From IMG/VR virus record IMGVR_UViG_3300029219_000144: 62,402 nucleotides of DNA; one strand, given 5' to 3'. The DNA comes from a virus. Its lineage: Duplodnaviria; Heunggongvirae; Uroviricota; Caudoviricetes. The notes beneath the pieces are model-generated. The model saw only the letters and a list, made by a program, of their open reading frames with translations, did no database searches and was not told the origin of the DNA. Below are positions 1 to 62,402 of the stretch, one piece after another (within the stretch, counting starts at the first letter, position 1; the number at the start of each line of letters is the position of its first letter). The position numbers were made by a program, and so were the translations under genes.

Positions 1-125
1 TGAAGAGCTTTCATCTGCCCAGCGGTTATTTTTGTGCCTTTAGTTCGTTTAAGCACTTTCTCTAGTGTTTTCCACTCAACCTTAACTCCATCCAGCAATT
101 TTTCCAGATAACTCAACTCGCTCAT
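1..125 (-). CDS. hsdS: Type I restriction-modification specificity subunit HsdS, N-terminal fragment (gene continues beyond window start)
   Basis: Reverse complement of 1-125 reads ATG then [24 protein letters not shown]... with no stop before the window edge; its ATG overlaps the hsdM stop in an ATGA arrangement typical of hsdM-hsdS coupling. Confidence 0.55.
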
Positions 126-1684
126 TTCTGTACCTCGCAGCCTTCAATTTCAGCCACAATCGCATCAATATCTTTGCGCAATTGGTCGATTTTGCTGACC
201 GTGGTTTTCAGCTCTGCATTCAACTCAGCGATATCGATAATTTCGCGAGTATCTTTCGCTTCCACATAGCTGCTCACCGACAGGTTATAGTCATTAGCTA
301 CAACGGTCTCAAACGCGACAGATTTTGCCAGATGAGCAACATCTTCCTTGCTGGCAAATACCTGCATAATCTGTTCGATATGGGCATCGGTCAGGATATT
401 GTTGTTAGTCTCTTTTTTGAACAATTCGCTGGCATCAATAAACTGAACTTTGGTATCCGTTTTATGTTTAGACAGCACCAGAATATTGACGGCAATGGTG
501 GTGCCAAAGAACAGGTTCGGTGCCAGTGAAATCACGGTTTCGACATAGTTATTGTCGACCAGATACTGACGGATTTTCTGCTCCGCACCGCCACGGTAAA
601 AAATACCCGGGAAGCAAACAATCGCAGCACGACCTTTGGCAGAAAGATAGTTCAGCGCATGTAATACAAACGCAAAGTCAGCTTTGGATTTGGGGGCCAG
701 AACGCCAGCTGGGGCAAAACGTTCATCGTTAATCAGCGTCGGGTCATCGCTGCCAATCCATTTCACCGAATACGGTGGGTTAGAAACGATGGCATCAAAC
801 GGTTTTTCATCTCTGAAGTGCGGTTCAGTCAGCGTATTGCCCAGCTTGATATCAAACTTGTCGTAGTTGATGTTGTGCAAAAACATGTTCATACGCGCCA
901 GGTTATAGGTCGTATGGTTGATTTCCTGACCAAAAAAACCTTCTTCGATGATATGGTCATCAAACTGTTTTTTAGCCTGCAACAACAGCGAACCGGAGCC
1001 TGCTGCCGGGTCGTAGATTTTGTTAACGTGGGTCTGCCCGTGCATAGCCAGTTGTGCAATCAGCTTAGAGACGTGCTGCGGTGTAAAGAACTCACCGCCT
1101 GACTTACCGGCATTTGCCGCATAGTTAGAAATCAGGAACTCATAGGCATCACCGAACAGGTCAATCTGATGTTCGTTGAAGTCACCAAGTTTTAACCCTT
1201 CAACCCCTTTCAGAACCGCAGCCAGGCGGGCATTTTTATCTTTAACGGTGTTACCCAGGCGGTTACTGGTGGTATCGAAATCAGCAAACAAACCTTTGAT
1301 GTCAGCTTCTGAAGGGTAACCGTAAGCAGAGCTTTCGATAGCAACGAAGATGCTGTTTAAATCTGCATTCAGTCTGTCATTAGTATTTGCTTTCGCAGCT
1401 ACGTTGCAGAAAAGCTGACTGGGGTAGATGAAGTAGCCTTTAGTTTTGATGGCATCGTCTTTAATGTCATCAGTAATTACGCTGTCATCCAGTTTCGCAT
1501 AACAGATACTGTCATCACCGGCTTCAATATAGCTGGAAAAATTTTCGCTGATAAAACGGTAGAAAAGTGCGCCCAGAACGTATTGCTTAAAATCCCATCC
1601 ATCGACCGAACCCCTGACATCGTTAGCAATTTGCCAGATTTGACGATGAAGCTCTGCACGTTGTTGAATACTTGTCATTTTCAT
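122..1684 (-). CDS. hsdM: Type I restriction-modification DNA methyltransferase subunit HsdM (N6-adenine)
   Basis: 520-aa ORF with the N6-adenine methyltransferase catalytic motif NPPYS ([11 protein letters not shown]) and typical HsdM N-terminal region. Confidence 0.9.
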
Positions 1685-1808
1685 CCACTTATTTCAGGCT
1701 TATGTAATTGGATGTGATTCTACAGCAACTTGGATGCTTTAGCAGTTCGGACATTAGGCAACGAATGACCTAATTAGAGCTTTTTGGAAAAGCGGTATTG
1801 TCGGTGCG

Positions 1809-2033
1809 ATGATAGCTATGTTTGGGTGCGCGATGGTGCAATACAATGACGGTGAAAAGGTAAGCATCCAGTCTGATGGCTGGTATGGGCTGGATAGCCT
1901 GCAAAAAACCGCAGATAAAGCCTGTCAGCAATATGGAAAGTCCAAAGCTGTATATCAGCATAGTGCGAACGCTAACCCTCATCTTACGCCCGGTTCGGGT
2001 GTTCAGAATACCATCTGGAAATGTGAGCCTTAA
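1809..2033 (+). CDS. hypothetical small protein (74 aa)
   Basis: ORF ending one codon before the next ORF start (TAA then ATG at 2036); no recognisable motif. Confidence 0.3.
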
Positions 2034-2035
2034 AC

Positions 2036-2287
2036 ATGAGCAACTGGAACATAGCAGCTAAAAGCCAGGAAGAAAGGAATAAAGTTAACGTTGACCTGGC
2101 TGCCAGGGGGGTTGCCTACAAAGAGCGATTGAACATACCCGTCATAGCGGAACAGGTAGCCCGTGAGCAACCTGAGAACCTGCGCACCTATTTCATGGAA
2201 CGGCTACGGCACTACCGGCAGTTAAGCCTCCTGCTGCCAAAAGGAAACGATCCGGTATATCAGAAAGAAGATATAGCCAAAAAATAA
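2036..2287 (+). CDS. hypothetical small protein (83 aa)
   Basis: ORF tightly coupled to the upstream ORF; function not recognised. Confidence 0.35.
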
Positions 2288-2385
2288 CGCGCCACCAGGC
2301 GAGCGCAAAGCATCGCGCTATTGCACACTTCAAGCATCTTTAATGTATACTGTATGGATAAACAGTGCTCTGAGGTGAAAACGCT

Positions 2386-2775
2386 ATGGGCTTCCCTTCT
2401 CCTGCGGCGGATTATGCTGAGAGCCGTATTTCTCTTGATCAGCAGATAATTAGACATCCTTCAGCGACCTACTTCATGAGGGCAGCTGATAGTCATCATC
2501 GTGAGGGAATATTACAGGGTGCATTGCTGGTGGTTGATTCCTCACTTACCCCGGTTGATGGTTCTCTGCTTGTATGCGCTCTGGATGGGGAATATCGCGT
2601 AAAAAGATACCGGAAGTATCCACGTCAGCATCTGGAGGATTTAAGAACCGGTAAGAAGGAAGCATTGCCAAAGGATGACGATGGATGCACGGGCAGCAAT
2701 GCCGTGTTTGGTGTGATCACTCACATTATCAACGACGCAAGAAGTGGCGAGTTTGATGATTGTCCCGTGATGTAG
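2386..2775 (+). CDS. UmuD-like LexA/S24-family peptidase, lacking the UmuD N-terminal arm
   Basis: Protein starts MGFPSPAADYAE and aligns from memory with E. coli UmuD from its cleavage-site region onward (GFPSPAADYVE); Ser (AADSH) and Lys (YRVKRY) of the S24 dyad appear retained; RBS GAGGTGA upstream. Confidence 0.65.
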   Translation: MGFPSPAADYAESRISLDQQIIRHPSATYFMRAADSHHREGILQGALLVVDSSLTPVDGSLLVCALDGEYRVKRYRKYPRQHLEDLRTGKKEALPKDDDGCTGSNAVFGVITHIINDARSGEFDDCPVM

Positions 2776-2812
2776 GAGAACTGATTAGGCGGTGCAATGC
2801 ACCGCCTTTTTA

Positions 2813-3913
2813 TCACACTGCGCGGAATGCGATTTCGCCAGGTATTACTTCACCTTGCCAATACATTTGGGCAGCAACGCGATCTGCGAGGTCACGATAA
2901 ATAGCCGTAAATTCGCTATCTGGACGACTAATAACGGTTGGTGTTCCGTTATCCAGATCTTCACGAAGAGAGATATGAAGTGGCATTTGGCCTAACAACT
3001 GCGTGTTGTATTTCTCGGCCAGTTTCTGTGCGCCACCGGTGCCAAAAATTGGCTCGTGATGACCGCAGTTACTGCAAATATGCACACTCATGTTTTCGAC
3101 GATACCCAGTACCGGCACTTCGACTTTTTCGAACATCACAATGCCTTTCTTCGCATCGATCAGCGCGATGTCTTGCGGCGTAGTTACCACAACCGCACCA
3201 GTTACAGGAATGTTCTGCGCCAGCGTCAACTGAATATCACCAGTGCCCGGCGGCATATCGAGAACGAGATAGTCCAGATCAGGCCATAGAGTTTCCTGCA
3301 ACATCTGCATCAGCGCCTTGCTGGCCATCGGTCCACGCCACACCATTGCATTGTCGTCGGTGACCAGATAACCAATAGAGTTGGTTGCCAGGCCATGAGA
3401 CATGATAGGTGCCATGTGAGTACCGTCAGGTGAGGTTGGACGTTGGTTTTCCGCGCCCAGCATGGTTGGAATTGATGGACCATAGATATCGGCATCCAAA
3501 ATACCAACTTTCGCACCTTCAGCAGCCAACGCCAGTGCCAGGTTTACCGCCGTGGAGGATTTACCCACGCCGCCCTTGCCTGAGCTGACGGCGATAATGT
3601 TCTTAACGCCATTAATGCCTGGTTGGTTTTTGACGCGCTTAAGCGTGGCAATGTTGTACGACAGCTTCCAGTCAATAGCCTTTGCGCCAGTGATACGGAG
3701 CAGATCACCACTACATTGCTCTTTCAGGTCTTCAAAAGGCTTATTCCACACGAAAGGCATGATTAGTTCGACATGCAGTGTGTCATCCATCAACGCAACA
3801 TGGTGTAACGCTTTAAGCGTAGTCAGGTTGTGTTTCAGGGTTGGGTGCTGAAAATTAGCCAGCGTACCGGCTACCATTGCTCTCAGGGCATCCGGCGATT
3901 TGGACTCGCTCAT
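2813..3913 (-). CDS. apbC: Iron-sulfur cluster carrier ATPase ApbC/Mrp
   Basis: 366-aa ORF with deviant Walker A SGKGGVGKS, CxxC near the C-terminus (CSNCGHHEP); near-identical to E. coli Mrp as recalled. Confidence 0.92.
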   Translation of the reverse strand: MSESKSPDALRAMVAGTLANFQHPTLKHNLTTLKALHHVALMDDTLHVELIMPFVWNKPFEDLKEQCSGDLLRITGAKAIDWKLSYNIATLKRVKNQPGINGVKNIIAVSSGKGGVGKSSTAVNLALALAAEGAKVGILDADIYGPSIPTMLGAENQRPTSPDGTHMAPIMSHGLATNSIGYLVTDDNAMVWRGPMASKALMQMLQETLWPDLDYLVLDMPPGTGDIQLTLAQNIPVTGAVVVTTPQDIALIDAKKGIVMFEKVEVPVLGIVENMSVHICSNCGHHEPIFGTGGAQKLAEKYNTQLLGQMPLHISLREDLDNGTPTVISRPDSEFTAIYRDLADRVAAQMYWQGEVIPGEIAFRAV

Positions 3914-4070
3914 CCCGTCTCCTTTATTTTAATTTGCGCAATTGTCGCCTTGTAGTGTACTCCAGCTACGACATTTAATCATTTATGAGAAATGCTGTTA
4001 TCACATGGCAGACATAAGGCCATTTTGTTACTATCAAGCCCCTTTTCACTACAAAGAAGTAATGCCTACT

Positions 4071-6104
4071 ATGACCCAAGTCGCGAAGAAAATTCTGGTG
4101 ACGTGCGCGCTGCCGTACGCTAACGGCTCAATCCACCTCGGCCATATGCTGGAGCACATCCAGGCTGATGTCTGGGTTCGTTACCAGCGAATGCGCGGCC
4201 ACGAGGTTAATTTCATCTGTGCCGACGATGCCCACGGTACGCCGATCATGCTGAAAGCACAGCAGCTTGGTATCACACCGGAGCAGATGATTGGCGAAAT
4301 GAGTCAGGAACACCAGACTGATTTCGCAGGCTTTAACATCAGCTATGACAACTATCACTCGACGCACAGCGAAGAGAACCGTCAGTTGTCTGAGCTTATC
4401 TATACTCGCCTGAAAGAGAACGGTTTTATTAAAAACCGCACTATCTCTCAGTTGTACGACCCGGAAAAAGGCATGTTCCTGCCGGATCGTTTTGTAAAAG
4501 GCACCTGCCCGAAATGTAAAGCGCCAGATCAATACGGCGATAACTGTGAAGTCTGCGGCGCAACATATAGCCCGACTGAATTGATCGAGCCGAAATCGGT
4601 GGTTTCTGGCGCTACCCCGGTAATGCGTGATTCCGAACACTTCTTCTTTGATCTGCCTTCTTTCAGCGAAATGTTGCAGGCATGGACCCGCAGCGGCGCG
4701 TTGCAGGAGCAGGTGGCGAACAAAATGCAGGAATGGTTTGAATCCGGCCTGCAACAGTGGGATATCTCCCGCGATGCGCCTTACTTCGGTTTTGAAATTC
4801 CGAACGCGCCGGGCAAATATTTCTACGTCTGGCTGGACGCGCCGATTGGCTACATGGGTTCCTTCAAGAATCTGTGCGACAAGCGCGGCGATACCACCAG
4901 CTTCGATGAATACTGGAAGAAAGACTCCACCGCCGAGCTGTACCACTTCATCGGTAAAGATATTGTTTACTTCCACAGTCTGTTCTGGCCAGCAATGCTG
5001 GAAGGCAGCAACTTCCGCAAGCCGACCAACCTGTTTGTTCATGGCTATGTGACGGTGAACGGCGCGAAGATGTCCAAGTCTCGCGGCACCTTTATTAAAG
5101 CCAGCACCTGGCTGAATCATTTTGACGCTGACAGCCTGCGTTACTACTACACTGCGAAACTCTCTTCGCGCATTGATGATATCGATCTCAACCTGGAGGA
5201 TTTCGTTCAGCGCGTGAATGCCGATATCGTGAACAAAGTGGTTAACCTGGCCTCCCGTAATGCAGGCTTTATCAACAAGCGTTTTGACGGCGTGCTGGCA
5301 AGCGAACTGGCTGACCCGCAACTGTACAAAACCTTTACTGATGCCGCTGAAGTGATTGGCGAAGCATGGGAAAGCCGTGAATTTGGTAAAGCTATCCGTG
5401 AAATCATGGCATTGGCTGACCTGGCTAACCGCTATGTCGATGAACAGGCTCCGTGGGTGGTGGCGAAGCAGGAAGGACGCGATGCCGATCTGCAGGCGAT
5501 TTGCTCTATGGGCATTAACCTGTTCCGCGTGCTGATGACGTACCTGAAGCCGGTACTGCCGAAACTGACTGAACGTGCAGAAGCATTCCTGAATACAGAA
5601 CTGACTTGGGATGGTATCCAGCAACCGCTGCTGGGCCATAAAGTGAATCCGTTCAAGGCACTGTATAACCGCATCGATATGAAGCAGGTTGAAGCACTGG
5701 TGGAAGCATCCAAAGAAGAAGTGAAAGCCACAGCCGCACCGGTAACTGGCCCACTGGCTGACGACCCGATTCAGGAAACTATCACCTTTGACGACTTCGC
5801 CAAAGTTGACCTGCGCGTGGCGCTGATTGAAAACGCAGAGTTTGTAGAAGGTTCTGACAAACTGCTTCGTCTGACACTGGATCTCGGTGGTGAAAAGCGT
5901 AATGTCTTCTCAGGCATCCGTTCTGCTTATCGAGACCCACAGGCACTGATTGGTCGTCACACCATTATGGTGGCTAACCTGGCTCCGCGTAAAATGCGCT
6001 TTGGCATCTCCGAAGGCATGGTGATGGCTGCCGGTCCTGGCGGGAAAGATATTTTCCTGCTAAGCCCGGATGCCGGTGCTAAACCAGGCCACCAGGTTAA
6101 GTAA
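4071..6104 (+). CDS. metG: Methionine--tRNA ligase MetG
   Basis: Start chosen at [29 protein letters not shown] (HLGH class I motif) matching the E. coli MetG N-terminus; KMSKS present; the ORF-track start at 3942 is an in-frame upstream extension. Confidence 0.95.
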
Positions 6105-6125
6105 CTAAACAACCATTCTTCACAA

Positions 6126-6153
6126 TGCCCGGCAACACGCTGGGCATTTTCAT
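6126..6153 (+). terminator. Rho-independent terminator downstream of metG
   Basis: Inverted repeat TGCCCGG..CTGGGCA followed by a T-run, about 22 nt after the metG stop. Confidence 0.7.
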
Positions 6154-6187
6154 ATAGACACAATCCCTCCTGATTTACACAAGCCCT

Positions 6188-6202
6188 AAAACAATTTGTT
6201 TT
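6188..6202. promoter_or_regulatory. 15-bp palindrome AAAACAATTTGTTTT (operator family copy 1)
   Basis: Perfect inverted repeat; first copy of a motif found at least 10 times upstream of start codons in the phage element. Confidence 0.5.
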
Positions 6203-6237
6203 CTACCTTTTGTTGATTGAGATAATAAGCCACATAA

Positions 6238-6253
6238 GAAAACAAATTGTTTA
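6238..6253. promoter_or_regulatory. Palindrome GAAAACAAATTGTTTA (operator family copy 2), abutting the RBS of the 6258 ORF
   Basis: Same palindrome 50 bp after copy 1, immediately followed by GGAG and ATG. Confidence 0.5.
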
Positions 6254-6257
6254 GGAG

Positions 6258-6506
6258 ATGAAGATGTTTGGAACAGCAAAAGAAATCATCGAGAAACTGA
6301 AAAACTATCCAGAAGACGAACCCTTACTCATGGTTATGTGGCACAAAGAAGATATTGCTGAAGTAAGGACAGATCTCACTGATGAACAATGCGTACAGGT
6401 GATGCAAAAAATCAGACAATACCATAACGCTGATGTCGGCGTTAATTGGGAGGTTATATCAACTACGGCGAATGAGTTGTTTCCGAACGGGGTGGTAAAA
6501 TGCTGA
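6258..6506 (+). CDS. hypothetical phage early protein (82 aa)
   Basis: ORF with AGGAG just upstream (second ATG at 6264 has better spacing); preceded by the operator palindrome. Confidence 0.5.
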   Translation: MKMFGTAKEIIEKLKNYPEDEPLLMVMWHKEDIAEVRTDLTDEQCVQVMQKIRQYHNADVGVNWEVISTTANELFPNGVVKC

Positions 6507-6688
6507 AACTCACCAAATTGTATAAGACGACAGTTAGTAGCCCTACCCTCGTTACACAGCATGACTCTGAGTGTCTACCAAATATCTGTTTCGAGCACCA
6601 TACGATCTCGGACTCAATTGGGTACAGAAACGGAGTATGGGGGAGTCAGGGGAGGGAAGAAAAGCTGCGTGATTACGGTGTCACATAG
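6500..6688 (+). CDS. hypothetical small protein (62 aa)
   Basis: ATG overlaps the stop of the upstream ORF (ATGCTGA), suggesting translational coupling; no motif recognised. Confidence 0.3.
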   Translation: MLKLTKLYKTTVSSPTLVTQHDSECLPNICFEHHTISDSIGYRNGVWGSQGREEKLRDYGVT

Positions 6689-6800
6689 CAAACCATCAAG
6701 AACATTCGAAAGGTGCTCGATGTAGGATTTGATGCGGTACAATTCCACCCTGACGCTGAAATAGACGATGGTCTGGAAAATTGGAAATTGTGAGGGATAA

Positions 6801-7199
6801 ATGAAATATGCACCATTGGCACTAATATTTTTTGTGCTTTCTGCTAATGCCACGCCAGTTGAAGAGCCTAACACTATCGTGTACCCACGATGCATGAAAA
6901 TAGATCCGGAAACACACAAGCAATTACCTGGTTACAATATTGTTATGGATATAGGGAATAAATTTAAAATCGTTTCCCCAAATGGGAATTCGGTGATATC
7001 CATCTCGCTTGCCCAAAGTGAAAAAGATAGGAACATGTTCGACGCCTCAGTCGGCGATGTTTACTTCTCTCGTTACCATGTTCAACCTGATGGGAACTTT
7101 CTATACTCAGCCTGGAGTGAAAAGGCGAAAGTTACAGTGCTGTGTAATGGTAAAAGCGGTGAGCGGCATTACGTTGACCCTATTCATTTCGAGAACTGA
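6801..7199 (+). CDS. hypothetical secreted protein (132 aa, N-terminal signal peptide)
   Basis: N-terminus MKYAPLALIFFVLSANA then TPVEEP looks like a Sec signal peptide; RBS GAGGGA 5 nt upstream. Confidence 0.55.
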   Translation: MKYAPLALIFFVLSANATPVEEPNTIVYPRCMKIDPETHKQLPGYNIVMDIGNKFKIVSPNGNSVISISLAQSEKDRNMFDASVGDVYFSRYHVQPDGNFLYSAWSEKAKVTVLCNGKSGERHYVDPIHFEN

Positions 7200-7329
7200 C
7201 TACACAAGTAAACAAATCAATCAGTTGATAATGGCGGTCACAATTTGATTCTTTTCTATAAGAATCCGTTGATCGCCACTACTCCCCTTCCATACCTGCA
7301 ATCACATCCTTAAATATCAATAAGTTATA

Positions 7330-8110
7330 GTTGTTTATACAATCAAGAAAACAACTGAATAACAGATCAACGAAACATCAACGCTTTCACCCGATTTGGT
7401 CTAAAAAATTGACGTTTTCACACATCACTGCTTATACCCGTAATTCTACGCAGCAGACAGCGCCACAGCGTCCAATTTTCACCACAGACGACCCAACACA
7501 CTACCAACAAAAACACACGCTCAAAATCGTTCCCGTTGCGTTACACAACCATATAAACAACTTATTTTAAGGCATAGCAAAACAACTAAATAACACACAT
7601 GCCATTCCCCAAAACAACCAACCTCTTTATGGCAGGCTACCGAAAAGACCCACCTCTTCTCCCCAGGCTACCGGACAACCAACCTAACTTTCACAGGCAA
7701 TCCGAAAACATTCATACGCGCGATACCCACGACACGCCATTACCCAAACAGCGAAGAAACACCAGAATCACTGAAACCCCAACGAAGCCTGTAACCGCAA
7801 GGTTTCTCTCAATCCCAAAAGACACGAAACATAACAATCACGGGAAACGCCATTACCCAATACACGAATAACTACAAAAGCCTTCACACACTCCAGACAA
7901 ACAACTCAAACACAATAACGAAAGGAATCGCCAACCTGCCATTACTCCATACACGGAGAAGAACAATCACCAAAACGACGAGAACACCCCATAGAAGAAC
8001 CACCGCAAAACGAACGAAACCACATACACCGACAGAGAGAACAACACGCCCAATTCACCAACAGAAATAGTCGCCGTATAGAACGTTCTGGAAGGAGTGA
8101 GCATTAACGC
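7330..8110 (+). other. ~0.8 kb non-coding tract with strong strand asymmetry (A+C-rich, G/T-poor on the + strand)
   Basis: Visibly few G and T over hundreds of bases (ccaacc, cacgaaac, caaaacgacga motifs); ORFs here lack RBS and have low-complexity translations. Confidence 0.6.
7607..7695 (+). repeat. Degenerate ~85-bp intergenic element, copy A (paired with 10785-10865)
   Basis: Shares aaaacaaccaacctctt .. caggctaccg .. acccacct .. ggctaccg .. caactttc with copy B by eye. Confidence 0.5.
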
Positions 8111-8277
8111 CTATAGAGAGGTTGAGACAGATAAAACACGAAGAAAACACAACATGTATAGCGAAGAAGACAGGTATGTATAAGTGGGGAGGGAAGGAGT
8201 GGTGTCGCCTCCTTTTTCGTATTTATTCAACTCCTGATTTTATCCCCCGTAAAACCCCTACGGTCAGCCTTCGGTCC

Positions 8278-8420
8278 ATACAGGGAAAAGGTTGCATCCC
8301 GCTACAGAAACGGCTGGGTTGCCTTCGGGGAACGGCTGGGGATTTTCAGGGAAACGGTCGAGTTGCCTGTGTGGATTTCGGGAAAAGGCTCGATGCCGGT
8401 TCAGGAACGGCGGCGTACCG
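8278..8420 (+). repeat. Iteron-like cluster: about 6 direct repeats of (C)AGGGAAACGGCT at ~19-32 bp spacing
   Basis: Copies at ~8281, 8305, 8327, 8346, 8378, 8400 (agggaaaagg, cagaaacggc, ggggaacggc, agggaaacgg, gggaaaaggc, caggaacggc). Confidence 0.6.
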
Positions 8421-8746
8421 GTATAGCGAGAGGGAGAGTTGCGGCTACCCACCTGTAATGTGCGGGAAGAAGAGAGGCGCTCACGTGCAGGCGAACTTAC
8501 TTACCGCTGGATTCCCTCTGAATGCCCAGTTACAGCGTAATTGTGCCAGACAGCCAACGGGTCACAATCGATTTCAGTAGGTTTTCGGGGAGATGATTAT
8601 TCTGCCCACCAGCCACCTTCGGCCACTAAATCAGAATAATGTAAAAAGTGTTCTCGGTACTGAACCTGAAAACTCACTGCCAAAACCACATTCACCGGAA
8701 TAAAATCCTTTTTCGCCTGTGCGTTATTGCGATAATAACACCAACA

Positions 8747-8762
8747 AGAAAACATGTTGTTT
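8747..8762. promoter_or_regulatory. Palindrome GAAAACATGTTGTTTA (operator family)
   Basis: Motif lies 13 nt upstream of the ATG at 8775. Confidence 0.5.
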
Positions 8763-8774
8763 AAGGATTGCTTT

Positions 8775-9104
8775 ATGTTTGCACATATCGACATCAACCA
8801 AATCAAGAAATTGACTCAAAAAGAGTTTGACCAGTTCTATGAGCTGGAAGGTTGGTCTTCCACTCTGATCAATTCGCGGTGGGTACTTGAGCTGATGACT
8901 CGTGATGACGCACCTGCTTTGATGATTTGCGACATGGGTGAAGATGCTGACTTTATGGATATGAGCGAATTTTGTGTGGACACATACAACCGCAGCCAGA
9001 AGTACTACTTCACATGCGATAGCGAAAATGACGTGATTTCTAAGGTCTATCTTCACCTCGTCCAGCATTGGGACGTTCAGGAGTTTCTTGAGGTATTCGA
9101 GTAA
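8775..9104 (+). CDS. hypothetical phage early protein (109 aa, acidic)
   Basis: Start chosen at the second ATG (MFAHIDINQ) with AAGGA upstream; the first ATG at 8754 lies inside the operator palindrome. Confidence 0.5.
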   Translation: MFAHIDINQIKKLTQKEFDQFYELEGWSSTLINSRWVLELMTRDDAPALMICDMGEDADFMDMSEFCVDTYNRSQKYYFTCDSENDVISKVYLHLVQHWDVQEFLEVFE

Positions 9105-9231
9105 ACCCAACCAAAGCCAGCAATGCTGGCTTAATTTCTCTATAGCCGCAGGGAGGAACCTGCATATCGATCATGCACCTGATCATTATGCTTTGTAGCC
9201 GTTTTCTTACTGGTATTATTTACGCCATTGA

Positions 9232-9247
9232 GAAAACAAGTTGTTTA
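9232..9247. promoter_or_regulatory. Palindrome GAAAACAAGTTGTTTA (operator family)
   Basis: Followed by CGGAG and the ATG at 9258. Confidence 0.5.
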
Positions 9248-9257
9248 CGGAGTTGTG

Positions 9258-9569
9258 ATGAAAAAATCATTGGTTCTTGGTCTGGACAAAGACCAGAAGA
9301 GAAAAGAGAAGCCTGCACTGGTTGCTCAATTAACTTTGCTGGACATCGTTGCCAATGGAACTTCTATTCGTCTGTTCCGTGAAACAGCGGTGTCTTTCGA
9401 TAAAAACACCTTTACTCGTTATGTAATGAATGTTCGTCGCCAGCGTGGAAAAGGATGGGTGGCATTTCAAAGAATGTGGCCGGAACATCAGCTCGAACTG
9501 GCCTTGATGGAAGTTAACCGCGTGGCCCAGCAAGAAATTCAGAGAGCATCAGTGATGGCAATAGCCTGA
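9258..9569 (+). CDS. hypothetical phage early protein (103 aa)
   Basis: Start MKKSLVLGL with ACGGAG RBS; followed by a hairpin terminator. Confidence 0.5.
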   Translation: MKKSLVLGLDKDQKRKEKPALVAQLTLLDIVANGTSIRLFRETAVSFDKNTFTRYVMNVRRQRGKGWVAFQRMWPEHQLELALMEVNRVAQQEIQRASVMAIA

Positions 9570-9603
9570 TAATGTGCAAGTGGTAATTAGTCGACAGTAC
9601 GAC

Positions 9604-9631
9604 AGCCCCGCCATCCTTACGGGGCTTTTTT
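9604..9631 (+). terminator. Rho-independent terminator
   Basis: AGCCCCG..CGGGGCT stem followed by TTTTTT. Confidence 0.7.
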
Positions 9632-9636
9632 GTATT

Positions 9637-9652
9637 GTAAGTACATACTTAC
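9637..9652. promoter_or_regulatory. Palindrome GTAAGTAcaTACTTAC (TAAGTA/TACTTA family)
   Basis: Perfect inverted repeat about 45 nt upstream of the 9696 start. Confidence 0.45.
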
Positions 9653-9695
9653 GATCATAGAATATAAAAATAACCAATACACTACGGAGAGTGAA

Positions 9696-10091
9696 ATGAC
9701 CGTTAAACGCGAAAAACTGACAGTTGATGTTTACTATGCCTCTGAAACCGCCGAAGGTAAGAATGTGGCAAAAATCACCGTTGTTACGTACAACACCGAA
9801 ACTGGTGCCGAAGTCCAGGCCAGTACGATCGTGCGTAAAGGTGACGCCTCCGGCGGCGAGTACGCGACTCAATACCAGTCCATTCTCGATGCAACTGACC
9901 CGCTGCTGCTGAAAATCGAGAACTACTTCCGCCAGGTTGATGAAGAGGTGTTTGAAACCATGATGAATATGGTTAACACCGTATTCGCCTCCAGCCTGAA
10001 CACCAGCACCACCTGGATTGGCCAGTACGGTCTGCGCATTACCTCTGGCATTCCTGCCGACACCTTAATCCCTGAAAGCGTATTCGCTTAA
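9696..10091 (+). CDS. hypothetical phage protein (131 aa)
   Basis: Start MTVKREKL with GGAGAG RBS 5 nt upstream; terminator follows. Confidence 0.5.
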   Translation: MTVKREKLTVDVYYASETAEGKNVAKITVVTYNTETGAEVQASTIVRKGDASGGEYATQYQSILDATDPLLLKIENYFRQVDEEVFETMMNMVNTVFASSLNTSTTWIGQYGLRITSGIPADTLIPESVFA

Positions 10092-10102
10092 TCCTCTTTA
10101 AA

Positions 10103-10127
10103 TGGCGCGTAAACCGCGCCATTTTAT
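10103..10127 (+). terminator. Rho-independent terminator
   Basis: ATGGCGCG taaac CGCGCCAT followed by TTTT. Confidence 0.7.
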
Positions 10128-10136
10128 TATGCCCGA

Positions 10137-10151
10137 TAACAATTTGTTTTC
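10137..10151. promoter_or_regulatory. Palindrome ATAACAATTTGTTTT (operator family variant)
   Basis: Upstream of the ORF starting at 10167 or 10209. Confidence 0.45.
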
Positions 10152-10166
10152 TGCCTTATCAGATTT

Positions 10167-10583
10167 GTGAAAATGATTTCACTGAAGCAACTTAATAAGG
10201 AAACCATCATGGGACTTGATATCTATATCGAGACACAGCCTAAAAACGATCTGAATAACGAGGCATCCAGAAAGCAGGTTGCTTACTTCCGTAAGTTCAA
10301 TGCGCTCGTTGGGTGGATGGAGCGCAACGTAGGTGAAGTCGAAAATTGTGAGCTTTTAGAATTAACGATGAATGACATTTGTCTTCTGAAAGCTCATTTG
10401 ATGCACATAAACGAAAGCAATTGCGAAGAGTACTTGCCTACTCGGGAAGGTTTTTTCTTCGGCAGTCAGGAGTACGACGAAGGTTACTGGCATGACGTGG
10501 ATAAGCTGAAAAAACTTGTGGAAGACCTGATCAGGAACCACGACTTTCACAATAACAGACTGACCTTCTGCGCCTGGTGGTAA
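10167..10583 (+). CDS. hypothetical phage protein (138 aa; alternative start 10209)
   Basis: ORF; ATG at 10209 (MGLDIYIE) has AAGGA RBS and may be the real start. Confidence 0.5.
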   Translation: MKMISLKQLNKETIMGLDIYIETQPKNDLNNEASRKQVAYFRKFNALVGWMERNVGEVENCELLELTMNDICLLKAHLMHINESNCEEYLPTREGFFFGSQEYDEGYWHDVDKLKKLVEDLIRNHDFHNNRLTFCAWW

Positions 10584-10585
10584 AT

Positions 10586-10729
10586 ATGGGCGATTTCAAG
10601 AAACGCCTGAAGGAAAGAGCCGAGATGGTCAGAAAGCAAAACGCCTCTTCTGTCATCAGATACGCAAGGCAGTTTAGTCGCAACAACAAATCAGTTGAGG
10701 AAAAGATCCTTAGCGTAATCGGTCGATAA
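10586..10729 (+). CDS. hypothetical small basic protein (47 aa)
   Basis: ATG 2 nt after the upstream stop; translated by hand as MGDFKKRLKERAEMVRKQNASSVIRYARQFSRNNKSVEEKILSVIGR; followed by a hairpin. Confidence 0.3.
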   Translation: MGDFKKRLKERAEMVRKQNASSVIRYARQFSRNNKSVEEKILSVIGR

Positions 10730-10734
10730 TTATT

Positions 10735-10758
10735 AAGGCCATCAGCATTGATGGCCTT
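10735..10758. other. Perfect 10-bp-stem hairpin AAGGCCATCA gcat TGATGGCCTT without a clear U-tract
   Basis: Inverted repeat read directly; possible terminator, RNA-processing or protein-binding site. Confidence 0.5.
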
Positions 10759-10784
10759 AAATGACCATCCTGTTTCCCGCAGGC

Positions 10785-10865
10785 TAAAAACACCAACCTC
10801 TTACCTCCAGGCAACCGACAAACCCACCTGTTCCCGTCCGGCTACCGCAACTTTCCACTTTGACG
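10785..10865 (+). repeat. Degenerate ~85-bp intergenic element, copy B (paired with 7607-7695)
   Basis: aaaacaccaacctcttacctccaggcaaccgacaaacccacctgttcccgtccggctaccgcaactttccac aligns by eye with copy A. Confidence 0.5.
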
Positions 10866-10898
10866 CCTTATTCGTACAACGATAATTAACACCAATAA

Positions 10899-10913
10899 GA
10901 AAACAATTTGTTA
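10899..10913. promoter_or_regulatory. Palindrome GAAAACAATTTGTTA (operator family)
   Basis: 20 nt upstream of the ATG at 10934. Confidence 0.5.
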
Positions 10914-10933
10914 TTTACGATAAGGAATTAATC

Positions 10934-11416
10934 ATGAATTTTATCGCTACTGTAAACGCACCCGCACATGGCAATATCGCTGTAACGTTCTCTGACATTG
11001 AAAAACGAGTACTTGGTGCATGGCGCGACAATGAGACGGTAGAACTGTCAGCACAAGAAAAATGCATTATTGCACGCGACATCATTGGCAATCGTCGTTA
11101 CTCGCGGGTATTTGAGAAAGCGTATGTGGTAAATTCTGGATTCGGAACGTTCGTCTTTCCGGTGCGCTCCGGGCGATTCTGCCAGTCCAAGCTGATTGAG
11201 TTCGCTACGCAGATTTCTGTCTGGATTAAAACTCAATCGTCGTTCAAATTTTCCGACGATGAAGCAGTATCGCAGGGGATGCGGATCGCCAACAATGCAA
11301 TTAAATGCAAAAACATTACGTATACCGCTGGCGTTGATACATGGAAACTGTTTTGCGCTAACTTTATGCTGAATGTATACGCAAGCAACCGCATCCACAT
11401 CCTTGATGGCGTGTAA
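10934..11416 (+). CDS. hypothetical phage protein (160 aa)
   Basis: ORF with AAGGAA RBS; terminator follows. Confidence 0.55.
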   Translation: MNFIATVNAPAHGNIAVTFSDIEKRVLGAWRDNETVELSAQEKCIIARDIIGNRRYSRVFEKAYVVNSGFGTFVFPVRSGRFCQSKLIEFATQISVWIKTQSSFKFSDDEAVSQGMRIANNAIKCKNITYTAGVDTWKLFCANFMLNVYASNRIHILDGV

Positions 11417-11421
11417 CTGAG

Positions 11422-11448
11422 AAGAGGGCCAGAAACGGCCCTTTCTCT
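11422..11448 (+). terminator. Rho-independent terminator
   Basis: AGGGCC agaaac GGCCCT followed by TTCTCT; the loop contains the iteron core AGAAACGG. Confidence 0.6.
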
Positions 11449-11466
11449 ATAGCCACCAGCTGCCGC

Positions 11467-11555
11467 AGGGAAATTTTCAGAAACGGCGAGGAACGTATTC
11501 ATGAGCCGACGGGAAACGGCCAGGATTTTTTCGGGAAACGGCTGCATTCGCCTTT
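11467..11555 (+). repeat. Second iteron-like cluster (3-4 copies of GGGAAACGGC)
   Basis: cagaaacggc, gggaaacggcc and gggaaacggctg within 90 bp; same core as the 8278-8420 cluster. Confidence 0.55.
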
Positions 11556-12011
11556 ATGTAGAAAAAACATCGGGAAGCTGGTGGAATCCAACCAGCGGTT
11601 GTCGGACAGGTGAGCGGGGAAAATTATGATGACTTTCGTCGCCTGAGACATCCAGATTTCTTTCGTAGCGTAATCACATACGTGATTAAGTGGTGTGATT
11701 ATGTGAAAAATCACGCGCACATAATACGCGAGCGGACACAGAACAACACAAAATGCCGATCCGCGCCGACAAATAAACGCGGATCACATAGCAAGACTAA
11801 AAGCCAATGATTAACCATACGCTATAGCGCAATATAACGCGTTTTAAGCGCGTTAATGTGTTAAGTAATGGGTATGTACTGGCAAGGATATAAAAGCGCG
11901 TCTATGGCGTTATTTTGGCGCTTATTTTTATGTTGTTGGAGTGAGTTAAAGACAATAAAAAACGCGCCATCATTGGCGCGTTATGGTGGGAGTATTGGAA
12001 ACGAAAAAAGC

Positions 12012-12048
12012 GCCCATAGTGGGCGCTCGATTTTATTTGTGTAAACTG
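12012..12048. terminator. Bidirectional hairpin terminator AGCGCCCAtagTGGGCGCT flanked by an A-run and a T-run
   Basis: Perfect 8-bp stem; T-rich on both strands. Confidence 0.65.
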
Positions 12049-12263
12049 ATTTTAAATCCCATTTCTACAAACGCTTTTAACATTAAAAAAATATCAGCGT
12101 CGTTCACGTCTGCTTTTTTTCGCTCCTGGTCGCTCAATAAGTCAATTTTGCGCGTTGTTTCATTTATAAGCTCGACTGCGCGCCCAGCGTAACCAGCGAT
12201 CCCAGCGATGCGATTAACATAATATTCGTTATGGACGTTAACGCCAGCGATAAGAACAAACAT
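12033..12263 (-). CDS. hypothetical protein (76 aa), AT-rich moron cassette
   Basis: Minus-strand ORF in a low-GC block; its stop overlaps the terminator hairpin. Confidence 0.45.
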   Translation of the reverse strand: MFVLIAGVNVHNEYYVNRIAGIAGYAGRAVELINETTRKIDLLSDQERKKADVNDADIFLMLKAFVEMGFKISLHK

Positions 12264-12283
12264 GATTAAGCTCCTTAAAAAAA

Positions 12284-12487
12284 TTAAATAGAATTTTGAA
12301 GTTTTCCGATTAATGCGCTTAAACGTAAGTATTCACGTTTGCGCTTGCAATCTCGCTTGCTGTTAAGCAAATCAGAAAACGTAAAATTTAATTGGTCGCG
12401 TTGCGCGATCAAATCATCGATTAATTCCAGTTTATAAGCGCGATACTTTGCGCGATATTCCGCGCGGATCTTGTCATAGCTGACCAT
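12284..12487 (-). CDS. hypothetical protein (67 aa; ORF-track start at 12532 lies inside a hairpin)
   Basis: Start set at MVSYDKIRAEYRAKY with AAGGAG RBS 8 nt upstream. Confidence 0.45.
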   Translation of the reverse strand: MVSYDKIRAEYRAKYRAYKLELIDDLIAQRDQLNFTFSDLLNSKRDCKRKREYLRLSALIGKLQNSI

Positions 12488-12504
12488 TTTTAAAGCTCCT
12501 TTAA

Positions 12505-12523
12505 AGCGCCCATAGTGGGCGCT
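12505..12523. other. Second copy of the hairpin AGCGCCCATAGTGGGCGCT (identical to 12018-12036)
   Basis: Same 19-bp sequence between the 216-aa gene stop and the next gene's RBS. Confidence 0.6.
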
Positions 12524-12535
12524 TGATTCCATTAA

Positions 12536-13186
12536 TTACGCTTTGAAAGCATCAGCTAAATAATTGTAGAAATCATTTTTAATGAAGCGATATTGCTGAG
12601 TACCAGCTTTCGCGCTCCCAGCTCCTTTGACTTTTTCAACAAGTCCAAGACGTTCGCAAAGATTGATCAACTGGTTGGCTTGAGTATAGCCAGCGTCCAA
12701 TTTAATTTCACACGCTTTTTTAGCTTCATTCATTAAATCGAAAACAGCGCCATTGGTGAACGTGTCGATCTCGTCGTTAATCATATCGATTAAAGCGAAT
12801 ACACGAGATCCTGACATATCAGCGATGGAATAAACGCATTTACCAGATTTAATTGATTTAACCAGATAAACCAGTTTTTCCAGAGAATAACTATTAGTCA
12901 TTGCATCACGGAAAAATACTTCTGGCGCTTGTTTGCTTGCTTTAATCGCATAGTAAAAAACAGAGCATAATTTTTCGTCTTCTACAGCGTTTACAACGTT
13001 GTTGATGAAGTAAGCAAGTTTAGTGGTCGCAGCTTGCATATTTGCTTTGTCTGCTTTAGTGTGCGTACCATTTTTATAATGTTCGTTATATGTTTGAGTT
13101 GCCAGATCTGCTTTTTCGCGCAGCTCGTCGGATACAATAGATGCAGCTTCAATGATGGACTTTTTAGAAATGATAATGTTAGCCAT
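12536..13186 (-). CDS. hypothetical protein (216 aa), AT-rich moron cassette
   Basis: Minus-strand ORF in a low-GC block; no motif recognised. Confidence 0.55.
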   Translation of the reverse strand: MANIIISKKSIIEAASIVSDELREKADLATQTYNEHYKNGTHTKADKANMQAATTKLAYFINNVVNAVEDEKLCSVFYYAIKASKQAPEVFFRDAMTNSYSLEKLVYLVKSIKSGKCVYSIADMSGSRVFALIDMINDEIDTFTNGAVFDLMNEAKKACEIKLDAGYTQANQLINLCERLGLVEKVKGAGSAKAGTQQYRFIKNDFYNYLADAFKA

Positions 13187-13423
13187 GATAATTTTTCCTT
13201 ATGTAAATTTAAAATTTATTGTCGTTAGCGTCTTCGCTTTCGACGAGTTCAATTATCGATACGCGAAAAAAGATTGCAAGTGTTTTTTTAAAATTTTTTG
13301 CAGGGATGAAAGTCCTAGAAATAAAAGCGAGATCGTCGAAGGTGTTCCCTAAATAAATAATCGATTCCGGCTTTCGACCTTATATATATTTAGATTATTT
13401 GATTTATAGATATAAAGAAGTGA

Positions 13424-13447
13424 TGTGAAAAATAATAACCGGACTTA
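13424..13447 (-). terminator. Hairpin terminator for the minus-strand gene ending at 13470
   Basis: TAACCGG acttag CCGGTTA followed on the minus strand by a U-rich tract. Confidence 0.5.
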
Positions 13448-13469
13448 GCCGGTTATTAACCTTATAGAT

Positions 13470-13778
13470 TTATTGAACAGACTCTACAGCCTTACGATTG
13501 GTGTCAAATAGCGCATCAACGAACTGTGCCGATGACTCGCTAGATTCGCAATCCAACATTGCCCGTTCTTCATTTGCCACTTTCTTACACAGTTCCACAT
13601 TCTCACCTATCGCTTTTCCTGCTTTTACGGCTGCCGAAAATTGATACATGCAAACTGATACATTCTGAGACGTTGAGCACACGTCATTCATCAGCGACTG
13701 AATGACAGGCTTATAGTCCATTGCATTTGCCGCAACTGAGCAAAGTAAAAATAATGGTGGTAACAATATCGATTTCAT
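13470..13778 (-). CDS. hypothetical secreted/periplasmic protein (102 aa, signal peptide)
   Basis: N-terminus MKSILLPPLFLLCSVAANA then MDYKP; several Cys residues. Confidence 0.55.
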   Translation of the reverse strand: MKSILLPPLFLLCSVAANAMDYKPVIQSLMNDVCSTSQNVSVCMYQFSAAVKAGKAIGENVELCKKVANEERAMLDCESSESSAQFVDALFDTNRKAVESVQ

Positions 13779-13781
13779 AAC

Positions 13782-14306
13782 TCAAAAAGGCAAAATTCGT
13801 TCAACCCAATCGAACAAAACAACTATTTTTCTACCGTTCTCGACACGTAGTGTAACCTGACAAGCATCTGCGCCTGCTGACACCCCCTCAATTTCACGGC
13901 CATCCGCCATGTACACCCTTATAGATTTGTTTGCTTTGTAGGCTTGGTTGCAAATTGCAAAAAAATCGCGGCGTGATGGCCGATTATCGACATAATCAGG
14001 GTGAACTGTTAGTCGACCTTTGAAATCGTGAGCGATACTGTCAACCACACCTGATTCAATTGTACTAATGCGTTCAAGTGGGAGCCTTATACGATTTTCT
14101 TTGTCAAAAGGGGCTGGGCAAAGGTCAACTTTGTTACGAGATGGCATGAGGCCATAAACGTACATGCAAAACGCCTGGCCATCTTCGAGAGTGACCCTTA
14201 CAGGAATTTGTTCTCTGCGCCAGAACATCAGTAGTTTTTCAACGTTAGTGTAATCTCGCGGCCAGAGTTCAGCTTGGATACCGTAGGTAATATCTTTGGT
14301 TGTCAT
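13782..14306 (-). CDS. hypothetical protein (174 aa; ORF-track start 14384 overlaps the upstream gene)
   Basis: Start set at MTTKDITYG, 4 nt after the upstream stop. Confidence 0.45.
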   Translation of the reverse strand: MTTKDITYGIQAELWPRDYTNVEKLLMFWRREQIPVRVTLEDGQAFCMYVYGLMPSRNKVDLCPAPFDKENRIRLPLERISTIESGVVDSIAHDFKGRLTVHPDYVDNRPSRRDFFAICNQAYKANKSIRVYMADGREIEGVSAGADACQVTLRVENGRKIVVLFDWVERILPF

Positions 14307-14310
14307 GTCA

Positions 14311-14775
14311 TCACAGAGTTGTTGGCAGAATGTCGATGTCACCAGAATTGCTGGTGAACACCCTGAACGCTTTTGTGTCTCCATTCTTCAGAGTCGTTTC
14401 TCGCTCTTGACGAGCGGGGTTTAGAGCACATAAACCTGCACCTTCAAGAGATGCACCCACAATTAATTCTCCGGCATTTAAATGGAAAGTCGCTTTTTCG
14501 CCTGTAGCCAGTTTTGCGACAGTTTCGCCGTTGATGAAAATGGAAGCATCACATCCAGCTCCTACAAAACCTGTGTCTCTCATTACCACCAACGTAGCTG
14601 GCGCTGCGCTTTGATACTTGAACACTTTGGCCTGCGGTGCTGGTTTGGCGTCATGGATTGATATTGGGCGTGATTGGCACGCGGTAAGCATCAACACTGG
14701 TAACGTTAGTAGAGGGAGAAGCGAGTATTTCATGATAGTTTTAGAACAGAAAGTGAACAGTATGGGAGACTTCAT
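14311..14775 (-). CDS. putative lipoprotein (154 aa)
   Basis: Hydrophobic N-terminal segment ending in lipobox LMLTAC; GGGAG RBS upstream of the 14775 start. Confidence 0.5.
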   Translation of the reverse strand: MKSPILFTFCSKTIMKYSLLPLLTLPVLMLTACQSRPISIHDAKPAPQAKVFKYQSAAPATLVVMRDTGFVGAGCDASIFINGETVAKLATGEKATFHLNAGELIVGASLEGAGLCALNPARQERETTLKNGDTKAFRVFTSNSGDIDILPTTL

Positions 14776-14801
14776 CTTTGTCTCCCTAATTGATAGCGTG
14801 A

Positions 14802-15080
14802 TTATTTTAATCTGCTTAATAGCGTTTCGAGATCTTCCTTTGTCATATTAGAGTTCTCATAGATACGCATGATTTTCTCACGAGTCTTAGCGGAAGCCCC
14901 GACAGAAGATATAACCTTGTCAAAGTCGGCCATTGTCAATTGTTCCAGAATGGTATTTATGACTTCAGCCTTAGACATTTTGATATTTTTTTCTTTTAGT
15001 TTCACTTGAAACTTTCCAAGTTTGTCATTGGCCTTATCAGACAATGCTACCTGACAATAAGTTGTTTTCTTTTCGCTCAT
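14802..15080 (-). CDS. hypothetical small protein (92 aa), possibly a ribbon-helix-helix-like DNA binder
   Basis: ORF directly downstream of the helicase gene; composition weakly suggests beta-strand then helices; not verified. Confidence 0.4.
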   Translation of the reverse strand: MSEKKTTYCQVALSDKANDKLGKFQVKLKEKNIKMSKAEVINTILEQLTMADFDKVISSVGASAKTREKIMRIYENSNMTKEDLETLLSRLK

Positions 15081-15082
15081 AA

Positions 15083-16642
15083 CTAATCTCGTTTCAGAAC
15101 TCCAAAATCGAATGCTCCATCAATAGGCAATACACCTTCTGCAAAGCCAGGTGTGGTGTCGATGATGTGTTTTCGCTCATAAGAGTGAGACAACAGGTAT
15201 TTGTTGCTAATGTCAATGAAATCAGTGATAAAACACACGTTTGCCTGATTTTTTTTGGCTCGTAAGCCACGACCGACACGCTGCCTCATTTCAACTTCTG
15301 CTTTCCCACCACCAGCAAGAATGACCGCACCAACGCTTGGCACATCAACACCGACATCCAGAATAGTCGAGCCTATTAAAACATCTATTTCTCCAGACGC
15401 TAAACTGTTCAGCTTTGCTTGCCTTGTCGCCTGGTTAGATTCCCCATAGATGAAGTCAACTCTAAGGCCGGACTCTTTCATCATTTCCATCAGGATTTGC
15501 CCGTGGCGTTTAAGACGAACCAGAGTCATACAATTGAGAGAATGTTGCTTATAGAGCAATGCTTCGCGAACAATGGCCTCGTTACGTCCCAAATTATACA
15601 CGATCCCCAACTGATAAGCCTTTTGGTAGGCGGTGCTCATACCAACTCTAAAATTGAGGTGTTTGTTGGCAAGTTCGGCCTTGATTCTGGCCTCGTCTGG
15701 CTTGTAGGCAACTTTATGATAAAGGAAGTACGGCTTTGCCAGAATGCCTCGATCAATCAGGTACTTTTCTGTGACTTTAATTTCAATTCGCCCGGCCACC
15801 GCCATCAGGCGCATGTTGGCTTCCGTCGAATCCTTCATGAACGGCGTGGCTGTAAGCGCCAGACGATAGTCTGCGTTCACACATAATCTGGCGATGTCAT
15901 AGAAATTTGAGCCTGAAGACTCATGCGCCTCTTCCAGAATAAGAAGAGAGACACTTGAAAGGAAGCGTTTCACCAACTCCCGACGTTTGAGGTGGTAGCT
16001 TTTCTTATCTGGTGTTGCATCGCGTGGTGGTTCTTCGAGGAAACTTGCAAGAGTTTGAACTGTAGCGACGTTGATATGTCGTGATACCTGGAACTCACCC
16101 GAGCCAATGACTCCAACCTTTTGGTCTTTTAACCACGGTTCGCCATTTTTGGCGCGGTAGTCGATGGATCTCTGGAAGTTTTCGGCCATTTGAAACATCA
16201 GAACAGAGCGGGTTGTTAAAAATAATGTCATTCGACCGATACGTGCAGCTGCTTTGCAGGCAACATTAGATTTCCCGCCACCAGTAGCGATCTGCGCAAT
16301 CATCATTCCCTCTCGAACCAGTGTTTCCACAGTCTGATCCTGATACGCATAATCAGGATTGTATGGGAATGGGTTAACCGCCGGATTTGGTTTTCCAAGC
16401 GCCGGGGCTTTGTCTTTGCGGATATGAACACATTTGATGCCCGCCTTGTTCAAGTTCGCCGCTACAGGCTTGGCAAAGCCAGCAGGGAACGAGTTTTTAC
16501 TCCAGTTGAACATCGTGCTTGTGCCCTTCCAGTCGCCAGTCTCGACTTCGTAGCTCAACATTTGCTGCACCAGTTGCTTTACCTTGTCATCTGCGCCAGA
16601 AATAAGCGCATTTACTGCGTTAGATACAATCCGAACAGTCAT
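15083..16642 (-). CDS. Superfamily 2 DEAD/DEAH-box type helicase
   Basis: Motif I QIATGGGKS, motif II LILEEAHES, motif VI QRVGRGLR in a 519-aa ORF. Confidence 0.8.
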   Translation of the reverse strand: MTVRIVSNAVNALISGADDKVKQLVQQMLSYEVETGDWKGTSTMFNWSKNSFPAGFAKPVAANLNKAGIKCVHIRKDKAPALGKPNPAVNPFPYNPDYAYQDQTVETLVREGMMIAQIATGGGKSNVACKAAARIGRMTLFLTTRSVLMFQMAENFQRSIDYRAKNGEPWLKDQKVGVIGSGEFQVSRHINVATVQTLASFLEEPPRDATPDKKSYHLKRRELVKRFLSSVSLLILEEAHESSGSNFYDIARLCVNADYRLALTATPFMKDSTEANMRLMAVAGRIEIKVTEKYLIDRGILAKPYFLYHKVAYKPDEARIKAELANKHLNFRVGMSTAYQKAYQLGIVYNLGRNEAIVREALLYKQHSLNCMTLVRLKRHGQILMEMMKESGLRVDFIYGESNQATRQAKLNSLASGEIDVLIGSTILDVGVDVPSVGAVILAGGGKAEVEMRQRVGRGLRAKKNQANVCFITDFIDISNKYLLSHSYERKHIIDTTPGFAEGVLPIDGAFDFGVLKRD

Positions 16643-16687
16643 AAACCTCTTTCCTTAGTGCCTTTTGTATGTTATTTGGCTATTATA

Positions 16688-16706
16688 ATAAGTAAGTGAT
16701 TACTTA
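16688..16706. promoter_or_regulatory. Palindrome TAAGTAAGTGATTACTTAG in the divergent promoter region between the helicase and ParB-like genes
   Basis: AAGTA..TACTT inverted repeat between divergently oriented genes. Confidence 0.45.
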
Positions 16707-17405
16707 GTGGATTGTAGCAATAAAATGGATGTAAAAATCACGATTTTGCAGGTTGATGTTGCCAACCTTCGCCCGAATACCTGGAACACCAATTCGGTTG
16801 GTGCGCAGAATTTTGAAAAACTGAAAGGTTCTATCGAAAAATTGGGCTTTTTTAAGCCAATTTTGGCTCGTGAACTTGAAGATGGATTTTTTGAAATCCT
16901 CGGCGGCGAACATCGCTGGCGTGCTGCTATTGAGCAAGGAATTTCAACGGTTCCGGTGCTTTCTGTGGGCAAAATTAGCGATGTCGTAGCTAAACAGATG
17001 TCACTGGTGGACAACGAGCGATACGGTGAAGACGACCAAATCGCATTGCAACGCTTCATTGAAGAAATTCAGTCAGAACTTGACTATCAACTGTCTGAAA
17101 TCGCCCCGTATGACGACGAAATCTCGATGGTTTTAGCAAAAGAGGCGGCAATCGACCTTGAAGCACTGGAGGCGTTGTCTCGTGGTAGTGATGAGCCTGT
17201 CGATACCGACAAACGAGAGAAAACCGAACGTGTGGGGGCGGAACATCAGACCATGCGCTTCAAAGTAACTTTCGATGCGTCAGATCGTGTTGCAGAAACC
17301 ATAAAAAACATCATCAAAGAGCAGGCTATTAACACCGGTAATGAAATGGAGAACGCTGGTGAGGCTCTGGTGTGGCTGGTCGACTACTACAAGGAGCGTA
17401 TGTAA
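16707..17405 (+). CDS. ParB N-terminal domain (ParB/Srx-like nuclease fold) protein 1
   Basis: GGEHRWRAA motif typical of the ParB N-terminal domain; GTG start at 16707 or ATG at 16725. Confidence 0.65.
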   Translation: MDCSNKMDVKITILQVDVANLRPNTWNTNSVGAQNFEKLKGSIEKLGFFKPILARELEDGFFEILGGEHRWRAAIEQGISTVPVLSVGKISDVVAKQMSLVDNERYGEDDQIALQRFIEEIQSELDYQLSEIAPYDDEISMVLAKEAAIDLEALEALSRGSDEPVDTDKREKTERVGAEHQTMRFKVTFDASDRVAETIKNIIKEQAINTGNEMENAGEALVWLVDYYKERM

Positions 17406-18073
17406 TGACCAAAAAGTTTGAAATCGTATATCGCGACCCGGCAGATCTTATTCCCTATGAGATGAATGCCAAAAAGCATGATGAACAGCAGATCCGAGAT
17501 CTGGCCGCAGCCATTAAAAAGCGCGGATTTGACCAGCCAATTACGGTCGATAAGAACGACGTAATTATTACTGGCCACGGCCGCCGTGAGGCTGCAATTT
17601 TTGCTGGACTTGAGCGCGTGCCGGTTATTGTTCGCGATGATCTCAGTGATGACGAGGTTCGTGCGAAGCGCCTTGAAGATAACCGACTTGCCAGCATTGA
17701 TTACGATGCAATTAAGCTACAGAAAGAGCTTGAGTCGCTTGTTCTGGACGATATCGAGGTTTTCGGCTTTGAAGAGCGTGAGTTGAATGTTCTCGTTGGC
17801 AGTATGACAGAAGAAATGGACACCGACTCGCTAGTTATCGATCTTGGCGAAGAAACTAAACGACAGAAGGATGAACACACCGAGATCAGTCGCGAAGTTG
17901 CAGCGGAAGAAGTACGTGTTGTCGACGTATTGGGCTTTAAAACGCTTCCTGCTGGCTCTGCCATTGTTGTTGGTGATTTGCTTGCCCACATGGAAGAAAT
18001 GACGGGAGAGAGCGGGGTAGACGCATTTGTGGCATATGCGGAGAAGATCTCTTCCGGGGAGATGGCTGCATGA
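17405..18073 (+). CDS. ParB N-terminal domain protein 2 (paralog)
   Basis: ITGHGRREAA motif; ATG overlaps the upstream stop (TAATG). Confidence 0.65.
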   Translation: MTKKFEIVYRDPADLIPYEMNAKKHDEQQIRDLAAAIKKRGFDQPITVDKNDVIITGHGRREAAIFAGLERVPVIVRDDLSDDEVRAKRLEDNRLASIDYDAIKLQKELESLVLDDIEVFGFEERELNVLVGSMTEEMDTDSLVIDLGEETKRQKDEHTEISREVAAEEVRVVDVLGFKTLPAGSAIVVGDLLAHMEEMTGESGVDAFVAYAEKISSGEMAA

Positions 18074-18735
18074 GCAAATACATCATCAACGTATCGTTTC
18101 AGACTCGCGTAAATAAAACCACGCGCACGCTGGAAATCGCCGAGTCGTTCGGGCTTGGTCTGGACGAAAAAGAGTGGACGCTTTACGACAAACTGGAGCT
18201 GGAAGTAAAGCAGGGCGATGTGGTGTACATCACCGGCCAATCCGGTTCAGGCAAATCCGTTGTGCTACGCGAGCTGCAACGCCAGATGAAGGATGAAGGG
18301 CTTTCTGTAGCTTCTATTGATGACTTTACCTTCGATAATGAGGTTAACGTCATTGACCAACTGGGCAAAACTACCAGTGATGCGCTTGGGTTGTTATCTA
18401 TGGCTGGTCTGAACGATGCATATATGTTTGTTCGCAAGCCTTCTGAAATGTCAGACGGCCAGAAATATCGTCTCAAGATTGCCAAACTGATTGAGTCAGG
18501 CGCTAAAGTATGGGCTGCTGACGAGTTCGGCGCTGTTCTCGACCGTGTAACCGCTCAGGTTGTGGCGTCTAACCTCCAGCGTGCCGCTCGAAAGGTTGGT
18601 GCGACGGTAATGGTGGCGACGACTCACGAAGACCTGAAGAACGCGCTGCGCCCTGATATGCAGATCACCAAGCACTACAAAGAACGCGTGAAGGTGGAAT
18701 ATCACAATGGTAGTCATGATGAGGTCCATTCATGA
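18070..18735 (+). CDS. Stand-alone ABC-type ATPase domain protein (221 aa)
   Basis: Walker A GQSGSGKS, signature-like SDGQKYR, Walker B VWAADEF, H-loop TTHE; start overlaps the upstream stop. Confidence 0.65.
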   Translation: MSKYIINVSFQTRVNKTTRTLEIAESFGLGLDEKEWTLYDKLELEVKQGDVVYITGQSGSGKSVVLRELQRQMKDEGLSVASIDDFTFDNEVNVIDQLGKTTSDALGLLSMAGLNDAYMFVRKPSEMSDGQKYRLKIAKLIESGAKVWAADEFGAVLDRVTAQVVASNLQRAARKVGATVMVATTHEDLKNALRPDMQITKHYKERVKVEYHNGSHDEVHS

Positions 18736-19622
18736 CGGACATCATCATTAAACGCTACCGCCCTGAAGAGTTTCCGCGTCATCTGGACTTTCTGGAGCGA
18801 ATGACTGTTACAAAGGGAACTGTAGAGGACTGGCACGCTCTTAAGTCGCTTCACTACAAAACAGACGGCAAACCTTTCGCGCCAACTTACTATCGCTGCG
18901 AACTTGATGACCGTCTGGTGGGCGTCGTGGTTATGGCTTACCCGAAACTACTGTTGGCACCTCGCCACCGCATGTTTCCTAAGTTGAAACCAACCACTAA
19001 TACCACCGTGGCTAACCAGTACTGGGGTCGGTACGTGAATAACAACTTTGCGGTGATCAGTCGCTCAGTTGTGGATACTCAGTATCGTGGCGTAGGCGTC
19101 TCTTATCGAATGATTAACCTGGTTAGCAGGATGCATGACCGGCCAATCATTGAGATCCAGTCCTCGATGAGCAAATACAATCCCTTCGCCATGAAAGCAG
19201 GGTTTAAGTTCATCCGCCCTGAGCGACCGAAGAGCTATGAAAGTGCACTGCGTGTGTTCCAGCGCCATTTCCGCTCCGACCCGGGTGATAACGAGGCGAT
19301 CGTCAAAGAGTTGTTCGCTATGAGCGAGTCTCGTCGTCGCCGTGCGCTGCGCGATTTGGTGGCGGACTACCATAAGAACAGTTCCCTGGCAAAAGCTGGG
19401 CGGAATCGTGGCACGACGATTCAGGACATTGCCGACAGTCTGGTGGACGAGGCCAGCATTGTGAAGCTGCTCAAGGACATTCACAACCTGAGCTTTACGT
19501 CTCCGTTGTATGGTGTGTACCGAAACCCTGACTTTGGCCGTCGACTGCCTGACACGCTGCCACTGCTGGCATTCGACAAACAACCTTTGGATAAACCGTT
19601 AGAAATTGCTTTACCGGCATAA
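18732..19622 (+). CDS. GNAT-like acyltransferase-fold protein with a C-terminal extension (296 aa)
   Basis: Motif-A-like QYRGVGVSYRMINLV (Q/R-x-x-G-x-G/A) after a hydrophobic strand LVGVVVMAY; start overlaps the upstream stop. Confidence 0.45.
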   Translation: MTDIIIKRYRPEEFPRHLDFLERMTVTKGTVEDWHALKSLHYKTDGKPFAPTYYRCELDDRLVGVVVMAYPKLLLAPRHRMFPKLKPTTNTTVANQYWGRYVNNNFAVISRSVVDTQYRGVGVSYRMINLVSRMHDRPIIEIQSSMSKYNPFAMKAGFKFIRPERPKSYESALRVFQRHFRSDPGDNEAIVKELFAMSESRRRRALRDLVADYHKNSSLAKAGRNRGTTIQDIADSLVDEASIVKLLKDIHNLSFTSPLYGVYRNPDFGRRLPDTLPLLAFDKQPLDKPLEIALPA

Positions 19623-19631
19623 GGATTTGCC

Positions 19632-19898
19632 ATGACGTTAACCGACAAACAAAAGGACATCATCAAAACGCTCAATCTCGGTTATGAGCGAGGTCATCTA
19701 CTTGATCTGGACGAATTGCTTGAAGTTTTGCCGTACAAGACAACAAAGCAAAGTATCCAGTTCTCAATTCGCGCTCTGATAAAAAAGGGGCTGGTGGAGA
19801 AAGGGCATACGCGCCAACGCAGTGACAATCGCTATCACCGCCGGACTCTTGGGTTAACCACTTTAGGTCGAGCCAAAGCGAAGTTACTGGTGATGTAA
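19632..19898 (+). CDS. small winged-helix-like DNA-binding protein (88 aa)
   Basis: Region KTTKQSIQFSIRALIKKGLVEKGH resembles a recognition helix plus wing; last gene of the operon. Confidence 0.4.
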   Translation: MTLTDKQKDIIKTLNLGYERGHLLDLDELLEVLPYKTTKQSIQFSIRALIKKGLVEKGHTRQRSDNRYHRRTLGLTTLGRAKAKLLVM

Positions 19899-19922
19899 TC
19901 GGTCTGGGAGCTTATTTAAAGA

Positions 19923-19979
19923 CCTGCTTCCGTATATATAAATAATAAGTAACTTATTAAATATATATACGGAAGCAGG
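19923..19979. repeat. 57-bp near-perfect palindromic element (copy 1), CCTGCTTCCGTATATATA..TATATATACGGAAGCAGG
   Basis: 18-bp arms around an AT-rich palindromic core containing ATAAGTAACTTAT; second copy at 52280-52336. Confidence 0.65.
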
Positions 19980-20015
19980 CTTAGTAAGACATGCCAGACC
20001 TAATTAAACACCCCA

Positions 20016-20057
20016 GAAAACAAGTTGGTTAGCAGATGCAGTAAACAAGTTGTTTTA
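20016..20057. promoter_or_regulatory. Two adjacent operator-family palindromes (GAAAACAAGTTGGTT and TAAACAAGTTGTTTTA) upstream of terS
   Basis: Tandem copies about 45 nt before the ATG at 20096. Confidence 0.5.
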
Positions 20058-20095
20058 GAGCGCATGGACGCGCTCTGTGTGTTTTAGAGGGATCT

Positions 20096-20728
20096 ATGAC
20101 GGTCGAAAAAGACGAGGTAAAAACTCGCCTGACACCAGCGGAGTGGGCCGAAGCTGAAGCCAAATGGACGTCAGGCGAATATACACTCTCAAAGCTGGAG
20201 GAAGAGTACGGCATTCGTCGTGAAACACTCTCCAGACATTTCAAAAAGCGAGGATTAGAGAAAGGCGCGGACTCTGTTGGGAAGATGGTTCGTGAGTCTC
20301 TTAAATCTGACGCAGAGCTTCGCGCTAAAGCCCGTGCGGAAAAGATAGAAGAACGTCGTACACGTTATGACGGCTGGGCGTATGCGTTGGGGCAGATGGT
20401 GATGGTCGAAGTCACTACGGCCAAACGTGAGGGTAAGCCTTTAGGGGCGATTGAGGATTCTCTCAAGAGCTTACAGAGAGCCAGTAATACCCTTGCAAAA
20501 TGCTTTGAAGTTTCGTCCAAAGCATTGGGCATGGATCATGCGGAAAATGACGAGGAAGAAATTCCGAACCTGGTATTTGGTGAGCTTACGCCTTCCCAGG
20601 TGGCGAAATTACGTCAGGAAGACGACGAGCCTGAAATCATCGATGACGAATTGCTTGAGACGTTGGAAGAAGAAGCTCTAAGCGAATTTGATGCGACAGA
20701 TGATGGAATTGAAGGGGAGGACGAATAA
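20096..20728 (+). CDS. Terminase small subunit (predicted)
   Basis: 210-aa protein with an HTH-like N-terminus, acidic C-terminus, immediately upstream of terL. Confidence 0.55.
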   Translation: MTVEKDEVKTRLTPAEWAEAEAKWTSGEYTLSKLEEEYGIRRETLSRHFKKRGLEKGADSVGKMVRESLKSDAELRAKARAEKIEERRTRYDGWAYALGQMVMVEVTTAKREGKPLGAIEDSLKSLQRASNTLAKCFEVSSKALGMDHAENDEEEIPNLVFGELTPSQVAKLRQEDDEPEIIDDELLETLEEEALSEFDATDDGIEGEDE

Positions 20729-21984
20729 TGGCAATCCCGTCCTCGCTCAGTCTTGTGCAACTGCATTCTGGACAGATGAAAGTCTTCCAGTCTCCGCATC
20801 GATTTAAAGTTGTTTGTGCTGGTCGACGCTGGGGAAAATCCCGGTTGTCGATCTCCACTATTATTCGTGCGGCGGCAAAGGAAAAAAAGCAAAGAGTCTG
20901 GTATGTCGCTCCTACTTACCAGATGGCTCGCCAGATTTTGTGGGACGATCTACAGGAAGTTCTGCCTCGTAAGTGGGTTAGGAAAAAGAACGACACCACG
21001 ATGACAATCGTGTTGAAGAACGGTTCGGAGATCGCCCTCAAAGGTGCTGATAAGCCTGACACTCTGCGCGGCGTAGCGTTGCATTTTGTAGTGCTTGATG
21101 AATTTCAGGATATGAAGGCTGACACCTGGTACAAGGTGTTACGACCTACTCTTTCATCGACACGCGGCGGTGCACTGATCATTGGTACGCCAAAAGGCTT
21201 CTCGGAATTTCACAAACTGTGGACTATAGGCCAGAACGTAGAGCTGCAAAGAAAGGGACAGTGGAAGAGCTGGCAGTTTGTAACTGCCGATTCTCCGTTT
21301 GTACCTACGGCGGAAATTGAAGCTGCTAAGAACGATATGGACCCGAAATCGTTCGCTCAGGAGTACCTGGCGAGCTTTGAGAACATGTCCGGGCGCGTTT
21401 ACTACCCGTTCGATCGTAACGTGCATGTAAAACCGCTTCAGTTCAACCCTCGGTTGCCTATATGGGTAGGGCAGGACTTCAACATTGACCCGATGTCTTC
21501 AGTAATTTTGCAACCTCAGCCAAATGGTGAGCTATGGGCAATTGATGAATTGGTGCTCTTTTCCTCTAACACGGCAGAGGTTTGTGATGAGCTTGAGAGA
21601 CGCTTCTGGCGCTGGAAATCACAGATAACGGTATTTCCAGATCCGGCAGGTGCTTATCGCCAACATGCTCGCGGGGAGTCTGACGTCGACATATTCAAAG
21701 AGAAGGGATTCTTACGTGTCGATTATTCGAAAAAGCACCCGCCAATTGCGGATCGTGTTAATGCTGTTAACCGAATGCTGATGACCGCATCTGGAGATAT
21801 CCGGCTGTATATCGATCCGAAGTGCAAGCATTTGATTGATTCACTGGAAAAAGTCATCTACAAGCCTGGAACACGAGATATGGATAAGACAGGTGGCATT
21901 GAGCATAGTGCAGACGCATTGGGCTATCCAGTACATCGTAGGTATCCAGTCAAAAACCGTGTTATTCTTGGTGGTTCTCGATAG
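20728..21984 (+). CDS. Terminase large subunit
   Basis: Walker A-like CAGRRWGKS, Walker B VVLDEF, C-terminal nuclease-like region; followed by the portal gene. Confidence 0.75.
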   Translation: MAIPSSLSLVQLHSGQMKVFQSPHRFKVVCAGRRWGKSRLSISTIIRAAAKEKKQRVWYVAPTYQMARQILWDDLQEVLPRKWVRKKNDTTMTIVLKNGSEIALKGADKPDTLRGVALHFVVLDEFQDMKADTWYKVLRPTLSSTRGGALIIGTPKGFSEFHKLWTIGQNVELQRKGQWKSWQFVTADSPFVPTAEIEAAKNDMDPKSFAQEYLASFENMSGRVYYPFDRNVHVKPLQFNPRLPIWVGQDFNIDPMSSVILQPQPNGELWAIDELVLFSSNTAEVCDELERRFWRWKSQITVFPDPAGAYRQHARGESDVDIFKEKGFLRVDYSKKHPPIADRVNAVNRMLMTASGDIRLYIDPKCKHLIDSLEKVIYKPGTRDMDKTGGIEHSADALGYPVHRRYPVKNRVILGGSR

Positions 21985-22010
21985 GTAAGTAATTATCTAA
22001 GGTTATTCAA

Positions 22011-23585
22011 ATGGAATTGAACGACAAACAAATTAAGGATCTGGTGGCGCGACGCCACCCGGAATACGAAAAGAAAAAAGAACATTGGGACTTCCTCGCC
22101 AGCACTTACGCTGGCGGGCGTGGTTGGTTTACAGACAATATCTTTCGTTACTTTAAAGAGGGAGATCAGGAGTTTAAGGAGCGAGTTGAACGTGCTTATC
22201 GCTTCAACCACACTCGTGAGGTGGTAAACCTCATCAACAAATATCTCTTTAAAGAAGACATTCATAGAAATATCGAAGAGGCACCAGAGCAGATCCGCAA
22301 TTTCTGGAAACGTGCGACTCGCCAGAATGCCTCTATTGACTCATTTATGGCCGCTATTGATTTGCAGTCGTCTATTTACGGTCGCATATGGGTTGTTGTC
22401 GATAGCACGATGAGTGGTGATGTTGAGTCAGTAGCTGACGAGAAAAAGAAAGATGCTCGCGCCTACGCCTACTGGATTTCACCTCAGCAAATGCTGGATG
22501 TGGCATGGGACGACGACGGGAATATGTTGTGGGCGTTAATTGTGGAAGTCGCTCGTGATGACGCAGATCCTTTTACTTCTACAGGTCAGGAATACCAACG
22601 TTATCGTCTGTGGACACAAAACGAGTGGTATCTGTTCCGTGAGGAAGTGAAGAAGGGCGCTGGTGGAGCAGGTCGCCGTCAGGCAAAAGTTATTTTAGAG
22701 GATAGCGGTGAGCATAATCTCGGCGTAGTTCCTGTGTTTCCTGTTGATTGTATTGGAGAAAGTGAATCACCGTATTTCAGCCCATCGTTGATCGATGATA
22801 TCGCTTATCTTGATCGTGCGGTTGCAAACTATCTGTCAAACCTTGATGCCATTATTCAGGATCAGACATTTAGCCAGTTGGCTATACCGGTACAGTCGCT
22901 TTTACCTGGTGATGAAAACCACACTAAAGTGCTTGAAATGGGCACAAAGCGAGTCTTCACCTACGATTCTGAAGGTGGAAACCAGCCGTTTTATCTGTCA
23001 CCAGACCCGAAACAAGCTCAGATGATCATCACTACGATTAAGACGGTGATTAACGAAATCTACCATTCAGTTGGTGTAGCTGGTGAGCGAACGAAGCAGG
23101 ACAACGCACAGGGAATCGATAATTCATCTGGTGCCGCAAAAATGTATGACTTCCAGCGTGTAAATAGCTTGCTTGTCACAAAAGCAGAGCGTCTGGAAAG
23201 GGCTGAACGCCAAATCATGCTACTGGTTGCGAAATGGATGGGGGTAGATCTGGACGAAGATCACTCTTTAATTGCGTATCCAGAAAGTTTCGATATTCGT
23301 GGCCTTACTGATGAATTTTCTGTTGCCGAGAAACTGTCATTACTTCAGGCACCGGACTCTGTACGTCGTCACCAGATGGAAATGCTTATTGAGAAGATTT
23401 TCCCGAACATTACTGAGGCGATGAAAAAGGAATTTGATAAAGATCTCTTGAATTTTCCTCCAAAAAATGATCTAAATACCCTTGAAAATAAGTCGGTACT
23501 TACTTATGATCGTGGTGCAGCCCAAGAAAGCGGGCAAGATCAACCCCGAGGGAATGGGGACTCATCTACTCAAGAGAACGAGTGA
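22011..23585 (+). CDS. Portal protein
   Basis: 524-aa ORF directly after terL and before the scaffold and capsid genes. Confidence 0.7.
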   Translation: MELNDKQIKDLVARRHPEYEKKKEHWDFLASTYAGGRGWFTDNIFRYFKEGDQEFKERVERAYRFNHTREVVNLINKYLFKEDIHRNIEEAPEQIRNFWKRATRQNASIDSFMAAIDLQSSIYGRIWVVVDSTMSGDVESVADEKKKDARAYAYWISPQQMLDVAWDDDGNMLWALIVEVARDDADPFTSTGQEYQRYRLWTQNEWYLFREEVKKGAGGAGRRQAKVILEDSGEHNLGVVPVFPVDCIGESESPYFSPSLIDDIAYLDRAVANYLSNLDAIIQDQTFSQLAIPVQSLLPGDENHTKVLEMGTKRVFTYDSEGGNQPFYLSPDPKQAQMIITTIKTVINEIYHSVGVAGERTKQDNAQGIDNSSGAAKMYDFQRVNSLLVTKAERLERAERQIMLLVAKWMGVDLDEDHSLIAYPESFDIRGLTDEFSVAEKLSLLQAPDSVRRHQMEMLIEKIFPNITEAMKKEFDKDLLNFPPKNDLNTLENKSVLTYDRGAAQESGQDQPRGNGDSSTQENE

Positions 23586-23606
23586 TAAGTAACAAAAGGA
23601 ATTTTT

Positions 23607-24494
23607 ATGAATCTGTGGCAAATGCTTTTGGCCCGTCGTGGTCTGATGGATGTCGCTGAAGCGCATGAGCGTGGAGGCGCTGGCGGTGTAGCTGCTGATA
23701 ATGAGCAGAGTACACAAGATCCTGACAAACAGGGTGAACAAAAAGAGCAGCCGAAGGGCGATGACGAATACGCTGGCATGACTCAGGAAGAGTTACTGGC
23801 CGAACTTCGTAAAACCAAGAAAGCTGGTGCTGAACTGCTGAAGGAGAACATGAAGCGCAAAGAGAAAGAGCGCACATTGGCCGATCAGCTTGCTCAGTAC
23901 GGTGATATCGATCCGGCTCGTGCTCGCCAGCTTTTAGAAGCTGAACAGGCCGCAGAAAACGCACGTCGTGAGGCGGAGCAAGCTGAACTGGAGCGTCGTG
24001 GTGAGTTCGATGCTGTTAAAAAACAGATGATCGAAGCACACCAGGCAGAGCTGGCACAGCGTGACGAACGTTATGCAGCACTGGAAAGTGAAAACGCATC
24101 ACTGAAATCTCAATTAGTCGAGATGACCGTGGGCGCTTCCTTCAGTAACTCTCTCTTCCTACGTGACAAAGTTCTGATGACCCCGGCAAAAGCCCGCGTG
24201 ATCTACGGTTCTCATTTTGAAGTGGGTGAAGACGGTAGCGTAGTGGGTTATGACAAACCGGCAGGTCACAAAGAACGAGCTGTTCTGGTTGACGGTGAAG
24301 GTAAGCCGTTGCCGTTTGAATCCGCGATTGAACGCATTGTGCGGGCAGATCCGGAAGCTGACGCATTGATGCGTAGCGAAGCCAAGCAGGGTGTAGGCTC
24401 ACATTCCAAATCGACCTACACAATATCCCAACCGAAGAACAAGTCGACTATGGATAAGTTGGCCTCCGGTCTGGGGAAAATTGGACTTAAGTAA
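23607..24494 (+). CDS. Scaffolding protein
   Basis: Charged, coiled-coil-rich 295-aa protein between portal and capsid genes. Confidence 0.6.
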   Translation: MNLWQMLLARRGLMDVAEAHERGGAGGVAADNEQSTQDPDKQGEQKEQPKGDDEYAGMTQEELLAELRKTKKAGAELLKENMKRKEKERTLADQLAQYGDIDPARARQLLEAEQAAENARREAEQAELERRGEFDAVKKQMIEAHQAELAQRDERYAALESENASLKSQLVEMTVGASFSNSLFLRDKVLMTPAKARVIYGSHFEVGEDGSVVGYDKPAGHKERAVLVDGEGKPLPFESAIERIVRADPEADALMRSEAKQGVGSHSKSTYTISQPKNKSTMDKLASGLGKIGLK

Positions 24495-24519
24495 CATCTA
24501 AATCAAAGGGAATTGATAG

Positions 24520-25395
24520 ATGCCATTACTGCGTGAAGAAGCTGAAAAGCTGTCTAACAACGAACTTGAACAGGGTGTGATCGAAACTATCATCGATCGC
24601 GATGACCTGTTTGCCATCCTGCCTTTTATGAAAATTAATTCAAAGGCATATCTGTACAACCGTGAAAAAACGCTGAGTGAAGCTACCTTCATCGACGTTA
24701 ACGACACCATCCCTGAAGGTGCAGCAACCTTCGAAGAATGCGTTGCGAAACTGCGTATTCTGGCTGGTGACGTAGACGTTGATAAATTCCTGGCGACCAC
24801 TATGGCCGACACCAACAACCAGTTGGCTATTCAGGTTCGTCAGAAAGTTAAAGGTCTGGCTCGTGCGTTCCGTCGCAACCTGATTTTGGGTGACTCCAGC
24901 TCCAACAACAAGGCGTTTGACGGCATTCCACGCCTGATGCACGCAGATCAGAAGATCGATATCGCCGGTGCATCTATGACTTTCTCTATGTTCGACGAAC
25001 TGGTCGATGCGGTGAAAGATCTTGGTGCTGACTGCATCATGATGCGTTCAGAGCACCTGCGTGCTTACCGTGCGCTGCTGCGTACAGTAAACGTAGGTCC
25101 GTCTGAAATCATGATGGAGAACTTCGGTCGTCCGATGCTGTGTCATAACGGCGTTCCGTTCATCATCAACGACTTCATCCCGACCGATGCTGGCAAAGCA
25201 AGCATCTACTGCCTGCATCTGTCAGAAGAGAACGGCGTTACTGGTCTGTATGGCGGCGACAACGCAGGTATCGTTGTTGAAAACATTGGTACTGTACAGA
25301 ACAAAGACGCAGTACGTACCCGTGTGAAGTGGTACTGCTCTCTGGCGAATAAGCACGATAAGGCTATCGCTGCACTGACCAATGTAAAAATTTAA
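24520..25395 (+). CDS. Major capsid protein (predicted)
   Basis: 291-aa ORF following the scaffold gene, followed by a strong terminator. Confidence 0.6.
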   Translation: MPLLREEAEKLSNNELEQGVIETIIDRDDLFAILPFMKINSKAYLYNREKTLSEATFIDVNDTIPEGAATFEECVAKLRILAGDVDVDKFLATTMADTNNQLAIQVRQKVKGLARAFRRNLILGDSSSNNKAFDGIPRLMHADQKIDIAGASMTFSMFDELVDAVKDLGADCIMMRSEHLRAYRALLRTVNVGPSEIMMENFGRPMLCHNGVPFIINDFIPTDAGKASIYCLHLSEENGVTGLYGGDNAGIVVENIGTVQNKDAVRTRVKWYCSLANKHDKAIAALTNVKI

Positions 25396-25429
25396 TCAGT
25401 GTGGTAGATAGGTAGTTATCTATGTTAAA

Positions 25430-25456
25430 GGGTGGGCTATACGCCCACCCTTTTTG
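25430..25456 (+). terminator. Rho-independent terminator after the capsid gene
   Basis: GGGTGGGC tatac GCCCACCC followed by TTTTT. Confidence 0.75.
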
Positions 25457-25468
25457 TAGGAGCGAGAA

Positions 25469-26389
25469 ATGCCAGAACAAAAGATGAAGATTACGGAAGA
25501 GGCATTTTCGGATTTTACGGGGCATATGTGCCGTGCCGGATTTACCAATTCTATCTCCGATGAACCTTTAACCGAGCGGCAACAAAGTCAGCTATCTGCT
25601 TGTTTGCAGGCGGTTCCCCTCTCCCAATCCGTAAACATAACCCCGGCTTCACCGTCAGTTTTGGTTGGGAAAACTGTTCAACTTAGTGCAGGTATTAGTA
25701 TGGGTAAGAGTGCCAGTTCATTCACCTGGAAGTCAGCCAATGACCAAATTGCAACCGTTAACGGCACTGGATTAGTAACTGGCGTAGCACCAGGCAAAGT
25801 AAAAATTACTGCAACTGATCAGGAAACCCAGCTTTCCGCTTCAGTGGAAGTCACCGTAAATCCGGTAGCCGTTCAATCCGTAACGGTAACGCCAGAATCA
25901 ACGTCTGTTGAGAAAGGGAAATCAGTCAGTCTGAAAGCGAATGTTCAGCCGTCAAATGCGACGAATAAGGCTGTTGCCTGGTCTTCCAAAAATGAAGATA
26001 AGGCAACGGTAGACCAGAGCGGGAACGTTACTGGTGTAGAAGTTGGCACTGCGACGATTGAGATCGTTTCCCAAGATGGCAGCAAAAAGGGAACTGCAAC
26101 GGTGGAAGTAACTGCGCCTGTTGTGGCTGTTACCGGCGTCGAAATCGACCCAAATAGCACAACCGTTGAGGCAAACAAAACTGTTCAGCTGACCGCAAAT
26201 GTCGAGCCGGCAGGAGCAACAAATAAAACCGTTACTTGGGAATCCAAAAATACCGAGTTTGCAACGGTGGATAGCGAAACCGGTGTTGTAACTGGCGTTG
26301 CGGCTGGTACTGCCACAATCGAGGTTACTACCCAAGATGGTAGCCACAAAGCGACAGCGACCGTAGAAGTCACTGCTGCACAGGAATAA
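25469..26389 (+). CDS. Ig-like (Big_2-type) repeat protein, probable head decoration protein
   Basis: Three repeats of the pattern VTV.P.S..V..GK.VQL.A.V.P..ATNK.V.W.S.....ATVD..G.VTGV..G.ATI typical of bacterial Ig-like domains. Confidence 0.6.
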   Translation: MPEQKMKITEEAFSDFTGHMCRAGFTNSISDEPLTERQQSQLSACLQAVPLSQSVNITPASPSVLVGKTVQLSAGISMGKSASSFTWKSANDQIATVNGTGLVTGVAPGKVKITATDQETQLSASVEVTVNPVAVQSVTVTPESTSVEKGKSVSLKANVQPSNATNKAVAWSSKNEDKATVDQSGNVTGVEVGTATIEIVSQDGSKKGTATVEVTAPVVAVTGVEIDPNSTTVEANKTVQLTANVEPAGATNKTVTWESKNTEFATVDSETGVVTGVAAGTATIEVTTQDGSHKATATVEVTAAQE

Positions 26390-26433
26390 TCAATATTGGG
26401 CGGCGAAAGCCGCCCATGTAGAGAGAATGCGTT

Positions 26434-26868
26434 ATGAAACCAGCAAAAATTGTTTTATTAGAACCGCAATTTTCCGGTTATTCGGGAATGTTGTGCGGCG
26501 TTCAGTTCGAGAACGGGGTGTCCGTAGCGGAGTTGCCTTTTATCGATCAGCAAAGGATTTGTGCCTCAATGCGAGCATCAACAGTCGAGGGCAAAAATGT
26601 TTCTCCGTCTGCCGCATACAGTGATCGTGGCGAGTTGACCGCAGACCTGATTACCGAGCCAGCAGCACCTGACATTGTGCCAATGAAACGTGGGACACCA
26701 GATGAACCGGCCAAACAGATCCAGACTTTCACACGAGAAGAGTTGGAGTCAATTGCAGACAATGAAGGCATTGCCGGTCTACGTGTGATTGGTAATCAGG
26801 TTGGTGTCAAAGCGAAAGGAATTGTCGAGATGATTGAAGGCATCCTGAAAGCACAAGGCGGTGAGTAA
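26434..26868 (+). CDS. hypothetical head-associated protein (144 aa)
   Basis: ORF in the head-to-tail gene block. Confidence 0.5.
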   Translation: MKPAKIVLLEPQFSGYSGMLCGVQFENGVSVAELPFIDQQRICASMRASTVEGKNVSPSAAYSDRGELTADLITEPAAPDIVPMKRGTPDEPAKQIQTFTREELESIADNEGIAGLRVIGNQVGVKAKGIVEMIEGILKAQGGE

Positions 26869-27701
26869 TGGCGCAGATCGACTCGTATCGTAGCGGTGAA
26901 GCTGTTTCCCTTTCATTTGCCTTCAACGTGCTGGATATCGAATCTGCTACCTACACAGTAAAGGACAGCACCGGGGCTATTCTCGTTGATGGCGAGCCGC
27001 TAGAAATTACCAGCGGTCAAATGTCGATTCCGGTTGTCGTGTCGGCTGAATATAACCAGCTCTCTGAGAAAGAACGCGATCTGCGGTACGTCATTGTGAA
27101 GGCTGTTGCATCGGGTCTGACGCATGAAGAGCGGCAAATGTATGTTCTGCTGAATAGTTTTGAACTGTCGATACCAGAACAGTCGTTTGCAACTGTCGCT
27201 GATGCTCAAATGCAGGCGATCGATATGCTGAATGGGGACACTTTGCTGTCGGATGGTGAAGGCTTAATGCGCAAGCGTCTCATTGAGGCTACCAGACGAA
27301 TTAAAACTTTACCGTTCTCAATCCGCAAAATTCTACGTATCGACTTTGACCGATACGATCGCCCTCAAAATATGCTGAATGTGTATGACATTCCGTGGGG
27401 AGCAGATGGAGCGTACCGGCATGATTTAGTCGATTGGGAAAAGATGACGCAGGAGAAGTTTGAAGAGTTCCCTGACTACTTCAAAGAAGCGTTGATGCTT
27501 GCCGTTGTCAACGAAGCGTGTGAGATCGCAAATGGCAATGATGTTGCCGCAGCACGAGAGGATGGCATTTTGTCAGAGTCAATCGGTGAAACAACCAACA
27601 TGTACCGTACCGGTAAAGCTGCAAACGTGCATGTGGCTCGCAGTACCTGGCGCTTGCTGGTCAGTTACATCAACAACCGTATGATTGTTCGCCGTGCGTA
27701 A
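26868..27701 (+). CDS. hypothetical head-associated protein (277 aa)
   Basis: Start overlaps the upstream stop. Confidence 0.5.
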   Translation: MAQIDSYRSGEAVSLSFAFNVLDIESATYTVKDSTGAILVDGEPLEITSGQMSIPVVVSAEYNQLSEKERDLRYVIVKAVASGLTHEERQMYVLLNSFELSIPEQSFATVADAQMQAIDMLNGDTLLSDGEGLMRKRLIEATRRIKTLPFSIRKILRIDFDRYDRPQNMLNVYDIPWGADGAYRHDLVDWEKMTQEKFEEFPDYFKEALMLAVVNEACEIANGNDVAAAREDGILSESIGETTNMYRTGKAANVHVARSTWRLLVSYINNRMIVRRA

Positions 27702-27780
27702 CGCCAGTCGCATTATTTACTTTTGGTCGAAAGGGTTTTTGGCCAGTAATGAGAGCGACCGACAACAACAGAGAGAGAGC

Positions 27781-28125
27781 ATGAATATTTCGTGGCAAAC
27801 AGAAATTGCGATCTACCGCTTTGGCGCAAAGAACGTTTACGGCGAGGCGCAATTACAATTCGTCAGGAAGACGAATGTCGGCGTGGTTAAGTTCGAACAG
27901 AGTAATGAGAAATCGTCAGTTCGTGCTGATAGCTCTGGTAGTCGTGGTAAGGCGAGTCTGGAGCTGTTTGATGCTGTGTTAGTTGTCCCTTTAGAAGCGG
28001 CTGTACAACTTGATGATGTGCTGATCCTTGAAGGTCAAAAATTAAAGGTGTCCAGTGTTCATCGCCGTTGGGGGCTACGAGGAAGACCTGGGCATCTTGA
28101 AGTGGGGGCGAATATATGGGTCTGA
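27781..28125 (+). CDS. putative head-tail connector protein (114 aa)
   Basis: Start MNISWQTEI with a GAGAGAG RBS-like stretch; position between head and tail genes. Confidence 0.45.
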   Translation: MNISWQTEIAIYRFGAKNVYGEAQLQFVRKTNVGVVKFEQSNEKSSVRADSSGSRGKASLELFDAVLVVPLEAAVQLDDVLILEGQKLKVSSVHRRWGLRGRPGHLEVGANIWV

Positions 28126-28589
28126 AATACGATGCGCATCAGTTCAAACGTGCGGGGAATAGACTCAATAACAGCCAGAAAGCATTTAAGCGATATCTTA
28201 TTCGGGACATGGAAAAGCTGGCGCGTTTGGTTGAGCGTCTCAGCCGTGCAATGGCCCCGCTGGAAACCGGATCTCTGGAGACAGCCATCTTTGCCAGGGT
28301 GATTAAAGAAGGTTATTCAGGGCTGCGCATTGAGCTTTCTGTGTCTGGAGCAAAACCACGTCAGGGGCATCCGGGCGTAGAAGTCGGTGACTATGCTAAG
28401 TACATGGAGCTGGGTAAATACCGACTCGGTTATCTTTCTCGAATGAAGAACGTGACAAACCCACCAATTGCCGGTGTTAAACCTCGTGTTGGGCCACACT
28501 TTCTGGAAAGAGCGGTGGAAATTAGCGAGAAGCAGTTCTCAGAAGCGATTCTTGAGGCTGCCAGAAAAGCCGGTTTTACGAGAGGTTAA
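28116..28589 (+). CDS. putative head-tail joining protein (157 aa)
   Basis: ORF overlapping the upstream gene by 10 nt. Confidence 0.45.
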   Translation: MGLKYDAHQFKRAGNRLNNSQKAFKRYLIRDMEKLARLVERLSRAMAPLETGSLETAIFARVIKEGYSGLRIELSVSGAKPRQGHPGVEVGDYAKYMELGKYRLGYLSRMKNVTNPPIAGVKPRVGPHFLERAVEISEKQFSEAILEAARKAGFTRG

Positions 28590-28590
28590 T

Positions 28591-28974
28591 GTGTTTATTG
28601 AAGCGTTTGCAAGTTTGATGCAGAAGGCAAAGATTGGCACGGTCGGGACTGACATTTTCTGTCACTACTTGCCTGCCAATGTGAAATCTGGCGTCCTGCT
28701 TATTAACCCAAATACCGGTATCAGCATCGATCATGAGCTACAGGGCTTTTACCACGAATCATTCACAATAATTGTGCGTGGTTCGTCAATTACTACGACG
28801 GTTGAGAAAGCCAATAAAATCATTGAGATGTTTCCAGTAGAGGAAACGGAATCTGGTGGTGTTTATTTTCGACTGGTACGACCGATGGCGATGCCAATCA
28901 TTTATCCCAAAAATGATGGAGCATTAATAGAAGCAGGCATTCCTGTTGAATTTGCTGGCTATTTATTGAATTAA
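28591..28974 (+). CDS. putative tail completion/neck protein (127 aa, GTG start)
   Basis: GTG with GAGAGG RBS 5 nt upstream, in frame with track ORF 28468-28974. Confidence 0.4.
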   Translation: MFIEAFASLMQKAKIGTVGTDIFCHYLPANVKSGVLLINPNTGISIDHELQGFYHESFTIIVRGSSITTTVEKANKIIEMFPVEETESGGVYFRLVRPMAMPIIYPKNDGALIEAGIPVEFAGYLLN

Positions 28975-28982
28975 GTCAATCG

Positions 28983-28998
28983 GTAAGTATATACTTAC
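28983..28998. promoter_or_regulatory. Palindrome GTAAGTAtataTACTTAC upstream of the major tail gene
   Basis: Perfect inverted repeat of the TAAGTA/TACTTA family. Confidence 0.45.
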
Positions 28999-29048
28999 TG
29001 TTAGCGCAATGAATGCGTAGAATTAACGGAAAAAGGAGTTTTCCATCA

Positions 29049-29795
29049 ATGTCTAATACCCATGTAAAAAACATCAAACTTGGTGCCTGTAAGGTGTCGT
29101 TTGGTGGTGTGGATTTGGGTTACACCAAAGGTGGTGTTCAGGTTGAAGTAGCCACTGAAACGCTGAAAGTCACTGTCGACCAGCACGGCCAGACAATTAT
29201 GTCAGAGCTGGTGCAGGGTCGTAACATTACCATTACTGCGCCGCTGGCCGAGTCTGTGTTGAAAAATATGGTCGATCTGATGCCGGGGTCTACTCTGAAC
29301 GAAGACGACAACGCTGTGACCATCACTTCCGCACAGGGTGTCAACCTGATCGACGTAGCCAAAGAGCTGGTTCTGACTCCGCAGGACACTACCGACTACG
29401 TTCTGACCATTCCGAAAGCTGCGACCGCAGGTAACTTCACCATGACTTACCAGTCTGATGATGTTCGTGTGTTCTCTGTTCAGTTCAGCGCATACCCTGA
29501 TGACGAAGGCGTTCTGGGAAGAATGAGCGGCCCTAAACCGGTAAAAACCGTGTCGATCAAACCGGAATCTCCAACTGTAAAAGCAGGGGAGACTGTGCAA
29601 CTGACAGCCGAAATCACTCCAGCTGATGCCGCAGACAAAACCGGTGTTTGGGAATCCGAAGACCAGGAAAAGGCCACGGTAGATCAAACGGGTCTGGTAC
29701 GTGGTGTGGCGCAGGGTTCTACAAATATCTCCTTCACCAGCAATAGCGGTGGTAAGAAGGCAACTAAGTCAGTAACGATTAACCCCGCAGATTAA
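29049..29795 (+). CDS. Major tail protein with C-terminal Ig-like domain (lambda gpV-like architecture)
   Basis: Start MSNTHVKNIK with AAGGAG RBS; C-terminal ~80 aa are Big_2-like; hairpin terminator follows. Confidence 0.65.
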   Translation: MSNTHVKNIKLGACKVSFGGVDLGYTKGGVQVEVATETLKVTVDQHGQTIMSELVQGRNITITAPLAESVLKNMVDLMPGSTLNEDDNAVTITSAQGVNLIDVAKELVLTPQDTTDYVLTIPKAATAGNFTMTYQSDDVRVFSVQFSAYPDDEGVLGRMSGPKPVKTVSIKPESPTVKAGETVQLTAEITPADAADKTGVWESEDQEKATVDQTGLVRGVAQGSTNISFTSNSGGKKATKSVTINPAD

Positions 29796-29808
29796 TCAGT
29801 AATTAAGC

Positions 29809-29835
29809 AGAGGCTCAGGATGGGCCTCTCTTTTA
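29809..29835 (+). terminator. Hairpin terminator/attenuator after the major tail gene
   Basis: AGAGGC tcaggatgg GCCTCT followed by TTTT. Confidence 0.55.
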
Positions 29836-29850
29836 AAAGGATTTTAACCA

Positions 29851-30168
29851 ATGACCAAATTACTCGATCTAGATTCCATTCTGCCTCCGAAGAAAAGCAT
29901 CAAATTTGGCGGTCAGGAATATCCCATCGTTGAAATGACGGTAGGTCTGTTCGTTTCCATCAAGCAGATGGAAGGCAAAGATCTCATGAATATGTCTCCT
30001 GTTGAGCAAGTGACAGCTTATGCAGATCTGGTTCGTAAGGTTATCCCTTCAGTACCTGACGAAGTTCTTGAAAAACTGACTGTTCCGCAACTCCAGCAGA
30101 TCTTCACCTTCGCTATGGAAGTGATTGATGAAGAAAACGAAAAAGCGGCTGGCGAAGGGGCAAAGTAA
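29851..30168 (+). CDS. Tail assembly chaperone (lambda gpG-like)
   Basis: 105-aa acidic protein between the major tail and tape-measure genes; downstream -1 frame is open. Confidence 0.65.
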   Translation: MTKLLDLDSILPPKKSIKFGGQEYPIVEMTVGLFVSIKQMEGKDLMNMSPVEQVTAYADLVRKVIPSVPDEVLEKLTVPQLQQIFTFAMEVIDEENEKAAGEGAK

Positions 30169-30518
30169 TTTCCCGCGATGAATCCGGGACAAGGACCGTC
30201 TCAATAGATCTCGGATTCTATTTCAGTCGTGTAGTTGCTCACTACGCCGTGTCGCCATTAGAGCTACTGAACGTTCCTCTCACGATGTTCTGGATGCTCA
30301 GTCGCAATATAGACCGTCTGCGTGCGGAAGAGGATGTCCGCAACTTACAAGTCGCTCGTGCGTCCCAGGCGGATGGCGAGGCTGTGAAGGCGTTCATGGA
30401 GGGTTTGCAACTCAGGATTGGAAGACCAGTCGTAACAGATAAAGTCTACGATCCAAGCCAGGATAAGGCAGACCCTGACGCCAAAGAGCAACTGATGCAA
30501 ATATTTGGCAGAGGATGA
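29851..30518 (+). CDS. Predicted -1 frameshift fusion product (gpGT-like)
   Basis: The -1 frame is open from 30132 to 30518 and overlaps the last 12 codons of the chaperone ORF; candidate slip site GAAAAAG at 30139-30145. Confidence 0.5.
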
Positions 30519-30525
30519 CAAGGGA

Positions 30526-33500
30526 ATGTCACAAAACGTAGAGTTTATCCTGTCGCTGGAAGACAAACAGTTTACAGCGTCAATCGATCGTGCGGGGAAA
30601 CTGCTTACTCGATTTGGTGAGCAGGTAACAAAGCCTGCTCAAAAAATCCAAGCCTTTGAACGCTCTTTGGGTTCGGTCGCCCGTATCATTGGCGTTCTGG
30701 AAAGCAAGCTCGATTCTACGGCAGATAAACTACAGGATGTAGCTGCCGGTTTTGAGCTTGCTTCAGATGCTACGCGTAAAATGCGTGGCAACATCACCAG
30801 CCTCAATTCTGGTCTTAAAGCCCTGATTGAGCGCGTCGATACGACAACTTCTTCAGTAGATAAACTCACCGCGTCATTACGTAAAGTGCAATCAGAGCTA
30901 AATGATTTCTCTGATTGGGCGACCTATGCAAGCAAAAGCGCAAGCCGCTTTGGTACGGAGGTCAAAGAAGCCTCTGCGTCCGTGAGTGGCATGAATACGC
31001 GCCTTAATACCACGACGAAGCGACTCAGTAATTGGGGTGTCACAACGAGTCAGGCTGCCGAGGGACTGAAAAAGGTTCGTGAGCAGATGGACGAAGTTAT
31101 CGGACGTCAGCAACTGATTAGCAAGCCGGTACGCGTTCGTACATCTGGAAGTGGCGATGGTGGTAGCGGGCGGCGTAGCGGCGCTTCTGGCCATAGCGGT
31201 AAAAGTAACGAAGGAGGTATGTTCTCTGGCCTTCGTGGCAACATTTTCCTGCTTGGCGAGATCGGAGATGCAGCCAGAACGGTTACTGACATCATGTTTG
31301 GGTGGCAGAAGCCTATTGTTGAAGCTGCGGCCGAAATGGAACGTATGCGGGTGATGCTTCGAGGGTTGAATAAGGAGAAGTCCAACCCGGGCCAGGCTGC
31401 CGCTGATGATATGAAGTACATCGTAGACATGGCGCAAAATGCGCCGTTCGCGATGCAGGCGTTAACAGATTCCTTCGTGAAGTTTCGTTCTGCTGGCTTA
31501 GATCCAACCGATGGTTCTCTGAAGGCGCTGGTGGACTCCGTTGCTCGTTTTGGTGGTGATAGTGAGCTGTTGAAACGTGCGGCTGTGGCCGTTCAGCAGA
31601 TGTCCGGTAAGGGCGTTGTGTCAATGGAAGAGCTACGTCAGCAATTAGGTGAAGCCGTTCCTAACGCGATGCAGGCAATGGCAGACGCCGCAGGCATCAC
31701 TATGGGGGAACTGACTAAAGCCGTTGCCAGCGGTACGGTTGAGGCAAAACAGGCGTTGTCTCTGATGTTTGTTGGTCTGCGTGCGGAGAATGAGAACGCA
31801 GCGAAAGACATGATGCAAACCTACACAGGTGCGCTGGCGCAACTTCAGACGTCATTCACGTTATTTGCTGATCGGGTTGGTCAGGCCGGATATCTGGATT
31901 CTCTATCGAAGGGGATGAAAGAACTGGCTTCAATCATGAATAGCGCCGAAGGAATTTCGTTTGCCAATTCTTTAGGCTCGGGGTTAACGACGGCAATCGA
32001 TGGGTTGCGTCAGCTTGCTCAATGGTTAGTAAAGAACCAAGAGCTGGTAATTAATCTCGGTAAGGTCGTGGCCGCGATGGTTGCGTTCAAACTGATGCGA
32101 GCAGGGATCATGGGGGTAGTTGGCGCAGGCAGCCAGATGGTTAGCACCTTTGCCACGATGGCGACCGCCATACAGACTCCATTTAACCTCGGCGCTACAG
32201 CAGTAACCCGATTCAATCGTGCGGCACGTATGGGGCTGGCTCCGATCCCCTCTCTTATTTTCGCCATCCGTGGGGCGATTACGGGGCTTAAAGGCGCTTT
32301 TGCTGGATTAACGGCGTTCATTGCAGCAAACCCTATAGGGGCAGCATTTACAGTTGCCACTGTAGCTGTTGCTGGCCTAATCACGTACATGACCATGCTC
32401 CGCAGCGAAACTTCAAAGGTCGTTGACGAGATTAGGAAAATACCAGAGGCGATGACGGCGGCCAAACGTGCACAAATGGCCGACCGCGCAGAAAAGCTCG
32501 AAAAGCAGATTCTTGCTGATCAACGAGCATTAAAAACTGGTGAGGGTGTTAATTACGTATCTAACTCTGCCGGTGTTATCACTCACAAAGAGTCGAAGGC
32601 TGACATCGAAGCACGCCTGAAAAAAAATCAGGAAGAGTATCAAAAGATAACCGGCACGATAGCTCTTGGTGACGGCGCTGTAGCAAAGCGTTTGGCTAAA
32701 GAGGCTGCCGAATCTCAGATTGAGAAAATTCGAGCGGAAAACCAGATTTTCGCGGCAACATTCGTGAAAGCCCGGCAGGAGGCTCTGGACAAGATCCAGA
32801 AAATCAATGATGACGGTTCACTTTCAGATGACGAAAAGAACAAGCTATTGGCACCGTTACGTGAAACGGTAAACAAAAGCTATCTGGAGCCTGCGCAAAA
32901 ACTGGTTGATTCACTTTCTTCTCGTAAGAATGCCACCGAGAAGCAAATAGCGACTCTTAATGATCAGCTTGAAAAAGCCAAAAAGGATGGAAATACCGAG
33001 CAAATCCAGAAACTGCAAGGCAGTATCCGTGGTTATCAGGAGCATTTGGAAGCCGTTGCTCAGGAGCTGACTCAGGCAGAGTTCGAGAGAGATAACGCGG
33101 CCAAAACTGGTAAGGGCGTAATGTCAAACCAGGGGACTGTTCTTGGGTTAGGTACAACTGATAAAGCCGCTCAGAAGGCGCTGGCGCAATATATGCGAAA
33201 CCAGATGGATTCTGCGACTTATCAACGTACTTTGCCTGACGGCACTCCGATGATGGACTTCGAAGGTAAGCCGATTATTGGGCCTAAACAACTCAAGACG
33301 CAGCTTAATTTGCAGAAAGCATCCAGCGCCAGCTCTCTGGAGAAAATGAGCGATGAAGAGCGTGCCGCAGCCATTGCTGCACTAACTAAAGCTCGTGAAC
33401 AGGATGCAGCAGCTGCCGAGAAAGCAGCCCAACGATCAGCTAACGCCTCGCAGCGTGCGGCCAAGAAGGAACAGGCAGCGCAACAGAAACTGGCAGCCGG

Positions 33501-35097
33501 ATACCAGAAGGCTCTGGACAAAGCCGATCAGCTTATGGGGCAAATGGGTGAAAGCTCTAAGGCTACGGTATCGTTTGATCAGTCTCTTCGCGATACAACG
33601 AAATCGCTGACAGATTTGGCTAATGCGGTTCCTAACGAGTTCATCACTCAAGAGATGATCGACAAGGCGAAAAAACGTCTTGAGGACCTCAAAAATGCGA
33701 CACCTGAATATCGCGAGATGTTTAATCGCCGCAATGTTGAGCAGATGATCTCCACTTGGGCACCGGAGGCGGATTCCATTATTAGTGCTGGCTATACGCC
33801 GTCTCGCGAAGAGAAAGTTGCTGATTTCGAAGACACCTACAACCGCAATCTCAAAGCGTTGATAGAACTTCGTGATAAGGCGTCTGATCCTAAAGTCGTG
33901 GCGCTTTATACAAAGAAAATCAATCAACTGATTGCTGCTGGCAATACCGCGCTTATTAAAGAGACGGGGACTGCGACGCAGAAGTTGGCACTGGAATACG
34001 AAAACTTGGCAGAGCAGATCGAAAGCACCTGGACTGATTTGTTTAGTGGCTTAACTGATGTCCTGACTGATTTCGTTATTAACGGGAAGATGAGCTTCTC
34101 CAGCCTATCTCAGTCCATTTTGAAAGATATCACCAATATGGTCGTGAAGTCGCAAATCACGCTGCCTCTAATGAACATGTTGGGGATGGGAACCACCGCA
34201 GCTGGTAGTTCACAGAGTGGCAATTTGCTCACTGGAGTTGCTTCCGCCGTTGCCAATCAAGGGGTACGAATGGGCAACACTGTTAACGGCGACAAGTCGG
34301 TGGGAGAAGCCACGAAGGAGACGTCCAGTTCGGTAACTGGATTGGGGCAAACAACACAGCAGACCACCAGCGCAATTGGCACTGCAACAAATGCGATTGG
34401 TAGCTGGGTATCAGGGCTATTTGATAGCACCGAAGCCAAAGATGCTGAAACAAAAGCAGTGAAGGACTCCATCTTCTCGATGCAGAACCTCAGCTCTGTT
34501 ACCGGCGCTCTGTCTGCCGCGTTTGCAATGCTTGGAGCTAATGCTTCCGGCTCTGGTAATAAGTGGTTGAATTTCGGCGCGACAGTTGCATCTGGTTTGG
34601 TTTCAGTATGGGCTGGTGGTGGATTCGATGGATTGATGTCCGGTTCTTCTGGCTCAACTTCCGGGTTCAACAATCTGACCAGTTCTGCTGCCGATGGCAC
34701 GAATGGTATTCCTGCAATTCCGAAGTTTGCAAATGGTGGCATATTCGGAAAAGACGGCGTGATCCCGCTCCGGGCATACCAGAAAGGCGGTATCGCCAAC
34801 TCACCTCAATTGGCGTTGTTTGGGGAAGGCGATATGAATGAGGCGTATGTTCCATTGCCTGATGGTCGAACAATCCCTGTAACGCTCAGTACCGATGGTA
34901 TGAGTGGAGGAGGAAATGTTCTTTCTCCGGTATCAATTGAGATCAACGTCCATAGTGACGGTAGCACAACTGAATCCGGCGATACAGAAAGCATATGGAA
35001 CAATGCCGCTCAACGGATGAAAGCAATCGCGCTTGAGACTATCGCTCAAGAGAAACGCCCTGGCGGATCACTCAACCCAAACACTCAACGTAACTAA
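30526..35097 (+). CDS. Tail tape measure protein
   Basis: ~1523-aa protein, coiled-coil/Ala-rich with Gly-rich regions, located after the G/GT chaperone; start 30505 (TTG) or 30526 (ATG). Confidence 0.8.
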   Translation: MSQNVEFILSLEDKQFTASIDRAGKLLTRFGEQVTKPAQKIQAFERSLGSVARIIGVLESKLDSTADKLQDVAAGFELASDATRKMRGNITSLNSGLKALIERVDTTTSSVDKLTASLRKVQSELNDFSDWATYASKSASRFGTEVKEASASVSGMNTRLNTTTKRLSNWGVTTSQAAEGLKKVREQMDEVIGRQQLISKPVRVRTSGSGDGGSGRRSGASGHSGKSNEGGMFSGLRGNIFLLGEIGDAARTVTDIMFGWQKPIVEAAAEMERMRVMLRGLNKEKSNPGQAAADDMKYIVDMAQNAPFAMQALTDSFVKFRSAGLDPTDGSLKALVDSVARFGGDSELLKRAAVAVQQMSGKGVVSMEELRQQLGEAVPNAMQAMADAAGITMGELTKAVASGTVEAKQALSLMFVGLRAENENAAKDMMQTYTGALAQLQTSFTLFADRVGQAGYLDSLSKGMKELASIMNSAEGISFANSLGSGLTTAIDGLRQLAQWLVKNQELVINLGKVVAAMVAFKLMRAGIMGVVGAGSQMVSTFATMATAIQTPFNLGATAVTRFNRAARMGLAPIPSLIFAIRGAITGLKGAFAGLTAFIAANPIGAAFTVATVAVAGLITYMTMLRSETSKVVDEIRKIPEAMTAAKRAQMADRAEKLEKQILADQRALKTGEGVNYVSNSAGVITHKESKADIEARLKKNQEEYQKITGTIALGDGAVAKRLAKEAAESQIEKIRAENQIFAATFVKARQEALDKIQKINDDGSLSDDEKNKLLAPLRETVNKSYLEPAQKLVDSLSSRKNATEKQIATLNDQLEKAKKDGNTEQIQKLQGSIRGYQEHLEAVAQELTQAEFERDNAAKTGKGVMSNQGTVLGLGTTDKAAQKALAQYMRNQMDSATYQRTLPDGTPMMDFEGKPIIGPKQLKTQLNLQKASSASSLEKMSDEERAAAIAALTKAREQDAAAAEKAAQRSANASQRAAKKEQAAQQKLAAGYQKALDKADQLMGQMGESSKATVSFDQSLRDTTKSLTDLANAVPNEFITQEMIDKAKKRLEDLKNATPEYREMFNRRNVEQMISTWAPEADSIISAGYTPSREEKVADFEDTYNRNLKALIELRDKASDPKVVALYTKKINQLIAAGNTALIKETGTATQKLALEYENLAEQIESTWTDLFSGLTDVLTDFVINGKMSFSSLSQSILKDITNMVVKSQITLPLMNMLGMGTTAAGSSQSGNLLTGVASAVANQGVRMGNTVNGDKSVGEATKETSSSVTGLGQTTQQTTSAIGTATNAIGSWVSGLFDSTEAKDAETKAVKDSIFSMQNLSSVTGALSAAFAMLGANASGSGNKWLNFGATVASGLVSVWAGGGFDGLMSGSSGSTSGFNNLTSSAADGTNGIPAIPKFANGGIFGKDGVIPLRAYQKGGIANSPQLALFGEGDMNEAYVPLPDGRTIPVTLSTDGMSGGGNVLSPVSIEINVHSDGSTTESGDTESIWNNAAQRMKAIALETIAQEKRPGGSLNPNTQRN

Positions 35098-35139
35098 CTA
35101 TCGACTGCCCCGACCGGGGCAGTCTCACAAGGATGTGAG

Positions 35140-35475
35140 ATGGAAAGACAAACGTTTAATTGGTATCCAGATTACGAATCTGAAAAAAGCGTAAAACCGA
35201 ATGTAACGGTACTTAATTTTGGTGATGACTACGAGCAGCGACAGGCTCAAGGTCTTAATCGTATTAAAGAAGAATGGTCGTTAACCTTTACCAGATCATA
35301 CAACGAAATTAATGCAATCGATGACTTCCTGACTGAGCGAGCAGGCGTTGAGTCGTTCTATTGGGTTAATCCAAGAGGAAAACGGATTGTAGTTGTATGT
35401 GACAGTCATACGGTCAAGCGATATCAGGGGTACTGTGTCTTAACAGCTACATTCAGACAAGTATTTGAGGCTTAA
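35140..35475 (+). CDS. Minor tail protein M (lambda gpM-like)
   Basis: 111-aa ORF directly after the tape measure and before the gpL homolog. Confidence 0.6.
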   Translation: MERQTFNWYPDYESEKSVKPNVTVLNFGDDYEQRQAQGLNRIKEEWSLTFTRSYNEINAIDDFLTERAGVESFYWVNPRGKRIVVVCDSHTVKRYQGYCVLTATFRQVFEA

Positions 35476-35557
35476 GTATCTAGATAAGTAAGTACTAATT
35501 TACTATCATTGTGGCGCTGACAGGATGTTAGCGCCTACTTATTTCAAGGATGAAACA

Positions 35558-36256
35558 ATGGGAATTAAAGCTGATATTCAGAGCTTATCTCCCTCTGCAC
35601 TCATTGAGTTGTTCGTACTGGATATGTCGAACACAACTTCAGGGGGGAAGCTATTCTTCCACGCCGGAACAAACGAACTGATGCAACCGGTCGTCTGGCA
35701 AGGAGTGACATACGAGCCGTGGCCAATCAAAGCATCAGGCTTTGACAAAACTGGCCAGGGAACGTTGCCACGTCCAAAAATTCAGGTATCGAACTTTGCC
35801 GGAACTGTCTCTGCGGAAGTTCAGGCAAACGACGATCTTGTTGGCTGCCGCATTATTCGCAAGATGACGCTGGCTCGCTTCCTCGATGCCGTTAATTTTA
35901 AAGACGGCAACCCAACAGCAGATCCAAACCAACATTTCCCGGATGAAATGTGGTTTATCGAACAGAAAACTCTCGAAACTCATCAGGTTGTCGAGTTTGA
36001 ATTGTCCAGTGTGTTCGATTTGATGGGGGTGCAACTGCCGTATCGTCAGATCATTAAAAACACCTGCCCGTGGAAATACCGAGGGCCAGAATGCGGCTAT
36101 ACCGGTCCATATTTCGACAAAAATAACCAGCAGACGTCTATGTCTGGTGCTGATTACTGCACAAAACGTTATGACGCCTGTAATGCGCGTCGGAATTATT
36201 TTGCCAACGGAGTGATCCATTTTGGCGGGTTTATTGGAGCTACGCGATATGGGTAA
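35558..36256 (+). CDS. Minor tail protein L (lambda gpL homolog)
   Basis: Regions VWQGVTYEPWPI, ARFLDAVNF and NTCPWKYRGPECGYTGP match lambda gpL as recalled. Confidence 0.8.
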   Translation: MGIKADIQSLSPSALIELFVLDMSNTTSGGKLFFHAGTNELMQPVVWQGVTYEPWPIKASGFDKTGQGTLPRPKIQVSNFAGTVSAEVQANDDLVGCRIIRKMTLARFLDAVNFKDGNPTADPNQHFPDEMWFIEQKTLETHQVVEFELSSVFDLMGVQLPYRQIIKNTCPWKYRGPECGYTGPYFDKNNQQTSMSGADYCTKRYDACNARRNYFANGVIHFGGFIGATRYG

Positions 36257-37046
36257 TAAAGCAATCCCTGAGCTTGGCTCTGATGTTATGCAGCAAATCT
36301 ATCTCTGCGCCATAAATCGCTACCCTAATGAAGCGTGTGGCTTTCTGGTGAGAACTAATGGCGACAAATATCGCTTTATGGAAGCGCGAAATGTTTCGGA
36401 GAACCCGCAGAACACTTTTGTAATGCACGTTGACGACATTATGGCGGCAGAGGATGCAGGTGACGTAATCGCAATCTGGCATTCACATACTGATGAATCA
36501 GCAGAAGCATCTGATGCCGATCGTGCAGGCTGTGAAGCGACGGAAGTTCCGTGGATGATTCTGGCTATTCGCAAGAATGTTGAGGGAGATGCCCCTTTCC
36601 ATTTTAGCGAGATGAATGTGATCACACCTGATGGTTTCGAAATGCCATACCTGGGTAGACCGTATGTATTTGGCGTATTCGATTGCTGGATGTTGTGTCG
36701 GGACTATTTGAAGCGTGAGTTTAACGTCGAGCTTAACCCGAACGCACACCTGCATATTCCATCGTGGTACACCGGCGATAACGACATTCTCGACCAGAAC
36801 TACCGAAACGAGGGATTGGTACGGCTTGCGCCTGGAACAGAGCCTCAACGTGGGGACGTCTTCTTTATTCAATACGGAAAAATGCCTGACCACTGTGCGG
36901 TTTATATCGGCGATGGAATGATTCTTCATCACCAGATCGACCGCCTTAGTTGTCGTGCTTATTACGGCGGGATGTATCAGAAACATACGACGCATCACTT
37001 GCGTCACAGAGACTTGCTCAAGGGAGATGAGACGTGTCTGAGTTAG
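36249..37046 (+). CDS. Tail assembly protein K (JAB/MPN metalloprotease plus NlpC/P60-like)
   Basis: PNEACGFLV and JAMM-like IAIWHSHTDESAEASDADRAG motifs; Cys/His-containing C-terminal half; overlaps L by 8 nt. Confidence 0.75.
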   Translation: MGNKAIPELGSDVMQQIYLCAINRYPNEACGFLVRTNGDKYRFMEARNVSENPQNTFVMHVDDIMAAEDAGDVIAIWHSHTDESAEASDADRAGCEATEVPWMILAIRKNVEGDAPFHFSEMNVITPDGFEMPYLGRPYVFGVFDCWMLCRDYLKREFNVELNPNAHLHIPSWYTGDNDILDQNYRNEGLVRLAPGTEPQRGDVFFIQYGKMPDHCAVYIGDGMILHHQIDRLSCRAYYGGMYQKHTTHHLRHRDLLKGDETCLS

Positions 37047-37624
37047 TTCATGTGCAGCTTGGCGGCCCTATGGCCAAACATTTTGGCCGCCACTGGCATC
37101 TAAAGGTGCGTAATACAAAACAGGCTCTGGATTTAATTGAGGCCAACAAGCCTGGGTTTAAAGCATGGATGAAGCGCAATATCAAAACCTATGACAGATA
37201 CCACATCCAGATCACCAATAAACAGGGCCACAAGTGGTCTGTGGACGAGAGTGAATATCAGATGATGGGGCAGTCTGACAATATTGCAAAAATCCGCATT
37301 ACCCCTGTTCCGCGAGGAAGTGGTGGATCTGCTTTTGGATGGTTTCAGACGGTTGTTGGAGCAGTATTAATGGTTGCCTCGATATGGGTGCCCGCTCTTG
37401 CGCCTCTCGGTTTGTCACTGATGATGGGCGGTATAGCGCAAATCATATCTCCGCAAGCCACTAACGAAAGTGTGAGGCAGGCGGATAACTCGAACTCTTA
37501 TTACTTTGATGGACCTCAAAACACAACAAACCAGGGGAACCCTGTACAGCTTATCTATGGCGAGGAAATTTTAGTTGGCTCACAGGTCGTGAGTTCTTCT
37601 ATCACCATCGACCAGCTTATGTAA
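37034..37624 (+). CDS. Tail assembly protein I (lambda gpI-like)
   Basis: C-terminal NPVQLIYGEEILVGSQVVS resembles lambda gpI; Gly-rich hydrophobic middle. Confidence 0.7.
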   Translation: MSELVHVQLGGPMAKHFGRHWHLKVRNTKQALDLIEANKPGFKAWMKRNIKTYDRYHIQITNKQGHKWSVDESEYQMMGQSDNIAKIRITPVPRGSGGSAFGWFQTVVGAVLMVASIWVPALAPLGLSLMMGGIAQIISPQATNESVRQADNSNSYYFDGPQNTTNQGNPVQLIYGEEILVGSQVVSSSITIDQLM

Positions 37625-37635
37625 TCAAGGATTTT

Positions 37636-40600
37636 TTGGACATGGAACAGTTCAAGAAGAAAAAATTACCGCTTCTTATTGCCGGTGCTGGTGGCAAGAA
37701 AAGTAAAAGCTCCAGCCGTACCCCGGTTGAAGCTGATGATACTGTCAATTCTCGTGCTATGGCAGCCATCCTCGACCTTCTTGGCGAGGGGGTTATCGGT
37801 GGCCTGGTAAATGGCGCAAAGTCGATCTTCATCGACGATTTACCGATCTTGAATGAAGATGGCTCTTCCAACTTCAGCGGTATTACATGGGATTTTCGTG
37901 ACGGCTCACAAGATCAGACGCCAATGGCTGGTTTTGATTTTGTCGAAACGCCTAAGTCCGTAAATATTCAGCTTAAAAAAACACACGACGTTACGGTTTC
38001 AATCGATAACGATGAAGCTGATCGCGTTCGTGTCATCATGAAATTCCCCTCTTTACGTAGCGTTGATAAAAGCTCTGGCGATACAAATGGCACTACGGTG
38101 AAGTACAAATTCCAGATCGCCAACGCAGACGCAACATTTTCTGATGTAGTGGCAGAAGGTGAGAAAAGCGTTGATATCACGCTAACGGCAAAGAAAACCG
38201 GCGTGTATTACCGTAGCTATGAGCTGAAACTGCCTAAGCCTGGTCGTGCATACAAGGTTAGGGTGATTCGTCTTACAGATGATAATAGTAGCCAGTACCT
38301 CTACAACGACACATGGGTTGATTCCATCGGTGAGATTGTCGACACGCCAATGAACTACCCTAACTCTGCTCTTGTTGGCTTGAAGGTCAATTCAGAGCAG
38401 TTTGGTAGCACAATGCCTTCCCGTTCGTATTTGGTGCGCGGTATCAAAATCCGAGTACCGTCAAACTACAACGAATACACCAATACTTATGTCGGCGTAT
38501 GGGACGGTACTTTTAAGCTGTTGTCTTCTTCAAACCCTGCGTGGATTCTCTACGATTTGCTTACCAATACTCGGTATGGTCTTGGGCAATTTGTGTCGGA
38601 ATCCATGATTGACCTCGGCCAGCTCTACCAGATTGGTCGATATTGTGACGAAGAGGTCGATGATGGCTTTGGGGGTAAAGAGAAACGCTTTGCAATCAAT
38701 ACGCAGATCACCAGTCGACAAGACGCATACCGATTAATTCAGGATATTGCCGGTGCATTCCGCGGCATGGTGTTTTGGGCTGGTGGCATGGTTAACATCA
38801 TGCAGGATAGCCCATCAGATCCGGTAATGATGTTTACCAACTCCAACGTCAAAGATGGACTGTTTACCTATAAAGGTTCTGCGCGTAAAGATCGCCCATC
38901 CGTTGCGCTCGTAACCTACAACAACAAGGAGGACGGTTATAAGCAAAACATCGAATACGTTGAAGATCAGGACGCAATGCGCCGTTATGGTGAGCGTAAA
39001 ACAGAAGTCGTAGCATTTGGATGTACAAGCCGAGGCCAGGCTCACCGAGTTGGTTTGTGGCTTTTGTATACCGCCAGAATGGAGTCGGATGTAATTACAT
39101 TTACTGCCGGCTTAGACGCCTCATTTCTGATGCCTGGTGAAACCGTTCTGATTCAGAACAAATATCGTGCAGGTAAACGTAACTCCGGTCGAATTGTGGA
39201 GTTTACCAAAAACAGCATCACTCTCGATGCGCCTGTGTCGTTAGCTAAAAGTGGCAGCTTTATTCGGATATTGAATCAGGAAGGCAAAATCGTTGAACGC
39301 GATGTTCTTGAAACTGGCGAAAACATAACAAAGGTTACGTTTTCAAAAGCCCTGTCGTCAGCGGAAACGCCTGTTTTGAACGGTGTCTGGACAATTACAG
39401 AACCAGATCTCGAACCTATGCGCGTTCGCATCGTTAACATCGCGCAGGGGGAAACGCCGGGTAGCTTTGACATCACCGCTGTTGAGAACAATCCGTCTAA
39501 ATATGAGGCAATCGACAATGGCGCAACGCTGATCCCGCAGAATACGACGGTATTGGACCCAACTTACTCCAAGCCATCTAATCTGCAAATCACTGAAGGG
39601 ACTTATCTCTCAAGCCCGGGCAACCTGTCAGTAAAACTGACTGCAACATGGGAAGGAAAATCTCCAGAGTATTGGATCAGTTGGCGACGTTCTGATGAAA
39701 ACAATGTATCGAACTGGCAATCGGCGCGTGTAACCGAAGAGCAATACGAAATCGTTAATGTCGCGGAGAATGGACACTACGACTTCCAACTGTATGCGGT
39801 TTCATTCAACGGTAAAAAAACAGAGATTATCAGTACCGTTTATCAGGTGTTGGGCACAATGACACCGCCGGATGCCCCAACGTCATTAACGGCCGTTGGA
39901 GACTATCGTAATGTGATACTGAATTGGGTTAATCCAGATTCGGTAGACCTTGATCACATTAATGTTTACGCATCCCAGACCAACAATCTGGATACGGCGA
40001 AACTGATCGCAGAGTCTGCAAGCACCACCTTTACACATGCTGGTCTTGGGGATAGCGAAACGTGGTATTACTGGGTTCGAGCATCGAACAAGCGAGGTAT
40101 GTTAAGCCCTCCGAACTCAAACTTGGGTACAGAGGCGACAACTCGCGATGTACTGTCGTTCCTGGCTGGCAAAATTACATCTTCCGAGCTTGGTCAGGCT
40201 CTGCTTGAGGACATCAACAGCAAAGCCTCTCAAGAAGCAGTTGACGAGTTAAATGAGCATATCAACCAGAGCGTCGAATCTTTGGAGGGGGCGGTAAACG
40301 ACGTTAAGGAAGATATAGCTGAATTAGATAAGCAGTTCAGCGATAACCTCGCGGGTTTTGAAATAAAATTCAACGAGCGTAGCGATGCTTTGGAGAACGC
40401 ACAAACCGAGCTTAAAGGTGAGGTTTCGGCAACGATCGACAAGGTCAATGAAGCGTTTGAAAAAATTGATGCTACTGATGCTGCAATTGTTGAAATCGAA
40501 AACACCGTATCTGAACACGATAAAGCTCTCGCTAATACAGTCGAGGCAATAAAGGCTGCAAGAGATGAAGCGGCGGCTCTTATTGCTAAGGAAAGCGAGG

Positions 40601-42366
40601 CTCGTGTTGAAGGCGATGCTGCAAACGCTAAACAACTGGAAGTGTTGCAGTCAACGGTAGAGGAAAGCTCCGCTGCCGTTGAAGAAATGAAAAAGACGGT
40701 TGCAGAGGTCGATCGTGCCAGTGCAGAACTGACTACGAACATTGAGGCGTTAGCCAAAACAAATATTGACCTGGCTCTTCGTCAAGATGAAGACCAGCAC
40801 AAGCAGATGGTCAATAACGCGAAGATCGCAACAACACAGAAAACCTTTGCTGATGATATGTCTGCAATGGCCACGAAGGTTGAGGAAATTCGCGTAGAAA
40901 TTGGCGAAGACATTAAGGCCAGTATTCTGGAAGAGTCCACCGCTCGTGCCGATGGCGATGAAGCGTTGGCAAAGCGTGTCACTCAGCTGCAATCTAAGTT
41001 TGAAGGAGATATCAGCGCGGCGATTAGTACAGAGCAGGAGGCTCGCACATCTGCCGATGAAGCTCTGACGACACAGATCACTCAGCTTGAGTCGAAAGTA
41101 AGCAACGATATCGTCGCAGCTATTAAGGAAGAGCAAGAAGCCCGAGCAACGGAAGATTCGGCTCTGGCAAGCCAGATCACCCAACTTCAGGCAAAGGTTG
41201 ATGATGATATTTCTGCTGCAATACGTAGTGAGCAGGAGGCCCGAGCAAGCGGGGACTCTGCGTTAGCCAAACAAATAAACCAGCTTCAGTCAAAGGTTGA
41301 CGGTGATATATCCGCTGCCATCACTCAGGAGCAGGAGGCCAGAGCAAGTGCTGACCAGGCGCTCTCACGAGAAATTAACAGCCTGCGAGCACAAACCGGA
41401 ACTGATATTGCCGCAGCGGTTGCTGTAGAGACAAAGGCAAGGACTGATGCCGATAGTGCATTGTCCACTCAGATTTCGTCTCTTACAGCAAAAGCTAATG
41501 ATCTCGAGGCATCTCTTGCCAGAGAAACAACGGCTCGTGCTGATGGTGATACCGCTTTAACAAAAGAGGTTTCAAGTTTAAAAGCACAGACAGCGAAAGA
41601 TATTAGTGCGGCCGTTGCAGTTGAAACGCAGGCTCGAACTGATGCTGACTCGGCGTTGTCGTCTCAGATCACCAAGCTGACCTCTCAATACAAAGAGGAT
41701 ATTAAAGCGGCTGTAGCAACCGAAACGAAAACGCGTACAGAGCAAGATGCTGCATTGGCGACTCAAATCACAAACTTAGAGTCTCAAACGGCAGCCAACA
41801 TTTCCGCGGCGGTAACAACTGAAACGACAGCGAGAACGCAGGCAGATAATGCTCTGAGTGGGCGAATCGATACTCTGAAAGCAGAGGTGGATGGAAATAC
41901 CGCGACAATTCAACAGCAGGCAACAGCTATTGCTGATACCAACAAAAAAGTGTCAACCGCGTGGACGTTGAAAATGGAAACTTCAACGAGCGGAGGGCAG
42001 AAGTATGTTGCTGGTATTGCGCTTGGTATCGACACCACTGGCCTTTCTCAGTTTTTGGTGCAGGCTGACAGGTTTGGTTTGGTCAACTCTGTTAACGGGA
42101 AGATCACCACGCCATTTGTTATCGAAAACAGTATCGCCTATATGAATGGTGCGTATATCAAGGATGGCACAATCACCAATGCAAAAGTAGGCGATCTGCA
42201 ATCTACCAATTTTGTTAGCGGTAGATCTGGATGGCGGTTCGGCAAAAATGGAACGCTTGAGATCAACGGTAATAGCGGGGGTAATGGGCGACTGGTCATA
42301 AATGGTCAGCGGATTGACGTTTATGACGATAACAACGTCCTACGAGTAAGAATTGGCCTTCTGTAA
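37636..42366 (+). CDS. Central tail fibre / host specificity protein J homolog (1576 aa)
   Basis: Multiple blocks match lambda J as recalled (YPNSALVGLKVNSEQFGS, FGCTSRGQAHRVGLWL, KYVAGIALG..LSQFLVQADR); contains an internal coiled-coil repeat array. Confidence 0.85.
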   Translation: MDMEQFKKKKLPLLIAGAGGKKSKSSSRTPVEADDTVNSRAMAAILDLLGEGVIGGLVNGAKSIFIDDLPILNEDGSSNFSGITWDFRDGSQDQTPMAGFDFVETPKSVNIQLKKTHDVTVSIDNDEADRVRVIMKFPSLRSVDKSSGDTNGTTVKYKFQIANADATFSDVVAEGEKSVDITLTAKKTGVYYRSYELKLPKPGRAYKVRVIRLTDDNSSQYLYNDTWVDSIGEIVDTPMNYPNSALVGLKVNSEQFGSTMPSRSYLVRGIKIRVPSNYNEYTNTYVGVWDGTFKLLSSSNPAWILYDLLTNTRYGLGQFVSESMIDLGQLYQIGRYCDEEVDDGFGGKEKRFAINTQITSRQDAYRLIQDIAGAFRGMVFWAGGMVNIMQDSPSDPVMMFTNSNVKDGLFTYKGSARKDRPSVALVTYNNKEDGYKQNIEYVEDQDAMRRYGERKTEVVAFGCTSRGQAHRVGLWLLYTARMESDVITFTAGLDASFLMPGETVLIQNKYRAGKRNSGRIVEFTKNSITLDAPVSLAKSGSFIRILNQEGKIVERDVLETGENITKVTFSKALSSAETPVLNGVWTITEPDLEPMRVRIVNIAQGETPGSFDITAVENNPSKYEAIDNGATLIPQNTTVLDPTYSKPSNLQITEGTYLSSPGNLSVKLTATWEGKSPEYWISWRRSDENNVSNWQSARVTEEQYEIVNVAENGHYDFQLYAVSFNGKKTEIISTVYQVLGTMTPPDAPTSLTAVGDYRNVILNWVNPDSVDLDHINVYASQTNNLDTAKLIAESASTTFTHAGLGDSETWYYWVRASNKRGMLSPPNSNLGTEATTRDVLSFLAGKITSSELGQALLEDINSKASQEAVDELNEHINQSVESLEGAVNDVKEDIAELDKQFSDNLAGFEIKFNERSDALENAQTELKGEVSATIDKVNEAFEKIDATDAAIVEIENTVSEHDKALANTVEAIKAARDEAAALIAKESEARVEGDAANAKQLEVLQSTVEESSAAVEEMKKTVAEVDRASAELTTNIEALAKTNIDLALRQDEDQHKQMVNNAKIATTQKTFADDMSAMATKVEEIRVEIGEDIKASILEESTARADGDEALAKRVTQLQSKFEGDISAAISTEQEARTSADEALTTQITQLESKVSNDIVAAIKEEQEARATEDSALASQITQLQAKVDDDISAAIRSEQEARASGDSALAKQINQLQSKVDGDISAAITQEQEARASADQALSREINSLRAQTGTDIAAAVAVETKARTDADSALSTQISSLTAKANDLEASLARETTARADGDTALTKEVSSLKAQTAKDISAAVAVETQARTDADSALSSQITKLTSQYKEDIKAAVATETKTRTEQDAALATQITNLESQTAANISAAVTTETTARTQADNALSGRIDTLKAEVDGNTATIQQQATAIADTNKKVSTAWTLKMETSTSGGQKYVAGIALGIDTTGLSQFLVQADRFGLVNSVNGKITTPFVIENSIAYMNGAYIKDGTITNAKVGDLQSTNFVSGRSGWRFGKNGTLEINGNSGGNGRLVINGQRIDVYDDNNVLRVRIGLL
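40930..41880 (+). repeat. In-frame tandem repeats (~90 bp, about 9 units) inside the J gene
   Basis: Repeating ~30-aa units such as DISAAI..EQEARA.ADSALA.QITQLQ.KV. Confidence 0.6.
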
Positions 42367-42396
42367 TGTAGAAAAAAATATTTATATCGGTAAAAA

Positions 42397-42414
42397 TAAG
42401 TAGGTACATACTTA
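42397..42414. promoter_or_regulatory. Palindrome TAAGTAggtacaTACTTA upstream of the side tail fibre gene
   Basis: Perfect TAAGTA/TACTTA inverted repeat, followed by hairpin GGTGGGC..GCCCACC. Confidence 0.45.
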
Positions 42415-42458
42415 ATGGTGGGCAAGGATAGCCCACCAAATCAAGGAGCATATTCAAC

Positions 42459-45400
42459 ATGTGGTACAGGGAAGGTACTATCACATTTACACAGGGCAGC
42501 AATACTCTGGTTGGGGCAGGGACAGCCTGGAACGTAACAGCTAATGGTGTGTTGCCGGGGATGATCGTCATTGGCCCCGACAATAAGCTGTATGAGATCA
42601 AGCGCGTAACCAGTGATACGAACATTGTTCTCTCAGAACCTTATACCGGCGAAACTCAGTCTGAAGTTCCGTGCCGAATCATTACGACCTATGAAGGCGA
42701 CTTAACACAGTTTAGCGCGCGCTTTACAGCACTAATGTCGCGTATGTCGGCTGATTCCAAGTCCATGCGCAGTTGGTTGACTGCTCTGGATGAGGTGACA
42801 ATCGAGCGTGAAGACGGTACAGAAGTGACCGTTAAGCCGCTAATGCAGATCGTCAACGAGCACAACGAAAACGTTGAGTGGTATAAAAATAACACTGACG
42901 CGATTGATGCTGCTGGCGACAAAGCTCGTGAGGCGGCGGCCAGTGCTGCCGCAGCAGCAGAAAGCGCCAATATCGCTGGAGAAAAAGCCTCTCAAGCGTC
43001 TCAAAGTGCATCCGCTGCAGAGTCCTCAAAAAGCGCGGCGGCCACCAGTGCCGGTGCCGCGAAAACGTCTGAAACGAATGCTGCAGCGTCACAAAAATCT
43101 GCAGCCACTTCTGCATCCACCGCGACCACGAAGGCGTCAGAAGCTGCCACCTCAGCCCGGGATGCGGCGGCCTCAAAAGAGGCAGCGAAATCATCAGAAA
43201 CGAGCGCAGCCTCGAGCGCCAGTAATGCCGCTTCCTCGGCAACGGCGGCAGGAAATTCCGCGAAGGCGGCAAAAACGTCCGAGACGAACGCCAGGTCTTC
43301 TGAAACGGCAGCGGGACAGAGCGCCTCGGCTGCGGCAGGCTCAAAAACAGCGGCTGCGTCGTCTGCCAGTGCCGCGTCAACAAGTGCCGGGCAGGCCTCA
43401 GCCAGTGCCACCGCCGCCGGAAAATCGGCAGAAAGTGCCGCATCGTCTGCTTCAACAGCCACAACGAAGGCTGGCGAAGCCACTGAACAGGCCAGCGCAG
43501 CAGCGAGGTCTGCTTCCGCAGCGAAGACATCCGAAACGAACGCGAAAGCGTCGGAAACCCGTGCAGAATCCTCAAAAACGGCAGCCGCATCGTCCGCCAG
43601 TTCGGCAGCGTCATCGGCATCATCTGCGTCTGCTTCAAAAGATGAGGCGACCAGACAGGCGTCAGCAGCGAAGGGCAGCGCCACGACGGCATCCACGAAA
43701 GCAACAGAGGCGGCAGGCAGTGCGACGGCAGCATCTCAGAGCAAAACTGCTGCTGAATCCGCTGCGACCCGTGCGGAAGCTGCTGCTGATCGTGCTGAAG
43801 AGATTGCCGGTGCAGTTGCGATGGAAGACGCAAGCCTTACAACTAAAGGTGTTGTGAAACTTAGCAGTGCTGTCGACAGCACCAGTGAATCGCTGGCCGC
43901 AACGCCAAAAGCAGTTAAAGTAGTCAATGACAATGCGAACAGCAGGGTGCCATCTAACCGAAAAATTAACGGGAAAGCACTGACTGCGGATATCACATTA
44001 ACGCCGAAAGATATTGGTACTTTAAATTCAATAACGATGTCTTTCTCTGGCGGGGCCGGGTGGTTCAAACTGGCTACTGTTACAATGCCACAAGCGAGTT
44101 CCATCGTTTACATCGCATTGATTGGTGGCGCTGGTTACAACGTCGGCTCCCCACATCAGGCAGGCATTTCAGAACTGGTTCTACGAGCAGGCAATGGAAA
44201 CCCCAAAGGGATTACAGGTGCTTTGTGGAAGCGTACAGCTGTCGGATTAACGAATTTCGCCTGGATCAACACATCCGGCGATACATATGATATTTACGTT
44301 GAGATTGGCAATTATGCGACTCGTGTAAATATCCATTGGGATTGTACTGCAAATGCGACAGTTTCTATTTATACATCGCCAACATATTCAGCTAGTAAGC
44401 CTTCCAGCGTTACCGATGGTGTTGTTTATACGATGTATAGCACACATCAGAAACCGACGCCGTTAGATATTGGAGCACTGCCAACAACCGGAGGAACAGT
44501 TTCAGGTCCGTTGTCTGTTACTGGTGGGATCACCGGAACATTAAATGGTAATGCAAGTACAGCAACGAAATTGCAGACGGCAAGATCTATCGGTGGAGTT
44601 GGTTTCGACGGTTCTGCAAATATCAACCTTCCAGGTGTAAATACTACGGGTAATCAGAACACCACTGGTAATGCTGCAACTGCTACAAAACTTCAGACGG
44701 CAAGAACTATCGGCGGCGTGAGCTTTGATGGTACTGCGAATATTAATTTGCCAGGTGTTAATACGACTGGTAATCAGAATACAACGGGCAACGCGGCTAC
44801 TGCTACGAAGTTGCAGACTGCGCGTACTATCAATGGGGTGTCGTTTGACGGCTCGGCAAATATTTCCTTGTCGCCAGCAAATATAGGTTGCCCGGCATCT
44901 CCTACTGGTTGGTTAACTACAGGAAGTAATGGCGGAGCAATAACAACAGCACAGTTAGTGACGTTATTGCAAAATAATGGAGCATTTAACACAAAGTCAT
45001 GGATTGCTCGATGTGCTTGGGCCTATGCCAATAGTGCAACCATACCAAATAGTGAAACTGGTTGTGGCGTTATTCCATTGGCAGGAGCTGTTATAGAGGT
45101 ATTTAATAACGGTAGTAGCTCAAACAATTATACGATCCGTATAACAACGGCCACAACGACGAGTGTCTCTGGTGCTCTCACTAATGCGGAGTTTATCTAT
45201 GTATTTAATGGCACAGATTATTCTCCGGGATGGCGAAGAGTATATAACACGAAAAACAAACCAACAGCCTCTGATGTCGGTGCATTACCTCTTACCGGTG
45301 GTACATTATCTGGAGGTTTGACATCTTCTGGCGAGATCATTTCAAAATATGCAAATGGTTTCCGCATTGCTTACGGTAGCTTTGGGTTCTTTATCCGTAA

Positions 45401-46616
45401 TGATGGATCGAACACATATTTCATGCTAACAGCATCAGGAGACACATTAGGTTCATGGAACGGTTTGCGACCAATTACAATTAATAATACCAGCGGTGCT
45501 GTATCAATTGGTAATGGACTAAATGTGACTGGTGGCGTAAATGGTAGTTTGAACGGTAATGCTTCAACAGCTACGAAGTTGCAAACAGCGAGAAACATCA
45601 ATGGTGTTAAGTTTGATGGCTCAGGCGATATCAACATTAATACATTGGTATCTCGTGGCCGAGTTACGGCGTTAAGCGGCTCTACTCAAGGCACTGCTGG
45701 CATTCAAATGTACGAGGCGTACAACAATAGCTACCCGACCACGTATGGCAACGTATTGCACATGAAAGGTGCGAGTGCTGCTGGTGAGGGCGAGTTGCTT
45801 ATTGGCTGGAGTGGTACGAGCGGTGCACATGCGCCAGTTTTCATTCGCTCACGAAGAGATACCACAGATGCGGCATGGTCAGCGTGGGCGCAGGTATATA
45901 CTGCTAAGGATTCAATCCCTGGTGTGAATACAACCGGTAATCAGAATACTACTGGTAATGCCGCAACAGCCACAAAATTGCAGACAGCAAGGAAAATTGC
46001 TGGTGTGGCGTTTGATGGCTCTGCCGATATTACTTTGACTGCGGCTAACCTTAATGCTTATACGAAAACAGAGGTAACAAACCTTCTAAGTTCCTATGCA
46101 AGCAGATCATCACTGACAGGCTATAGTGGCAACCTGGATATTATTGCTGAAACACTGGTTGTCAAATCAGGCGGTAGTGGAGGGTTTGCTATATGGGATA
46201 TTGGCACAACTACTAGCGGTGCCAATATGTACATTGATCCAAACCCTGGTATCAATACAGTTTGGCGTTCAACATCTTCAAGGCGCTATAAAAAGGATAT
46301 TGAAACATTACAAGATCGATATGCTGATGAACTTTTGTCATTAAGACCTGTTTGGTATCGTTCAATTTGTCGAGGTGACCGAAAGGATTGGGGGTATTAC
46401 GGCCTTATTGCTGAAGAGGTTGGTGAGATTGCCCCGCAATATGTCCATTGGCGTGAACCAACAAATAATGATTCTCCAGAAGATATTTCCTCAAATGGTA
46501 TGGTCGCTGAAGGGGTGATGTATGAGCGTTTGGTTGTACCACTCATTCATCATATTCAGCAATTGACCAAAAGGGTTGAGGAGCTTGAAACGAAGTTAAA
46601 TTCACCTAAAGAATAA
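42459..46616 (+). CDS. Side tail fibre (lambda Stf-like shaft, repeat region, C-terminal intramolecular chaperone domain)
   Basis: Ala/Ser-rich region (AESSKSAAATSAGAAKTSETNAAASQ...) near-identical to lambda Stf as recalled; GNAATATKLQTAR repeats; C-terminus has S74-like chaperone motifs (YGLIAEEV..). Confidence 0.8.
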   Translation: MWYREGTITFTQGSNTLVGAGTAWNVTANGVLPGMIVIGPDNKLYEIKRVTSDTNIVLSEPYTGETQSEVPCRIITTYEGDLTQFSARFTALMSRMSADSKSMRSWLTALDEVTIEREDGTEVTVKPLMQIVNEHNENVEWYKNNTDAIDAAGDKAREAAASAAAAAESANIAGEKASQASQSASAAESSKSAAATSAGAAKTSETNAAASQKSAATSASTATTKASEAATSARDAAASKEAAKSSETSAASSASNAASSATAAGNSAKAAKTSETNARSSETAAGQSASAAAGSKTAAASSASAASTSAGQASASATAAGKSAESAASSASTATTKAGEATEQASAAARSASAAKTSETNAKASETRAESSKTAAASSASSAASSASSASASKDEATRQASAAKGSATTASTKATEAAGSATAASQSKTAAESAATRAEAAADRAEEIAGAVAMEDASLTTKGVVKLSSAVDSTSESLAATPKAVKVVNDNANSRVPSNRKINGKALTADITLTPKDIGTLNSITMSFSGGAGWFKLATVTMPQASSIVYIALIGGAGYNVGSPHQAGISELVLRAGNGNPKGITGALWKRTAVGLTNFAWINTSGDTYDIYVEIGNYATRVNIHWDCTANATVSIYTSPTYSASKPSSVTDGVVYTMYSTHQKPTPLDIGALPTTGGTVSGPLSVTGGITGTLNGNASTATKLQTARSIGGVGFDGSANINLPGVNTTGNQNTTGNAATATKLQTARTIGGVSFDGTANINLPGVNTTGNQNTTGNAATATKLQTARTINGVSFDGSANISLSPANIGCPASPTGWLTTGSNGGAITTAQLVTLLQNNGAFNTKSWIARCAWAYANSATIPNSETGCGVIPLAGAVIEVFNNGSSSNNYTIRITTATTTSVSGALTNAEFIYVFNGTDYSPGWRRVYNTKNKPTASDVGALPLTGGTLSGGLTSSGEIISKYANGFRIAYGSFGFFIRNDGSNTYFMLTASGDTLGSWNGLRPITINNTSGAVSIGNGLNVTGGVNGSLNGNASTATKLQTARNINGVKFDGSGDININTLVSRGRVTALSGSTQGTAGIQMYEAYNNSYPTTYGNVLHMKGASAAGEGELLIGWSGTSGAHAPVFIRSRRDTTDAAWSAWAQVYTAKDSIPGVNTTGNQNTTGNAATATKLQTARKIAGVAFDGSADITLTAANLNAYTKTEVTNLLSSYASRSSLTGYSGNLDIIAETLVVKSGGSGGFAIWDIGTTTSGANMYIDPNPGINTVWRSTSSRRYKKDIETLQDRYADELLSLRPVWYRSICRGDRKDWGYYGLIAEEVGEIAPQYVHWREPTNNDSPEDISSNGMVAEGVMYERLVVPLIHHIQQLTKRVEELETKLNSPKE
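44540..44880 (+). repeat. Three tandem ~120-bp in-frame repeats inside the fibre gene (further diverged copies near 45540 and 45900)
   Basis: Repeated NINLPGVNTTGNQNTTGNAATATKLQTAR.IGGV.FDG with synonymous differences. Confidence 0.6.
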
Positions 46617-46627
46617 ACAACTTCAAT

Positions 46628-46652
46628 CGGGGCTGGAACTAAACCAGCCCCT
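46628..46652 (+). terminator. Hairpin after the tail fibre gene
   Basis: GGGGCTGG aactaaa CCAGCCCC; weak U-tract. Confidence 0.45.
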
Positions 46653-46676
46653 GCTTAAAAGTATAAGGATATATTT

Positions 46677-46931
46677 ATGAGCTATGGTGCACAGGTATGG
46701 TCGCCATCAAGACAGGAGATGGTCGATGCGTTGGCCCCTGTTTATTACCTCGATTATTTTACTCCCTCTGGTTCTGGAAGTAGAACATATGAGGTTGAGG
46801 CGGGATTGGGAATCGACTATTACATAATGGACGTAACCAATGGGAAATACACAAGTCTTACGGTTTCTGGAAATACCATTTCATGGTCTGGAGCTAGTGG
46901 CAATTTAAACATATTGGTTTTTCAAAAATAA
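46677..46931 (+). CDS. hypothetical protein (84 aa)
   Basis: ORF in an AT-rich block after the fibre gene. Confidence 0.45.
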   Translation: MSYGAQVWSPSRQEMVDALAPVYYLDYFTPSGSGSRTYEVEAGLGIDYYIMDVTNGKYTSLTVSGNTISWSGASGNLNILVFQK

Positions 46932-47539
46932 TGTACGGAAGCAAGATATATCGATCTGACGGGAAGGTCTGGATGTCTCCTTCTTTGTCTCCTATCGTCT
47001 TTCAGAGAAAGCAGGTTGTTTCTTTGTCTGGCGGGACAGAGTTTAACACCCAAATATCTCCAGATCGTTCACCGATGATTTTTGTTGCCTATTCGAAAGC
47101 TGTTTCATTAATAGCCAACAGAATAGTGCGTAACAACCAGGTGATTTACAGTTTCGGAGGTCAGGGTAGCGACTCTAGTGCCACGATATACGTATTTTCG
47201 AAAGGTATAGCCAAAAAAGAAACTTGGGGCATGAGTTTTTTCAATGCACAAGGGGAGGAAATCTATAATACGGCAAATATCCCACTTTCATTTACCTTTC
47301 TTAATAATACGGAGTGGAACAGCTCTGGAGGGCATGTTTTTGATTACCCACCAGCGATAATCCCAACATATGCGAATGTGTTCGCTGTTCCAGTACCGGG
47401 CGGAGCCATGACAATGGTTTATGGATATGCGGCATATGGAAATACTGTTAGCTCGATATTCGTAAACCAACTTAATGGCGGCCATAGTTTTAGCGTAAAT
47501 GGCAGAGTACCGGTAATAAATAGAAATCTGTATAACTGA
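46931..47539 (+). CDS. hypothetical protein (202 aa)
   Basis: Start overlaps the upstream stop; AT-rich; no motif recognised. Confidence 0.45.
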   Translation: MYGSKIYRSDGKVWMSPSLSPIVFQRKQVVSLSGGTEFNTQISPDRSPMIFVAYSKAVSLIANRIVRNNQVIYSFGGQGSDSSATIYVFSKGIAKKETWGMSFFNAQGEEIYNTANIPLSFTFLNNTEWNSSGGHVFDYPPAIIPTYANVFAVPVPGGAMTMVYGYAAYGNTVSSIFVNQLNGGHSFSVNGRVPVINRNLYN

Positions 47540-47546
47540 TGAGTAA

Positions 47547-47780
47547 ATGATGAAAAGATTATTTCTAACAATAGCTGTTGTTCTCTCTCTTACTGGCTGC
47601 CAGAAATTGCCGACACCTATATGTTACGGTGAGGCTATCATTGGTGGACAGGAGACAGTCATACCCATATATGCTGTTAAAAAAGTGAACGACTATACCT
47701 TATACAAAGCGGGTAGCATCTATAACTGGCGATGGGTAGGAGTAGGTGCTTTCTCATCAGTCCGTTGCAATGTTGAATGA
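47547..47780 (+). CDS. small lipoprotein (77 aa), possible superinfection-exclusion type
   Basis: Signal peptide with lipobox LTGC (MMKRLFLTIAVVLSLTGCQ); sits between tail fibre and lysis genes. Confidence 0.5.
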   Translation: MMKRLFLTIAVVLSLTGCQKLPTPICYGEAIIGGQETVIPIYAVKKVNDYTLYKAGSIYNWRWVGVGAFSSVRCNVE

Positions 47781-47861
47781 TAAGTAAGTACACACCTACA
47801 ACAAGAAGGTGAAATGTGATATAAATCCGCCATCCCGATTTGACTTTTCATGGAGGAAAAC

Positions 47862-48185
47862 ATGTCGAACGAGATGGCGGGCGTTACAACAGAGCAAGTT
47901 GAGCGTATTGCCGCGATCGTTGCTCGGGAGGTTGTTGGCAAATTAGGTAAAGAGCTACGTGAAGAAATTGGCCAGGAGGTCAATGATCAGCTGAAAACCT
48001 ACTTTGGTGATATGACCCCGGCGCAACATAGTATTCAACACTCCAACCTGGACAAACTCCTTAACCGGTTAGATTCCATCTCCAGTGGGTTCTTTGGCGG
48101 CATTGTTTCTAAAATAACGTCGTTCATTATTACTGCACTGCTTTTGGGGTTAGCCGCGTATGGCGTAAAAAATGGACTGCAATAA
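47862..48185 (+). CDS. putative holin-like protein with a single C-terminal transmembrane segment (107 aa)
   Basis: GGAGG RBS 6 nt upstream of MSNEMAGV; hydrophobic C-terminus FFGGIVSKITSFIITALLLGLAAYGV; first gene of the lysis block. Confidence 0.4.
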   Translation: MSNEMAGVTTEQVERIAAIVAREVVGKLGKELREEIGQEVNDQLKTYFGDMTPAQHSIQHSNLDKLLNRLDSISSGFFGGIVSKITSFIITALLLGLAAYGVKNGLQ

Positions 48186-48198
48186 CAGGAGATCAAGG

Positions 48199-48891
48199 AT
48201 GAAGACTCCGAGAGGCATTCGTAATAATAACCCCGGTAATCTTGATAAAGGATCACCGTGGCAAGGTCTGGTTGCGAATCCAGACGAACCGCGCTTTTGC
48301 ACGTTTAAAGACCCTGTTTGGGGGATTCGTGCGCTGGCGGTGACTCTAATTACCTACCACGACAAACGTCGCGCAAAAGACGGCTCAAGTATCGATACCA
48401 TTCGTGAAGTTATTGAACGTTGGGCACCGCCGAATGAAAACAACACTGACGCCTACATTAATGAGGTGTCTAAAGCCGTTGGTGTAACCGCAGACATGAT
48501 CATCGATCTGCATGATTACGACATCCTTCGACCTTTGGTTGAGGCAATCATTCGCCACGAGAATGGCCGAGGCCCGCTAAAAACGCTGAACACCTGGTAT
48601 GCGGCAGAAGTTATTGAGGAAGGTCTGCGTCGAGCTGGCGTTGTTAAGCCGGTGAAAACCGTGAAGGCTGTTCCTGTAACTAAAGAAACCGCAGGCGCAA
48701 CTGTTACAGCAGGTATTGGTCTGGCGCAGCTGGCCGATGTTATGCCGCAGGTTTCCGCTGCTATGGATAAAGCACAAGGTCATATCTCTAGCGGGGATAC
48801 AGTACGCATCATCTTCGGTATTGCCACTATTGTTGTGGCAGGATTCATTGCCTGGTCGCAGGTAAGAAAACACCAGAAAGGGATGGTCTAA
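48199..48891 (+). CDS. putative endolysin-like protein with a C-terminal membrane anchor (230 aa)
   Basis: Conserved-looking N-terminal GIRNNNPGNL motif, C-terminal TM IIFGIATIVVAGFIAW; located between the holin-like and spanin genes. Confidence 0.4.
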   Translation: MKTPRGIRNNNPGNLDKGSPWQGLVANPDEPRFCTFKDPVWGIRALAVTLITYHDKRRAKDGSSIDTIREVIERWAPPNENNTDAYINEVSKAVGVTADMIIDLHDYDILRPLVEAIIRHENGRGPLKTLNTWYAAEVIEEGLRRAGVVKPVKTVKAVPVTKETAGATVTAGIGLAQLADVMPQVSAAMDKAQGHISSGDTVRIIFGIATIVVAGFIAWSQVRKHQKGMV

Positions 48892-48892
48892 T

Positions 48893-49144
48893 ATGCTAGG
48901 CAGCCTGATGACAAAGCTAAAAGTTGCTTTGATTACGCTGGCTGCCGTTCTTTTCGTTCTTGTCGGCGCTTACACGATGGGCGGGAATGCGGCGCGACGA
49001 GCAATGGAAGAGAAGGCAAAACAGGAAGACAGAAAACGACTTCAAAACACAGTGAAAGTGGTGAATGAGACGAGCAGTAAAATACGTCAGAAAGATGCTT
49101 CTGCCGTTCATCGTGAGTTGTATGATAAGTGGGTGCGTCATTAA
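48893..49144 (+). CDS. i-spanin (Rz-like inner-membrane spanin)
   Basis: N-terminal TM (LKVALITLAAVLFVLVGAY) then charged periplasmic domain; o-spanin ORF embedded in another frame. Confidence 0.6.
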   Translation: MLGSLMTKLKVALITLAAVLFVLVGAYTMGGNAARRAMEEKAKQEDRKRLQNTVKVVNETSSKIRQKDASAVHRELYDKWVRH

Positions 49145-49280
49145 ACCACAAACAGCCAGCGTGTTGTTCTGCGATGGGGCTGAGCCTATCTATATCAGCA
49201 ATAATGATGTAATGACTGAAGAAACCGAACGCCAAATCCTTTTTCACAATACGATGGGAGAGAGGGTTTGTGGTTGGTGA
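49065..49280 (+). CDS. o-spanin (Rz1-like outer-membrane lipoprotein)
   Basis: Lipoprotein signal MRRAVKYVRKMLLPFIVSCMISGC with lipobox ISGC; overlaps the i-spanin 3' end out of frame. Confidence 0.55.
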   Translation: MRRAVKYVRKMLLPFIVSCMISGCVIKPQTASVLFCDGAEPIYISNNDVMTEETERQILFHNTMGERVCGW

Positions 49281-49287
49281 TGTCGAA

Positions 49288-49309
49288 GTTCCCCTCAAAT
49301 GAGGGGAAC
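49288..49309. terminator. Bidirectional hairpin between convergent lysis and toxin-antitoxin genes
   Basis: GTTCCCCTC aaat GAGGGGAAC, 9-bp stem. Confidence 0.6.
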
Positions 49310-49312
49310 ACA

Positions 49313-49834
49313 TTATTCTTCGAACAATTTTTCGATAGATTTTGTAGGATAGAACAAAGAACGCTCGTTGTTACCAACCAGCTGGATAAAGCCCAAACTT
49401 TTATAAAACGCCTTGGCTTTGTCATTTAACGCCTCAACGAAAAGTCCATGAATGCCTACAGCAAGAGATGCATTGTACACAACGCGCATTGCATGTGTTA
49501 CAAGCATTGAGCCAAATCCTTGACCTTGAAGGGACTTGTCCAAAGCCAGCCTACCCAAAGTAACACTTGGAACATTCCGATAAGGTACCTTCTTTTGCTG
49601 GCTTCTTGAAGGTAAGGACTCCTTTTCAAAGCAGCTGCCTGACAAAGTGTAATACCCTAACACTTTTGGTCTGTCTTCTTTCGTGAAAAGCACATAAGCG
49701 CGAAGAATTTTTCCCTCATGCTGCCTTTTTAAGTGGTTGGTTAAAAAGGCATTTAGTGATTCTTCACCGCAATCAAAACCATTCAAATCATAATCTTTCT
49801 CTCCAGAGAAAATTTCTATCTTTATATTATCCAC
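49313..49834 (-). CDS. GNAT-family acetyltransferase toxin (TacT/KacT-like)
   Basis: 173-aa GNAT fold with motif-A-like QGQGFGSMLV; immediately downstream of a DUF1778-type antitoxin gene. Confidence 0.7.
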   Translation of the reverse strand: MDNIKIEIFSGEKDYDLNGFDCGEESLNAFLTNHLKRQHEGKILRAYVLFTKEDRPKVLGYYTLSGSCFEKESLPSRSQQKKVPYRNVPSVTLGRLALDKSLQGQGFGSMLVTHAMRVVYNASLAVGIHGLFVEALNDKAKAFYKSLGFIQLVGNNERSLFYPTKSIEKLFEE

Positions 49835-49841
49835 GAGTAAA

Positions 49842-50111
49842 CTACTCCATGCTTTTCAGACGATCAGCAGCTCGTTTCAGCTTGTCGTTCGGTGCCGGAG
49901 GATTGCTTATAGCGTCCATAACCAGATTCCAGGATTCTTCATTCAGAACTAGTCTACGGTGTTGCTCTATAACTTTCACGGCACGTTCAGATGCACTGCT
50001 AACCATAAACTGAGTAATGCTCTGGTTAGACATTGCGGCAGCTTCCTCGATGATGCTTTTATCGTCATCGGTTAATCTCAAATCGATGCGCTGCTTTTTT
50101 AGTGCTGACAT
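49842..50111 (-). CDS. DUF1778-family antitoxin (TacA/KacA-like)
   Basis: 89-aa protein from MSALKKQRIDLRLTDDDKSIIEEAA, RBS AGGAGG 5 nt upstream; ORF-track start 50150 is an upstream extension. Confidence 0.65.
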   Translation of the reverse strand: MSALKKQRIDLRLTDDDKSIIEEAAAMSNQSITQFMVSSASERAVKVIEQHRRLVLNEESWNLVMDAISNPPAPNDKLKRAADRLKSME

Positions 50112-50379
50112 GTATTCCTCCTGATGGCCGTGATGTAGGAAGGCCATCAATCTCCTCTGTTCAAACTGAGTTTTCGACTCAAAAATTACTTTAAAAGGCT
50201 ATAGCCCATTACGTGTGCATTATCAAATTGTGTACGGCATATCACCGTACTTGTAATATAGAGGTCATTGTTACTTTTTTCAACAGACAAATACAAGCTA
50301 TGATTGCCAATTGTTAATCACAACCTACCATTTAACCTTTACACCGCAGCCGTAGGCATTTAGGCTATATCACATATAA

Positions 50380-50394
50380 GAAAACAAGTTGTTT
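50380..50394. promoter_or_regulatory. Palindrome GAAAACAAGTTGTTT (operator family) upstream of parA
   Basis: 35 nt before the ATG at 50430. Confidence 0.5.
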
Positions 50395-50429
50395 CAGACG
50401 ATAATTATATACGCAAAGGGAACTCTCCA

Positions 50430-51098
50430 ATGACCAAGATCTTTGTGGTTGGCGGCACAAAGGGCGGGCCTGGCAAATCCACCGTTGCCCAGCAAATTGC
50501 CGTTTGCCTGAAAGTCAAAAAGAAGAAGAAGGTTTATATTACCGATATAGATATTCAGCGCACGACAACGAGCTGGTGTGAAGACCGTCGACAGAACGAA
50601 GACCTTGAGCTGATTCCTTTTGCATACGTTCAGGATGACATCATTAAGCACCTAAAATCGCTTCAGGGTAGAGCTGAGTTTGTAGTGGTAGATGCTGGTG
50701 GCTTCGACTCCGAAATTCAGCGACAAGCGATGCTGATGGCTGACGTTATCATTATCCCGCTGCGTCCTAAGCGTCGTGATTTGAAATCTTTACGTGACAT
50801 CGATCCTATTATCGACAATGTTCGCAATGTAAACGATAAAGTGAAGGTCCGCGCGGTCATGAACCAGTGCCCGGCTTTGCCATCACAAGTGTCTCGCATT
50901 CTGGCGGCTAAAGAGATTGTCGAGACGTTTGGCATCGAGTCTGCGCCAGTCAATCTATATAACCGCAACGTCTACGATGATGCGGAAGAGTCTGGTCGTT
51001 CTATCTTCGAAATGACCGGTAGCGAGCGCGACAAAAAGGCGGAAGCCGAGTTTGAAGAATTTGTAGATTATCTGTTGAGTCTGGAGGAAGAAGAATAA
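50430..51098 (+). CDS. ParA/ParF-type partition ATPase (small, type Ib-like)
   Basis: Deviant Walker A GGTKGGPGKST in a 222-aa protein. Confidence 0.75.
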   Translation: MTKIFVVGGTKGGPGKSTVAQQIAVCLKVKKKKKVYITDIDIQRTTTSWCEDRRQNEDLELIPFAYVQDDIIKHLKSLQGRAEFVVVDAGGFDSEIQRQAMLMADVIIIPLRPKRRDLKSLRDIDPIIDNVRNVNDKVKVRAVMNQCPALPSQVSRILAAKEIVETFGIESAPVNLYNRNVYDDAEESGRSIFEMTGSERDKKAEAEFEEFVDYLLSLEEEE

Positions 51099-51457
51099 TG
51101 TCCATGAAAATGGGTGACCTAGCAAAGCGCAAAGAGCCTGATGCACCGGCTAAGAACACAACTCCTTTGCGCCAACCAGTCAGACCACAGGGACGCCCGA
51201 CTCGTGGCAAAGAGAAAATTAAAAGCCGCACAATGTCACTGGAAGACGAATACTTCGAACTGCTGGAGATGATGAAGTTCATCCCTCGCTTCGAGAAATT
51301 CACCCGTTCTGACGTGATTCGCGCAGCCATTTTCCATCTGGCAGAGAAGTCACCGCAGGAAATCGAGGACATCGTGAAACTTAACGAGGCAATCACAGCT
51401 GCCGATGTCACGATGCGTACCGATGAAATTAAACGAGAGTTGATGAAGAAAGGTTGA
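51098..51457 (+). CDS. small partition partner protein (ParG/RHH-like, 119 aa)
   Basis: Start overlaps the parA stop; basic N-terminal tail and helix-rich C-terminus. Confidence 0.5.
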   Translation: MSMKMGDLAKRKEPDAPAKNTTPLRQPVRPQGRPTRGKEKIKSRTMSLEDEYFELLEMMKFIPRFEKFTRSDVIRAAIFHLAEKSPQEIEDIVKLNEAITAADVTMRTDEIKRELMKKG

Positions 51458-51501
51458 TAAGAGAAGGCGTGATTAGACGCCTTCTCTTAAAAGGTATATT
51501 T

Positions 51502-52257
51502 ATGCTTTACAAATATGTTGGAAGTAGCGTCCCGGAAGACACAATAAAGTATTTAAAGTATTACTTAGAAGATGGGAAAATTCGAGCAACTCGTCCGAAT
51601 GATTTCAACGATCCTGCCGAGTTTAAAGTTAATTTTGATTATGATGCTGATATAGACGCCATTAAGAAAAGATTTTTTGAGCTTTGGCCTAATCATCACA
51701 ATGATGAATTTGAACGCTGGTTATTGAGTCAAACAGAACATAGTCGCAGTTTTGATAACTATATGATTAGAACAACTTTTCTGCAGTGTCGGGGAGTTAT
51801 TTGTTTGACAAAAAGACCAGATAATTATCTTATGTGGTCGCATTATGCGCATTCTCACTCTGGTTTTTGCATCGGATTTGATGATGGTTTTATAAATGCG
51901 TTTGATGATGGTTTTTTTGTTCGCGGTGAGGTCAAATATTCCTCTGATGTTCCGGTTGTAAATTTTTTTACCGACTCAGATAAAGAGATTGCAGCGGCTC
52001 TTTGCCTAAATAAAAGCGATGTCTGGGAATATGAAGAGGAGGTTAGAATCGTAACCGAGAATTGTGGCGTGAAATTATTTGATAAATCCTTAATTAAGGA
52101 AATAACAATAGGTTGTAAGGCTAGCAGTCAACTTCAAAATTATGTTCATCAACTATTTGATTCAGGTATCGAAATCTACAAAATGAAGTGCCCTCCAGGA
52201 TCGTATAAGCTGGAAAAAATAAGATTAGAGAAAGATACTGATTTTCTTGGATACTAG
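51502..52257 (+). CDS. DUF2971-like protein (252 aa from MLYKY; alternative start 51454)
   Basis: N-terminal LYKY, RPNDFNDPAEF and later SHYAHSHSGFCIGF motifs resemble the DUF2971 family as recalled; AT-rich gene. Confidence 0.5.
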   Translation: MLYKYVGSSVPEDTIKYLKYYLEDGKIRATRPNDFNDPAEFKVNFDYDADIDAIKKRFFELWPNHHNDEFERWLLSQTEHSRSFDNYMIRTTFLQCRGVICLTKRPDNYLMWSHYAHSHSGFCIGFDDGFINAFDDGFFVRGEVKYSSDVPVVNFFTDSDKEIAAALCLNKSDVWEYEEEVRIVTENCGVKLFDKSLIKEITIGCKASSQLQNYVHQLFDSGIEIYKMKCPPGSYKLEKIRLEKDTDFLGY

Positions 52258-52279
52258 TATTGGTAGTATCAACAATTAT

Positions 52280-52336
52280 GACCTGCTTCTGTATATAATA
52301 AGTAAATTAGTATTTATATATATACAGAAGCAGGTC
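52280..52336. repeat. 57-bp palindromic element (copy 2), GACCTGCTTCTGTATATA..TATATACAGAAGCAGGTC, followed by TTTT
   Basis: Arms nearly identical to copy 1 at 19923-19979; core contains TAATAAGTAAATTAGTA. Confidence 0.65.
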
Positions 52337-52450
52337 TTTTAAAGACACCCACCAGAACAAGTCCCTTCCGTTTCCACTTCCAAAAACTGCCACCAGTCGC
52401 TATCATCCGCTCATTGTGATAAGTAAGTAACTACCTACCAGGTGAGCCAC

Positions 52451-53191
52451 ATGAGCCAAATCTTTTTCGATACCATCGACAACGACCAGTACGACTTCAT
52501 GACAGAGTGGAATACCGCTGTTATGGACAAGTGGGTTGCTGAAAACATTGGTTTGTCGCGCTGCAAAGACGAGGCTGAACTGTTTGAGACGAAGTGGTTT
52601 GATTACCGCGATATGCATCCTCTCATGGCCACCTGTCTGTTTACGGAGGCATACAAACGTCAGTACTCAAATATCATGCTGACGCACGGTCGTGAACACT
52701 TTGAAACAGCTCCGTTCACCACCGGGTTAAAACGCTTGCCTTATCAGGAGTTGTCGACTGCTAATAAAACGTCGCTATGGAAAGCACGCCAGTTTGCGGA
52801 TCGCTATTGCTGCTCATACGACTACTTTATCTCCACTGTTCTTTCCGCAGCTGCACGACGTCTGTGGGACAAGCTGCCTCGCCCACAGCATTTGTGGCAG
52901 CCAGAACTGATTGAGATATTTGAAGAGAAATTAGCCAGACGCGCAACAACCCGTCTGGATGACTCTCTGGTTAGCTTTAAGCATATGGGAGACATGCAGT
53001 TCAACCCGATTCAGGAAAGCTATTTTGAGTGGATTCTGGAGCGTTTGCGCACCATCCCTCGCAGTAAGCGCATACGCGCAATTTTCTCCGCTATCTGGCT
53101 AATGGAAATCGTTCCAGAGCGCCTTATTTCCGCCCACTTTCCAGAAGAACTGGAAGAAGCACGGCGGTTTATTGATCCCCTATCTAATTAA
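52451..53191 (+). CDS. hypothetical replication-module protein (246 aa)
   Basis: ORF directly upstream of the DnaB-like helicase; RBS AGGTGA. Confidence 0.5.
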   Translation: MSQIFFDTIDNDQYDFMTEWNTAVMDKWVAENIGLSRCKDEAELFETKWFDYRDMHPLMATCLFTEAYKRQYSNIMLTHGREHFETAPFTTGLKRLPYQELSTANKTSLWKARQFADRYCCSYDYFISTVLSAAARRLWDKLPRPQHLWQPELIEIFEEKLARRATTRLDDSLVSFKHMGDMQFNPIQESYFEWILERLRTIPRSKRIRAIFSAIWLMEIVPERLISAHFPEELEEARRFIDPLSN

Positions 53192-53200
53192 CTAATACTA

Positions 53201-53215
53201 GAAAACAATTTGTTT
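53201..53215. promoter_or_regulatory. Palindrome GAAAACAATTTGTTT (operator family) upstream of the helicase gene
   Basis: 20 nt before the ATG at 53235. Confidence 0.5.
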
Positions 53216-53234
53216 AAAAAACAAAGGAAAGCAC

Positions 53235-54575
53235 ATGACCGAACTTTGCCATACAGGACGCGGGCTGTCCGAAGAGTTTGATGAAGATTTCCAGAACAGA
53301 CTGACGGCATATTTTTGTCGTGATCACGAGTTTCTTACTCGTGCGGGAGATCTGGTTGTGCCTAGCCAATTTGCCAATGCGGCCAATGCCATATTGGTTA
53401 ATATGGTTTCGGGCTATTACCGTATGTACAAGAGCGCGCCCTCTTCATCTGCAATTCTGGATATGCTTAAGCGTGCGAAACGCGATAAGACTATCCGTGA
53501 GGAACTATTCGCCGATGTTGTTGCTGCGTTTAAGCGCATCCTTGCAGAAAAATTGTCCGATACCTCGTACATGGTTGACCAGGTATCAACCTTCGCAAAA
53601 AGCGTAGCGTTTGATGATGCTCTGATTAAGGCTGCTGAACTGAAAGAGAAAGGCGACTTTCAGGGGGCGATGGCAATCATGGCCAAGGTTCAGCAGATTG
53701 GATCGAACGAAGCGACCGGAATCTATGACTACTACACCTCCGCAAGTGAGCGATTGAAAGCGCGTGAATATGAGGCTTCAGAGGAGTATGTACCAAACAG
53801 TATTACAACTGGACTCCCTCTTCTCGATAGGTTGCTGTACCAAAAAGGCTGGGCAAAGCGCGAAATGGTGCTCTTCATGGGGTTCGCTAAATCCGGTAAA
53901 TCGACCGCAATGGGTGAGTTTTCCATAAACGCAACGCTTGCTGGCTACAATGTTCTGTATCTCTCGCTGGAGGTTCACACCACCATTTTATCCGACCGTT
54001 TTGATGCAAGATTGTCGGAGACGGAAATGTCCAAGCTGGTGGAACGGCGCGATGAGGTTCATCGTAAGTTGGCAGAGTTGGGAGCCACGAAGGGGATTGG
54101 TAGTTTGTGGGTTGTTGAGCGTCCGTCAGGAAGTATGTCACCGGCAGACCTGGATCGTATGCTTAACAGCATGAAAGCCAATGGCATGGTGCCTGACATG
54201 GTTGTTGTCGACTACGCAGATTTGATGCGTGCCAGTTATGACCTTCGTGATGATCGCGCCAACATTCGTAGTATCTACACCGATTTACGTGCTCTTTATG
54301 ACAAGCATAACGTTGCTGGTATCACGGCGTCACAAACAAACCGTGAAGGTGGCGCGTCAGAAGTTGCCACAATGATGCACGCTGCCGACAACATCGAAAA
54401 AGTACGTATTGCTGACCTGGTAATAACGATCAACAAAACCGAAGAAGAAGAAGCGAAAGGAGAGGCTCGTCTCTACTTTGCTGGTTCGCGTAACCAGCAG
54501 GGAGGGATCAGCATTCGCGTTAAACAAAACCTCGAACAAATGCGCTTCATTGAGCGAATCTTAGACGTTACCTAA
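53235..54575 (+). CDS. DnaB-like replicative helicase (RecA-fold ATPase)
   Basis: Walker A GFAKSGKST and Walker B-like MVVVDYADL in the C-terminal half of a 446-aa protein. Confidence 0.6.
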   Translation: MTELCHTGRGLSEEFDEDFQNRLTAYFCRDHEFLTRAGDLVVPSQFANAANAILVNMVSGYYRMYKSAPSSSAILDMLKRAKRDKTIREELFADVVAAFKRILAEKLSDTSYMVDQVSTFAKSVAFDDALIKAAELKEKGDFQGAMAIMAKVQQIGSNEATGIYDYYTSASERLKAREYEASEEYVPNSITTGLPLLDRLLYQKGWAKREMVLFMGFAKSGKSTAMGEFSINATLAGYNVLYLSLEVHTTILSDRFDARLSETEMSKLVERRDEVHRKLAELGATKGIGSLWVVERPSGSMSPADLDRMLNSMKANGMVPDMVVVDYADLMRASYDLRDDRANIRSIYTDLRALYDKHNVAGITASQTNREGGASEVATMMHAADNIEKVRIADLVITINKTEEEEAKGEARLYFAGSRNQQGGISIRVKQNLEQMRFIERILDVT

Positions 54576-54580
54576 AAAAT

Positions 54581-54605
54581 AAGCGTGGAGAACACCTCCA
54601 CGCTT
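54581..54605. other. Perfect hairpin AAGCGTGGAG aacac CTCCACGCTT right after the helicase stop
   Basis: 10-bp stem; A-run upstream, no clear U-tract downstream. Confidence 0.5.
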
Positions 54606-54656
54606 GATTCATTGGTGAAACAACTTTTCTTTTGCCAAACCACAAAAGAAAAACAC

Positions 54657-55838
54657 ATGAGCCTTTATGTTATATCAACATTTAGGTTGGTCACAATATT
54701 GCCTGTTAAAAGTGGAATTATCGTGAGCGAGCTGAAAGAGCTAATTACCGAATTAGATTTTGAACAATGGTTGGATACTGAAGGTATCGTTTATCGACGT
54801 GGAGGCGTGAGTACTCGCGGTCGTGAAGTGAATATCAAGGAGTGTCCGGTATGCGGCAGCTCCAACTGGAAGGTATATTTCAATCTGACCAGTGGCGTCG
54901 GTAAATGCTTCGCTGGTGATCATCCCGAAGAGATTCAGTTCAATAAGCTGGTCTTCCTCAAGCACTACAGCGGTAAATCACGACGACAGTTCGAGGAATA
55001 TGTGCAGAACGCTCTTCTTTCCCAGGGGTGGGCACCAAAGAAAGAAGAGATAGTGCTTGCAAGCACAGTCGAGTTAGAGGGACCAGTTGCACTCCCTCGT
55101 CATTACGATCTTCCTATAGATGGCCATCTTCCAGACTATCTGGTTGAACGAAATATATCGCCTGAAATGGCAAAGTATTTTGACCTACGATACTGCGTCG
55201 AAGGCAAGCACGCTTATGTAGATCCGTATACAGATCAGGTTAAAGGACAGATTTTCGATATGCGAATACTGATACCGGTTTACGATCTGGATGGGGTAAT
55301 GAAGACATTTCAAGGACGAGACATTACCGGTACAGCAGAACGCCGCTACCTCTTCCCTATGCAGCTGCCGGCGTCGGGTAAGTTTCTCTACAACGGCCAC
55401 AACGCAGTCGGGAAACAAACAGTCGTTGTGTGTGAAGGGGCATTTGACGTAATGGGCGTGAAGCGAGCCATCTTCGACGAAAAGACGCTGAGGGATTATG
55501 TAGAGCCAATTGGCACGTTCGGGATGCACTTGTCCGGAAATATGAATGAGGACGCTGAAGATCAGTTGGGCGCGTTCCTGACGCTCAAGGCGCGTGGATT
55601 ACGCAACGTCATCATGATGTGGGATAGCGAGAAGCAAGCGATCCGCAACACCATGTCGGCGGCCAAACGCCTCACCAGCATCGGACTAAATGTCAAAGTG
55701 GCCTGTCTGGGCGAAGAAGGTCTCGACCCCGGCGACGCGACGCCAGAGCAGATCCTCAAAGCCTATTATCGTGCCAAGCCTTACTCCAAACAGCTGGAGT
55801 TAAAATGCAAAGTGCTCGGTATCAAGTCACTCGTGTAG
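54657..55838 (+). CDS. DNA primase (zinc-finger plus TOPRIM)
   Basis: CPVCGSSNW..GKCFAGDH zinc-binding motif and TOPRIM-like VVVCEGAFDVMGV; start uncertain (ATG at 54657 lacks a good RBS). Confidence 0.6.
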   Translation: MSLYVISTFRLVTILPVKSGIIVSELKELITELDFEQWLDTEGIVYRRGGVSTRGREVNIKECPVCGSSNWKVYFNLTSGVGKCFAGDHPEEIQFNKLVFLKHYSGKSRRQFEEYVQNALLSQGWAPKKEEIVLASTVELEGPVALPRHYDLPIDGHLPDYLVERNISPEMAKYFDLRYCVEGKHAYVDPYTDQVKGQIFDMRILIPVYDLDGVMKTFQGRDITGTAERRYLFPMQLPASGKFLYNGHNAVGKQTVVVCEGAFDVMGVKRAIFDEKTLRDYVEPIGTFGMHLSGNMNEDAEDQLGAFLTLKARGLRNVIMMWDSEKQAIRNTMSAAKRLTSIGLNVKVACLGEEGLDPGDATPEQILKAYYRAKPYSKQLELKCKVLGIKSLV

Positions 55839-55839
55839 T

Positions 55840-56892
55840 TTAAGTTGTGGGAGACAGACGGTTCAGGACAAACGCTGCGATATTATTTAGTGCTATATTT
55901 AGCAAACTTGCATCATATGTTTGGTCGTTATCCTTAGGTTTAAAATTGCTGATACTGACTGTCTCACTGTGCTCATTTTCATAGAAACGTTTACTGCTTG
56001 AATCTAGGCGTTTGAGGACGTAAATTTGCCCAAATTCAATCCACTCACCTTCACCATTGAGTCCGCTCCCTGTTTTGACTGAGATGAAGTACTTTGCCAG
56101 CTTGGTTGTAATGCAGTCTTCATTTTTTTCTATGCAAACCTTAATGCCGGCGGCTTTCAAACTACGATAAATGCTGTTTGGATATGCCCCACTATAGATT
56201 TCGCTGCTTTCAATGATAATGACGTCGTATTCTTCCTTTGGCTCAATAGATAAAGCTTCAGGCTCCAAATCATCCTTGTGAAAAATAAATCCTAAAAGAC
56301 GCTCAAGTTCATCTGTTAATTTGAACATGGGGTTCGCTTGGATCTCGCCAGCCCTGTCTTCGTAGACGAGACCCGAGGTTATGAGCTTATTTAGCGATCT
56401 CAGAGCCATTCCACTTTTTTGTGATGTGAGGCTAACTTGGGCTAATACAGTTGATTTATAGCCTTTTATTGGCGAGCTTGTTGTGATGTAAAGTTTGCGC
56501 GCATATTCAATATCAAAGCAGGTTAACCCACTCAGTATGTGGATAAAAAATAGTTTTTCATCGTCGTTAAGGCTGCTGCGGGCTAGGCTTACCGTCAAGC
56601 GAATGTAGTATTCTGTTTTCTTGTCTTCATCATCAAGCACGAGCTTTTTGACTAACGCCGAAAAGTGTTCTCTTGAGATATCGACCTCATCGTCGCAAAT
56701 TTCACCAATGCCCATAATGTAACGGTTGAATCGATCACGACAAGTCGTCGCATTTATCTCTGAGAACAACGTGAACATTTTTTCCGCTGCCTCAATATGA
56801 GGTCCAACAAGCGGTATAGATTTGGCAAACGCCAAACCAGTTTCTTTCAATACCTTCCTGTGTTGCATCACGTTTTTGGACAACGTTGTCAT
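55840..56892 (-). CDS. hypothetical protein (350 aa), antisense to the flanking replication genes
   Basis: Long minus-strand ORF in an AT-rich block inside an otherwise plus-strand module. Confidence 0.6.
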   Translation of the reverse strand: MTTLSKNVMQHRKVLKETGLAFAKSIPLVGPHIEAAEKMFTLFSEINATTCRDRFNRYIMGIGEICDDEVDISREHFSALVKKLVLDDEDKKTEYYIRLTVSLARSSLNDDEKLFFIHILSGLTCFDIEYARKLYITTSSPIKGYKSTVLAQVSLTSQKSGMALRSLNKLITSGLVYEDRAGEIQANPMFKLTDELERLLGFIFHKDDLEPEALSIEPKEEYDVIIIESSEIYSGAYPNSIYRSLKAAGIKVCIEKNEDCITTKLAKYFISVKTGSGLNGEGEWIEFGQIYVLKRLDSSSKRFYENEHSETVSISNFKPKDNDQTYDASLLNIALNNIAAFVLNRLSPTT

Positions 56893-57012
56893 AGACCTAA
56901 GCCTTGTGTGTTTAACGTATTAGTTAAGTGAAATCATATAGAAGTGACCTGACAGCTACAACTGGACAAGATTAAGAGCATTTTTTATAAACGAAAATAA
57001 ACGCCTACATTG

Positions 57013-57032
57013 ATAAGTAGATACATACTTAT
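57013..57032. promoter_or_regulatory. Palindrome ATAAGTAgatacaTACTTAT upstream of the 57076 gene
   Basis: Perfect inverted repeat of the TAAGTA/TACTTA family. Confidence 0.45.
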
Positions 57033-57075
57033 ATTTCTGTAAGAATATGCTCGACGAAGGAATTGAGGAACCTTT

Positions 57076-57870
57076 ATGAAAGCAGATATTCAGAAGTCCG
57101 TTACCGAAATCATCGACAAATCAGGCGTAGAAATTGATACAGAAGAGCGCCAGAAGATTATCGATGAGGCGATCCAGACTGCGCTGGAGCACATCGCCAC
57201 GTCTGTGAGCACCGCACCTCTTTCGGAAGGCTCGAAATACATGCGGGTCTGGGTTCGTTTTGGGGAGTCCCCGGAGCTGCCTGGTGTTAAACAGAAACGC
57301 GCGGCACTCGTGGCGTTCACTCGCAAAATGAAGGACGCAACGGTCGAAGTACGCGCCGGTGCATGGTACGACGGTCGCGTTGTCTACACCAATCAGGCAG
57401 TGTGCGATGAAGGTGAACGGTTTGAGGAAATTGTCGACGCGACTCTTCGCGCGATCAAAGGCAGGGCTGGCGTAGAGGATGATCCTTCTATCGCGGCGTT
57501 CCTGAGCATTGTCGAACTGCCTGAAGTTACCGAACGCGTTACAGATCTGACAACCCCACCTGGTTTGCTGGAGTTGGTGGTCAGTGGCGATACCAAAAAA
57601 GCCGTTGAGCGCATTCGTGAGGTGGAATACGGCATCATCTGCGATATGTGCCGCAGCGACTTAGACCTGGTGCGCATCATTGTCGACGCGGGTCAGACAT
57701 GTGACGGTGTGCTCGCCAGTTTTGCAGGGCAGGTGGCACGCCTGGCCAACGAGCTGCCGATGATTAAACAGGAGGCAAAATCCTACGCCGTCCACCATGC
57801 CAACGATTTACTGGAACCATACCGGTTCGAAGCCGCTCAGGACAAAATGACTGGCTGGGCTACCTGGTAA
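57076..57870 (+). CDS. hypothetical protein (264 aa)
   Basis: ORF with GAGGAA RBS; terminator follows. Confidence 0.55.
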   Translation: MKADIQKSVTEIIDKSGVEIDTEERQKIIDEAIQTALEHIATSVSTAPLSEGSKYMRVWVRFGESPELPGVKQKRAALVAFTRKMKDATVEVRAGAWYDGRVVYTNQAVCDEGERFEEIVDATLRAIKGRAGVEDDPSIAAFLSIVELPEVTERVTDLTTPPGLLELVVSGDTKKAVERIREVEYGIICDMCRSDLDLVRIIVDAGQTCDGVLASFAGQVARLANELPMIKQEAKSYAVHHANDLLEPYRFEAAQDKMTGWATW

Positions 57871-57887
57871 GCCTTGATAAACCATTT

Positions 57888-57909
57888 AGCCCCCTGGTGG
57901 GGCTTTTTT
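57888..57909 (+). terminator. Rho-independent terminator
   Basis: AGCCCC ctggt GGGGCT followed by TTTTTT. Confidence 0.75.
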
Positions 57910-57951
57910 AAACTGCGCTCAATAAGTAAGTACACGACTACGGTTAGAAGC

Positions 57952-58416
57952 ATGTCCACAAAAACAGATTTGTCGAAAATCCCGTCTATCTCCGGAAACA
58001 ACGGTTATTCGCTGCGCTGTCAGGAAGTGAAGATCAACGGCCATGAGGCCCATTGCAGCTATACAGTCTGCCAGCACACCATCCTCGCCTACAAAGAGAA
58101 GCGTCTCCCAGCGACATCGTTCCAGTCCTGCGCTGCGGCCATTGCTGCTGGAAAATGCCAGGCGCTGAAGATGATGGTCGAAGAGATCCGCAAAGGCGAA
58201 CAGCTCTACTTCATCGATATGGCTACGCTTATCAAAGAAGTGGAAGAGCAAAACGACCACGCCAGAACGCTTACCCGGAAGCGCAACACCATGACGATTC
58301 AACGCACGAAGAAAACAGAACCAGCCAAACCCGAAACCACGTCCACCGATTCACTGGCGCCTGTCACTGACGTGTACGCGGCACTCATTGAAGAAGCAAC
58401 CAAAGAAAACACATGA
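57952..58416 (+). CDS. hypothetical protein (154 aa)
   Basis: Start set at MSTKTDLSK because the ORF-track start 57874 lies inside the terminator. Confidence 0.45.
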   Translation: MSTKTDLSKIPSISGNNGYSLRCQEVKINGHEAHCSYTVCQHTILAYKEKRLPATSFQSCAAAIAAGKCQALKMMVEEIRKGEQLYFIDMATLIKEVEEQNDHARTLTRKRNTMTIQRTKKTEPAKPETTSTDSLAPVTDVYAALIEEATKENT

Positions 58417-58450
58417 AAACTCCCGAGCGACCGATGGAGGTTAAACACTA

Positions 58451-62402: not shown

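What the first reader, a model, noticed from the sequence alone, without database searches (positions are those of the whole stretch)
12012..13447. AT-rich minus-strand moron cassette bracketed by two identical 19-bp hairpins
Three minus-strand genes (216, 67 and 76 aa) sit in a low-GC block. The distal two are bracketed by exact copies of AGCGCCCATAGTGGGCGCT at 12018-12036 and 12505-12523. Orientation opposite to neighbours, atypical composition and their own terminators are hallmarks of acquired accessory genes, often superinfection-exclusion or anti-defence functions. None of the three proteins matches a family I can name.
Basis: partly seen in the sequence, partly recalled or inferred. Interest (0 to 1): 0.56.

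Follow-up and report, generated by a model that had tools for sequence, protein, structure and literature searches.

The report
Lysogeny-silent regulator operon with swappable cassettes
This is not a foreign "moron" island: it is a conserved, prophage-silent operon of SSU5-type phage-plasmids, in which a core gene for a DNA-binding protein of unknown role is followed by small interchangeable genes separated by copies of one terminator hairpin.

Summary
The sequence observation mostly holds. There are three minus-strand genes (216, 67 and 76 aa). The block has the lowest G+C of the window (37.3% against 46.8%). Two exact copies of AGCGCCCATAGTGGGCGCT bracket the two small genes, but the first copy lies at 12009-12027, not 12018-36.

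The window is an SSU5-like phage-plasmid. The "acquired moron" reading is only partly right:
- The 216-aa gene is about as widespread as the large terminase (803 against 816 PLSDB records), syntenic from pMT1 and pHCM2 to remote relatives, and under strong purifying selection.
- It encodes a lineage-restricted protein with a predicted C-terminal winged helix.
- The small genes are accessory. Relatives carry none, one or two of three cassette types. They have no room for a promoter of their own.
- In phage Cyrano the homologues of the 216-aa and 76-aa genes are transcriptionally silent in the lysogen.

The hairpin is the operon's intrinsic terminator. The distal copy keeps its U-tract and is backed by a second terminator. 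The proximal copy has lost its U-tract to the ribosome-binding site of the next cassette, so I infer it is leaky. Stems never vary, loops flip repeatedly, and remote relatives use different hairpins.

The function of the proteins is unknown. My best guess is a lytic-phase DNA-binding regulator with small partner proteins. Interest is moderate to low.

The parts
13252..13279 (-). Predicted sigma-70 promoter of the operon: -35 TTGCAA (13279-13274), 16-nt spacer, -10 GATAAT (13257-13252), preceded by an A-tract
   Evidence: Consensus scan. Both hexamers and TCGATAATT are conserved in 10 relatives whose synonymous sites are close to saturation (alignment A2). The start site has not been mapped.
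13280..13432 (-). Conserved AT-rich upstream region (30.7% G+C over 13187-13469) with invariant blocks ATTTATTTAGGnAACACCTTCGA and TTTATTTCTAnGACTTT; candidate regulator-binding sites
   Evidence: Alignment A2 and composition. None of the blocks recurs elsewhere in the window.
13433..13458 (-). Terminator hairpin of the upstream 98/102-aa gene, which makes the 216 operon a separate transcription unit
   Evidence: 10-bp stem followed by TTTTTCAC. Nearly invariant in the 10 relatives compared; two of them change one loop base and one of those also a stem base.
12536..13186 (-). Core gene for a 216-aa lineage-specific protein: N-terminal long helical hairpin, a helical middle part and a C-terminal winged helix-turn-helix
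12505..12523 (-). Proximal hairpin copy, 13 nt after the 216 stop codon; stem GCGCCCA/UGGGCGC, followed by UUUAAAGGAGC (no U-tract). Inferred leaky terminator or 3'-end stabiliser
   Evidence: (centroid -15.1 kcal/mol).
12489..12505 (-). Weak AT-rich mini-hairpin that encloses the Shine-Dalgarno sequence of the 67-aa gene (UUUAAAG-GAG-CUUUAAA)
   Evidence: SSU5 and Enterobacter have AUUUUUA-AGGA-UAAAAAU at the same place, a different sequence with the same pairing. It is not in the minimum-free-energy fold, so it is marginal.
12284..12487 (-). 67-aa gene (cassette type '67'): basic, predicted helical
   Evidence: PHROG 6145. The family is confined to SSU5-like elements. dN/dS 0.05-0.12. A visibly similar 67-aa protein sharing the conserved motifs follows 61%-identical 216 homologues, and a 64-aa one follows a 53%-identical homologue.
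12033..12263 (-). 76-aa gene (cassette type '76A'), with its own SD AAGGAG placed directly after the 67-aa stop codon
12004..12027 (-). Distal hairpin copy (12009-12027) plus U-tract (12004-12008): the intrinsic terminator that ends the operon
   Evidence: Fold -15.6 kcal/mol, z -4.0. The tail TTTTT(T/C)CGT follows the last copy in almost every locus that carries a small-gene cassette; loci with 216 alone mostly have TTTTTTGTT.
11961..11982 (-). Second, back-up terminator hairpin AACGCGCC-AAUGAU-GGCGCGUU followed by UUUUAUUG
   Evidence: both hairpins together -30.6 kcal/mol, z -5.1. Conserved in relatives, again with loop inversions.

Best explanation
The block is one transcription unit of an SSU5-type phage-plasmid and is kept off in the plasmid-prophage state.

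Transcription and products. A conserved sigma-70-type promoter at about 13252-13279 drives first a core gene for a 216-aa, lineage-specific winged-helix DNA-binding protein. It then drives, at a lower level, whichever small-gene cassettes the particular element carries; here these are the 67-aa and 76-aa genes.

The hairpins. The two identical 19-bp hairpins are two copies of the operon's own intrinsic terminator. The distal copy keeps its U-tract and is backed by a second terminator, so it ends the transcript. The proximal copy sits 13 nt after the 216 stop codon, and its U-tract has been replaced by the ribosome-binding site of the next cassette. It should therefore act as a leaky terminator or a 3'-end protector that sets 216 well above the small proteins.

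Cassette turnover. Each cassette has the form [SD - ORF - short linker - hairpin]. The repeated hairpin+SD junction (about 35 nt) is a plausible substrate for gain, loss and exchange of cassettes by ordinary homologous or slipped recombination.

Shown: the anatomy, the conservation, the coding status, the fold prediction and the silence in one lysogen.

Inferred: leakiness of the proximal hairpin, the recombination route, and the role of the proteins. My guess for that role is a lytic-phase DNA-binding regulator with small partner or effector proteins.
For: - Identity of the element: 100% identical to E. coli plasmid CP099286 and 83% to phage SSU5.
- Core status of the 216 gene. Its position relative to the helicase and the FljA-like gene is kept even at 31-33% protein identity.
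- All three ORFs are under purifying selection although synonymous sites differ by 55-75%.
- Promoter and upstream blocks are conserved.
- The hairpin starts 11-13 nt after the stop codon in about 90 loci. A T-run follows only the last copy, and an SD follows the internal copies.
- Cronobacter pGK1025B_1 and several IMG/VR loci have 216 plus a single hairpin with TTTTTTGTT. L034 and L082 have three hairpins around two cassettes. L030 and L061 have two or three tandem 44-nt hairpin units with no gene between them.
- Stems are invariant and loops are variable. Remote relatives have a different GC-rich hairpin at the same place, as expected if the structure is what matters.
- Winged-helix prediction. 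The recognition-helix segment is the best conserved part of the family.
- Silence in the Cyrano lysogen: PMC9928086 S1 Table, with log2 values 2.3-2.8 in LB (2.32 is the floor), similar to terminase and capsid genes.
Against: - No transcript ends have been mapped, so the promoter, the read-through at the proximal hairpin and the co-transcription of the three genes are predictions.
- A weak promoter-like match inside the 216 gene (12683-12711) could feed the small genes independently.
- The expression data come from one relative (Cyrano), which lacks the 67-aa gene, and from uninduced cultures only. No induced time course exists, so 'lytic-phase' is inferred from silence.
- Strict sequence identity of the stem across 72-100% identical genomes is stronger conservation than a generic terminator needs.
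Confidence: 0.55

Rival explanations
1. Anti-defence or host-takeover locus. The small, variable, lineage-restricted proteins (67, 76A, 76B) would be early lytic effectors such as inhibitors of host defence systems. The conserved winged-helix protein would be their dedicated transcriptional regulator, in the manner of anti-CRISPR-associated (Aca) repressors.
For: - A conserved HTH-type gene lies next to interchangeable small orphan genes in one operon.
- The operon is silent in lysogeny, as expected for lytic-phase genes.
- No family assignment is possible.
- The region is AT-rich and has its own promoter.
Against: - The gene order is the reverse of canonical acr-aca operons.
- The 67-aa family is old and strongly constrained (dN/dS 0.05-0.12), and it accompanies 53-61% identical 216 homologues. 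This looks more like a fixed partner than an arms-race gene.
- There is no hit in PADLOC, which models defence rather than anti-defence, and no anti-defence library was available.
- The 216-aa protein is much larger than known Aca proteins (my recollection).
Confidence: 0.15
2. Replication or segregation function. The 216-aa winged-helix protein would bind the iteron-like RGAAACGGC arrays next to the operon and serve as an origin-binding or centromere-binding protein of the phage-plasmid, for example for lytic replication.
For: - Eight of the nine matches to RGRAACGGY in the window fall in two clusters of about 110 nt (8306-8411 and 11431-11542), all on the plus strand, with spacings near multiples of 11.
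- Cluster B lies about 420 nt beyond the operon's second terminator and is conserved in all 10 relatives.
- CCGTTTCC-type arrays sit at the same relative place in L111, L114 and L115, whose 216 homologues are 33-54% identical.
- The recognition helix is conserved across these.
- TubR- and AspA-type centromere binders are among the fold hits.
- A helicase and ParB-like genes lie in the same gene block.
Against: - The Serratia relatives (63% identical 216, same recognition helix) have no such array within 2.5 kb.
- The arrays lie directly after the stop codons of plus-strand genes and could belong to those genes or to another binding protein.
- The typed plasmid replicons (IncFIB, rep_cluster_488, rep_cluster_763) differ among elements that share this gene, so it is not the plasmid Rep.
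- There is no sequence or global fold match to any initiator.
Confidence: 0.12
3. Prophage-expressed moron cassette: horizontally acquired accessory genes giving superinfection exclusion or another lysogenic-conversion trait.
For: Low G+C, terminator-flanked small genes, presence/absence variation of the small genes, and no known family.
Against: - The 216 gene is core.
- All three families are confined to this phage-plasmid lineage.
- The small genes have no promoter of their own.
- Homologues are at the floor of expression in the Cyrano lysogen and were not listed among its 13 morons.
Confidence: 0.08
4. The 19-bp palindrome would be a sequence-specific protein-binding or recombination site (an operator for the winged-helix dimer, or a target of a recombinase that moves cassettes, as in an integron) and not merely a terminator.
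For: - The stem sequence is invariant in about 165 copies although neutral sites are near saturation.
- Copies always delimit cassettes.
- Tandem amplification of the hairpin unit occurs.
- Loop flips recur.
Against: - Remote relatives keep the recognition helix of the 216 protein but have unrelated hairpin sequences at the same position.
- The palindrome is absent from the operon's promoter.
- The same 19-mer terminates an unrelated gene in another kind of phage (L013 and L100).
- No integron-type integrase or attC architecture is present, and all variation being in the loop is what a structural RNA hairpin predicts.
Confidence: 0.08

Closest known systems
Phage 'morons' (gene plus own promoter and terminator inserted between conserved genes, expressed from the prophage; defined on HK97/HK022-type lambdoid phages)
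   Same: Small extra genes, each ending in a factor-independent terminator hairpin, are inserted at a fixed point between conserved genes. Their presence varies among relatives and their composition is atypical.
   Different: The cassettes have no promoter of their own. They ride on the transcript of a core gene. The locus is silent in the one lysogen examined, and the largest gene of the 'cassette' is core.
Intrinsic (Rho-independent) terminators and intercistronic stem-loops that set differential expression within operons
   Same: An 8-9 bp GC-rich stem with a 3-nt loop, 6-13 nt after a stop codon. The distal copy has a U-tract and a tandem back-up terminator. Structure, not sequence, is conserved in remote relatives.
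   Different: The same hairpin sequence is reused two or three times in one operon as the boundary of every cassette. The internal copies have had the U-tract replaced by a Shine-Dalgarno sequence.
Winged-helix transcription factors and DNA binders of the ArsR/SmtB, MarR, PadR and TubR type
   Different: No sequence-profile match to any of these families. The roughly 125-residue N-terminal helical part has no counterpart. No ligand or metal site can be recognised.
acr-aca (anti-CRISPR plus HTH regulator) operons
   Same: A conserved HTH-type gene is linked to interchangeable small orphan genes under one strong promoter, in a mobile element.
   Different: The gene order is reversed, the regulator is much larger, and there is no similarity to known Acr or Aca proteins that I could test.
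Integron gene cassettes bounded by attC hairpins
   Same: Promoterless small ORFs are stacked head to tail, each ending in a hairpin-forming repeat and expressed from an upstream promoter.
   Different: No IntI integrase lies nearby. The repeats are 19-bp perfect palindromes and not 57-141-bp imperfect attC sites, and they are plainly terminators.

Membership tests
Phage moron | Own promoter immediately upstream of the inserted gene | tested here: not met
   Only 17-20 nt, containing the SD, lie between the hairpin or the preceding stop codon and the ATG of the 67-aa and 76-aa genes. The only conserved promoter precedes the core 216 gene.
Phage moron | Own factor-independent terminator downstream | tested here: met
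   Distal hairpin plus U-tract plus a second terminator. Every cassette in relatives ends in a hairpin copy.
Phage moron | Expressed from the repressed prophage | tested here: not met
   Published RNA-seq of the Cyrano lysogen: CYRAN_113 and CYRAN_112 are at or near the floor in LB and absent from the authors' moron list (PMC9928086). This is one relative only.
Phage moron | Present in some relatives and absent from others at the same position | tested here: inconclusive
   Met for the small genes (517 and 291 of about 803 plasmids). Not met for the 216-aa gene (803 against 816 for terL).
Intrinsic terminator | GC-rich stem-loop directly followed by a U-tract, downstream of a stop codon | tested here: met
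   Distal copy: 8-9 bp stem, -13 to -16 kcal/mol, UUUUUUCG. The proximal copy lacks the U-tract (UUUAAAGG), so for that copy the feature is not met.
Intrinsic terminator | Structure conserved while sequence is free to change over long distances | tested here: met
   Loci of 31-63% identical homologues carry different GC-rich hairpins 10-20 nt after the stop codon, most with T-runs. Within the SSU5 clade only loop positions vary.
Intrinsic terminator | Transcripts actually end there | not testable with these tools
   Needs 3'-end mapping (Term-seq) in an induced culture.
ArsR/MarR/PadR-type winged-helix regulators | Match to the family sequence profile | tested here: not met
   No Pfam, NCBIfam or PDB-sequence hit at permissive thresholds.
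ArsR/MarR/PadR-type winged-helix regulators | Winged helix-turn-helix fold | tested here: met
Integron cassette array | IntI tyrosine recombinase and attC sites with R''-L''/L'-R' architecture | tested here: not met
   The neighbouring genes are a helicase, ParB-like genes, an FljA-like gene and unnamed proteins. The repeat is a 19-bp perfect palindrome.
Toxin-antitoxin module | Constitutively expressed pair with a recognisable toxin or antitoxin domain | tested here: not met
   No domain hits. Silent in the lysogen. The gene pairings vary.
acr-aca anti-defence operon | Similarity to known Acr/Aca families, or a demonstrated inhibition of a defence system | not testable with these tools
   No anti-defence profile library was available. 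Needs plating assays.

The most novel reading that the evidence does not exclude
The locus would be a terminator-hairpin-delimited cassette site. In this reading SSU5-type phage-plasmids swap promoterless small lytic-phase genes, possibly anti-defence effectors, behind a dedicated winged-helix regulator. The invariant 19-bp hairpin would serve both as the transcriptional punctuation and as the recombination substrate. The recurrent loop flips and the tandem hairpin arrays would be footprints of that hairpin-mediated recombination. This would make it an integrase-free analogue of an integron cassette array.
Probability: 0.12. Interest if true: 0.6.

Novelty: new member of a known kind. Interest (0 to 1): 0.33.

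Why it matters
SSU5-type phage-plasmids are very common in clinical Enterobacterales. They include Y. pestis pMT1 and S. Typhi pHCM2, yet their regulatory circuitry is almost entirely unannotated. This analysis does three things:
- It moves a block that looks like foreign cargo into the conserved backbone.
- It assigns a predicted DNA-binding fold to a core orphan protein.
- It gives a simple, testable model of how one terminator hairpin organises expression and turnover of small accessory genes.

If the small cassettes prove to be anti-defence or host-takeover factors, the locus would be a convenient place to mine for such genes across hundreds of plasmids.

Tried and rejected
**Searches that found nothing**
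- Pfam, NCBIfam and PADLOC for the three proteins: nothing significant. PHROGs gives only unnamed families, and the label 'MIT family metal ion transporter' on PHROG 6145 / SSU5_119 is implausible for a 67-aa soluble-looking protein.
- PDB sequence profile search: no hit.
- Foldseek against viral BFVD: no global match.
- Rfam on the whole window: only a tRNA at 61363.
- Recurrence of the promoter-region blocks elsewhere in the window: none. One exact 11-mer match at 232 lies inside a coding region and I treat it as chance.
- Accession-based literature search: no papers.

- The afdb50 library was not available.
- A profile search of 1.84 billion representatives found only 23 members, all of the same family.
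- The search for related loci on species-representative genomes returned only five close relatives, because the peptide patterns were strict. Remote loci were obtained instead through the look-up of encoding contigs.
- Tandem Repeats Finder did not pick up the iteron-like arrays.
- The 2026 heteroresistance preprint on an SSU5-like element could not be opened.

**Ideas considered and dropped**
- Toxin-antitoxin module: silent in the lysogen and no domains.
- Integron: no integrase and no attC.
- Hairpin as operator of the 216-aa protein: the hairpin sequence changes in remote relatives while the recognition helix does not.
- The 82-aa extended reading of the 67-aa ORF: SSU5 has an in-frame stop, and the loop flips would alter the extension.
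- The 76-aa ORF next to P0122 in L117 is not a homologue (18% identity).
Full report
**What the window is.** The 2.1 kb around the finding is 100% identical to E. coli plasmid CP099286 (110 kb, non-mobilisable). It is 97% identical to 'Escherichia phage CMS-2020a', 92% to phage Cyrano (pLF82) and 83% to Salmonella phage SSU5. The surrounding annotation shows tape measure, capsid, portal and terminase genes, two ParB-like genes, a DEAD-box helicase and many unnamed genes. The window is therefore an SSU5-type phage-plasmid.

**Checking the observation.**
- The three minus-strand ORFs exist: 12536-13186 (216 aa), 12284-12487 (67 aa) and 12033-12263 (76 aa).
- The 19-mer AGCGCCCATAGTGGGCGCT occurs exactly twice in 62 kb, at 12009-12027 and 12505-12523, against none expected by chance.
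- The interval is the most AT-rich of the window: 37.3% against 46.8% G+C, the 0.2th percentile.
- The orientation claim is half right. The genes on the left are convergent plus-strand genes, but the five genes on the right, up to the helicase, are on the same strand.
- A terminator hairpin at 13433-13458 separates those genes from the block.

**Are these real genes, and are they cargo?** Against pMT1, pHCM2, SSU5, Klebsiella, Enterobacter and Cronobacter relatives, synonymous sites differ by 55-75%. Even so, dN/dS is 0.03-0.10 for the 216-aa gene, 0.05-0.12 for the 67-aa gene and 0.10-0.37 for the 76-aa gene. All three are therefore coding.

None has a Pfam, NCBIfam, PADLOC or PDB-sequence match, and PHROGs places them only in unnamed families. 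Searches of 5.8 billion proteins find each family only on contigs of about 100-115 kb from Enterobacterales. An exhaustive profile search of 1.84 billion representatives finds just 23 members of the 216-aa family. There is no sign of an outside donor.

In PLSDB the 216-aa gene is found in 803 plasmids and the large terminase gene in 816 at near-full length. The counts per host genus are nearly identical: Klebsiella 339/342, Escherichia 217/206, Enterobacter 91/91, Yersinia 62/62, Salmonella 49/49. The 67-aa gene is in 517 plasmids and the 76-aa gene, in the form present here, in 291. So the large gene belongs to the backbone and the two small ones are accessory.

Synteny confirms this. The order helicase, small gene, FljA-like regulator, an intergenic gap of about 400 nt, then the 216 homologue is kept even where the protein is only 31-42% identical.

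**Anatomy in the sense of the mRNA.**
1. A conserved promoter (TTGCAA, 16 nt, GATAAT; 13279-13252), with an A-tract and several invariant upstream blocks, precedes a leader of about 55 nt and the 216-aa gene.
2. Thirteen nucleotides after its stop codon comes the hairpin (stem GCGCCCA/UGGGCGC, loop CUA, about -15 kcal/mol).
3. The hairpin is followed at once by UUUAAAGGAGCUUUAAAAAUG, the ribosome-binding site and start of the 67-aa gene.
4. The 67-aa stop codon is followed by UUUUUUUAAGGAGCUUAAUCAUG, the start of the 76-aa gene.
5. Six nucleotides after the 76-aa stop codon comes the second hairpin copy, now followed by UUUUUUCGUUUCC.
6. About 25 nt further on lies a second terminator, AACGCGCC...GGCGCGUUUUUU (11961-11982).

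There is no space for a promoter in front of either small gene.

**What relatives show.** I compared ten annotated relatives, 94 IMG/VR loci retrieved by the hairpin and five loci from species-representative genomes. In about 90 of these loci the hairpin begins 11-13 nt after the stop codon of the 216-aa gene. The arrangements found are:
- 216-HP alone, for example Cronobacter pGK1025B_1, where the hairpin carries a full T-run;
- 216-HP-67-HP (SSU5, many Klebsiella and Enterobacter);
- 216-HP-76A-HP (Cyrano);
- 216-HP-76B-HP (pMT1, pHCM2; 76B is a 50%-identical allele);
- 216-HP-67-76A-HP (this window);
- 216-HP-67-76B-HP;
- 216-HP-76B-HP-76A-HP, with three hairpins;
- in a 61%-identical lineage, 216-HP-(a visibly similar 67-aa gene sharing the conserved motifs)-HP-HP;
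- in a 48%-identical lineage, two or three tandem 44-nt hairpin units with no gene between them.

A T-run follows only the last copy, and every internal copy is followed by a Shine-Dalgarno sequence. Each cassette type keeps its own short linker before its hairpin: UAAAAUCGA for 76A, UAAAAACAAUA for 76B and UAAGCAAUA for the SSU5-type 67. So the unit of exchange is [SD-ORF-linker-hairpin]. The junction hairpin+UUUAAGGAGCUU is repeated within one operon. Deletion between the two AAGGAGCUU repeats of this window would give exactly the Cyrano arrangement. This is most simply read as ordinary homologous or slipped recombination on short repeats, but that is an inference.

**What the hairpin is.** In about 165 copies the stem never changes, and all variation is in the loop: CTA in most; TAG, the exact inversion of CTA, in 9 proximal and 10 distal copies; and TTA, ATA, CAA, TTG (the inversion of CAA) and GCAA. 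Flipped and unflipped loops occur in loci whose 216 genes are 98-99% identical, so the flips are recurrent events. Small inversions of hairpin loops through template switching within a palindrome are well known; this is my own knowledge of the quasipalindrome and chloroplast-spacer literature and was not tested here.

In remote relatives (31-63% identical protein) the gene is still followed within 10-20 nt by a GC-rich hairpin, usually with a T-run and sometimes followed by another small ORF and a second terminator. The hairpin sequence there is different. The same 19-mer also ends an unrelated gene in another kind of phage (L013, L100).

Together this identifies the element as an intrinsic-terminator stem-loop. 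It argues against a sequence-specific operator, all the more because the presumed recognition helix of the 216-aa protein is conserved in relatives whose hairpins differ. By the usual rules a proximal copy without its U-tract should terminate poorly. I infer that it acts as a leaky terminator or a 3'-end protector that keeps the small proteins below the level of the 216-aa protein.

**The proteins.**
- *76 aa.* One of five models (pLDDT 82, the others about 50) is a small ferredoxin/ACT-like alpha-beta fold with only generic matches.
- *67 aa.* It is basic and looks helical from its sequence; no structure was predicted for it. It is the older partner, because homologues accompany 53% and 61% identical 216 genes.

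**Expression.** The only relevant public data I found are the LF82/Cyrano transcriptomes (PMC9928086). [quoted passage not shown] CYRAN_113 (the 216-aa homologue) and CYRAN_112 (76A) are not among them. Their values are 2.3-2.8 on a log2(fpkm+5) scale whose floor is 2.32, like terminase and capsid genes. They rise to about 5.6 (CYRAN_113) and 4.4-4.9 (CYRAN_112) only in the 6-h macrophage samples, where several structural genes rise too. So in the plasmid-prophage state the operon is off. This speaks against a lysogenic-conversion role and for a lytic-phase or otherwise conditional role.

**Best explanation and rivals.** I take the block to be a separately promoted, lysogeny-silent operon. It has a core winged-helix DNA-binding protein followed by exchangeable small-gene cassettes punctuated by copies of one terminator hairpin (confidence about 0.55 for this picture, much lower for any specific protein function). 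The rivals are:
- an anti-defence or host-takeover locus with a dedicated regulator (0.15);
- an origin-binding or centromere-binding role linked to the neighbouring iteron-like arrays (0.12);
- the hairpin as a specific protein or recombinase site (0.08).

None can be settled without experiments.

**Comparison with what is known, and novelty.** The locus works like a stack of terminator-ended, moron-like insertions. It fails two defining features of morons (own promoter, prophage expression), and its largest gene is backbone. It is ordinary in its parts: a sigma-70 promoter, intrinsic terminators and a winged-helix protein. Three things are unusual: the same hairpin is reused as every cassette boundary, the loop flips are frequent, and all three proteins are lineage-restricted orphans. 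I rate it a new member of known kinds, of moderate to low interest (0.33), with a small chance of being a useful cassette hotspot for anti-defence genes.

Noticed in passing
window 8306-8411 and 11431-11542 (+ strand): There are two clusters of iteron-like direct repeats RGAAACGGC. Eight of the nine matches to RGRAACGGY in the whole window lie here, against 3.4 expected in total. Spacings are 22/22/30/23 nt and 48/33/22 nt. The clusters flank five small unnamed plus-strand genes. Cluster B is conserved in all relatives, and CCGTTTCC-type arrays sit at the same place in remote relatives L111, L114 and L115 but not in the Serratia loci. They may be an origin, a centromere or a regulator array. 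The binding protein is unknown.
   Followed up: partly
window ~7400-8160: About 750 nt without any annotated gene in the identical plasmid record. The plus strand is extremely A/C-rich and poor in G and T. There is no Rfam match. It lies directly upstream of iteron cluster A.
   Followed up: no
window 11600-12500: This stretch has the highest density of CGCG and GCGC tetranucleotides in the window (11-14 per 600 nt against a mean of about 2), embedded in otherwise AT-rich DNA. Part of it reflects the terminator stems and the YRAKYRAY repeat of the 67-aa protein. Part of it is in the non-coding stretch 11700-11960 (motifs such as ATAACGCG, TAAGCGCG and AAAGCGCG).
   Followed up: partly
window 12489-12505; L002 6328-6345: A 7-bp AT-rich mini-hairpin encloses the Shine-Dalgarno sequence of the 67-aa gene. 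It has a different sequence but the same pairing in SSU5 and Enterobacter (UUUAAAG-GAG-CUUUAAA against AUUUUUA-AGGA-UAAAAAU). It could be a weak translational control element. It is not part of the minimum-free-energy fold.
   Followed up: partly
hairpins at window 12009-12027, 12505-12523 and 11961-11982, and their copies in L002-L111: The 3-6 nt hairpin loops are repeatedly found exactly inverted (CTA/TAG, CAA/TTG, AACAAT/ATTGTT) between otherwise near-identical elements, while the stems stay unchanged.
   Followed up: yes
window 13782-14306 (- strand): The gene two positions upstream of the operon is a full-length homologue of FljA, the repressor of phase-1 flagellin (Pfam Flag1_repress, E 1.5e-84). 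It is conserved next to the 216-aa gene even in remote relatives. A flagellin-translation repressor on a phage-plasmid backbone is curious.
   Followed up: no
window ~3750-6900 (by mapping to CP099286 77318-80609): This E. coli member carries metG (methionine-tRNA ligase) and apbC (Fe-S cluster carrier) copies in its accessory region.
   Followed up: no
L013 12916-12934; L100 1473-1491: The identical 19-mer hairpin also ends a small gene downstream of a spike/PAAR-like gene in an unrelated phage type. This shows that the sequence is not unique to this locus.
   Followed up: partly
SSU5 record NC_018843, SSU5_119 and SSU5_118: The 67-aa gene is annotated 'MIT family metal ion transporter' in SSU5, and that label has propagated into PHROG 6145. 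It is almost certainly a mis-annotation. SSU5_118 is a plus-strand ORF lying over the terminator region and is probably spurious.
   Followed up: partly

What the first reader, a model, noticed from the sequence alone, without database searches (positions are those of the whole stretch)
16707..19898. Unassigned five-gene operon upstream of terS: two ParB-NTD paralogs, a stand-alone ABC-type ATPase, a GNAT-like protein and a winged-helix protein
Five tightly coupled plus-strand genes with overlapping stops and starts: two ~230-aa ParB N-terminal-domain proteins (GGEHRWRAA, ITGHGRREAA), a 221-aa ABC-type ATPase (GQSGSGKS, SDGQKYR, VWAADEF), a 296-aa protein with a GNAT-like motif A (QYRGVGV) and an 88-aa wHTH-like protein. 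I do not recognise this combination as a described phage module. It is not the element's partition system, which is separate at 50430-51457. ParB/Srx-fold proteins bind and sometimes cleave or modify nucleic acid, and acyltransferase-fold enzymes such as phage Mu Mom modify DNA bases, so the operon could be a DNA-modification, anti-restriction or packaging-associated system; this is hypothesis only.
Basis: partly seen in the sequence, partly recalled or inferred. Interest (0 to 1): 0.72.

Follow-up and report, generated by a model that had tools for sequence, protein, structure and literature searches.

The report
ParB–ABC ATPase–GNAT module beside terminase
The five genes are real and belong to an SSU5-type phage-plasmid; three of them (ParB-like protein, ABC-type ATPase, GNAT acyltransferase) form one conserved, uncharacterised machine that sits next to the DNA-packaging genes in very different bacterial and archaeal viruses and most likely modifies viral DNA chemically.

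Summary
There are five translationally coupled plus-strand genes: ParB1, ParB2, an ABC-type ATPase, a GNAT-fold protein and a winged-helix protein. All are under purifying selection. They lie between a divergent UvsW-like helicase and terS/TerL.

The window is about 98% identical to Escherichia phage Cyrano and 85% identical to Salmonella phage SSU5. The block occurs in 757 PLSDB plasmids, so the genes are known, but I found no described function.

New findings:
- The ABC and GNAT genes are a split form of a widespread single-chain ABC–GNAT protein (the COG2401 architecture).
- ParB–ABC–GNAT triple fusions exist.
- Other fusions carry family B DNA polymerase or a TFIIB repeat.
- ParB→ABC→GNAT→terS→TerL, or TerL→ABC-GNAT, recurs in phages of Proteobacteria, Firmicutes, Actinobacteria and Spirochaetes, and in viral contigs whose closest genome relatives are archaeal.
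- An ASCH domain (an N4-acetylcytidine amidohydrolase family) joins the module in some phages.
- The ParB2-type domain is the one fused to DNA methyltransferases in many phages.

Best reading (about 0.4): a ParB-guided, ATP-driven acyl-CoA transferase acts on phage DNA around packaging, as an analogue of ParB–methyltransferase fusions and Mom. The main rivals are a terminase accessory factor and a protein acetyltransferase. It is not a partition system.

The parts
15083..16642 (-). Divergently transcribed UvsW-like SF2 helicase. It is context, but it is syntenic with the block in all SSU5-type relatives.
   Evidence: Pfam ResIII/DEAD/Helicase_C and phrog_16. The same divergent arrangement occurs in L003, L004, L005 and nickie.
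16689..16706 (.). Inverted repeat TAAGTAA-N4-TTACTTA in the 64-bp helicase/ParB1 intergenic region. It is a candidate operator; its ATAATAAGTAA motif (from 16685) overlaps the left end of the repeat.
   Evidence: Sequence. The motif has 3 exact copies in the window (16685, 19942, 52295), and 5 matches at up to 1 mismatch against about 1 expected. Any function is inferred only.
16725..17405 (+). ParB1, a ParB/Srx N-terminal-domain protein of the 'a type' (GGEHRWRAA). It is acidic (pI 4.6). An alternative GTG start lies at 16707.
   Evidence: Pfam ParB_N E 3e-13; phrog_723 E 2e-79; PDB Spo0J/ParB/Noc E 1e-9 to 1e-5. pI.
17405..18073 (+). ParB2, a ParB/Srx N-terminal-domain protein of the 'b type' (GHGRREAA). 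This is the type found at the N-terminus of phage ParB-methyltransferase fusions.
   Evidence: Pfam ParB_N E 1.5e-8; phrog_930 E 1e-112; phrog_498 'DNA methyltransferase' E 5e-32 (N-terminal part only); PADLOC MTase_II E 3e-17. Found in 278 phage records, many under methylase features.
18070..18735 (+). Stand-alone ABC-type ATPase, a nucleotide-binding domain only. Walker A, signature, Walker B and H-loop are intact. There is no permease partner.
   Evidence: Pfam ABC_tran E 1e-12; phrog_293. PDB hits are ABC nucleotide-binding domains. The motifs are invariant in the fused family.
18732..19622 (+). GNAT-fold acyltransferase-like protein. The GNAT domain spans about residues 20-165 and is followed by a conserved helical/beta C-terminal domain. 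It is basic (pI 9.8). It is the C-terminal half of a split ABC-GNAT protein.
19632..19898 (+). 88-aa stand-alone winged-helix DNA-binding protein (pI 10.2). Seen only in the SSU5/nickie-type relatives among the contexts examined.
19923..19979 (.). 57-bp AT-rich near-perfect palindrome between the block and terS. The SSU5 GenBank record is cut inside it (checked), and the Cyrano record ends at the equivalent offset. It could be an operon-end hairpin, a packaging or genome-end site, or a protein-binding site.
   Evidence: I1; 28-nt arms, 93% complementary. A second copy at 52282-52334 has a compensatory C/T-G/A change. SSU5 record junction. Large inverted repeats lie in the same gap in L003-L005.
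20056..20077 (+). Terminator-like GC hairpin plus T-run just upstream of terS.
   Evidence: This is a consensus match only.
20096..21984 (+). terS-like gene (20096-20728) and large terminase (20728-21984). These are the conserved downstream neighbours of the module.
   Evidence: phrog_867; Terminase_6N/6C. Cyrano annotation.

Best explanation
The block encodes one multi-subunit, DNA-directed acyltransferase machine.

Proposed roles of the parts:
- ParB1 and ParB2 are ParB/Srx-fold NTP-binding subunits. They load or position the enzyme on DNA.
- The ABC-type ATPase and the GNAT-fold protein are the two halves of a split ABC-GNAT enzyme. ATP-driven dimerisation of the ABC domains presents the substrate to the GNAT active site, which transfers an acyl group from an acyl-CoA.
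- The 88-aa winged-helix protein is a lineage-specific DNA-binding regulator or site selector.

The most likely substrate is the phage's own replicated DNA. The mark would be an exocyclic-amine acylation, for example an N4-acylcytosine type, written about the time the DNA is packaged. That would make the module a functional analogue of phage ParB-methyltransferase fusions and of Mu Mom, and the mark would protect the DNA in the next host.

Shown here: the folds and motifs, the fusions, the synteny and the purifying selection.
Inferred: the complex, the use of acyl-CoA, DNA as the substrate, the chemistry of the mark, the timing and the anti-restriction benefit.
For: (1) One machine.
- 64 of 65 long homologues of the GNAT protein carry a specific homologue of the window's ABC ATPase (E down to 1e-62) directly N-terminal.
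- Four cluster representatives of 666-699 aa add a ParB domain in front, giving ParB-ABC-GNAT in one chain.
- The window genes are joined by ATGA/TAATG overlaps.

(2) DNA-centred.
- Other fusions carry a family B DNA polymerase (P0205, inside a viral replication module), a TFIIB repeat, or an intein in the ABC domain.
- The GNAT protein and the wHTH are basic, pI 9.8 and 10.2.

(3) Same genomic niche as phage DNA methyltransferases.
- The ParB2-type domain is the N-terminal domain of ParB-MTase fusions (phrog_498 E 5e-32; PADLOC MTase_II E 3e-17; 278 phage records).
- The module sits either next to the terminase or in a replication module.

(4) Catalytic competence.
- A conserved R-x-x-G-x-S/A loop plus invariant H41-Y42-K43, R78-H79, E141 and others.
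- Walker A, signature, Walker B and H-loop are invariant.
- ABC and GNAT are the most constrained genes: 52/6 and 92/4 synonymous/non-synonymous differences.

(5) Hint at the chemistry.
- An ASCH-domain gene follows the GNAT in an Oenococcus phage. One follows the GNAT, or directly follows the ABC gene where no GNAT was detected, in 3 of 20 P335-like loci. One also follows a distant ABC-GNAT fusion.
- ASCH proteins are N4-acetylcytidine / N4-acylcytosine amidohydrolases (PMC6972931; bioRxiv 10.64898/2026.02.27.708502).
- Gordonia phages add a formyltransferase-like gene to the module.

(6) Precedents.
- Phage T-dioxygenases can require a cognate ParB-like partner (bioRxiv 10.1101/2025.08.14.668559).
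- DpdB is described as a ParB-like ATPase that drives base insertion into DNA (PMC12839542).
Against: - No modified base is reported for SSU5-type phages or any other carrier in the library searched.
- The GNAT fold matches are generic. There is no specific similarity to Mom or to TmcA/NAT10.
- Both ParB proteins are strongly acidic (pI 4.5) and have no detectable HTH. Their DNA binding is therefore assumed, not shown.
- The very tight linkage to the terminase fits a packaging role equally well. TerL lies within two genes upstream in at least 43 of 78 distant loci, and ParB_N is not among the listed neighbour families there.
- The ASCH association is facultative, and ASCH genes may well sit elsewhere in phage genomes too (not quantified here).
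- An acetyltransferase recruited to DNA could instead act on a DNA-bound protein.
Confidence: 0.4

Rival explanations
1. Terminase accessory machine. The ParB proteins recognise or nick DNA at or near the pac/cos region, for example the palindrome at 19923-19979. The ABC-GNAT protein assists initiation, concatemer processing or terminase regulation, with or without acetylating a packaging protein. DNA chemistry is unchanged.
For: - The module is immediately upstream of terS/TerL in SSU5-type phages, Leptospira LE4, Gordonia Axumite, Lactococcus P335, an Oenococcus phage, Pseudoalteromonas SL25 and the P0220 triple fusion.
- In 78 distant viral loci, whose closest genome relatives are archaeal MAGs, TerL is one of the two genes upstream in at least 43. 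In L161 the order is tail genes-terS-TerL-ABC/GNAT.
- 27 of 80 contigs end within 400 bp of the gene, and the SSU5 record ends inside the adjacent palindrome (Cyrano's at the same offset). This suggests a genome end or packaging site next to the module.
- ParB-family proteins can nick DNA (cited in PMC12839542).
- P1 needs DNA modification at pac for packaging (PMC12707154).
Against: - In other viruses the ABC-GNAT gene lies in replication modules, or is fused to DNA polymerase B, far from the terminase.
- terS is present alongside the module in most lineages, so the module does not replace it.
- No known packaging system uses an acyltransferase.
- The positions next to the terminase and at the genome end are also where phages commonly carry DNA methyltransferases and cargo genes.
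Confidence: 0.22
2. DNA-tethered protein acetyltransferase. The machine is brought to DNA by ParB/wHTH and acetylates a DNA-bound protein. Candidates are host nucleoid proteins, a defence nuclease, or a phage replication or packaging protein. The purpose would be takeover or anti-defence.
For: - The top structural neighbours are protein and small-molecule N-acetyltransferases such as Naa10, RimI and Gcn5.
- Fusions to DNA-binding or DNA-acting domains (ParB, TFIIB, PolB) would equally serve to recruit a protein-modifying enzyme to chromatin.
- From my own knowledge: GNAT anti-CRISPR AcrVA5, and Eco1 acetylation of the SMC3 ABC head.
Against: - The ASCH and formyltransferase-like neighbours point to nucleobase chemistry.
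- Conservation from archaeal to bacterial viruses argues against a host-specific protein target.
- The niche is shared with DNA methyltransferases.
Confidence: 0.15
3. RNA/tRNA cytidine acetyltransferase, analogous to TmcA/NAT10. An ATPase plus GNAT writes ac4C on a host or phage tRNA to tune translation late in infection.
For: - TmcA is likewise an ATPase plus a GNAT. ASCH proteins erase tRNA ac4C (bioRxiv 10.64898/2026.02.27.708502).
- SSU5-type phages carry tRNAs and a MetRS.
- Nickie has tRNA-Met next to the block.
- Gordonia phages add an Fmt-like formyltransferase domain.
- A few neighbouring genes match the NAT10/TmcA helicase domain.
Against: - The ParB, PolB and TFIIB fusions and the terminase linkage are DNA contexts.
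- No TmcA helicase, DUF1726 or tRNA-binding domain was found in the window proteins.
- There is no specific structural similarity to TmcA.
Confidence: 0.07
4. Plasmid-partition or purely regulatory ParB system for the prophage-plasmid.
For: Two ParB-family proteins and a P-loop ATPase lie in one operon. PHROG and GenBank labels say 'ParB-like partition protein'.
Against: - The ATPase is an ABC nucleotide-binding domain, not a ParA.
- A ParA-type system sits at 50430-51457.
- No HTH_ParB domain was detected.
- The block is conserved in an integrated prophage within a 3.27-Mb contig and in phages isolated on their hosts, such as nickie and RHEph10.
- It is fused to a GNAT in hundreds of families.
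Confidence: 0.03

Closest known systems
Phage ParB-domain-DNA methyltransferase fusions (phrog_498; PADLOC MTase_II PDLC03229)
   Same: ParB2 is homologous to their N-terminal ParB domain (E 5e-32 and 3e-17). They occupy the same genomic slot, just upstream of terS or at the genome end.
   Different: There is no methyltransferase domain. The catalytic partner is an ABC ATPase plus a GNAT, encoded as separate genes. The ParB is duplicated.
COG2401-type 'ABC-type ATPase fused to a predicted acetyltransferase domain' (the label JGI and the Cyrano record give to homologues)
   Same: The window's ABC and GNAT proteins are specific homologues of the two halves, in the same order.
   Different: Here the protein is split into two overlapping genes. 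In relatives, small ORFs are inserted at the split. The family has no described function in the literature searched.
Phage Mu Mom (GNAT-fold DNA adenine methylcarbamoylase)
   Different: There is no sequence homology. Mom works alone, without an ATPase or ParB. The window protein keeps a CoA-type R-x-x-G-x-S/A loop and has an extra C-terminal domain.
ParB-like partners of DNA-modifying enzymes: clade E phage T-dioxygenases with a cognate ParB, and DpdB with DpdA
   Same: A ParB/Srx-fold NTPase is an obligate or stimulating partner of an enzyme that alters bases in DNA (PMC12839542).
   Different: The enzymes are different (dioxygenase, transglycosylase). Those systems have no ABC ATPase or GNAT.
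TmcA/NAT10 RNA cytidine acetyltransferases with ASCH erasers
   Same: The logic is the same: ATPase plus GNAT. ASCH-domain genes are attached to the module in some phages.
   Different: The ATPase is an ABC nucleotide-binding domain, not the TmcA helicase domain. There is no tRNA-binding domain. The context is DNA, not RNA.
DndB/DndD of the phosphorothioation system
   Same: A ParB-superfamily protein is paired with an ABC ATPase in a DNA-modification operon (PMC10853773).
   Different: [quoted passage not shown] PADLOC finds no Dnd match apart from a weak P-loop hit. There are no DndA/C/E equivalents.

Membership tests
ParB/Srx N-terminal domain superfamily (PF02195) | Significant match to the ParB_N profile | tested here: met
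   ParB1 49.9 bits and ParB2 35.0 bits against a cut-off of 26.3. PDB Spo0J/ParB/Noc hits.
ParB/Srx N-terminal domain superfamily (PF02195) | Box II GxxRxxA arginine patch and box III (E/D)N..R nucleotide-binding motifs | tested here: met
   ParB1 has GGEHRWRAA and VDNERY. ParB2 has TGHGRREAA and EDNRL. Both are conserved in orthologues. NTP binding itself was not testable.
Plasmid/chromosome partition ParABS (type Ia ParB) | Central HTH DNA-binding domain and C-terminal dimerisation domain of partition ParB | tested here: not met
   No HTH_ParB or other HTH hit. The C-terminal halves are acidic, pI 4.1-4.3.
Plasmid/chromosome partition ParABS (type Ia ParB) | Adjacent ParA (Walker-type deviant) ATPase | tested here: not met
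   The adjacent ATPase is ABC_tran. The ParA/MipZ-type gene is 33 kb away at 50430-51098.
ABC transporter | Walker A, ABC signature, Walker B and H-loop in the nucleotide-binding domain | tested here: met
   GQSGSGKS, SDGQ, AADEF and TTHED are present. They are invariant in 34 fused relatives.
ABC transporter | Cognate membrane permease domain or gene | tested here: not met
   No membrane protein lies in the operon here or in relatives. The conserved partner is a GNAT. The 'ABC transporter' annotation is misleading.
GNAT acyl-CoA N-acyltransferase superfamily | GNAT fold | tested here: met
GNAT acyl-CoA N-acyltransferase superfamily | Sequence match above the Pfam gathering score | tested here: not met
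   Acetyltransf_10 scores 14.4 bits against a cut-off of 23.6. The short GNAT in the Oenococcus and P335 modules does pass.
GNAT acyl-CoA N-acyltransferase superfamily | Q/R-x-x-G-x-G/A pyrophosphate-binding loop; acyl-CoA binding | tested here: inconclusive
   R119-G-V-G122-V-S124 is present, with S or A at the last position across the family. Binding cannot be tested with these tools.
COG2401-type ABC-GNAT fusion family | Specific homology of both halves, contiguous and in the order ABC then GNAT | tested here: met
   64 of 65 long representatives have both halves (ABC E to 1e-62, GNAT E to 1e-24). In the window the two halves overlap by 4 nt.
Mom-type DNA modification | Sequence or specific structural relationship to Mom | tested here: not met
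Mom-type DNA modification | Modified base in virion DNA | not testable with these tools
   Needs LC-MS of virion DNA. No report was found.
TmcA/NAT10 cytidine acetyltransferase | DUF1726 + TmcA helicase domain + GNAT + tRNA-binding domain | tested here: not met
ParB-methyltransferase fusion | ParB N-domain of the same subfamily | tested here: met
   phrog_498 E 5e-32 over profile positions 29-179 of 633. PDLC03229 E 3e-17 over 16-149 of 436.
ParB-methyltransferase fusion | SAM-dependent methyltransferase domain | tested here: not met
   No MTase domain is found in any of the five proteins.
Known anti-phage defence systems (PADLOC) | Significant match of the components to one system | tested here: not met
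   Only P-loop or ParB-domain level hits were found. The GNAT protein has none.
MarR-type winged-helix regulators | wHTH fold | tested here: met
MarR-type winged-helix regulators | N- and C-terminal dimerisation helices of MarR (about 140 aa) | tested here: not met
   The protein is only 88 aa. It resembles stand-alone wHTH proteins such as AF1382, TubR and STIV F93.

The most novel reading that the evidence does not exclude
The ParB-ABC-GNAT machine is the writer of a previously unrecognised, ATP-dependent N-acyl (for example N4-acetyl-deoxycytidine-type) modification of viral genomic DNA. The mark is laid down at the packaging stage. It is widespread in tailed viruses of both Bacteria and Archaea, and the ASCH-domain proteins in some modules act as its eraser or reader.
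Probability: 0.2. Interest if true: 0.9.

Novelty: new variant of a known kind. Interest (0 to 1): 0.7.

Why it matters
- SSU5/pHCM2/pMT1-type phage-plasmids are common in clinical Enterobacteriaceae, with 757 PLSDB records including Klebsiella, E. coli, Yersinia and Salmonella. Yet this strongly constrained operon next to their packaging genes has no known function.
- The comparative evidence turns five vaguely labelled genes ('partition protein', 'ABC transporter', 'hypothetical') into one defined, testable machine with a three-part core. The same core was found in phages infecting Proteobacteria, Firmicutes, Actinobacteria and Spirochaetes, in Planctomycetota genomes, and in archaeal genomes and related viral contigs.
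- If it writes an acyl mark on DNA, it would add a new enzyme class and possibly a new base to the phage anti-restriction repertoire. It would also extend the emerging rule that ParB-fold NTPases are partners of DNA-modifying enzymes.
- It could explain sequencing or restriction anomalies in such phages.
- If it is instead a terminase accessory, it would be a new and widespread component of viral DNA packaging.
- Either way, the 'ABC transporter' and 'partition protein' annotations propagated in databases are misleading.

Tried and rejected
- NCBIfam and PADLOC scans of all five proteins gave only generic domain-level hits.
- A PDB sequence search with the GNAT protein found nothing meaningful; the best hit was AlkD at E about 1.
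- Literature searches found no description of the module. Terms tried were 'SSU5'+'ParB', 'ABC-type ATPase fused'+'acetyltransferase', 'COG2401', combinations of 'ParB-like'/ABC/acetyltransferase/terminase, 'SSU5'+'cohesive ends', and N4-acetyl-deoxycytosine in phages.
- The first viral-contig scan, with the GNAT alignment, returned only close relatives (80-100% identity) and added nothing on distant context.
- A scan with the triple fusion found one locus only.
- The afdb50 fold library was unavailable.
- The sigma-70 promoter scan found nothing in either intergenic region, and its counts were below shuffle expectation.
- I did not identify which neighbouring proteins gave the five weak NAT10/TmcA-helicase hits.
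- I considered and rejected a partition role, an ABC-transporter role and membership of a known defence system (see membership tests).
- I considered an SMC/kleisin-like DNA-organising complex (ParB loader + ABC head + wHTH). I set it aside because the ATPase lacks a coiled coil and is a transporter-type nucleotide-binding domain.
A ribbon-helix-helix guess for them is untested.

Full report
**What is there.** Between 16707 and 19898 the + strand carries five ORFs exactly as described.
- ParB1 spans 16707-17405. Its likelier start is ATG 16725, as annotated in phage Cyrano and as the alignment with ParB2 suggests.
- ParB2 most likely starts at ATG 17405 and ends at 18073 (222 aa).
- The ABC-type ATPase spans 18070-18735.
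- A 296-aa protein spans 18732-19622.
- An 88-aa protein spans 19632-19898.

The junctions are TAATG, ATGA and ATGA overlaps, then a 9-nt gap, which indicates translational coupling.

A UvsW-like helicase (15083-16642) is transcribed divergently from a 64-bp intergenic region. A 197-bp gap separates the block from the terS-like gene (20096), TerL (20728) and the portal gene.

**Domain checks.**
- Both ParB proteins pass Pfam ParB_N and match solved Spo0J/ParB/Noc N-domains. They keep the GxxRxxA and (D/E)N..R nucleotide-binding motifs. They are 33% identical to each other over the N-domain.
- Neither ParB has a detectable HTH, and both are very acidic, pI about 4.5.
- The ATPase is a transporter-type ABC nucleotide-binding domain with all catalytic motifs. 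It has no permease partner.
- Against SSU5, synonymous codon differences far outnumber non-synonymous ones in every gene. The ratio is most extreme for ABC (52/6) and GNAT (92/4).

**Where the window comes from.**
- The block is 98% identical to Escherichia phage Cyrano, 85% to Salmonella phage SSU5 and 81% to Klebsiella phage-plasmids.
- It occurs in 757 PLSDB plasmids, with at least 80% of the query covered in 714. The hosts are Klebsiella, Escherichia, Enterobacter, Yersinia, Salmonella and others.
- Public annotations read 'ParB-like partition protein', 'ABC transporter', 'MK0520 ... ABC-type ATPase fused to a predicted acetyltransferase domain' or 'hypothetical'.
- All five proteins fall in PHROG families: 723, 930, 293, 886 and 900.

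The genes themselves are therefore already known. Their function is not. NCBIfam and PADLOC give nothing specific, and six literature searches found no description of the module.

**Co-conservation.** The order helicase(-) / ParB / ParB / ABC / [0-3 small inserted ORFs] / GNAT / small wHTH-sized ORF / terS-like / TerL / portal is kept at about 45% protein identity in:
- a phage-like region on a 295-kb Ectothiorhodospira contig;
- a prophage inside a 3.27-Mb metagenomic contig;
- marine (Tara-sourced) contigs;
- the ~110-kb phages Pseudomonas nickie, Rhizobium RHEph10 and Stenotrophomonas ANB28, whose records list the isolation host.

It also excludes a plasmid-partition role, because a ParA/MipZ-type ATPase sits separately at 50430-51098.

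**The ABC and GNAT genes are one split protein.**
- A profile of the GNAT protein searched against 1.84 billion representative proteins found 887 relatives.
- Of the 65 listed relatives that are at least 340 aa long, 64 carry a specific homologue of the window's ABC ATPase (E down to 1e-62) directly in front of the GNAT-like domain.
- In 34 aligned fusions, Walker A, the signature motif, Walker B, the H-loop, the GNAT loop and a C-terminal Y..NP motif are invariant or nearly so.
- Four representatives of 666-699 aa add a ParB domain at the N-terminus, giving ParB-ABC-GNAT in one chain.
- Other fusions carry a complete family B DNA polymerase (P0205, 1260 aa, seen on 24 contigs and inside a viral replication module), a TFIIB repeat, or an intein within the ABC domain.

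These Rosetta-stone fusions show that ParB, ABC and GNAT act together. Their fusion partners are DNA-acting or DNA-binding domains.

**Linkage to the terminase across very distant viruses.**
- Leptospira phage LE4: ParB-like, then an ABC+GNAT fusion, then small ORFs, then TerL.
- Gordonia phage Axumite, genes 1-4: ParB-like, ABC+GNAT fusion, a formyltransferase-domain protein, terminase.
- Lactococcus phage P335: ParB, ABC, GNAT, Orf26, terS, TerL.
- Oenococcus phage unk162: ParB (mis-annotated as a methylase), ABC, GNAT, an ASCH-domain protein, then the end of the genome record.
- All 20 P335-like viral contigs examined have ParB→ABC. Where the contig extends far enough, a terS-sized ORF, a TerL-sized ORF and a portal-sized ORF follow. 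A GNAT was detected in 14 of the 20 and an ASCH gene in 3.
- The triple fusion P0220 sits directly upstream of a terS-sized ORF, then TerL, portal and MuF.
- In 78 further viral loci with the fused protein, the large terminase is one of the two genes upstream in at least 43. ParB_N is not among the listed neighbour families, and the downstream genes are heterogeneous.
- 27 of 80 such contigs end within 400 bp of the gene.
- The closest genomic relatives of this clade are Bathyarchaeia and Nitrososphaeria MAGs, followed by Planctomycetota.
- In other viruses the gene lies in replication modules instead: a Nonlabens phage and an SPbeta-like contig.

**Interpretation.** The ParB2-type domain is found in 278 phage records. 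It is often the N-terminal domain of DNA methyltransferases or the first gene of the genome. The module therefore occupies the same two genomic niches as phage DNA methyltransferases: beside the terminase or inside the replication module. In effect an ABC-GNAT enzyme takes the place of the methyltransferase domain.

Precedents exist for ParB-fold proteins as obligate partners of DNA base-modifying enzymes:
- phage T-dioxygenases (bioRxiv 10.1101/2025.08.14.668559);
- DpdB with DpdA (PMC12839542).

Mu Mom is a precedent for a GNAT-fold DNA modifier.

The recurrent but facultative ASCH gene hints at N4-acylcytosine chemistry, because ASCH proteins are N4-acetylcytidine / N4-acylcytosine amidohydrolases (PMC6972931; bioRxiv 10.64898/2026.02.27.708502).

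I therefore favour a ParB-guided, ATP-driven acyl transfer onto phage DNA around the time of packaging, at a confidence of about 0.4. What is shown is the anatomy, the fusions, the synteny and the constraint. The complex, the cofactor, the substrate, the timing and the benefit are all inferred.

**Rivals.**
- Terminase accessory (0.22). The terminase linkage is strong enough that a non-modifying packaging role is a serious alternative.
- DNA-tethered protein acetyltransferase (0.15).
- TmcA-like tRNA acetylation (0.07).
- Partition system (0.03). This is contradicted.

The points against the favoured reading are:
- no modified base is reported for any carrier;
- the GNAT similarity is generic;
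- the ParB proteins are acidic and lack an HTH.

**Verdict.** The genes are known and common. However, the three-part ParB-ABC-GNAT machine, its split and fused forms, its association with the terminase and its spread across bacterial and archaeal viruses were not described in anything I could find. I rate it as a new variant of a known kind (ParB-partnered phage DNA modification), with interest 0.7. The most novel reading not excluded is a new ATP-dependent N-acyl DNA modification, with probability about 0.2.

Noticed in passing
window 19923-19979 and 52282-52334: Two copies of a ~55-bp AT-rich near-perfect palindrome (CCTGCTTC[C/T]GTATATA ... TATATAC[G/A]GAAGCAGG). The two copies differ by a compensatory change in both arms. 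The first lies between the block and terS. The SSU5 GenBank record is cut inside it (checked), and the Cyrano record ends at the same offset after the wHTH stop. The second follows the ORF at 51454-52257. It could be a terminator hairpin, a packaging or genome-end site, or a protein-binding site.
   Followed up: partly
window 16685-16695, 19942-19952, 52295-52305: The motif ATAATAAGTAA occurs three times exactly. With up to 1 mismatch there are 5 matches against about 1 expected. One copy is just before ParB1, where it overlaps the left end of the inverted repeat TAAGTAA-N4-TTACTTA. The other two lie at the centres of the two palindromes. It is a candidate site for the wHTH or ParB proteins.
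   Followed up: partly
window 20014-20055: Direct repeat CAGAAAACAAGTTGGTT / CAGTAAACAAGTTGTTT just upstream of terS, followed by a terminator-like hairpin at 20056-20077. A similar pair is present in SSU5. It could be a terS recognition element or a late-promoter element.
   Followed up: no
window 18735/18732 junction; L002 7994-8248; L003 8961-9999; L004 9705-9995; L005 9598-9997; L009 5646-5981: The ABC/GNAT junction is an insertion hot spot in relatives. It holds 0 ORFs here, one 85-aa ORF in SSU5, and up to three small ORFs elsewhere, including Phage_gp49_66 and RyR-domain ORFs. Such insertions may be what split an ancestrally fused gene.
   Followed up: no
P0205 / L013-L014; P0166; P0154: Unusual fusions of the ABC-GNAT protein were found: with a full family B DNA polymerase (1260 aa, inside a viral replication module), with a LAGLIDADG intein inside the ABC domain, and with a C-terminal TFIIB repeat.
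   Followed up: partly
L099-L178 (IMG/VR) and L208-L216 (GTDB): A clade of viral contigs has the order terS-TerL-ABC/GNAT, and the contig often ends right after the gene. Its closest genome relatives are Bathyarchaeia and Nitrososphaeria MAGs. This suggests archaeal tailed viruses with the terminase at the end of the structural block.
   Followed up: partly
window 16725-18073: Both ParB-like proteins are strongly acidic (pI 4.5; C-terminal halves 4.1-4.3), whereas the GNAT and wHTH proteins are basic (9.8 and 10.2). The acidic tails may contact the basic partners rather than DNA.
   Followed up: no
window about 48150-48985 (- strand), by correspondence with Cyrano 28190-29024: Cyrano annotates a KacT-type GNAT toxin and its antitoxin next to the lysis genes. 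This would be a second, unrelated GNAT in the element. The window coordinates are inferred from the Cyrano map and were not checked directly.
   Followed up: no
window 51098-52257: The 119-aa ORF after the ParA-type gene has no Pfam match; Cyrano labels it 'RelE/ParE putative toxin'. The next ORF is a DUF2971 protein. The centromere-binding partner of the partition system is therefore not identified.
   Followed up: no
L011 1805-2452 (Gordonia phage Axumite gene 3): A formyltransferase-domain protein (Formyl_trans_N, E 1e-8), annotated as a 'tRNA-methyltransferase', sits between the ABC-GNAT fusion and the terminase. This adds another group-transfer enzyme to the module.
   Followed up: no

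What the first reader, a model, noticed from the sequence alone, without database searches (positions are those of the whole stretch)
19923..52336. Two copies of a ~57-bp palindromic element bracketing the structural-lysis-maintenance region
Elements at 19923-19979 and 52280-52336 share 18-bp arms (CCTGCTTC(C/T)GTATATA) around an AT-rich palindromic core. Copy 1 sits just before terS and copy 2 just after the DUF2971-like gene. They could be bidirectional terminators, but the identical arm sequence at two sites ~32 kb apart also fits recombination or packaging-related sites.
Basis: seen in the sequence. Interest (0 to 1): 0.5.

Follow-up and report, generated by a model that had tools for sequence, protein, structure and literature searches.

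The report
Repeated hairpin terminators at phage-plasmid module borders
The two palindromes are real and belong to a conserved three-copy family in SSU5-like phage-plasmids that most likely stops transcription at the borders between the packaging/structural, replication and regulatory gene blocks, which is useful for annotation but not a new kind of biology.

Summary
Copy 1 (19923-19979) and copy 2 (52280-52336) share the 16-nt arm CCTGCTTCYGTATATA and part of the AT-rich core. They are the strongest hairpins in the window. The window is an E. coli SSU5-like phage-plasmid. Complete relatives, including SSU5 itself, carry a third copy outside the window. All three lie between co-oriented genes, at the borders of the late/lysis/partition, replication and regulatory blocks, and are conserved in E. 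coli, Salmonella, Klebsiella, Kluyvera and Yersinia pMT1 relatives.

The best reading is that these are long intrinsic terminators or insulators.
- A T-tract follows copies 2 and 3 in nearly all lineages.
- Published RNA-seq of phage Cyrano, whose copy 2 is identical, shows expression falling from 55-89 to 6 across it.
- In a distant lineage where the hairpin has decayed, an unrelated canonical terminator sits right beside it.

Copy 1 has no T-tract, so its role is less clear. Copy 2 is also the right edge of a variable cargo slot that here holds the DUF2971 gene.

I found no evidence for inversion between copies, for packaging ends, for an origin or for a centromere. A second role for the more conserved right half, as a promoter or operator, cannot be excluded. 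Interest is modest.

The parts
19923..19979 (.). Copy 1 of the palindromic element. Arms are CCTGCTTCCGTATATA / TATATACGGAAGCAGG around an AT-rich, self-complementary core. It lies between the stop of an 88-aa gene (19898) and terS (20096). No T-tract follows it.
   Evidence: Searches give sequence and folds. Searches show conservation in about 75 relatives. One search gives the downstream flank CTTAGTAAG, with 3 T in 9.
52280..52336 (+). Copy 2 of the palindromic element, with 18-nt perfect arms GACCTGCTTCTGTATATA / TATATACAGAAGCAGGTC. It is the predicted terminator of the parA / 119-aa / DUF2971 transcription unit.
   Evidence: One search shows conservation in about 78 relatives. One search shows the identical sequence in Cyrano, where expression drops from 54.6 (CYRAN_30) to 6.2 (CYRAN_31).
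52337..52345 (+). T-rich tail (TTTTAAAGA, preceded by the TC that closes the stem) directly after copy 2. It would be the U-tract of the terminator.
   Evidence: One search gives the sequence. One search shows TCTTTT conserved after copy 2 in nearly all lineages although the sequence beyond it differs.
50430..51457 (+). Partition operon upstream of copy 2: a ParA-like ATPase (50430-51098) and a 119-aa protein read here as ribbon-helix-helix-like (51098-51457). In relatives without cargo the palindrome follows this operon directly.
   Evidence: One search gives the ParA/MipZ Pfam hits and a weak aCcr1-type hit. In one search, loci L081, L102, L106 and L156 run from 51460 straight into the palindrome. 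One search shows the operon is expressed in the Cyrano lysogen.
51454..52257 (+). DUF2971 gene. It is variable cargo occupying the slot between the partition operon and copy 2.
   Evidence: One search identifies PF11185. In one search only 21 of 259 E. coli plasmid records cover at least 80% of 51400-53300. In one search homology to most relatives stops at about 51455 and resumes at 52272-52281, the left edge of the palindrome.
20056..20087 (+). A second, canonical terminator-like hairpin (GAGCGCATGGACGCGCTC followed by TGTGTGTTTT) between copy 1 and the terS start. It may provide the termination or attenuation that copy 1 cannot.
   Evidence: One search finds it in the terminator scan. One search shows it conserved in all relatives with compensatory stem changes (GAGCAC...GTGCTC).

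Best explanation
The two elements belong to a three-copy family of homologous long stem-loops that punctuate the circular, almost entirely co-oriented genome of SSU5-like phage-plasmids. One copy sits at each border between three blocks: (I) packaging, structural, lysis and partition genes; (II) replication and nucleotide-metabolism genes; (III) regulatory and accessory genes.

When a + strand transcript runs through an element, the GC-rich arm bases (CCUGCUUC/GAAGCAGG) close an 18-28 bp hairpin. In copies 2 and 3 a U-tract follows immediately, so RNA polymerase terminates without a protein factor. In the lysogen this keeps transcription of the partition/cargo operon out of the silent replication block. 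Copy 1 has no U-tract. It is probably a weaker barrier or an RNA 3'-end hairpin that works together with the canonical hairpin and T-run 80 nt downstream, just before terS.

Because the copies are about 55 bp long and nearly identical, they are also occasional substrates for gene conversion. Copy 2 forms the fixed right edge of a slot where cargo genes are swapped.

What is shown: the existence, conservation and positions of the elements, the T-tracts, the cargo boundary, and the drop in expression across copy 2. What is inferred: that the hairpin itself causes termination, and the role of copy 1.
For: 1. The hairpins are strong and non-random.
2. There are three copies at equivalent intergenic sites in E. 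coli plasmid NZ_CP070074.1 (record 3713-3767, 58400-58452, 89970-90024) and in SSU5 (record junction, 33458-33513, 78304-78360). Each lies between co-oriented genes at a border between functional blocks.
3. All three are conserved across about 70-80 IMG/VR relatives each, and copy 1 also in Y. pestis pMT1 and Kluyvera.
4. The T-tract after copies 2 and 3 is kept in nearly every lineage although the surrounding flanks differ, for example TCTTTTAAAAGA, TCTTTTTCTATG, CTGTTTTGTATC and CTTTTTAAGACG.
5. The Cyrano RNA-seq gene table gives parA 49.8, CYRAN_29 89.1 and CYRAN_30 54.6, then CYRAN_31 6.2 against a background of 9.8. In condition B6 the log2(FPKM+5) values are 10.4 and 2.6. Cyrano's intergenic region, including copy 2, is almost base-for-base that of the window (one difference upstream of the palindrome; copy 2 itself and everything from it to the next start codon are identical) and the scan found no other terminator-like site there.
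6. In a distant lineage the copy 2 and copy 3 analogues have lost the left arm and no longer fold (z +0.4 to +0.9). Each is followed within 15-40 nt by an unrelated canonical hairpin with a T-run. That hairpin is better conserved than the remnant, which suggests the function was replaced.
7. Non-Watson-Crick arm positions are mostly G.U-compatible on the + strand: 49 cells, against 15 compatible only on the - strand and 14 other mismatches.
8. The window holds another repeated terminator-like hairpin (12007 and 12503), so repeated hairpins of this kind are not unusual here.
Against: Copy 1 is conserved as well as the others but has no T-tract in the E. coli, Salmonella or Klebsiella lineages. 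Expression on both sides of copies 1 and 3 is at background in the only dataset, so termination there is untested.

The stems are 18-28 bp with AU-rich upper parts, which is not typical of intrinsic terminators, and the simple terminator scan does not call them.

Arm position 9 varies independently on the two arms (C-G 20, T-G 31, T-A 10, C-A 11), and the right arm is more conserved than the left. The arm sequence is kept in all three paralogues although their cores differ. In the distant lineage the same variant right arm recurs at all three sites. These points hint at recognition of the sequence itself and not only of the structure.

The RNA-seq data are gene-level. They cannot separate termination from processing followed by decay, and they do not map the 3' end to the hairpin.
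Confidence: 0.52

Rival explanations
1. Composite terminator plus promoter/operator cassette. The hairpin stops incoming transcription. The AT-rich core and the right arm form a promoter or operator recognised by a phage-specific factor that switches on the three downstream lytic blocks together. A transcript starting there would contain only the right arm and so would not terminate itself.
For: The right arm is more conserved than the left. The right half survives without the left arm in a distant lineage, and the same variant arm (TATAGGAGCCAGGC) sits at all three sites of one genome. Copies 2 and 3 each lie about 105-115 nt upstream of the next start codon, with copy 1 at a similar distance from terS. 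The genes just downstream are silent in the lysogen, as lytic promoters would be. The layout resembles PeSL cassettes. For copy 1 the order element, short leader, terminator hairpin, late genes recalls the lambda pR'/tR' design (established knowledge).
Against: No sigma-70-like promoter is found at or next to any copy. Within the distant lineage the remnant right half varies more than the neighbouring terminator, as expected for a decaying relic. Gene conversion is seen directly in contig 2880329822, and copies 1 and 2 are identical in three other genomes. That can explain shared variants without any trans-acting factor. A different motif (AAACAANTTGTTT, preceded by a -35-like hexamer) looks like the real promoter/operator signal of this genome. 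No candidate factor was identified.
Confidence: 0.17
2. RNA processing or stability signals. The long, nearly perfect double-stranded stems are RNase III-type cleavage sites or protective 3' hairpins. They would separate and differentially stabilise segments of long polycistronic transcripts, as between the early genes of T7.
For: The stems are 18-28 bp, long enough for RNase III and longer than usual terminators. The sites are intergenic and lie between co-transcribable blocks. Copy 1 has no U-tract but is still conserved. The gene-level drop in RNA-seq is equally consistent with cleavage followed by decay.
Against: The conserved T-tracts after copies 2 and 3 are not needed for processing. 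In the distant lineage the replacement is a short canonical terminator, not another long duplex. No data exist on cleavage.
Confidence: 0.1
3. Dispersed protein-binding sites on DNA. These could be centromere-like sites for the partition system, or for the two ParB-family proteins encoded just upstream of copy 1. The model is the dispersed SopB sites of N15-type phage-plasmids.
For: Copy 2 lies directly after the par operon when cargo is absent, the classic position of P1 parS and F sopC. Two ParB-family genes sit 2-3 kb upstream of copy 1. There are several identical sites per replicon. Dispersed SopB-type sites on three phage genomes are reported in PMC3177203. Half-sites vary independently at position 9.
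Against: The par system here pairs a small ParA with a small protein that looks ribbon-helix-helix-like. Centromeres of such systems are normally short repeat arrays upstream of parA (established knowledge). The spacing between arm cores varies from 29 to 37 bp, mostly through TA slippage, which would rotate the half-sites on B-DNA. The T-tracts and the expression drop are explained by termination alone. All candidate binding proteins are 86-98% identical between E. coli and SSU5, so no co-variation test was possible.
Confidence: 0.07
4. Origins or unwinding elements for lytic replication. GC clamps flank an easily melted (TA)n core, and copy 2 lies next to the helicase/primase module, by analogy with the palindromic herpesvirus oriS.
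For: The core is AT-rich with (TA)n. Cruciform potential is strong. Copy 2 is immediately upstream of the 249-aa, DnaB-like helicase and primase genes. There are several copies per genome.
Against: There is no change in GC skew at either copy. No iterons or DnaA boxes were noticed around the elements. The 249-aa protein has no recognisable origin-binding domain. In the distant lineage cargo separates the copy 2 analogue from the replication genes, and the analogue stays with the par operon. The palindrome decays there without loss of the replication module.
Confidence: 0.05
5. Copy 1 is part of the packaging signal (cos or pac) recognised by terminase.
For: It lies about 115 bp upstream of terS. 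It has the dyad symmetry seen in cosN-type sites. The SSU5 and Cyrano records are both opened inside it, with record position 1 corresponding to about window 19962-19963.
Against: Joining the SSU5 record ends rebuilds the complete 55-bp element with no loss or duplication, as for an arbitrarily opened circle. Cyrano probably copied SSU5's start point, which is my inference. Contigs of other assemblies break at copies 2 and 3 as well (L093, L097, L347), as expected for a 55-bp repeat. Three near-identical sites per genome would give sub-genomic cuts. No paper reporting SSU5 termini was found.
Confidence: 0.04
6. Target sites of a site-specific recombinase, for multimer resolution or for inversion or deletion of the 32-kb segment.
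For: The arms are inverted repeats with a loose resemblance to loxP arms (CTTCGTATA against CTTCCGTATA, from memory). A tyrosine recombinase gene exists elsewhere on a relative.
Against: The arms are 21-35 bp apart, not 6-8 bp. That recombinase sits in a fimbrial cargo island and not in the core genome. The three marker loci keep the same relative orientation in all 16-20 genomes that could be checked.
Confidence: 0.03

Closest known systems
Intrinsic (Rho-independent) transcription terminators
   Same: A GC-rich stem base is followed directly by a T/U-tract in copies 2 and 3. The position is at the 3' end of a transcription unit. Transcript level drops sharply across copy 2.
   Different: The stems are much longer (18-28 bp) with an AU-rich, partly paired upper part. 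Three copies share the same arm sequence across genera. Copy 1 has no U-tract.
PeSL cassettes of T4-type phages (composite promoter-early stem-loop elements; PMC2839356, PMC4122927)
   Same: Both are repeated, conserved intergenic stem-loops that terminate upstream transcription. Both sit next to variable genes and can act as points of exchange.
   Different: PeSLs carry a strong sigma-70 consensus promoter and occur in dozens of copies inside hyperplastic regions. Here no sigma-70 promoter is detectable. There are only three copies, at fixed positions, and only copy 2 borders a variable slot.
Dispersed centromere (SopB-binding) inverted repeats of N15-type phage-plasmids
   Same: Both involve a phage-plasmid with several copies of one inverted repeat scattered through phage gene blocks.
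   Different: The N15 sites are short 16-bp SopB boxes used by a large ParA/HTH-ParB (type Ia) system (from memory; dispersal on phage genomes is noted in PMC3177203). Here the arms are separated by a long AT-rich spacer of variable length. The par system appears to be of the small ParA type with a ribbon-helix-helix-like partner. Termination explains the data.
REP/BIME-type intergenic palindromic repeats of enterobacterial chromosomes
   Same: Both are repeated imperfect palindromes at the 3' ends of genes that form RNA hairpins and can stabilise or end transcripts (established knowledge).
   Different: REP elements have different sequences, hundreds of copies and chromosomal locations. The present family is specific to SSU5-like elements and has three fixed sites.

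Membership tests
Intrinsic terminator | Stable GC-rich stem-loop in the transcript | tested here: met
   On the + strand the RNA minimum free energy is -46.4 kcal/mol (copy 1) and -36.6 kcal/mol (copy 2), with z-scores of -10.7 and -8.8.
Intrinsic terminator | U-rich tract immediately 3' of the stem | tested here: inconclusive
   The feature is met for copy 2 (TCTTTT) and copy 3 (CTGTTTT or CTTTTT) in nearly all lineages. It is not met for copy 1 (CTTAGTAAG, CTCTCAAAC or TTCTGAAT).
Intrinsic terminator | Transcript abundance falls across the site | tested here: met
   This was tested for copy 2 only. In Cyrano, which has the identical sequence, expression goes from 54.6 to 6.2, and in condition B6 from log2 10.4 to 2.6. 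Copies 1 and 3 are uninformative because both sides are at background.
Intrinsic terminator | Typical geometry: a 5-14 bp stem with a 3-8 nt loop | tested here: not met
   The stems are 18-28 bp, and the consensus scan does not call them.
PeSL-type promoter/terminator cassette | Sigma-70 consensus early promoter joined to the stem-loop | tested here: not met
   There is no promoter-like site at or beside either copy, or beside Cyrano copy 2.
PeSL-type promoter/terminator cassette | Copies flank variable genes and mark indel boundaries | tested here: inconclusive
   Copy 2 marks the right edge of the cargo slot exactly. Synteny runs through copy 1 in all relatives, and through copy 3 in most of them.
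Dispersed centromere of a phage-plasmid (N15 type) | A partition system with a sequence-specific centromere-binding protein whose known site type matches the repeat | tested here: not met
   The partner of ParA is a 119-aa protein read here as ribbon-helix-helix-like. The repeat is not a compact 16-bp box, and its spacer length varies from 29 to 37 bp. Binding itself cannot be tested with these tools.
cos/pac packaging site | A single site per genome next to the terminase genes | tested here: not met
   Copy 1 is next to terS, but two more near-identical copies exist.
cos/pac packaging site | Virion DNA ends map to the site | not testable with these tools
   The only hint is that two GenBank records are opened inside copy 1. 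No read data are available and no published termini were found.
Tyrosine-recombinase core site (lox/dif type) | 11-13 bp inverted arms around a 6-8 bp spacer, with a cognate recombinase | tested here: not met
   The arms are 21 bp or more apart. There is no recombinase in the core genome.
Tyrosine-recombinase core site (lox/dif type) | Rearrangements (inversion or deletion) between copies among relatives | tested here: not met
   The terS, 249-aa and methyltransferase loci have the same orientation in every contig that holds two or three of them.
Replication origin | An initiator gene or initiator binding sites beside an AT-rich unwinding element, with a skew change | tested here: not met
   An AT-rich core is present. 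There is no skew change. The adjacent protein has no recognisable initiator domain. RepA lies elsewhere.
Any Rfam RNA family | A match at the gathering score | tested here: not met
   Only a tRNA passes the threshold in the window. The palindromes give only sub-threshold hits to generic eukaryotic miRNA-precursor hairpins.

The most novel reading that the evidence does not exclude
The three elements are not passive terminators but a small regulon of dual-purpose switches. Each hairpin would block read-through in the lysogen. Its conserved right half would be recognised, as DNA or as nascent RNA, by a phage-encoded factor that opens all three lytic blocks together after induction, either by antitermination or by promoter activation. 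The same sites, or their cruciforms, would drive exchange of cargo genes. This would be a genome-wide punctuation-and-switch system peculiar to SSU5-like phage-plasmids.
Probability: 0.15. Interest if true: 0.6.

Novelty: new member of a known kind. Interest (0 to 1): 0.3.

Why it matters
SSU5-like phage-plasmids are common in clinical E. coli, Klebsiella, Salmonella and Yersinia and carry resistance and toxin-antitoxin cargo. Their regulation is almost unstudied.

Knowing that three conserved hairpins mark the borders of the transcription blocks gives annotators clear landmarks. It explains why the partition and cargo genes can be expressed in the lysogen without turning on the phage replication genes. 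It also shows where cargo is swapped: the slot ending at copy 2. Finally, it explains why short-read assemblies of these plasmids tend to break at these points. If the right half proves to have its own regulatory role, these would be the first regulatory sites defined for this family.

Tried and rejected
- A scan of one genome per species for the 16-nt right arm gave mostly chance single hits. Paired arms (a complete element) were confirmed in Kluyvera, Y. pestis pMT1 and two contigs of a MAG labelled Bacillota (probably mis-binned enterobacterial DNA). This used the only genome-contig scan for little gain.
- Exact-arm scans for the variant palindromes of two distant relatives found only the copy already known.
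- Full-text searches found nothing on SSU5 cos sites, termini, palindromes or centromeres. One 2026 preprint could not be opened.
- Pfam, PHROG and NCBIfam scans of the neighbouring small proteins (88 aa, 119 aa, 249 aa, terS) gave no function that would name a binding protein.
- A co-variation test between arms and candidate binding proteins was not possible. All candidates are 86-98% identical wherever the arms are the same.
- I considered host LexA binding, because CTGTATATA...TATATACAG resembles a stretched SOS box. I rejected it because the half-sites are about 30 bp apart and position 9 is often C, giving CCGT.
- I considered a miniature mobile element. I rejected it because there are no target-site duplications and the positions are fixed in all relatives.
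- I looked for concerted evolution as proof of a trans-acting factor. Within-genome paralogue identity (0.888) is no higher than between-genome orthologue identity (0.910). Homogenisation is therefore sporadic and does not call for a trans-acting factor.

Full report
**What the window is.** Region 19000-24000 is 99-100% identical to many E. coli plasmids and to phages CMS-2020a and Cyrano. It is about 80% identical to Salmonella phage SSU5 and to Klebsiella phage-plasmids, and 765 PLSDB plasmids match it. The window is therefore part of an SSU5-like phage-plasmid. Plasmid NZ_CP070074.1 (115,209 bp) is collinear with it on the opposite strand, with window position x corresponding to record position 110734 - x.

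**Checking the observation.**
- Copy 1 (19923-19979) has 28-nt arms, 93% complementary, with 1 nt between them. Copy 2 (52280-52336) has perfect 18-nt arms with 21 nt between them. They rank first and third among all inverted repeats in the window.
- The shared arm is the 16-mer CCTGCTTCYGTATATA. It occurs nowhere else in the window. With up to 3 mismatches there are 5 hits against 0.40 expected.
- The similarity includes the core, ATAATAAGTAA(C/A)TTA. The local alignment score is 63, against 20.9 +/- 2.4 for shuffles.
- Both fold far better than shuffled sequence, as RNA (z -10.7 and -8.8 on the + strand) and as DNA (z -11.0 and -8.9).
- Copy 1 lies between an 88-aa gene and terS/terL. Copy 2 lies between a DUF2971 gene and a 249-aa gene followed by a DnaB-like helicase and a primase.

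**A third copy and a fixed layout.** The complete relative NZ_CP070074.1 has three copies: record 3713-3767, 58400-58452 and 89970-90024. SSU5 also has three: the junction of its record ends, 33458-33513 and 78304-78360. The third copy follows an N6-adenine methyltransferase gene and lies outside the window.

Nearly all genes run in one direction around the circle. The three copies sit in the gaps between (I) terS, head, tail, lysis and parA; (II) the 249-aa gene, helicase, primase, ligase, dnaE, repA, nrdAB and the methyltransferase; and (III) small regulatory and accessory genes ending with a ParB-ParB-ABC-ABC-88aa operon.

Each copy is present at its site in about 70-80 IMG/VR relatives. 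Copy 1 is also present in Y. pestis pMT1 and Kluyvera plasmids.

**Evidence for transcription termination.** The flank just after the right arm is T-rich for copy 2 (TCTTTTAAAAGA, TCTTTTTCTATG, TCTTTTACGACC) and for copy 3 (CTGTTTTGTATC, CTTTTTAAGACG, CTTTTCCTTGTC). This holds in almost every lineage although the sequence beyond it differs. The upstream flank is not consistently A-rich. That is the signature of + strand intrinsic terminators.

The RNA-seq table published with the E. coli LF82 study (PMC9928086, supplementary file 2) lists every Cyrano gene.
- ParA is 49.8, CYRAN_29 (the 119-aa gene) 89.1 and CYRAN_30 (DUF2971) 54.6. CYRAN_31, the first gene after copy 2, is 6.2. The median background is 9.8.
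- In condition B6 the log2(FPKM+5) values are 10.4 and 2.6.
- The Cyrano intergenic sequence is almost base-for-base that of the window. There is one difference upstream of the palindrome, and copy 2 itself plus everything from it to the next start codon is identical. The scan found no other terminator-like site there.

Transcription of the partition/cargo operon therefore ends in a 193-bp gap whose only strong structure is copy 2. For copies 1 and 3 both flanking genes are at background, so the dataset says nothing about them.

**A natural replacement experiment.** A more distant lineage has a methyltransferase 69-72% identical to the one next to copy 3 in the E. coli relative, and ParA, 249-aa and helicase proteins 68%, 53% and 69% identical to those of the window. 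There the copy 2 and copy 3 analogues keep only the AT-rich part and a variant right arm (TATAGGAGCCAGGC). They do not fold (z +0.4 to +0.9). Each is followed within 15-40 nt by an unrelated, canonical hairpin with a T-run. Within that lineage the new hairpin is almost invariant while the remnant arm drifts. The simplest reading is that termination is the selected function at these positions and that the old hairpin decays once something else supplies it.

**What does not fit a plain terminator.**
- Copy 1 is as well conserved as the others but has no T-tract in the E. coli, Salmonella or Klebsiella lineages. It does have one in the distant lineage.
- About 80 nt downstream of copy 1 there is a separate, conserved hairpin with compensatory stem changes and a T-run, just before the terS ribosome-binding site. 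This may do the terminating or attenuating there.
- The stems are unusually long.
- Arm position 9 varies freely and independently on the two arms (C-G 20, T-G 31, T-A 10, C-A 11 among 72 distinct variants). The right arm is more uniform than the left. A small set of arm variants recurs in different copies and on different arms.
- Non-Watson-Crick positions are mostly G.U-compatible on the + strand (49, against 15 compatible only on the - strand), but these counts are not phylogenetically independent.
- The cores are specific to each copy while the arms are shared. Within-genome identity between paralogues (0.888) is no higher than between-genome identity of orthologues (0.910). Clear cases of homogenisation do exist: contigs in which copies 1 and 2 are identical, and one contig (2880329822) in which all three share a private core variant.

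Slow evolution of a doubly constrained stem plus occasional gene conversion can explain all of this. A sequence-specific second function of the right half, as a promoter, an operator or an RNA-binding site, cannot be excluded.

**Recombination and cargo.** Homology between the window and most relatives stops at about 51455-51460, the end of the 119-aa gene, and resumes at 52272-52281, the left edge of copy 2. Some relatives have nothing in between and others have unrelated DNA. Only 21 of 259 E. coli plasmid records cover the DUF2971 region. In SSU5 three other genes fill the slot. In the distant lineage a - strand cargo gene lies just after the element. Copy 2 is therefore the fixed edge of a cargo slot.

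Synteny runs through copy 1 in all relatives, and through copy 3 in most of them. In every IMG/VR contig that holds two or three of the marker loci, their orientations agree. There is therefore no sign of inversion between copies.

**Packaging.** The SSU5 and Cyrano records both start inside copy 1. Joining the SSU5 ends restores the full 55-bp element found in its relatives, with no duplicated or missing bases. Other assemblies break at copies 2 and 3 (L093, L097, L347), as expected for a 55-bp repeat. No paper reporting SSU5 termini was found. With three copies per genome a cos or pac role is unlikely, though it remains untested.

**Origin and centromere.** GC skew does not change at either copy. 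RepA is elsewhere. The 249-aa protein has no known domain. The partition system pairs a small ParA with a 119-aa protein that looks ribbon-helix-helix-like. The variable 29-37 bp spacing between arm cores does not suit a rigid dimer on duplex DNA. Dispersed SopB sites do exist on some phage genomes (PMC3177203), so the idea was worth testing, but nothing here requires it.

**Comparison with known systems.** The closest functional match is the ordinary intrinsic terminator. The closest architectural analogue is the PeSL cassette of T4-type phages, a repeated stem-loop terminator joined to a sigma-70 promoter that mediates gene shuffling (PMC2839356, PMC4122927). The defining promoter is not detectable here, so this is not a PeSL. 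No Rfam family matches. I found no published description of these elements.

**Verdict.** The terminator reading is supported for copy 2 by expression data and for copy 3 by sequence, and it is uncertain for copy 1. Site-specific recombination and packaging are not supported. This is a new, tidy example of a known kind of element, of modest interest. There is roughly a 15-20% chance that the conserved right half hides a regulatory role worth an experiment.

Noticed in passing
Outside the window: NZ_CP070074.1 3713-3767 (L162); SSU5 78304-78360: There is a third copy of the palindrome about 27 bp after the stop codon of an N6-adenine methyltransferase gene and about 105 nt before a 76-aa gene. 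It is conserved in most relatives and is followed by a T-tract.
   Followed up: yes
window 6189, 6240, 7555, 8750, 9234, 10137, 10901, 20018, 20043, 50382, 53203: The 13-bp palindrome AAACAANTTGTTT occurs 11 times (0.47 expected). It lies 30-55 nt upstream of start codons (small early genes, terS twice, parA, helicase). It is often preceded by a -35-like TTTACA or TTAACA. It is probably the operator or promoter motif of a global phage regulator.
   Followed up: partly
window 20056-20087: A conserved hairpin with a T-run lies immediately before the terS ribosome-binding site, with compensatory stem changes among relatives. It looks like an attenuator or terminator gating the late operon, as in Q-type antitermination designs.
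   Followed up: partly
window 51454-52257: The DUF2971 gene is variable cargo. It is absent or replaced in most relatives, and SSU5 has three other genes there. In Cyrano it is co-expressed with parA in the lysogen.
   Followed up: yes
window 16707-19898: A five-gene operon (two ParB-family proteins, two ABC-type ATPase proteins and an 88-aa winged-helix-like protein) sits just upstream of copy 1. It is 86-99% conserved in SSU5, pMT1 and Kluyvera plasmids and is silent in the Cyrano lysogen. Its function is unknown.
   Followed up: no
JQ965645.1 and OV696614.1 record ends; IMG/VR loci L093, L097, L347: Two GenBank phage records are opened inside copy 1, and several assembled contigs end at copies 2 or 3. 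The 55-bp repeats are likely break points for short-read assemblies of these plasmids.
   Followed up: partly
window 16684-16706, 47780-47808, 52415-52437, 57922-57950: The motif ATAAGTAAGTA, which gives stop codons in all three frames, recurs just upstream of gene starts. A related string forms the centre of the palindromes.
   Followed up: no
window 12007-12037 and 12503-12533: A second repeated terminator-like hairpin (AAAGCGCCCATAGTGGGCGCT followed by a T-rich tail) occurs as two copies 496 bp apart.
   Followed up: no
L398 3740-3900 (IMGVR_UViG_3300045988_137243): In a distant relative the copy 2 site reads as follows: AT-rich part, right arm, a bidirectional canonical terminator, a left-arm-like sequence (GCCTTGCTCCTATA), then a - strand gene for a 160-aa protein that looks secreted. 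The arrangement is inside-out, which suggests rearrangement at the element.
   Followed up: partly
window 44546-46072: Diverged repeats of about 120 nt (62-78% identity) lie inside the 1385-aa tail-fibre gene, three of them in tandem with further copies about 800-1,400 nt downstream.
   Followed up: no
window 61363-61434: This is a tRNA gene (Rfam, 75.5 bits). The annotated relative has a cluster of tRNA genes here, including one that PGAP labels tRNA-OTHER.
   Followed up: no
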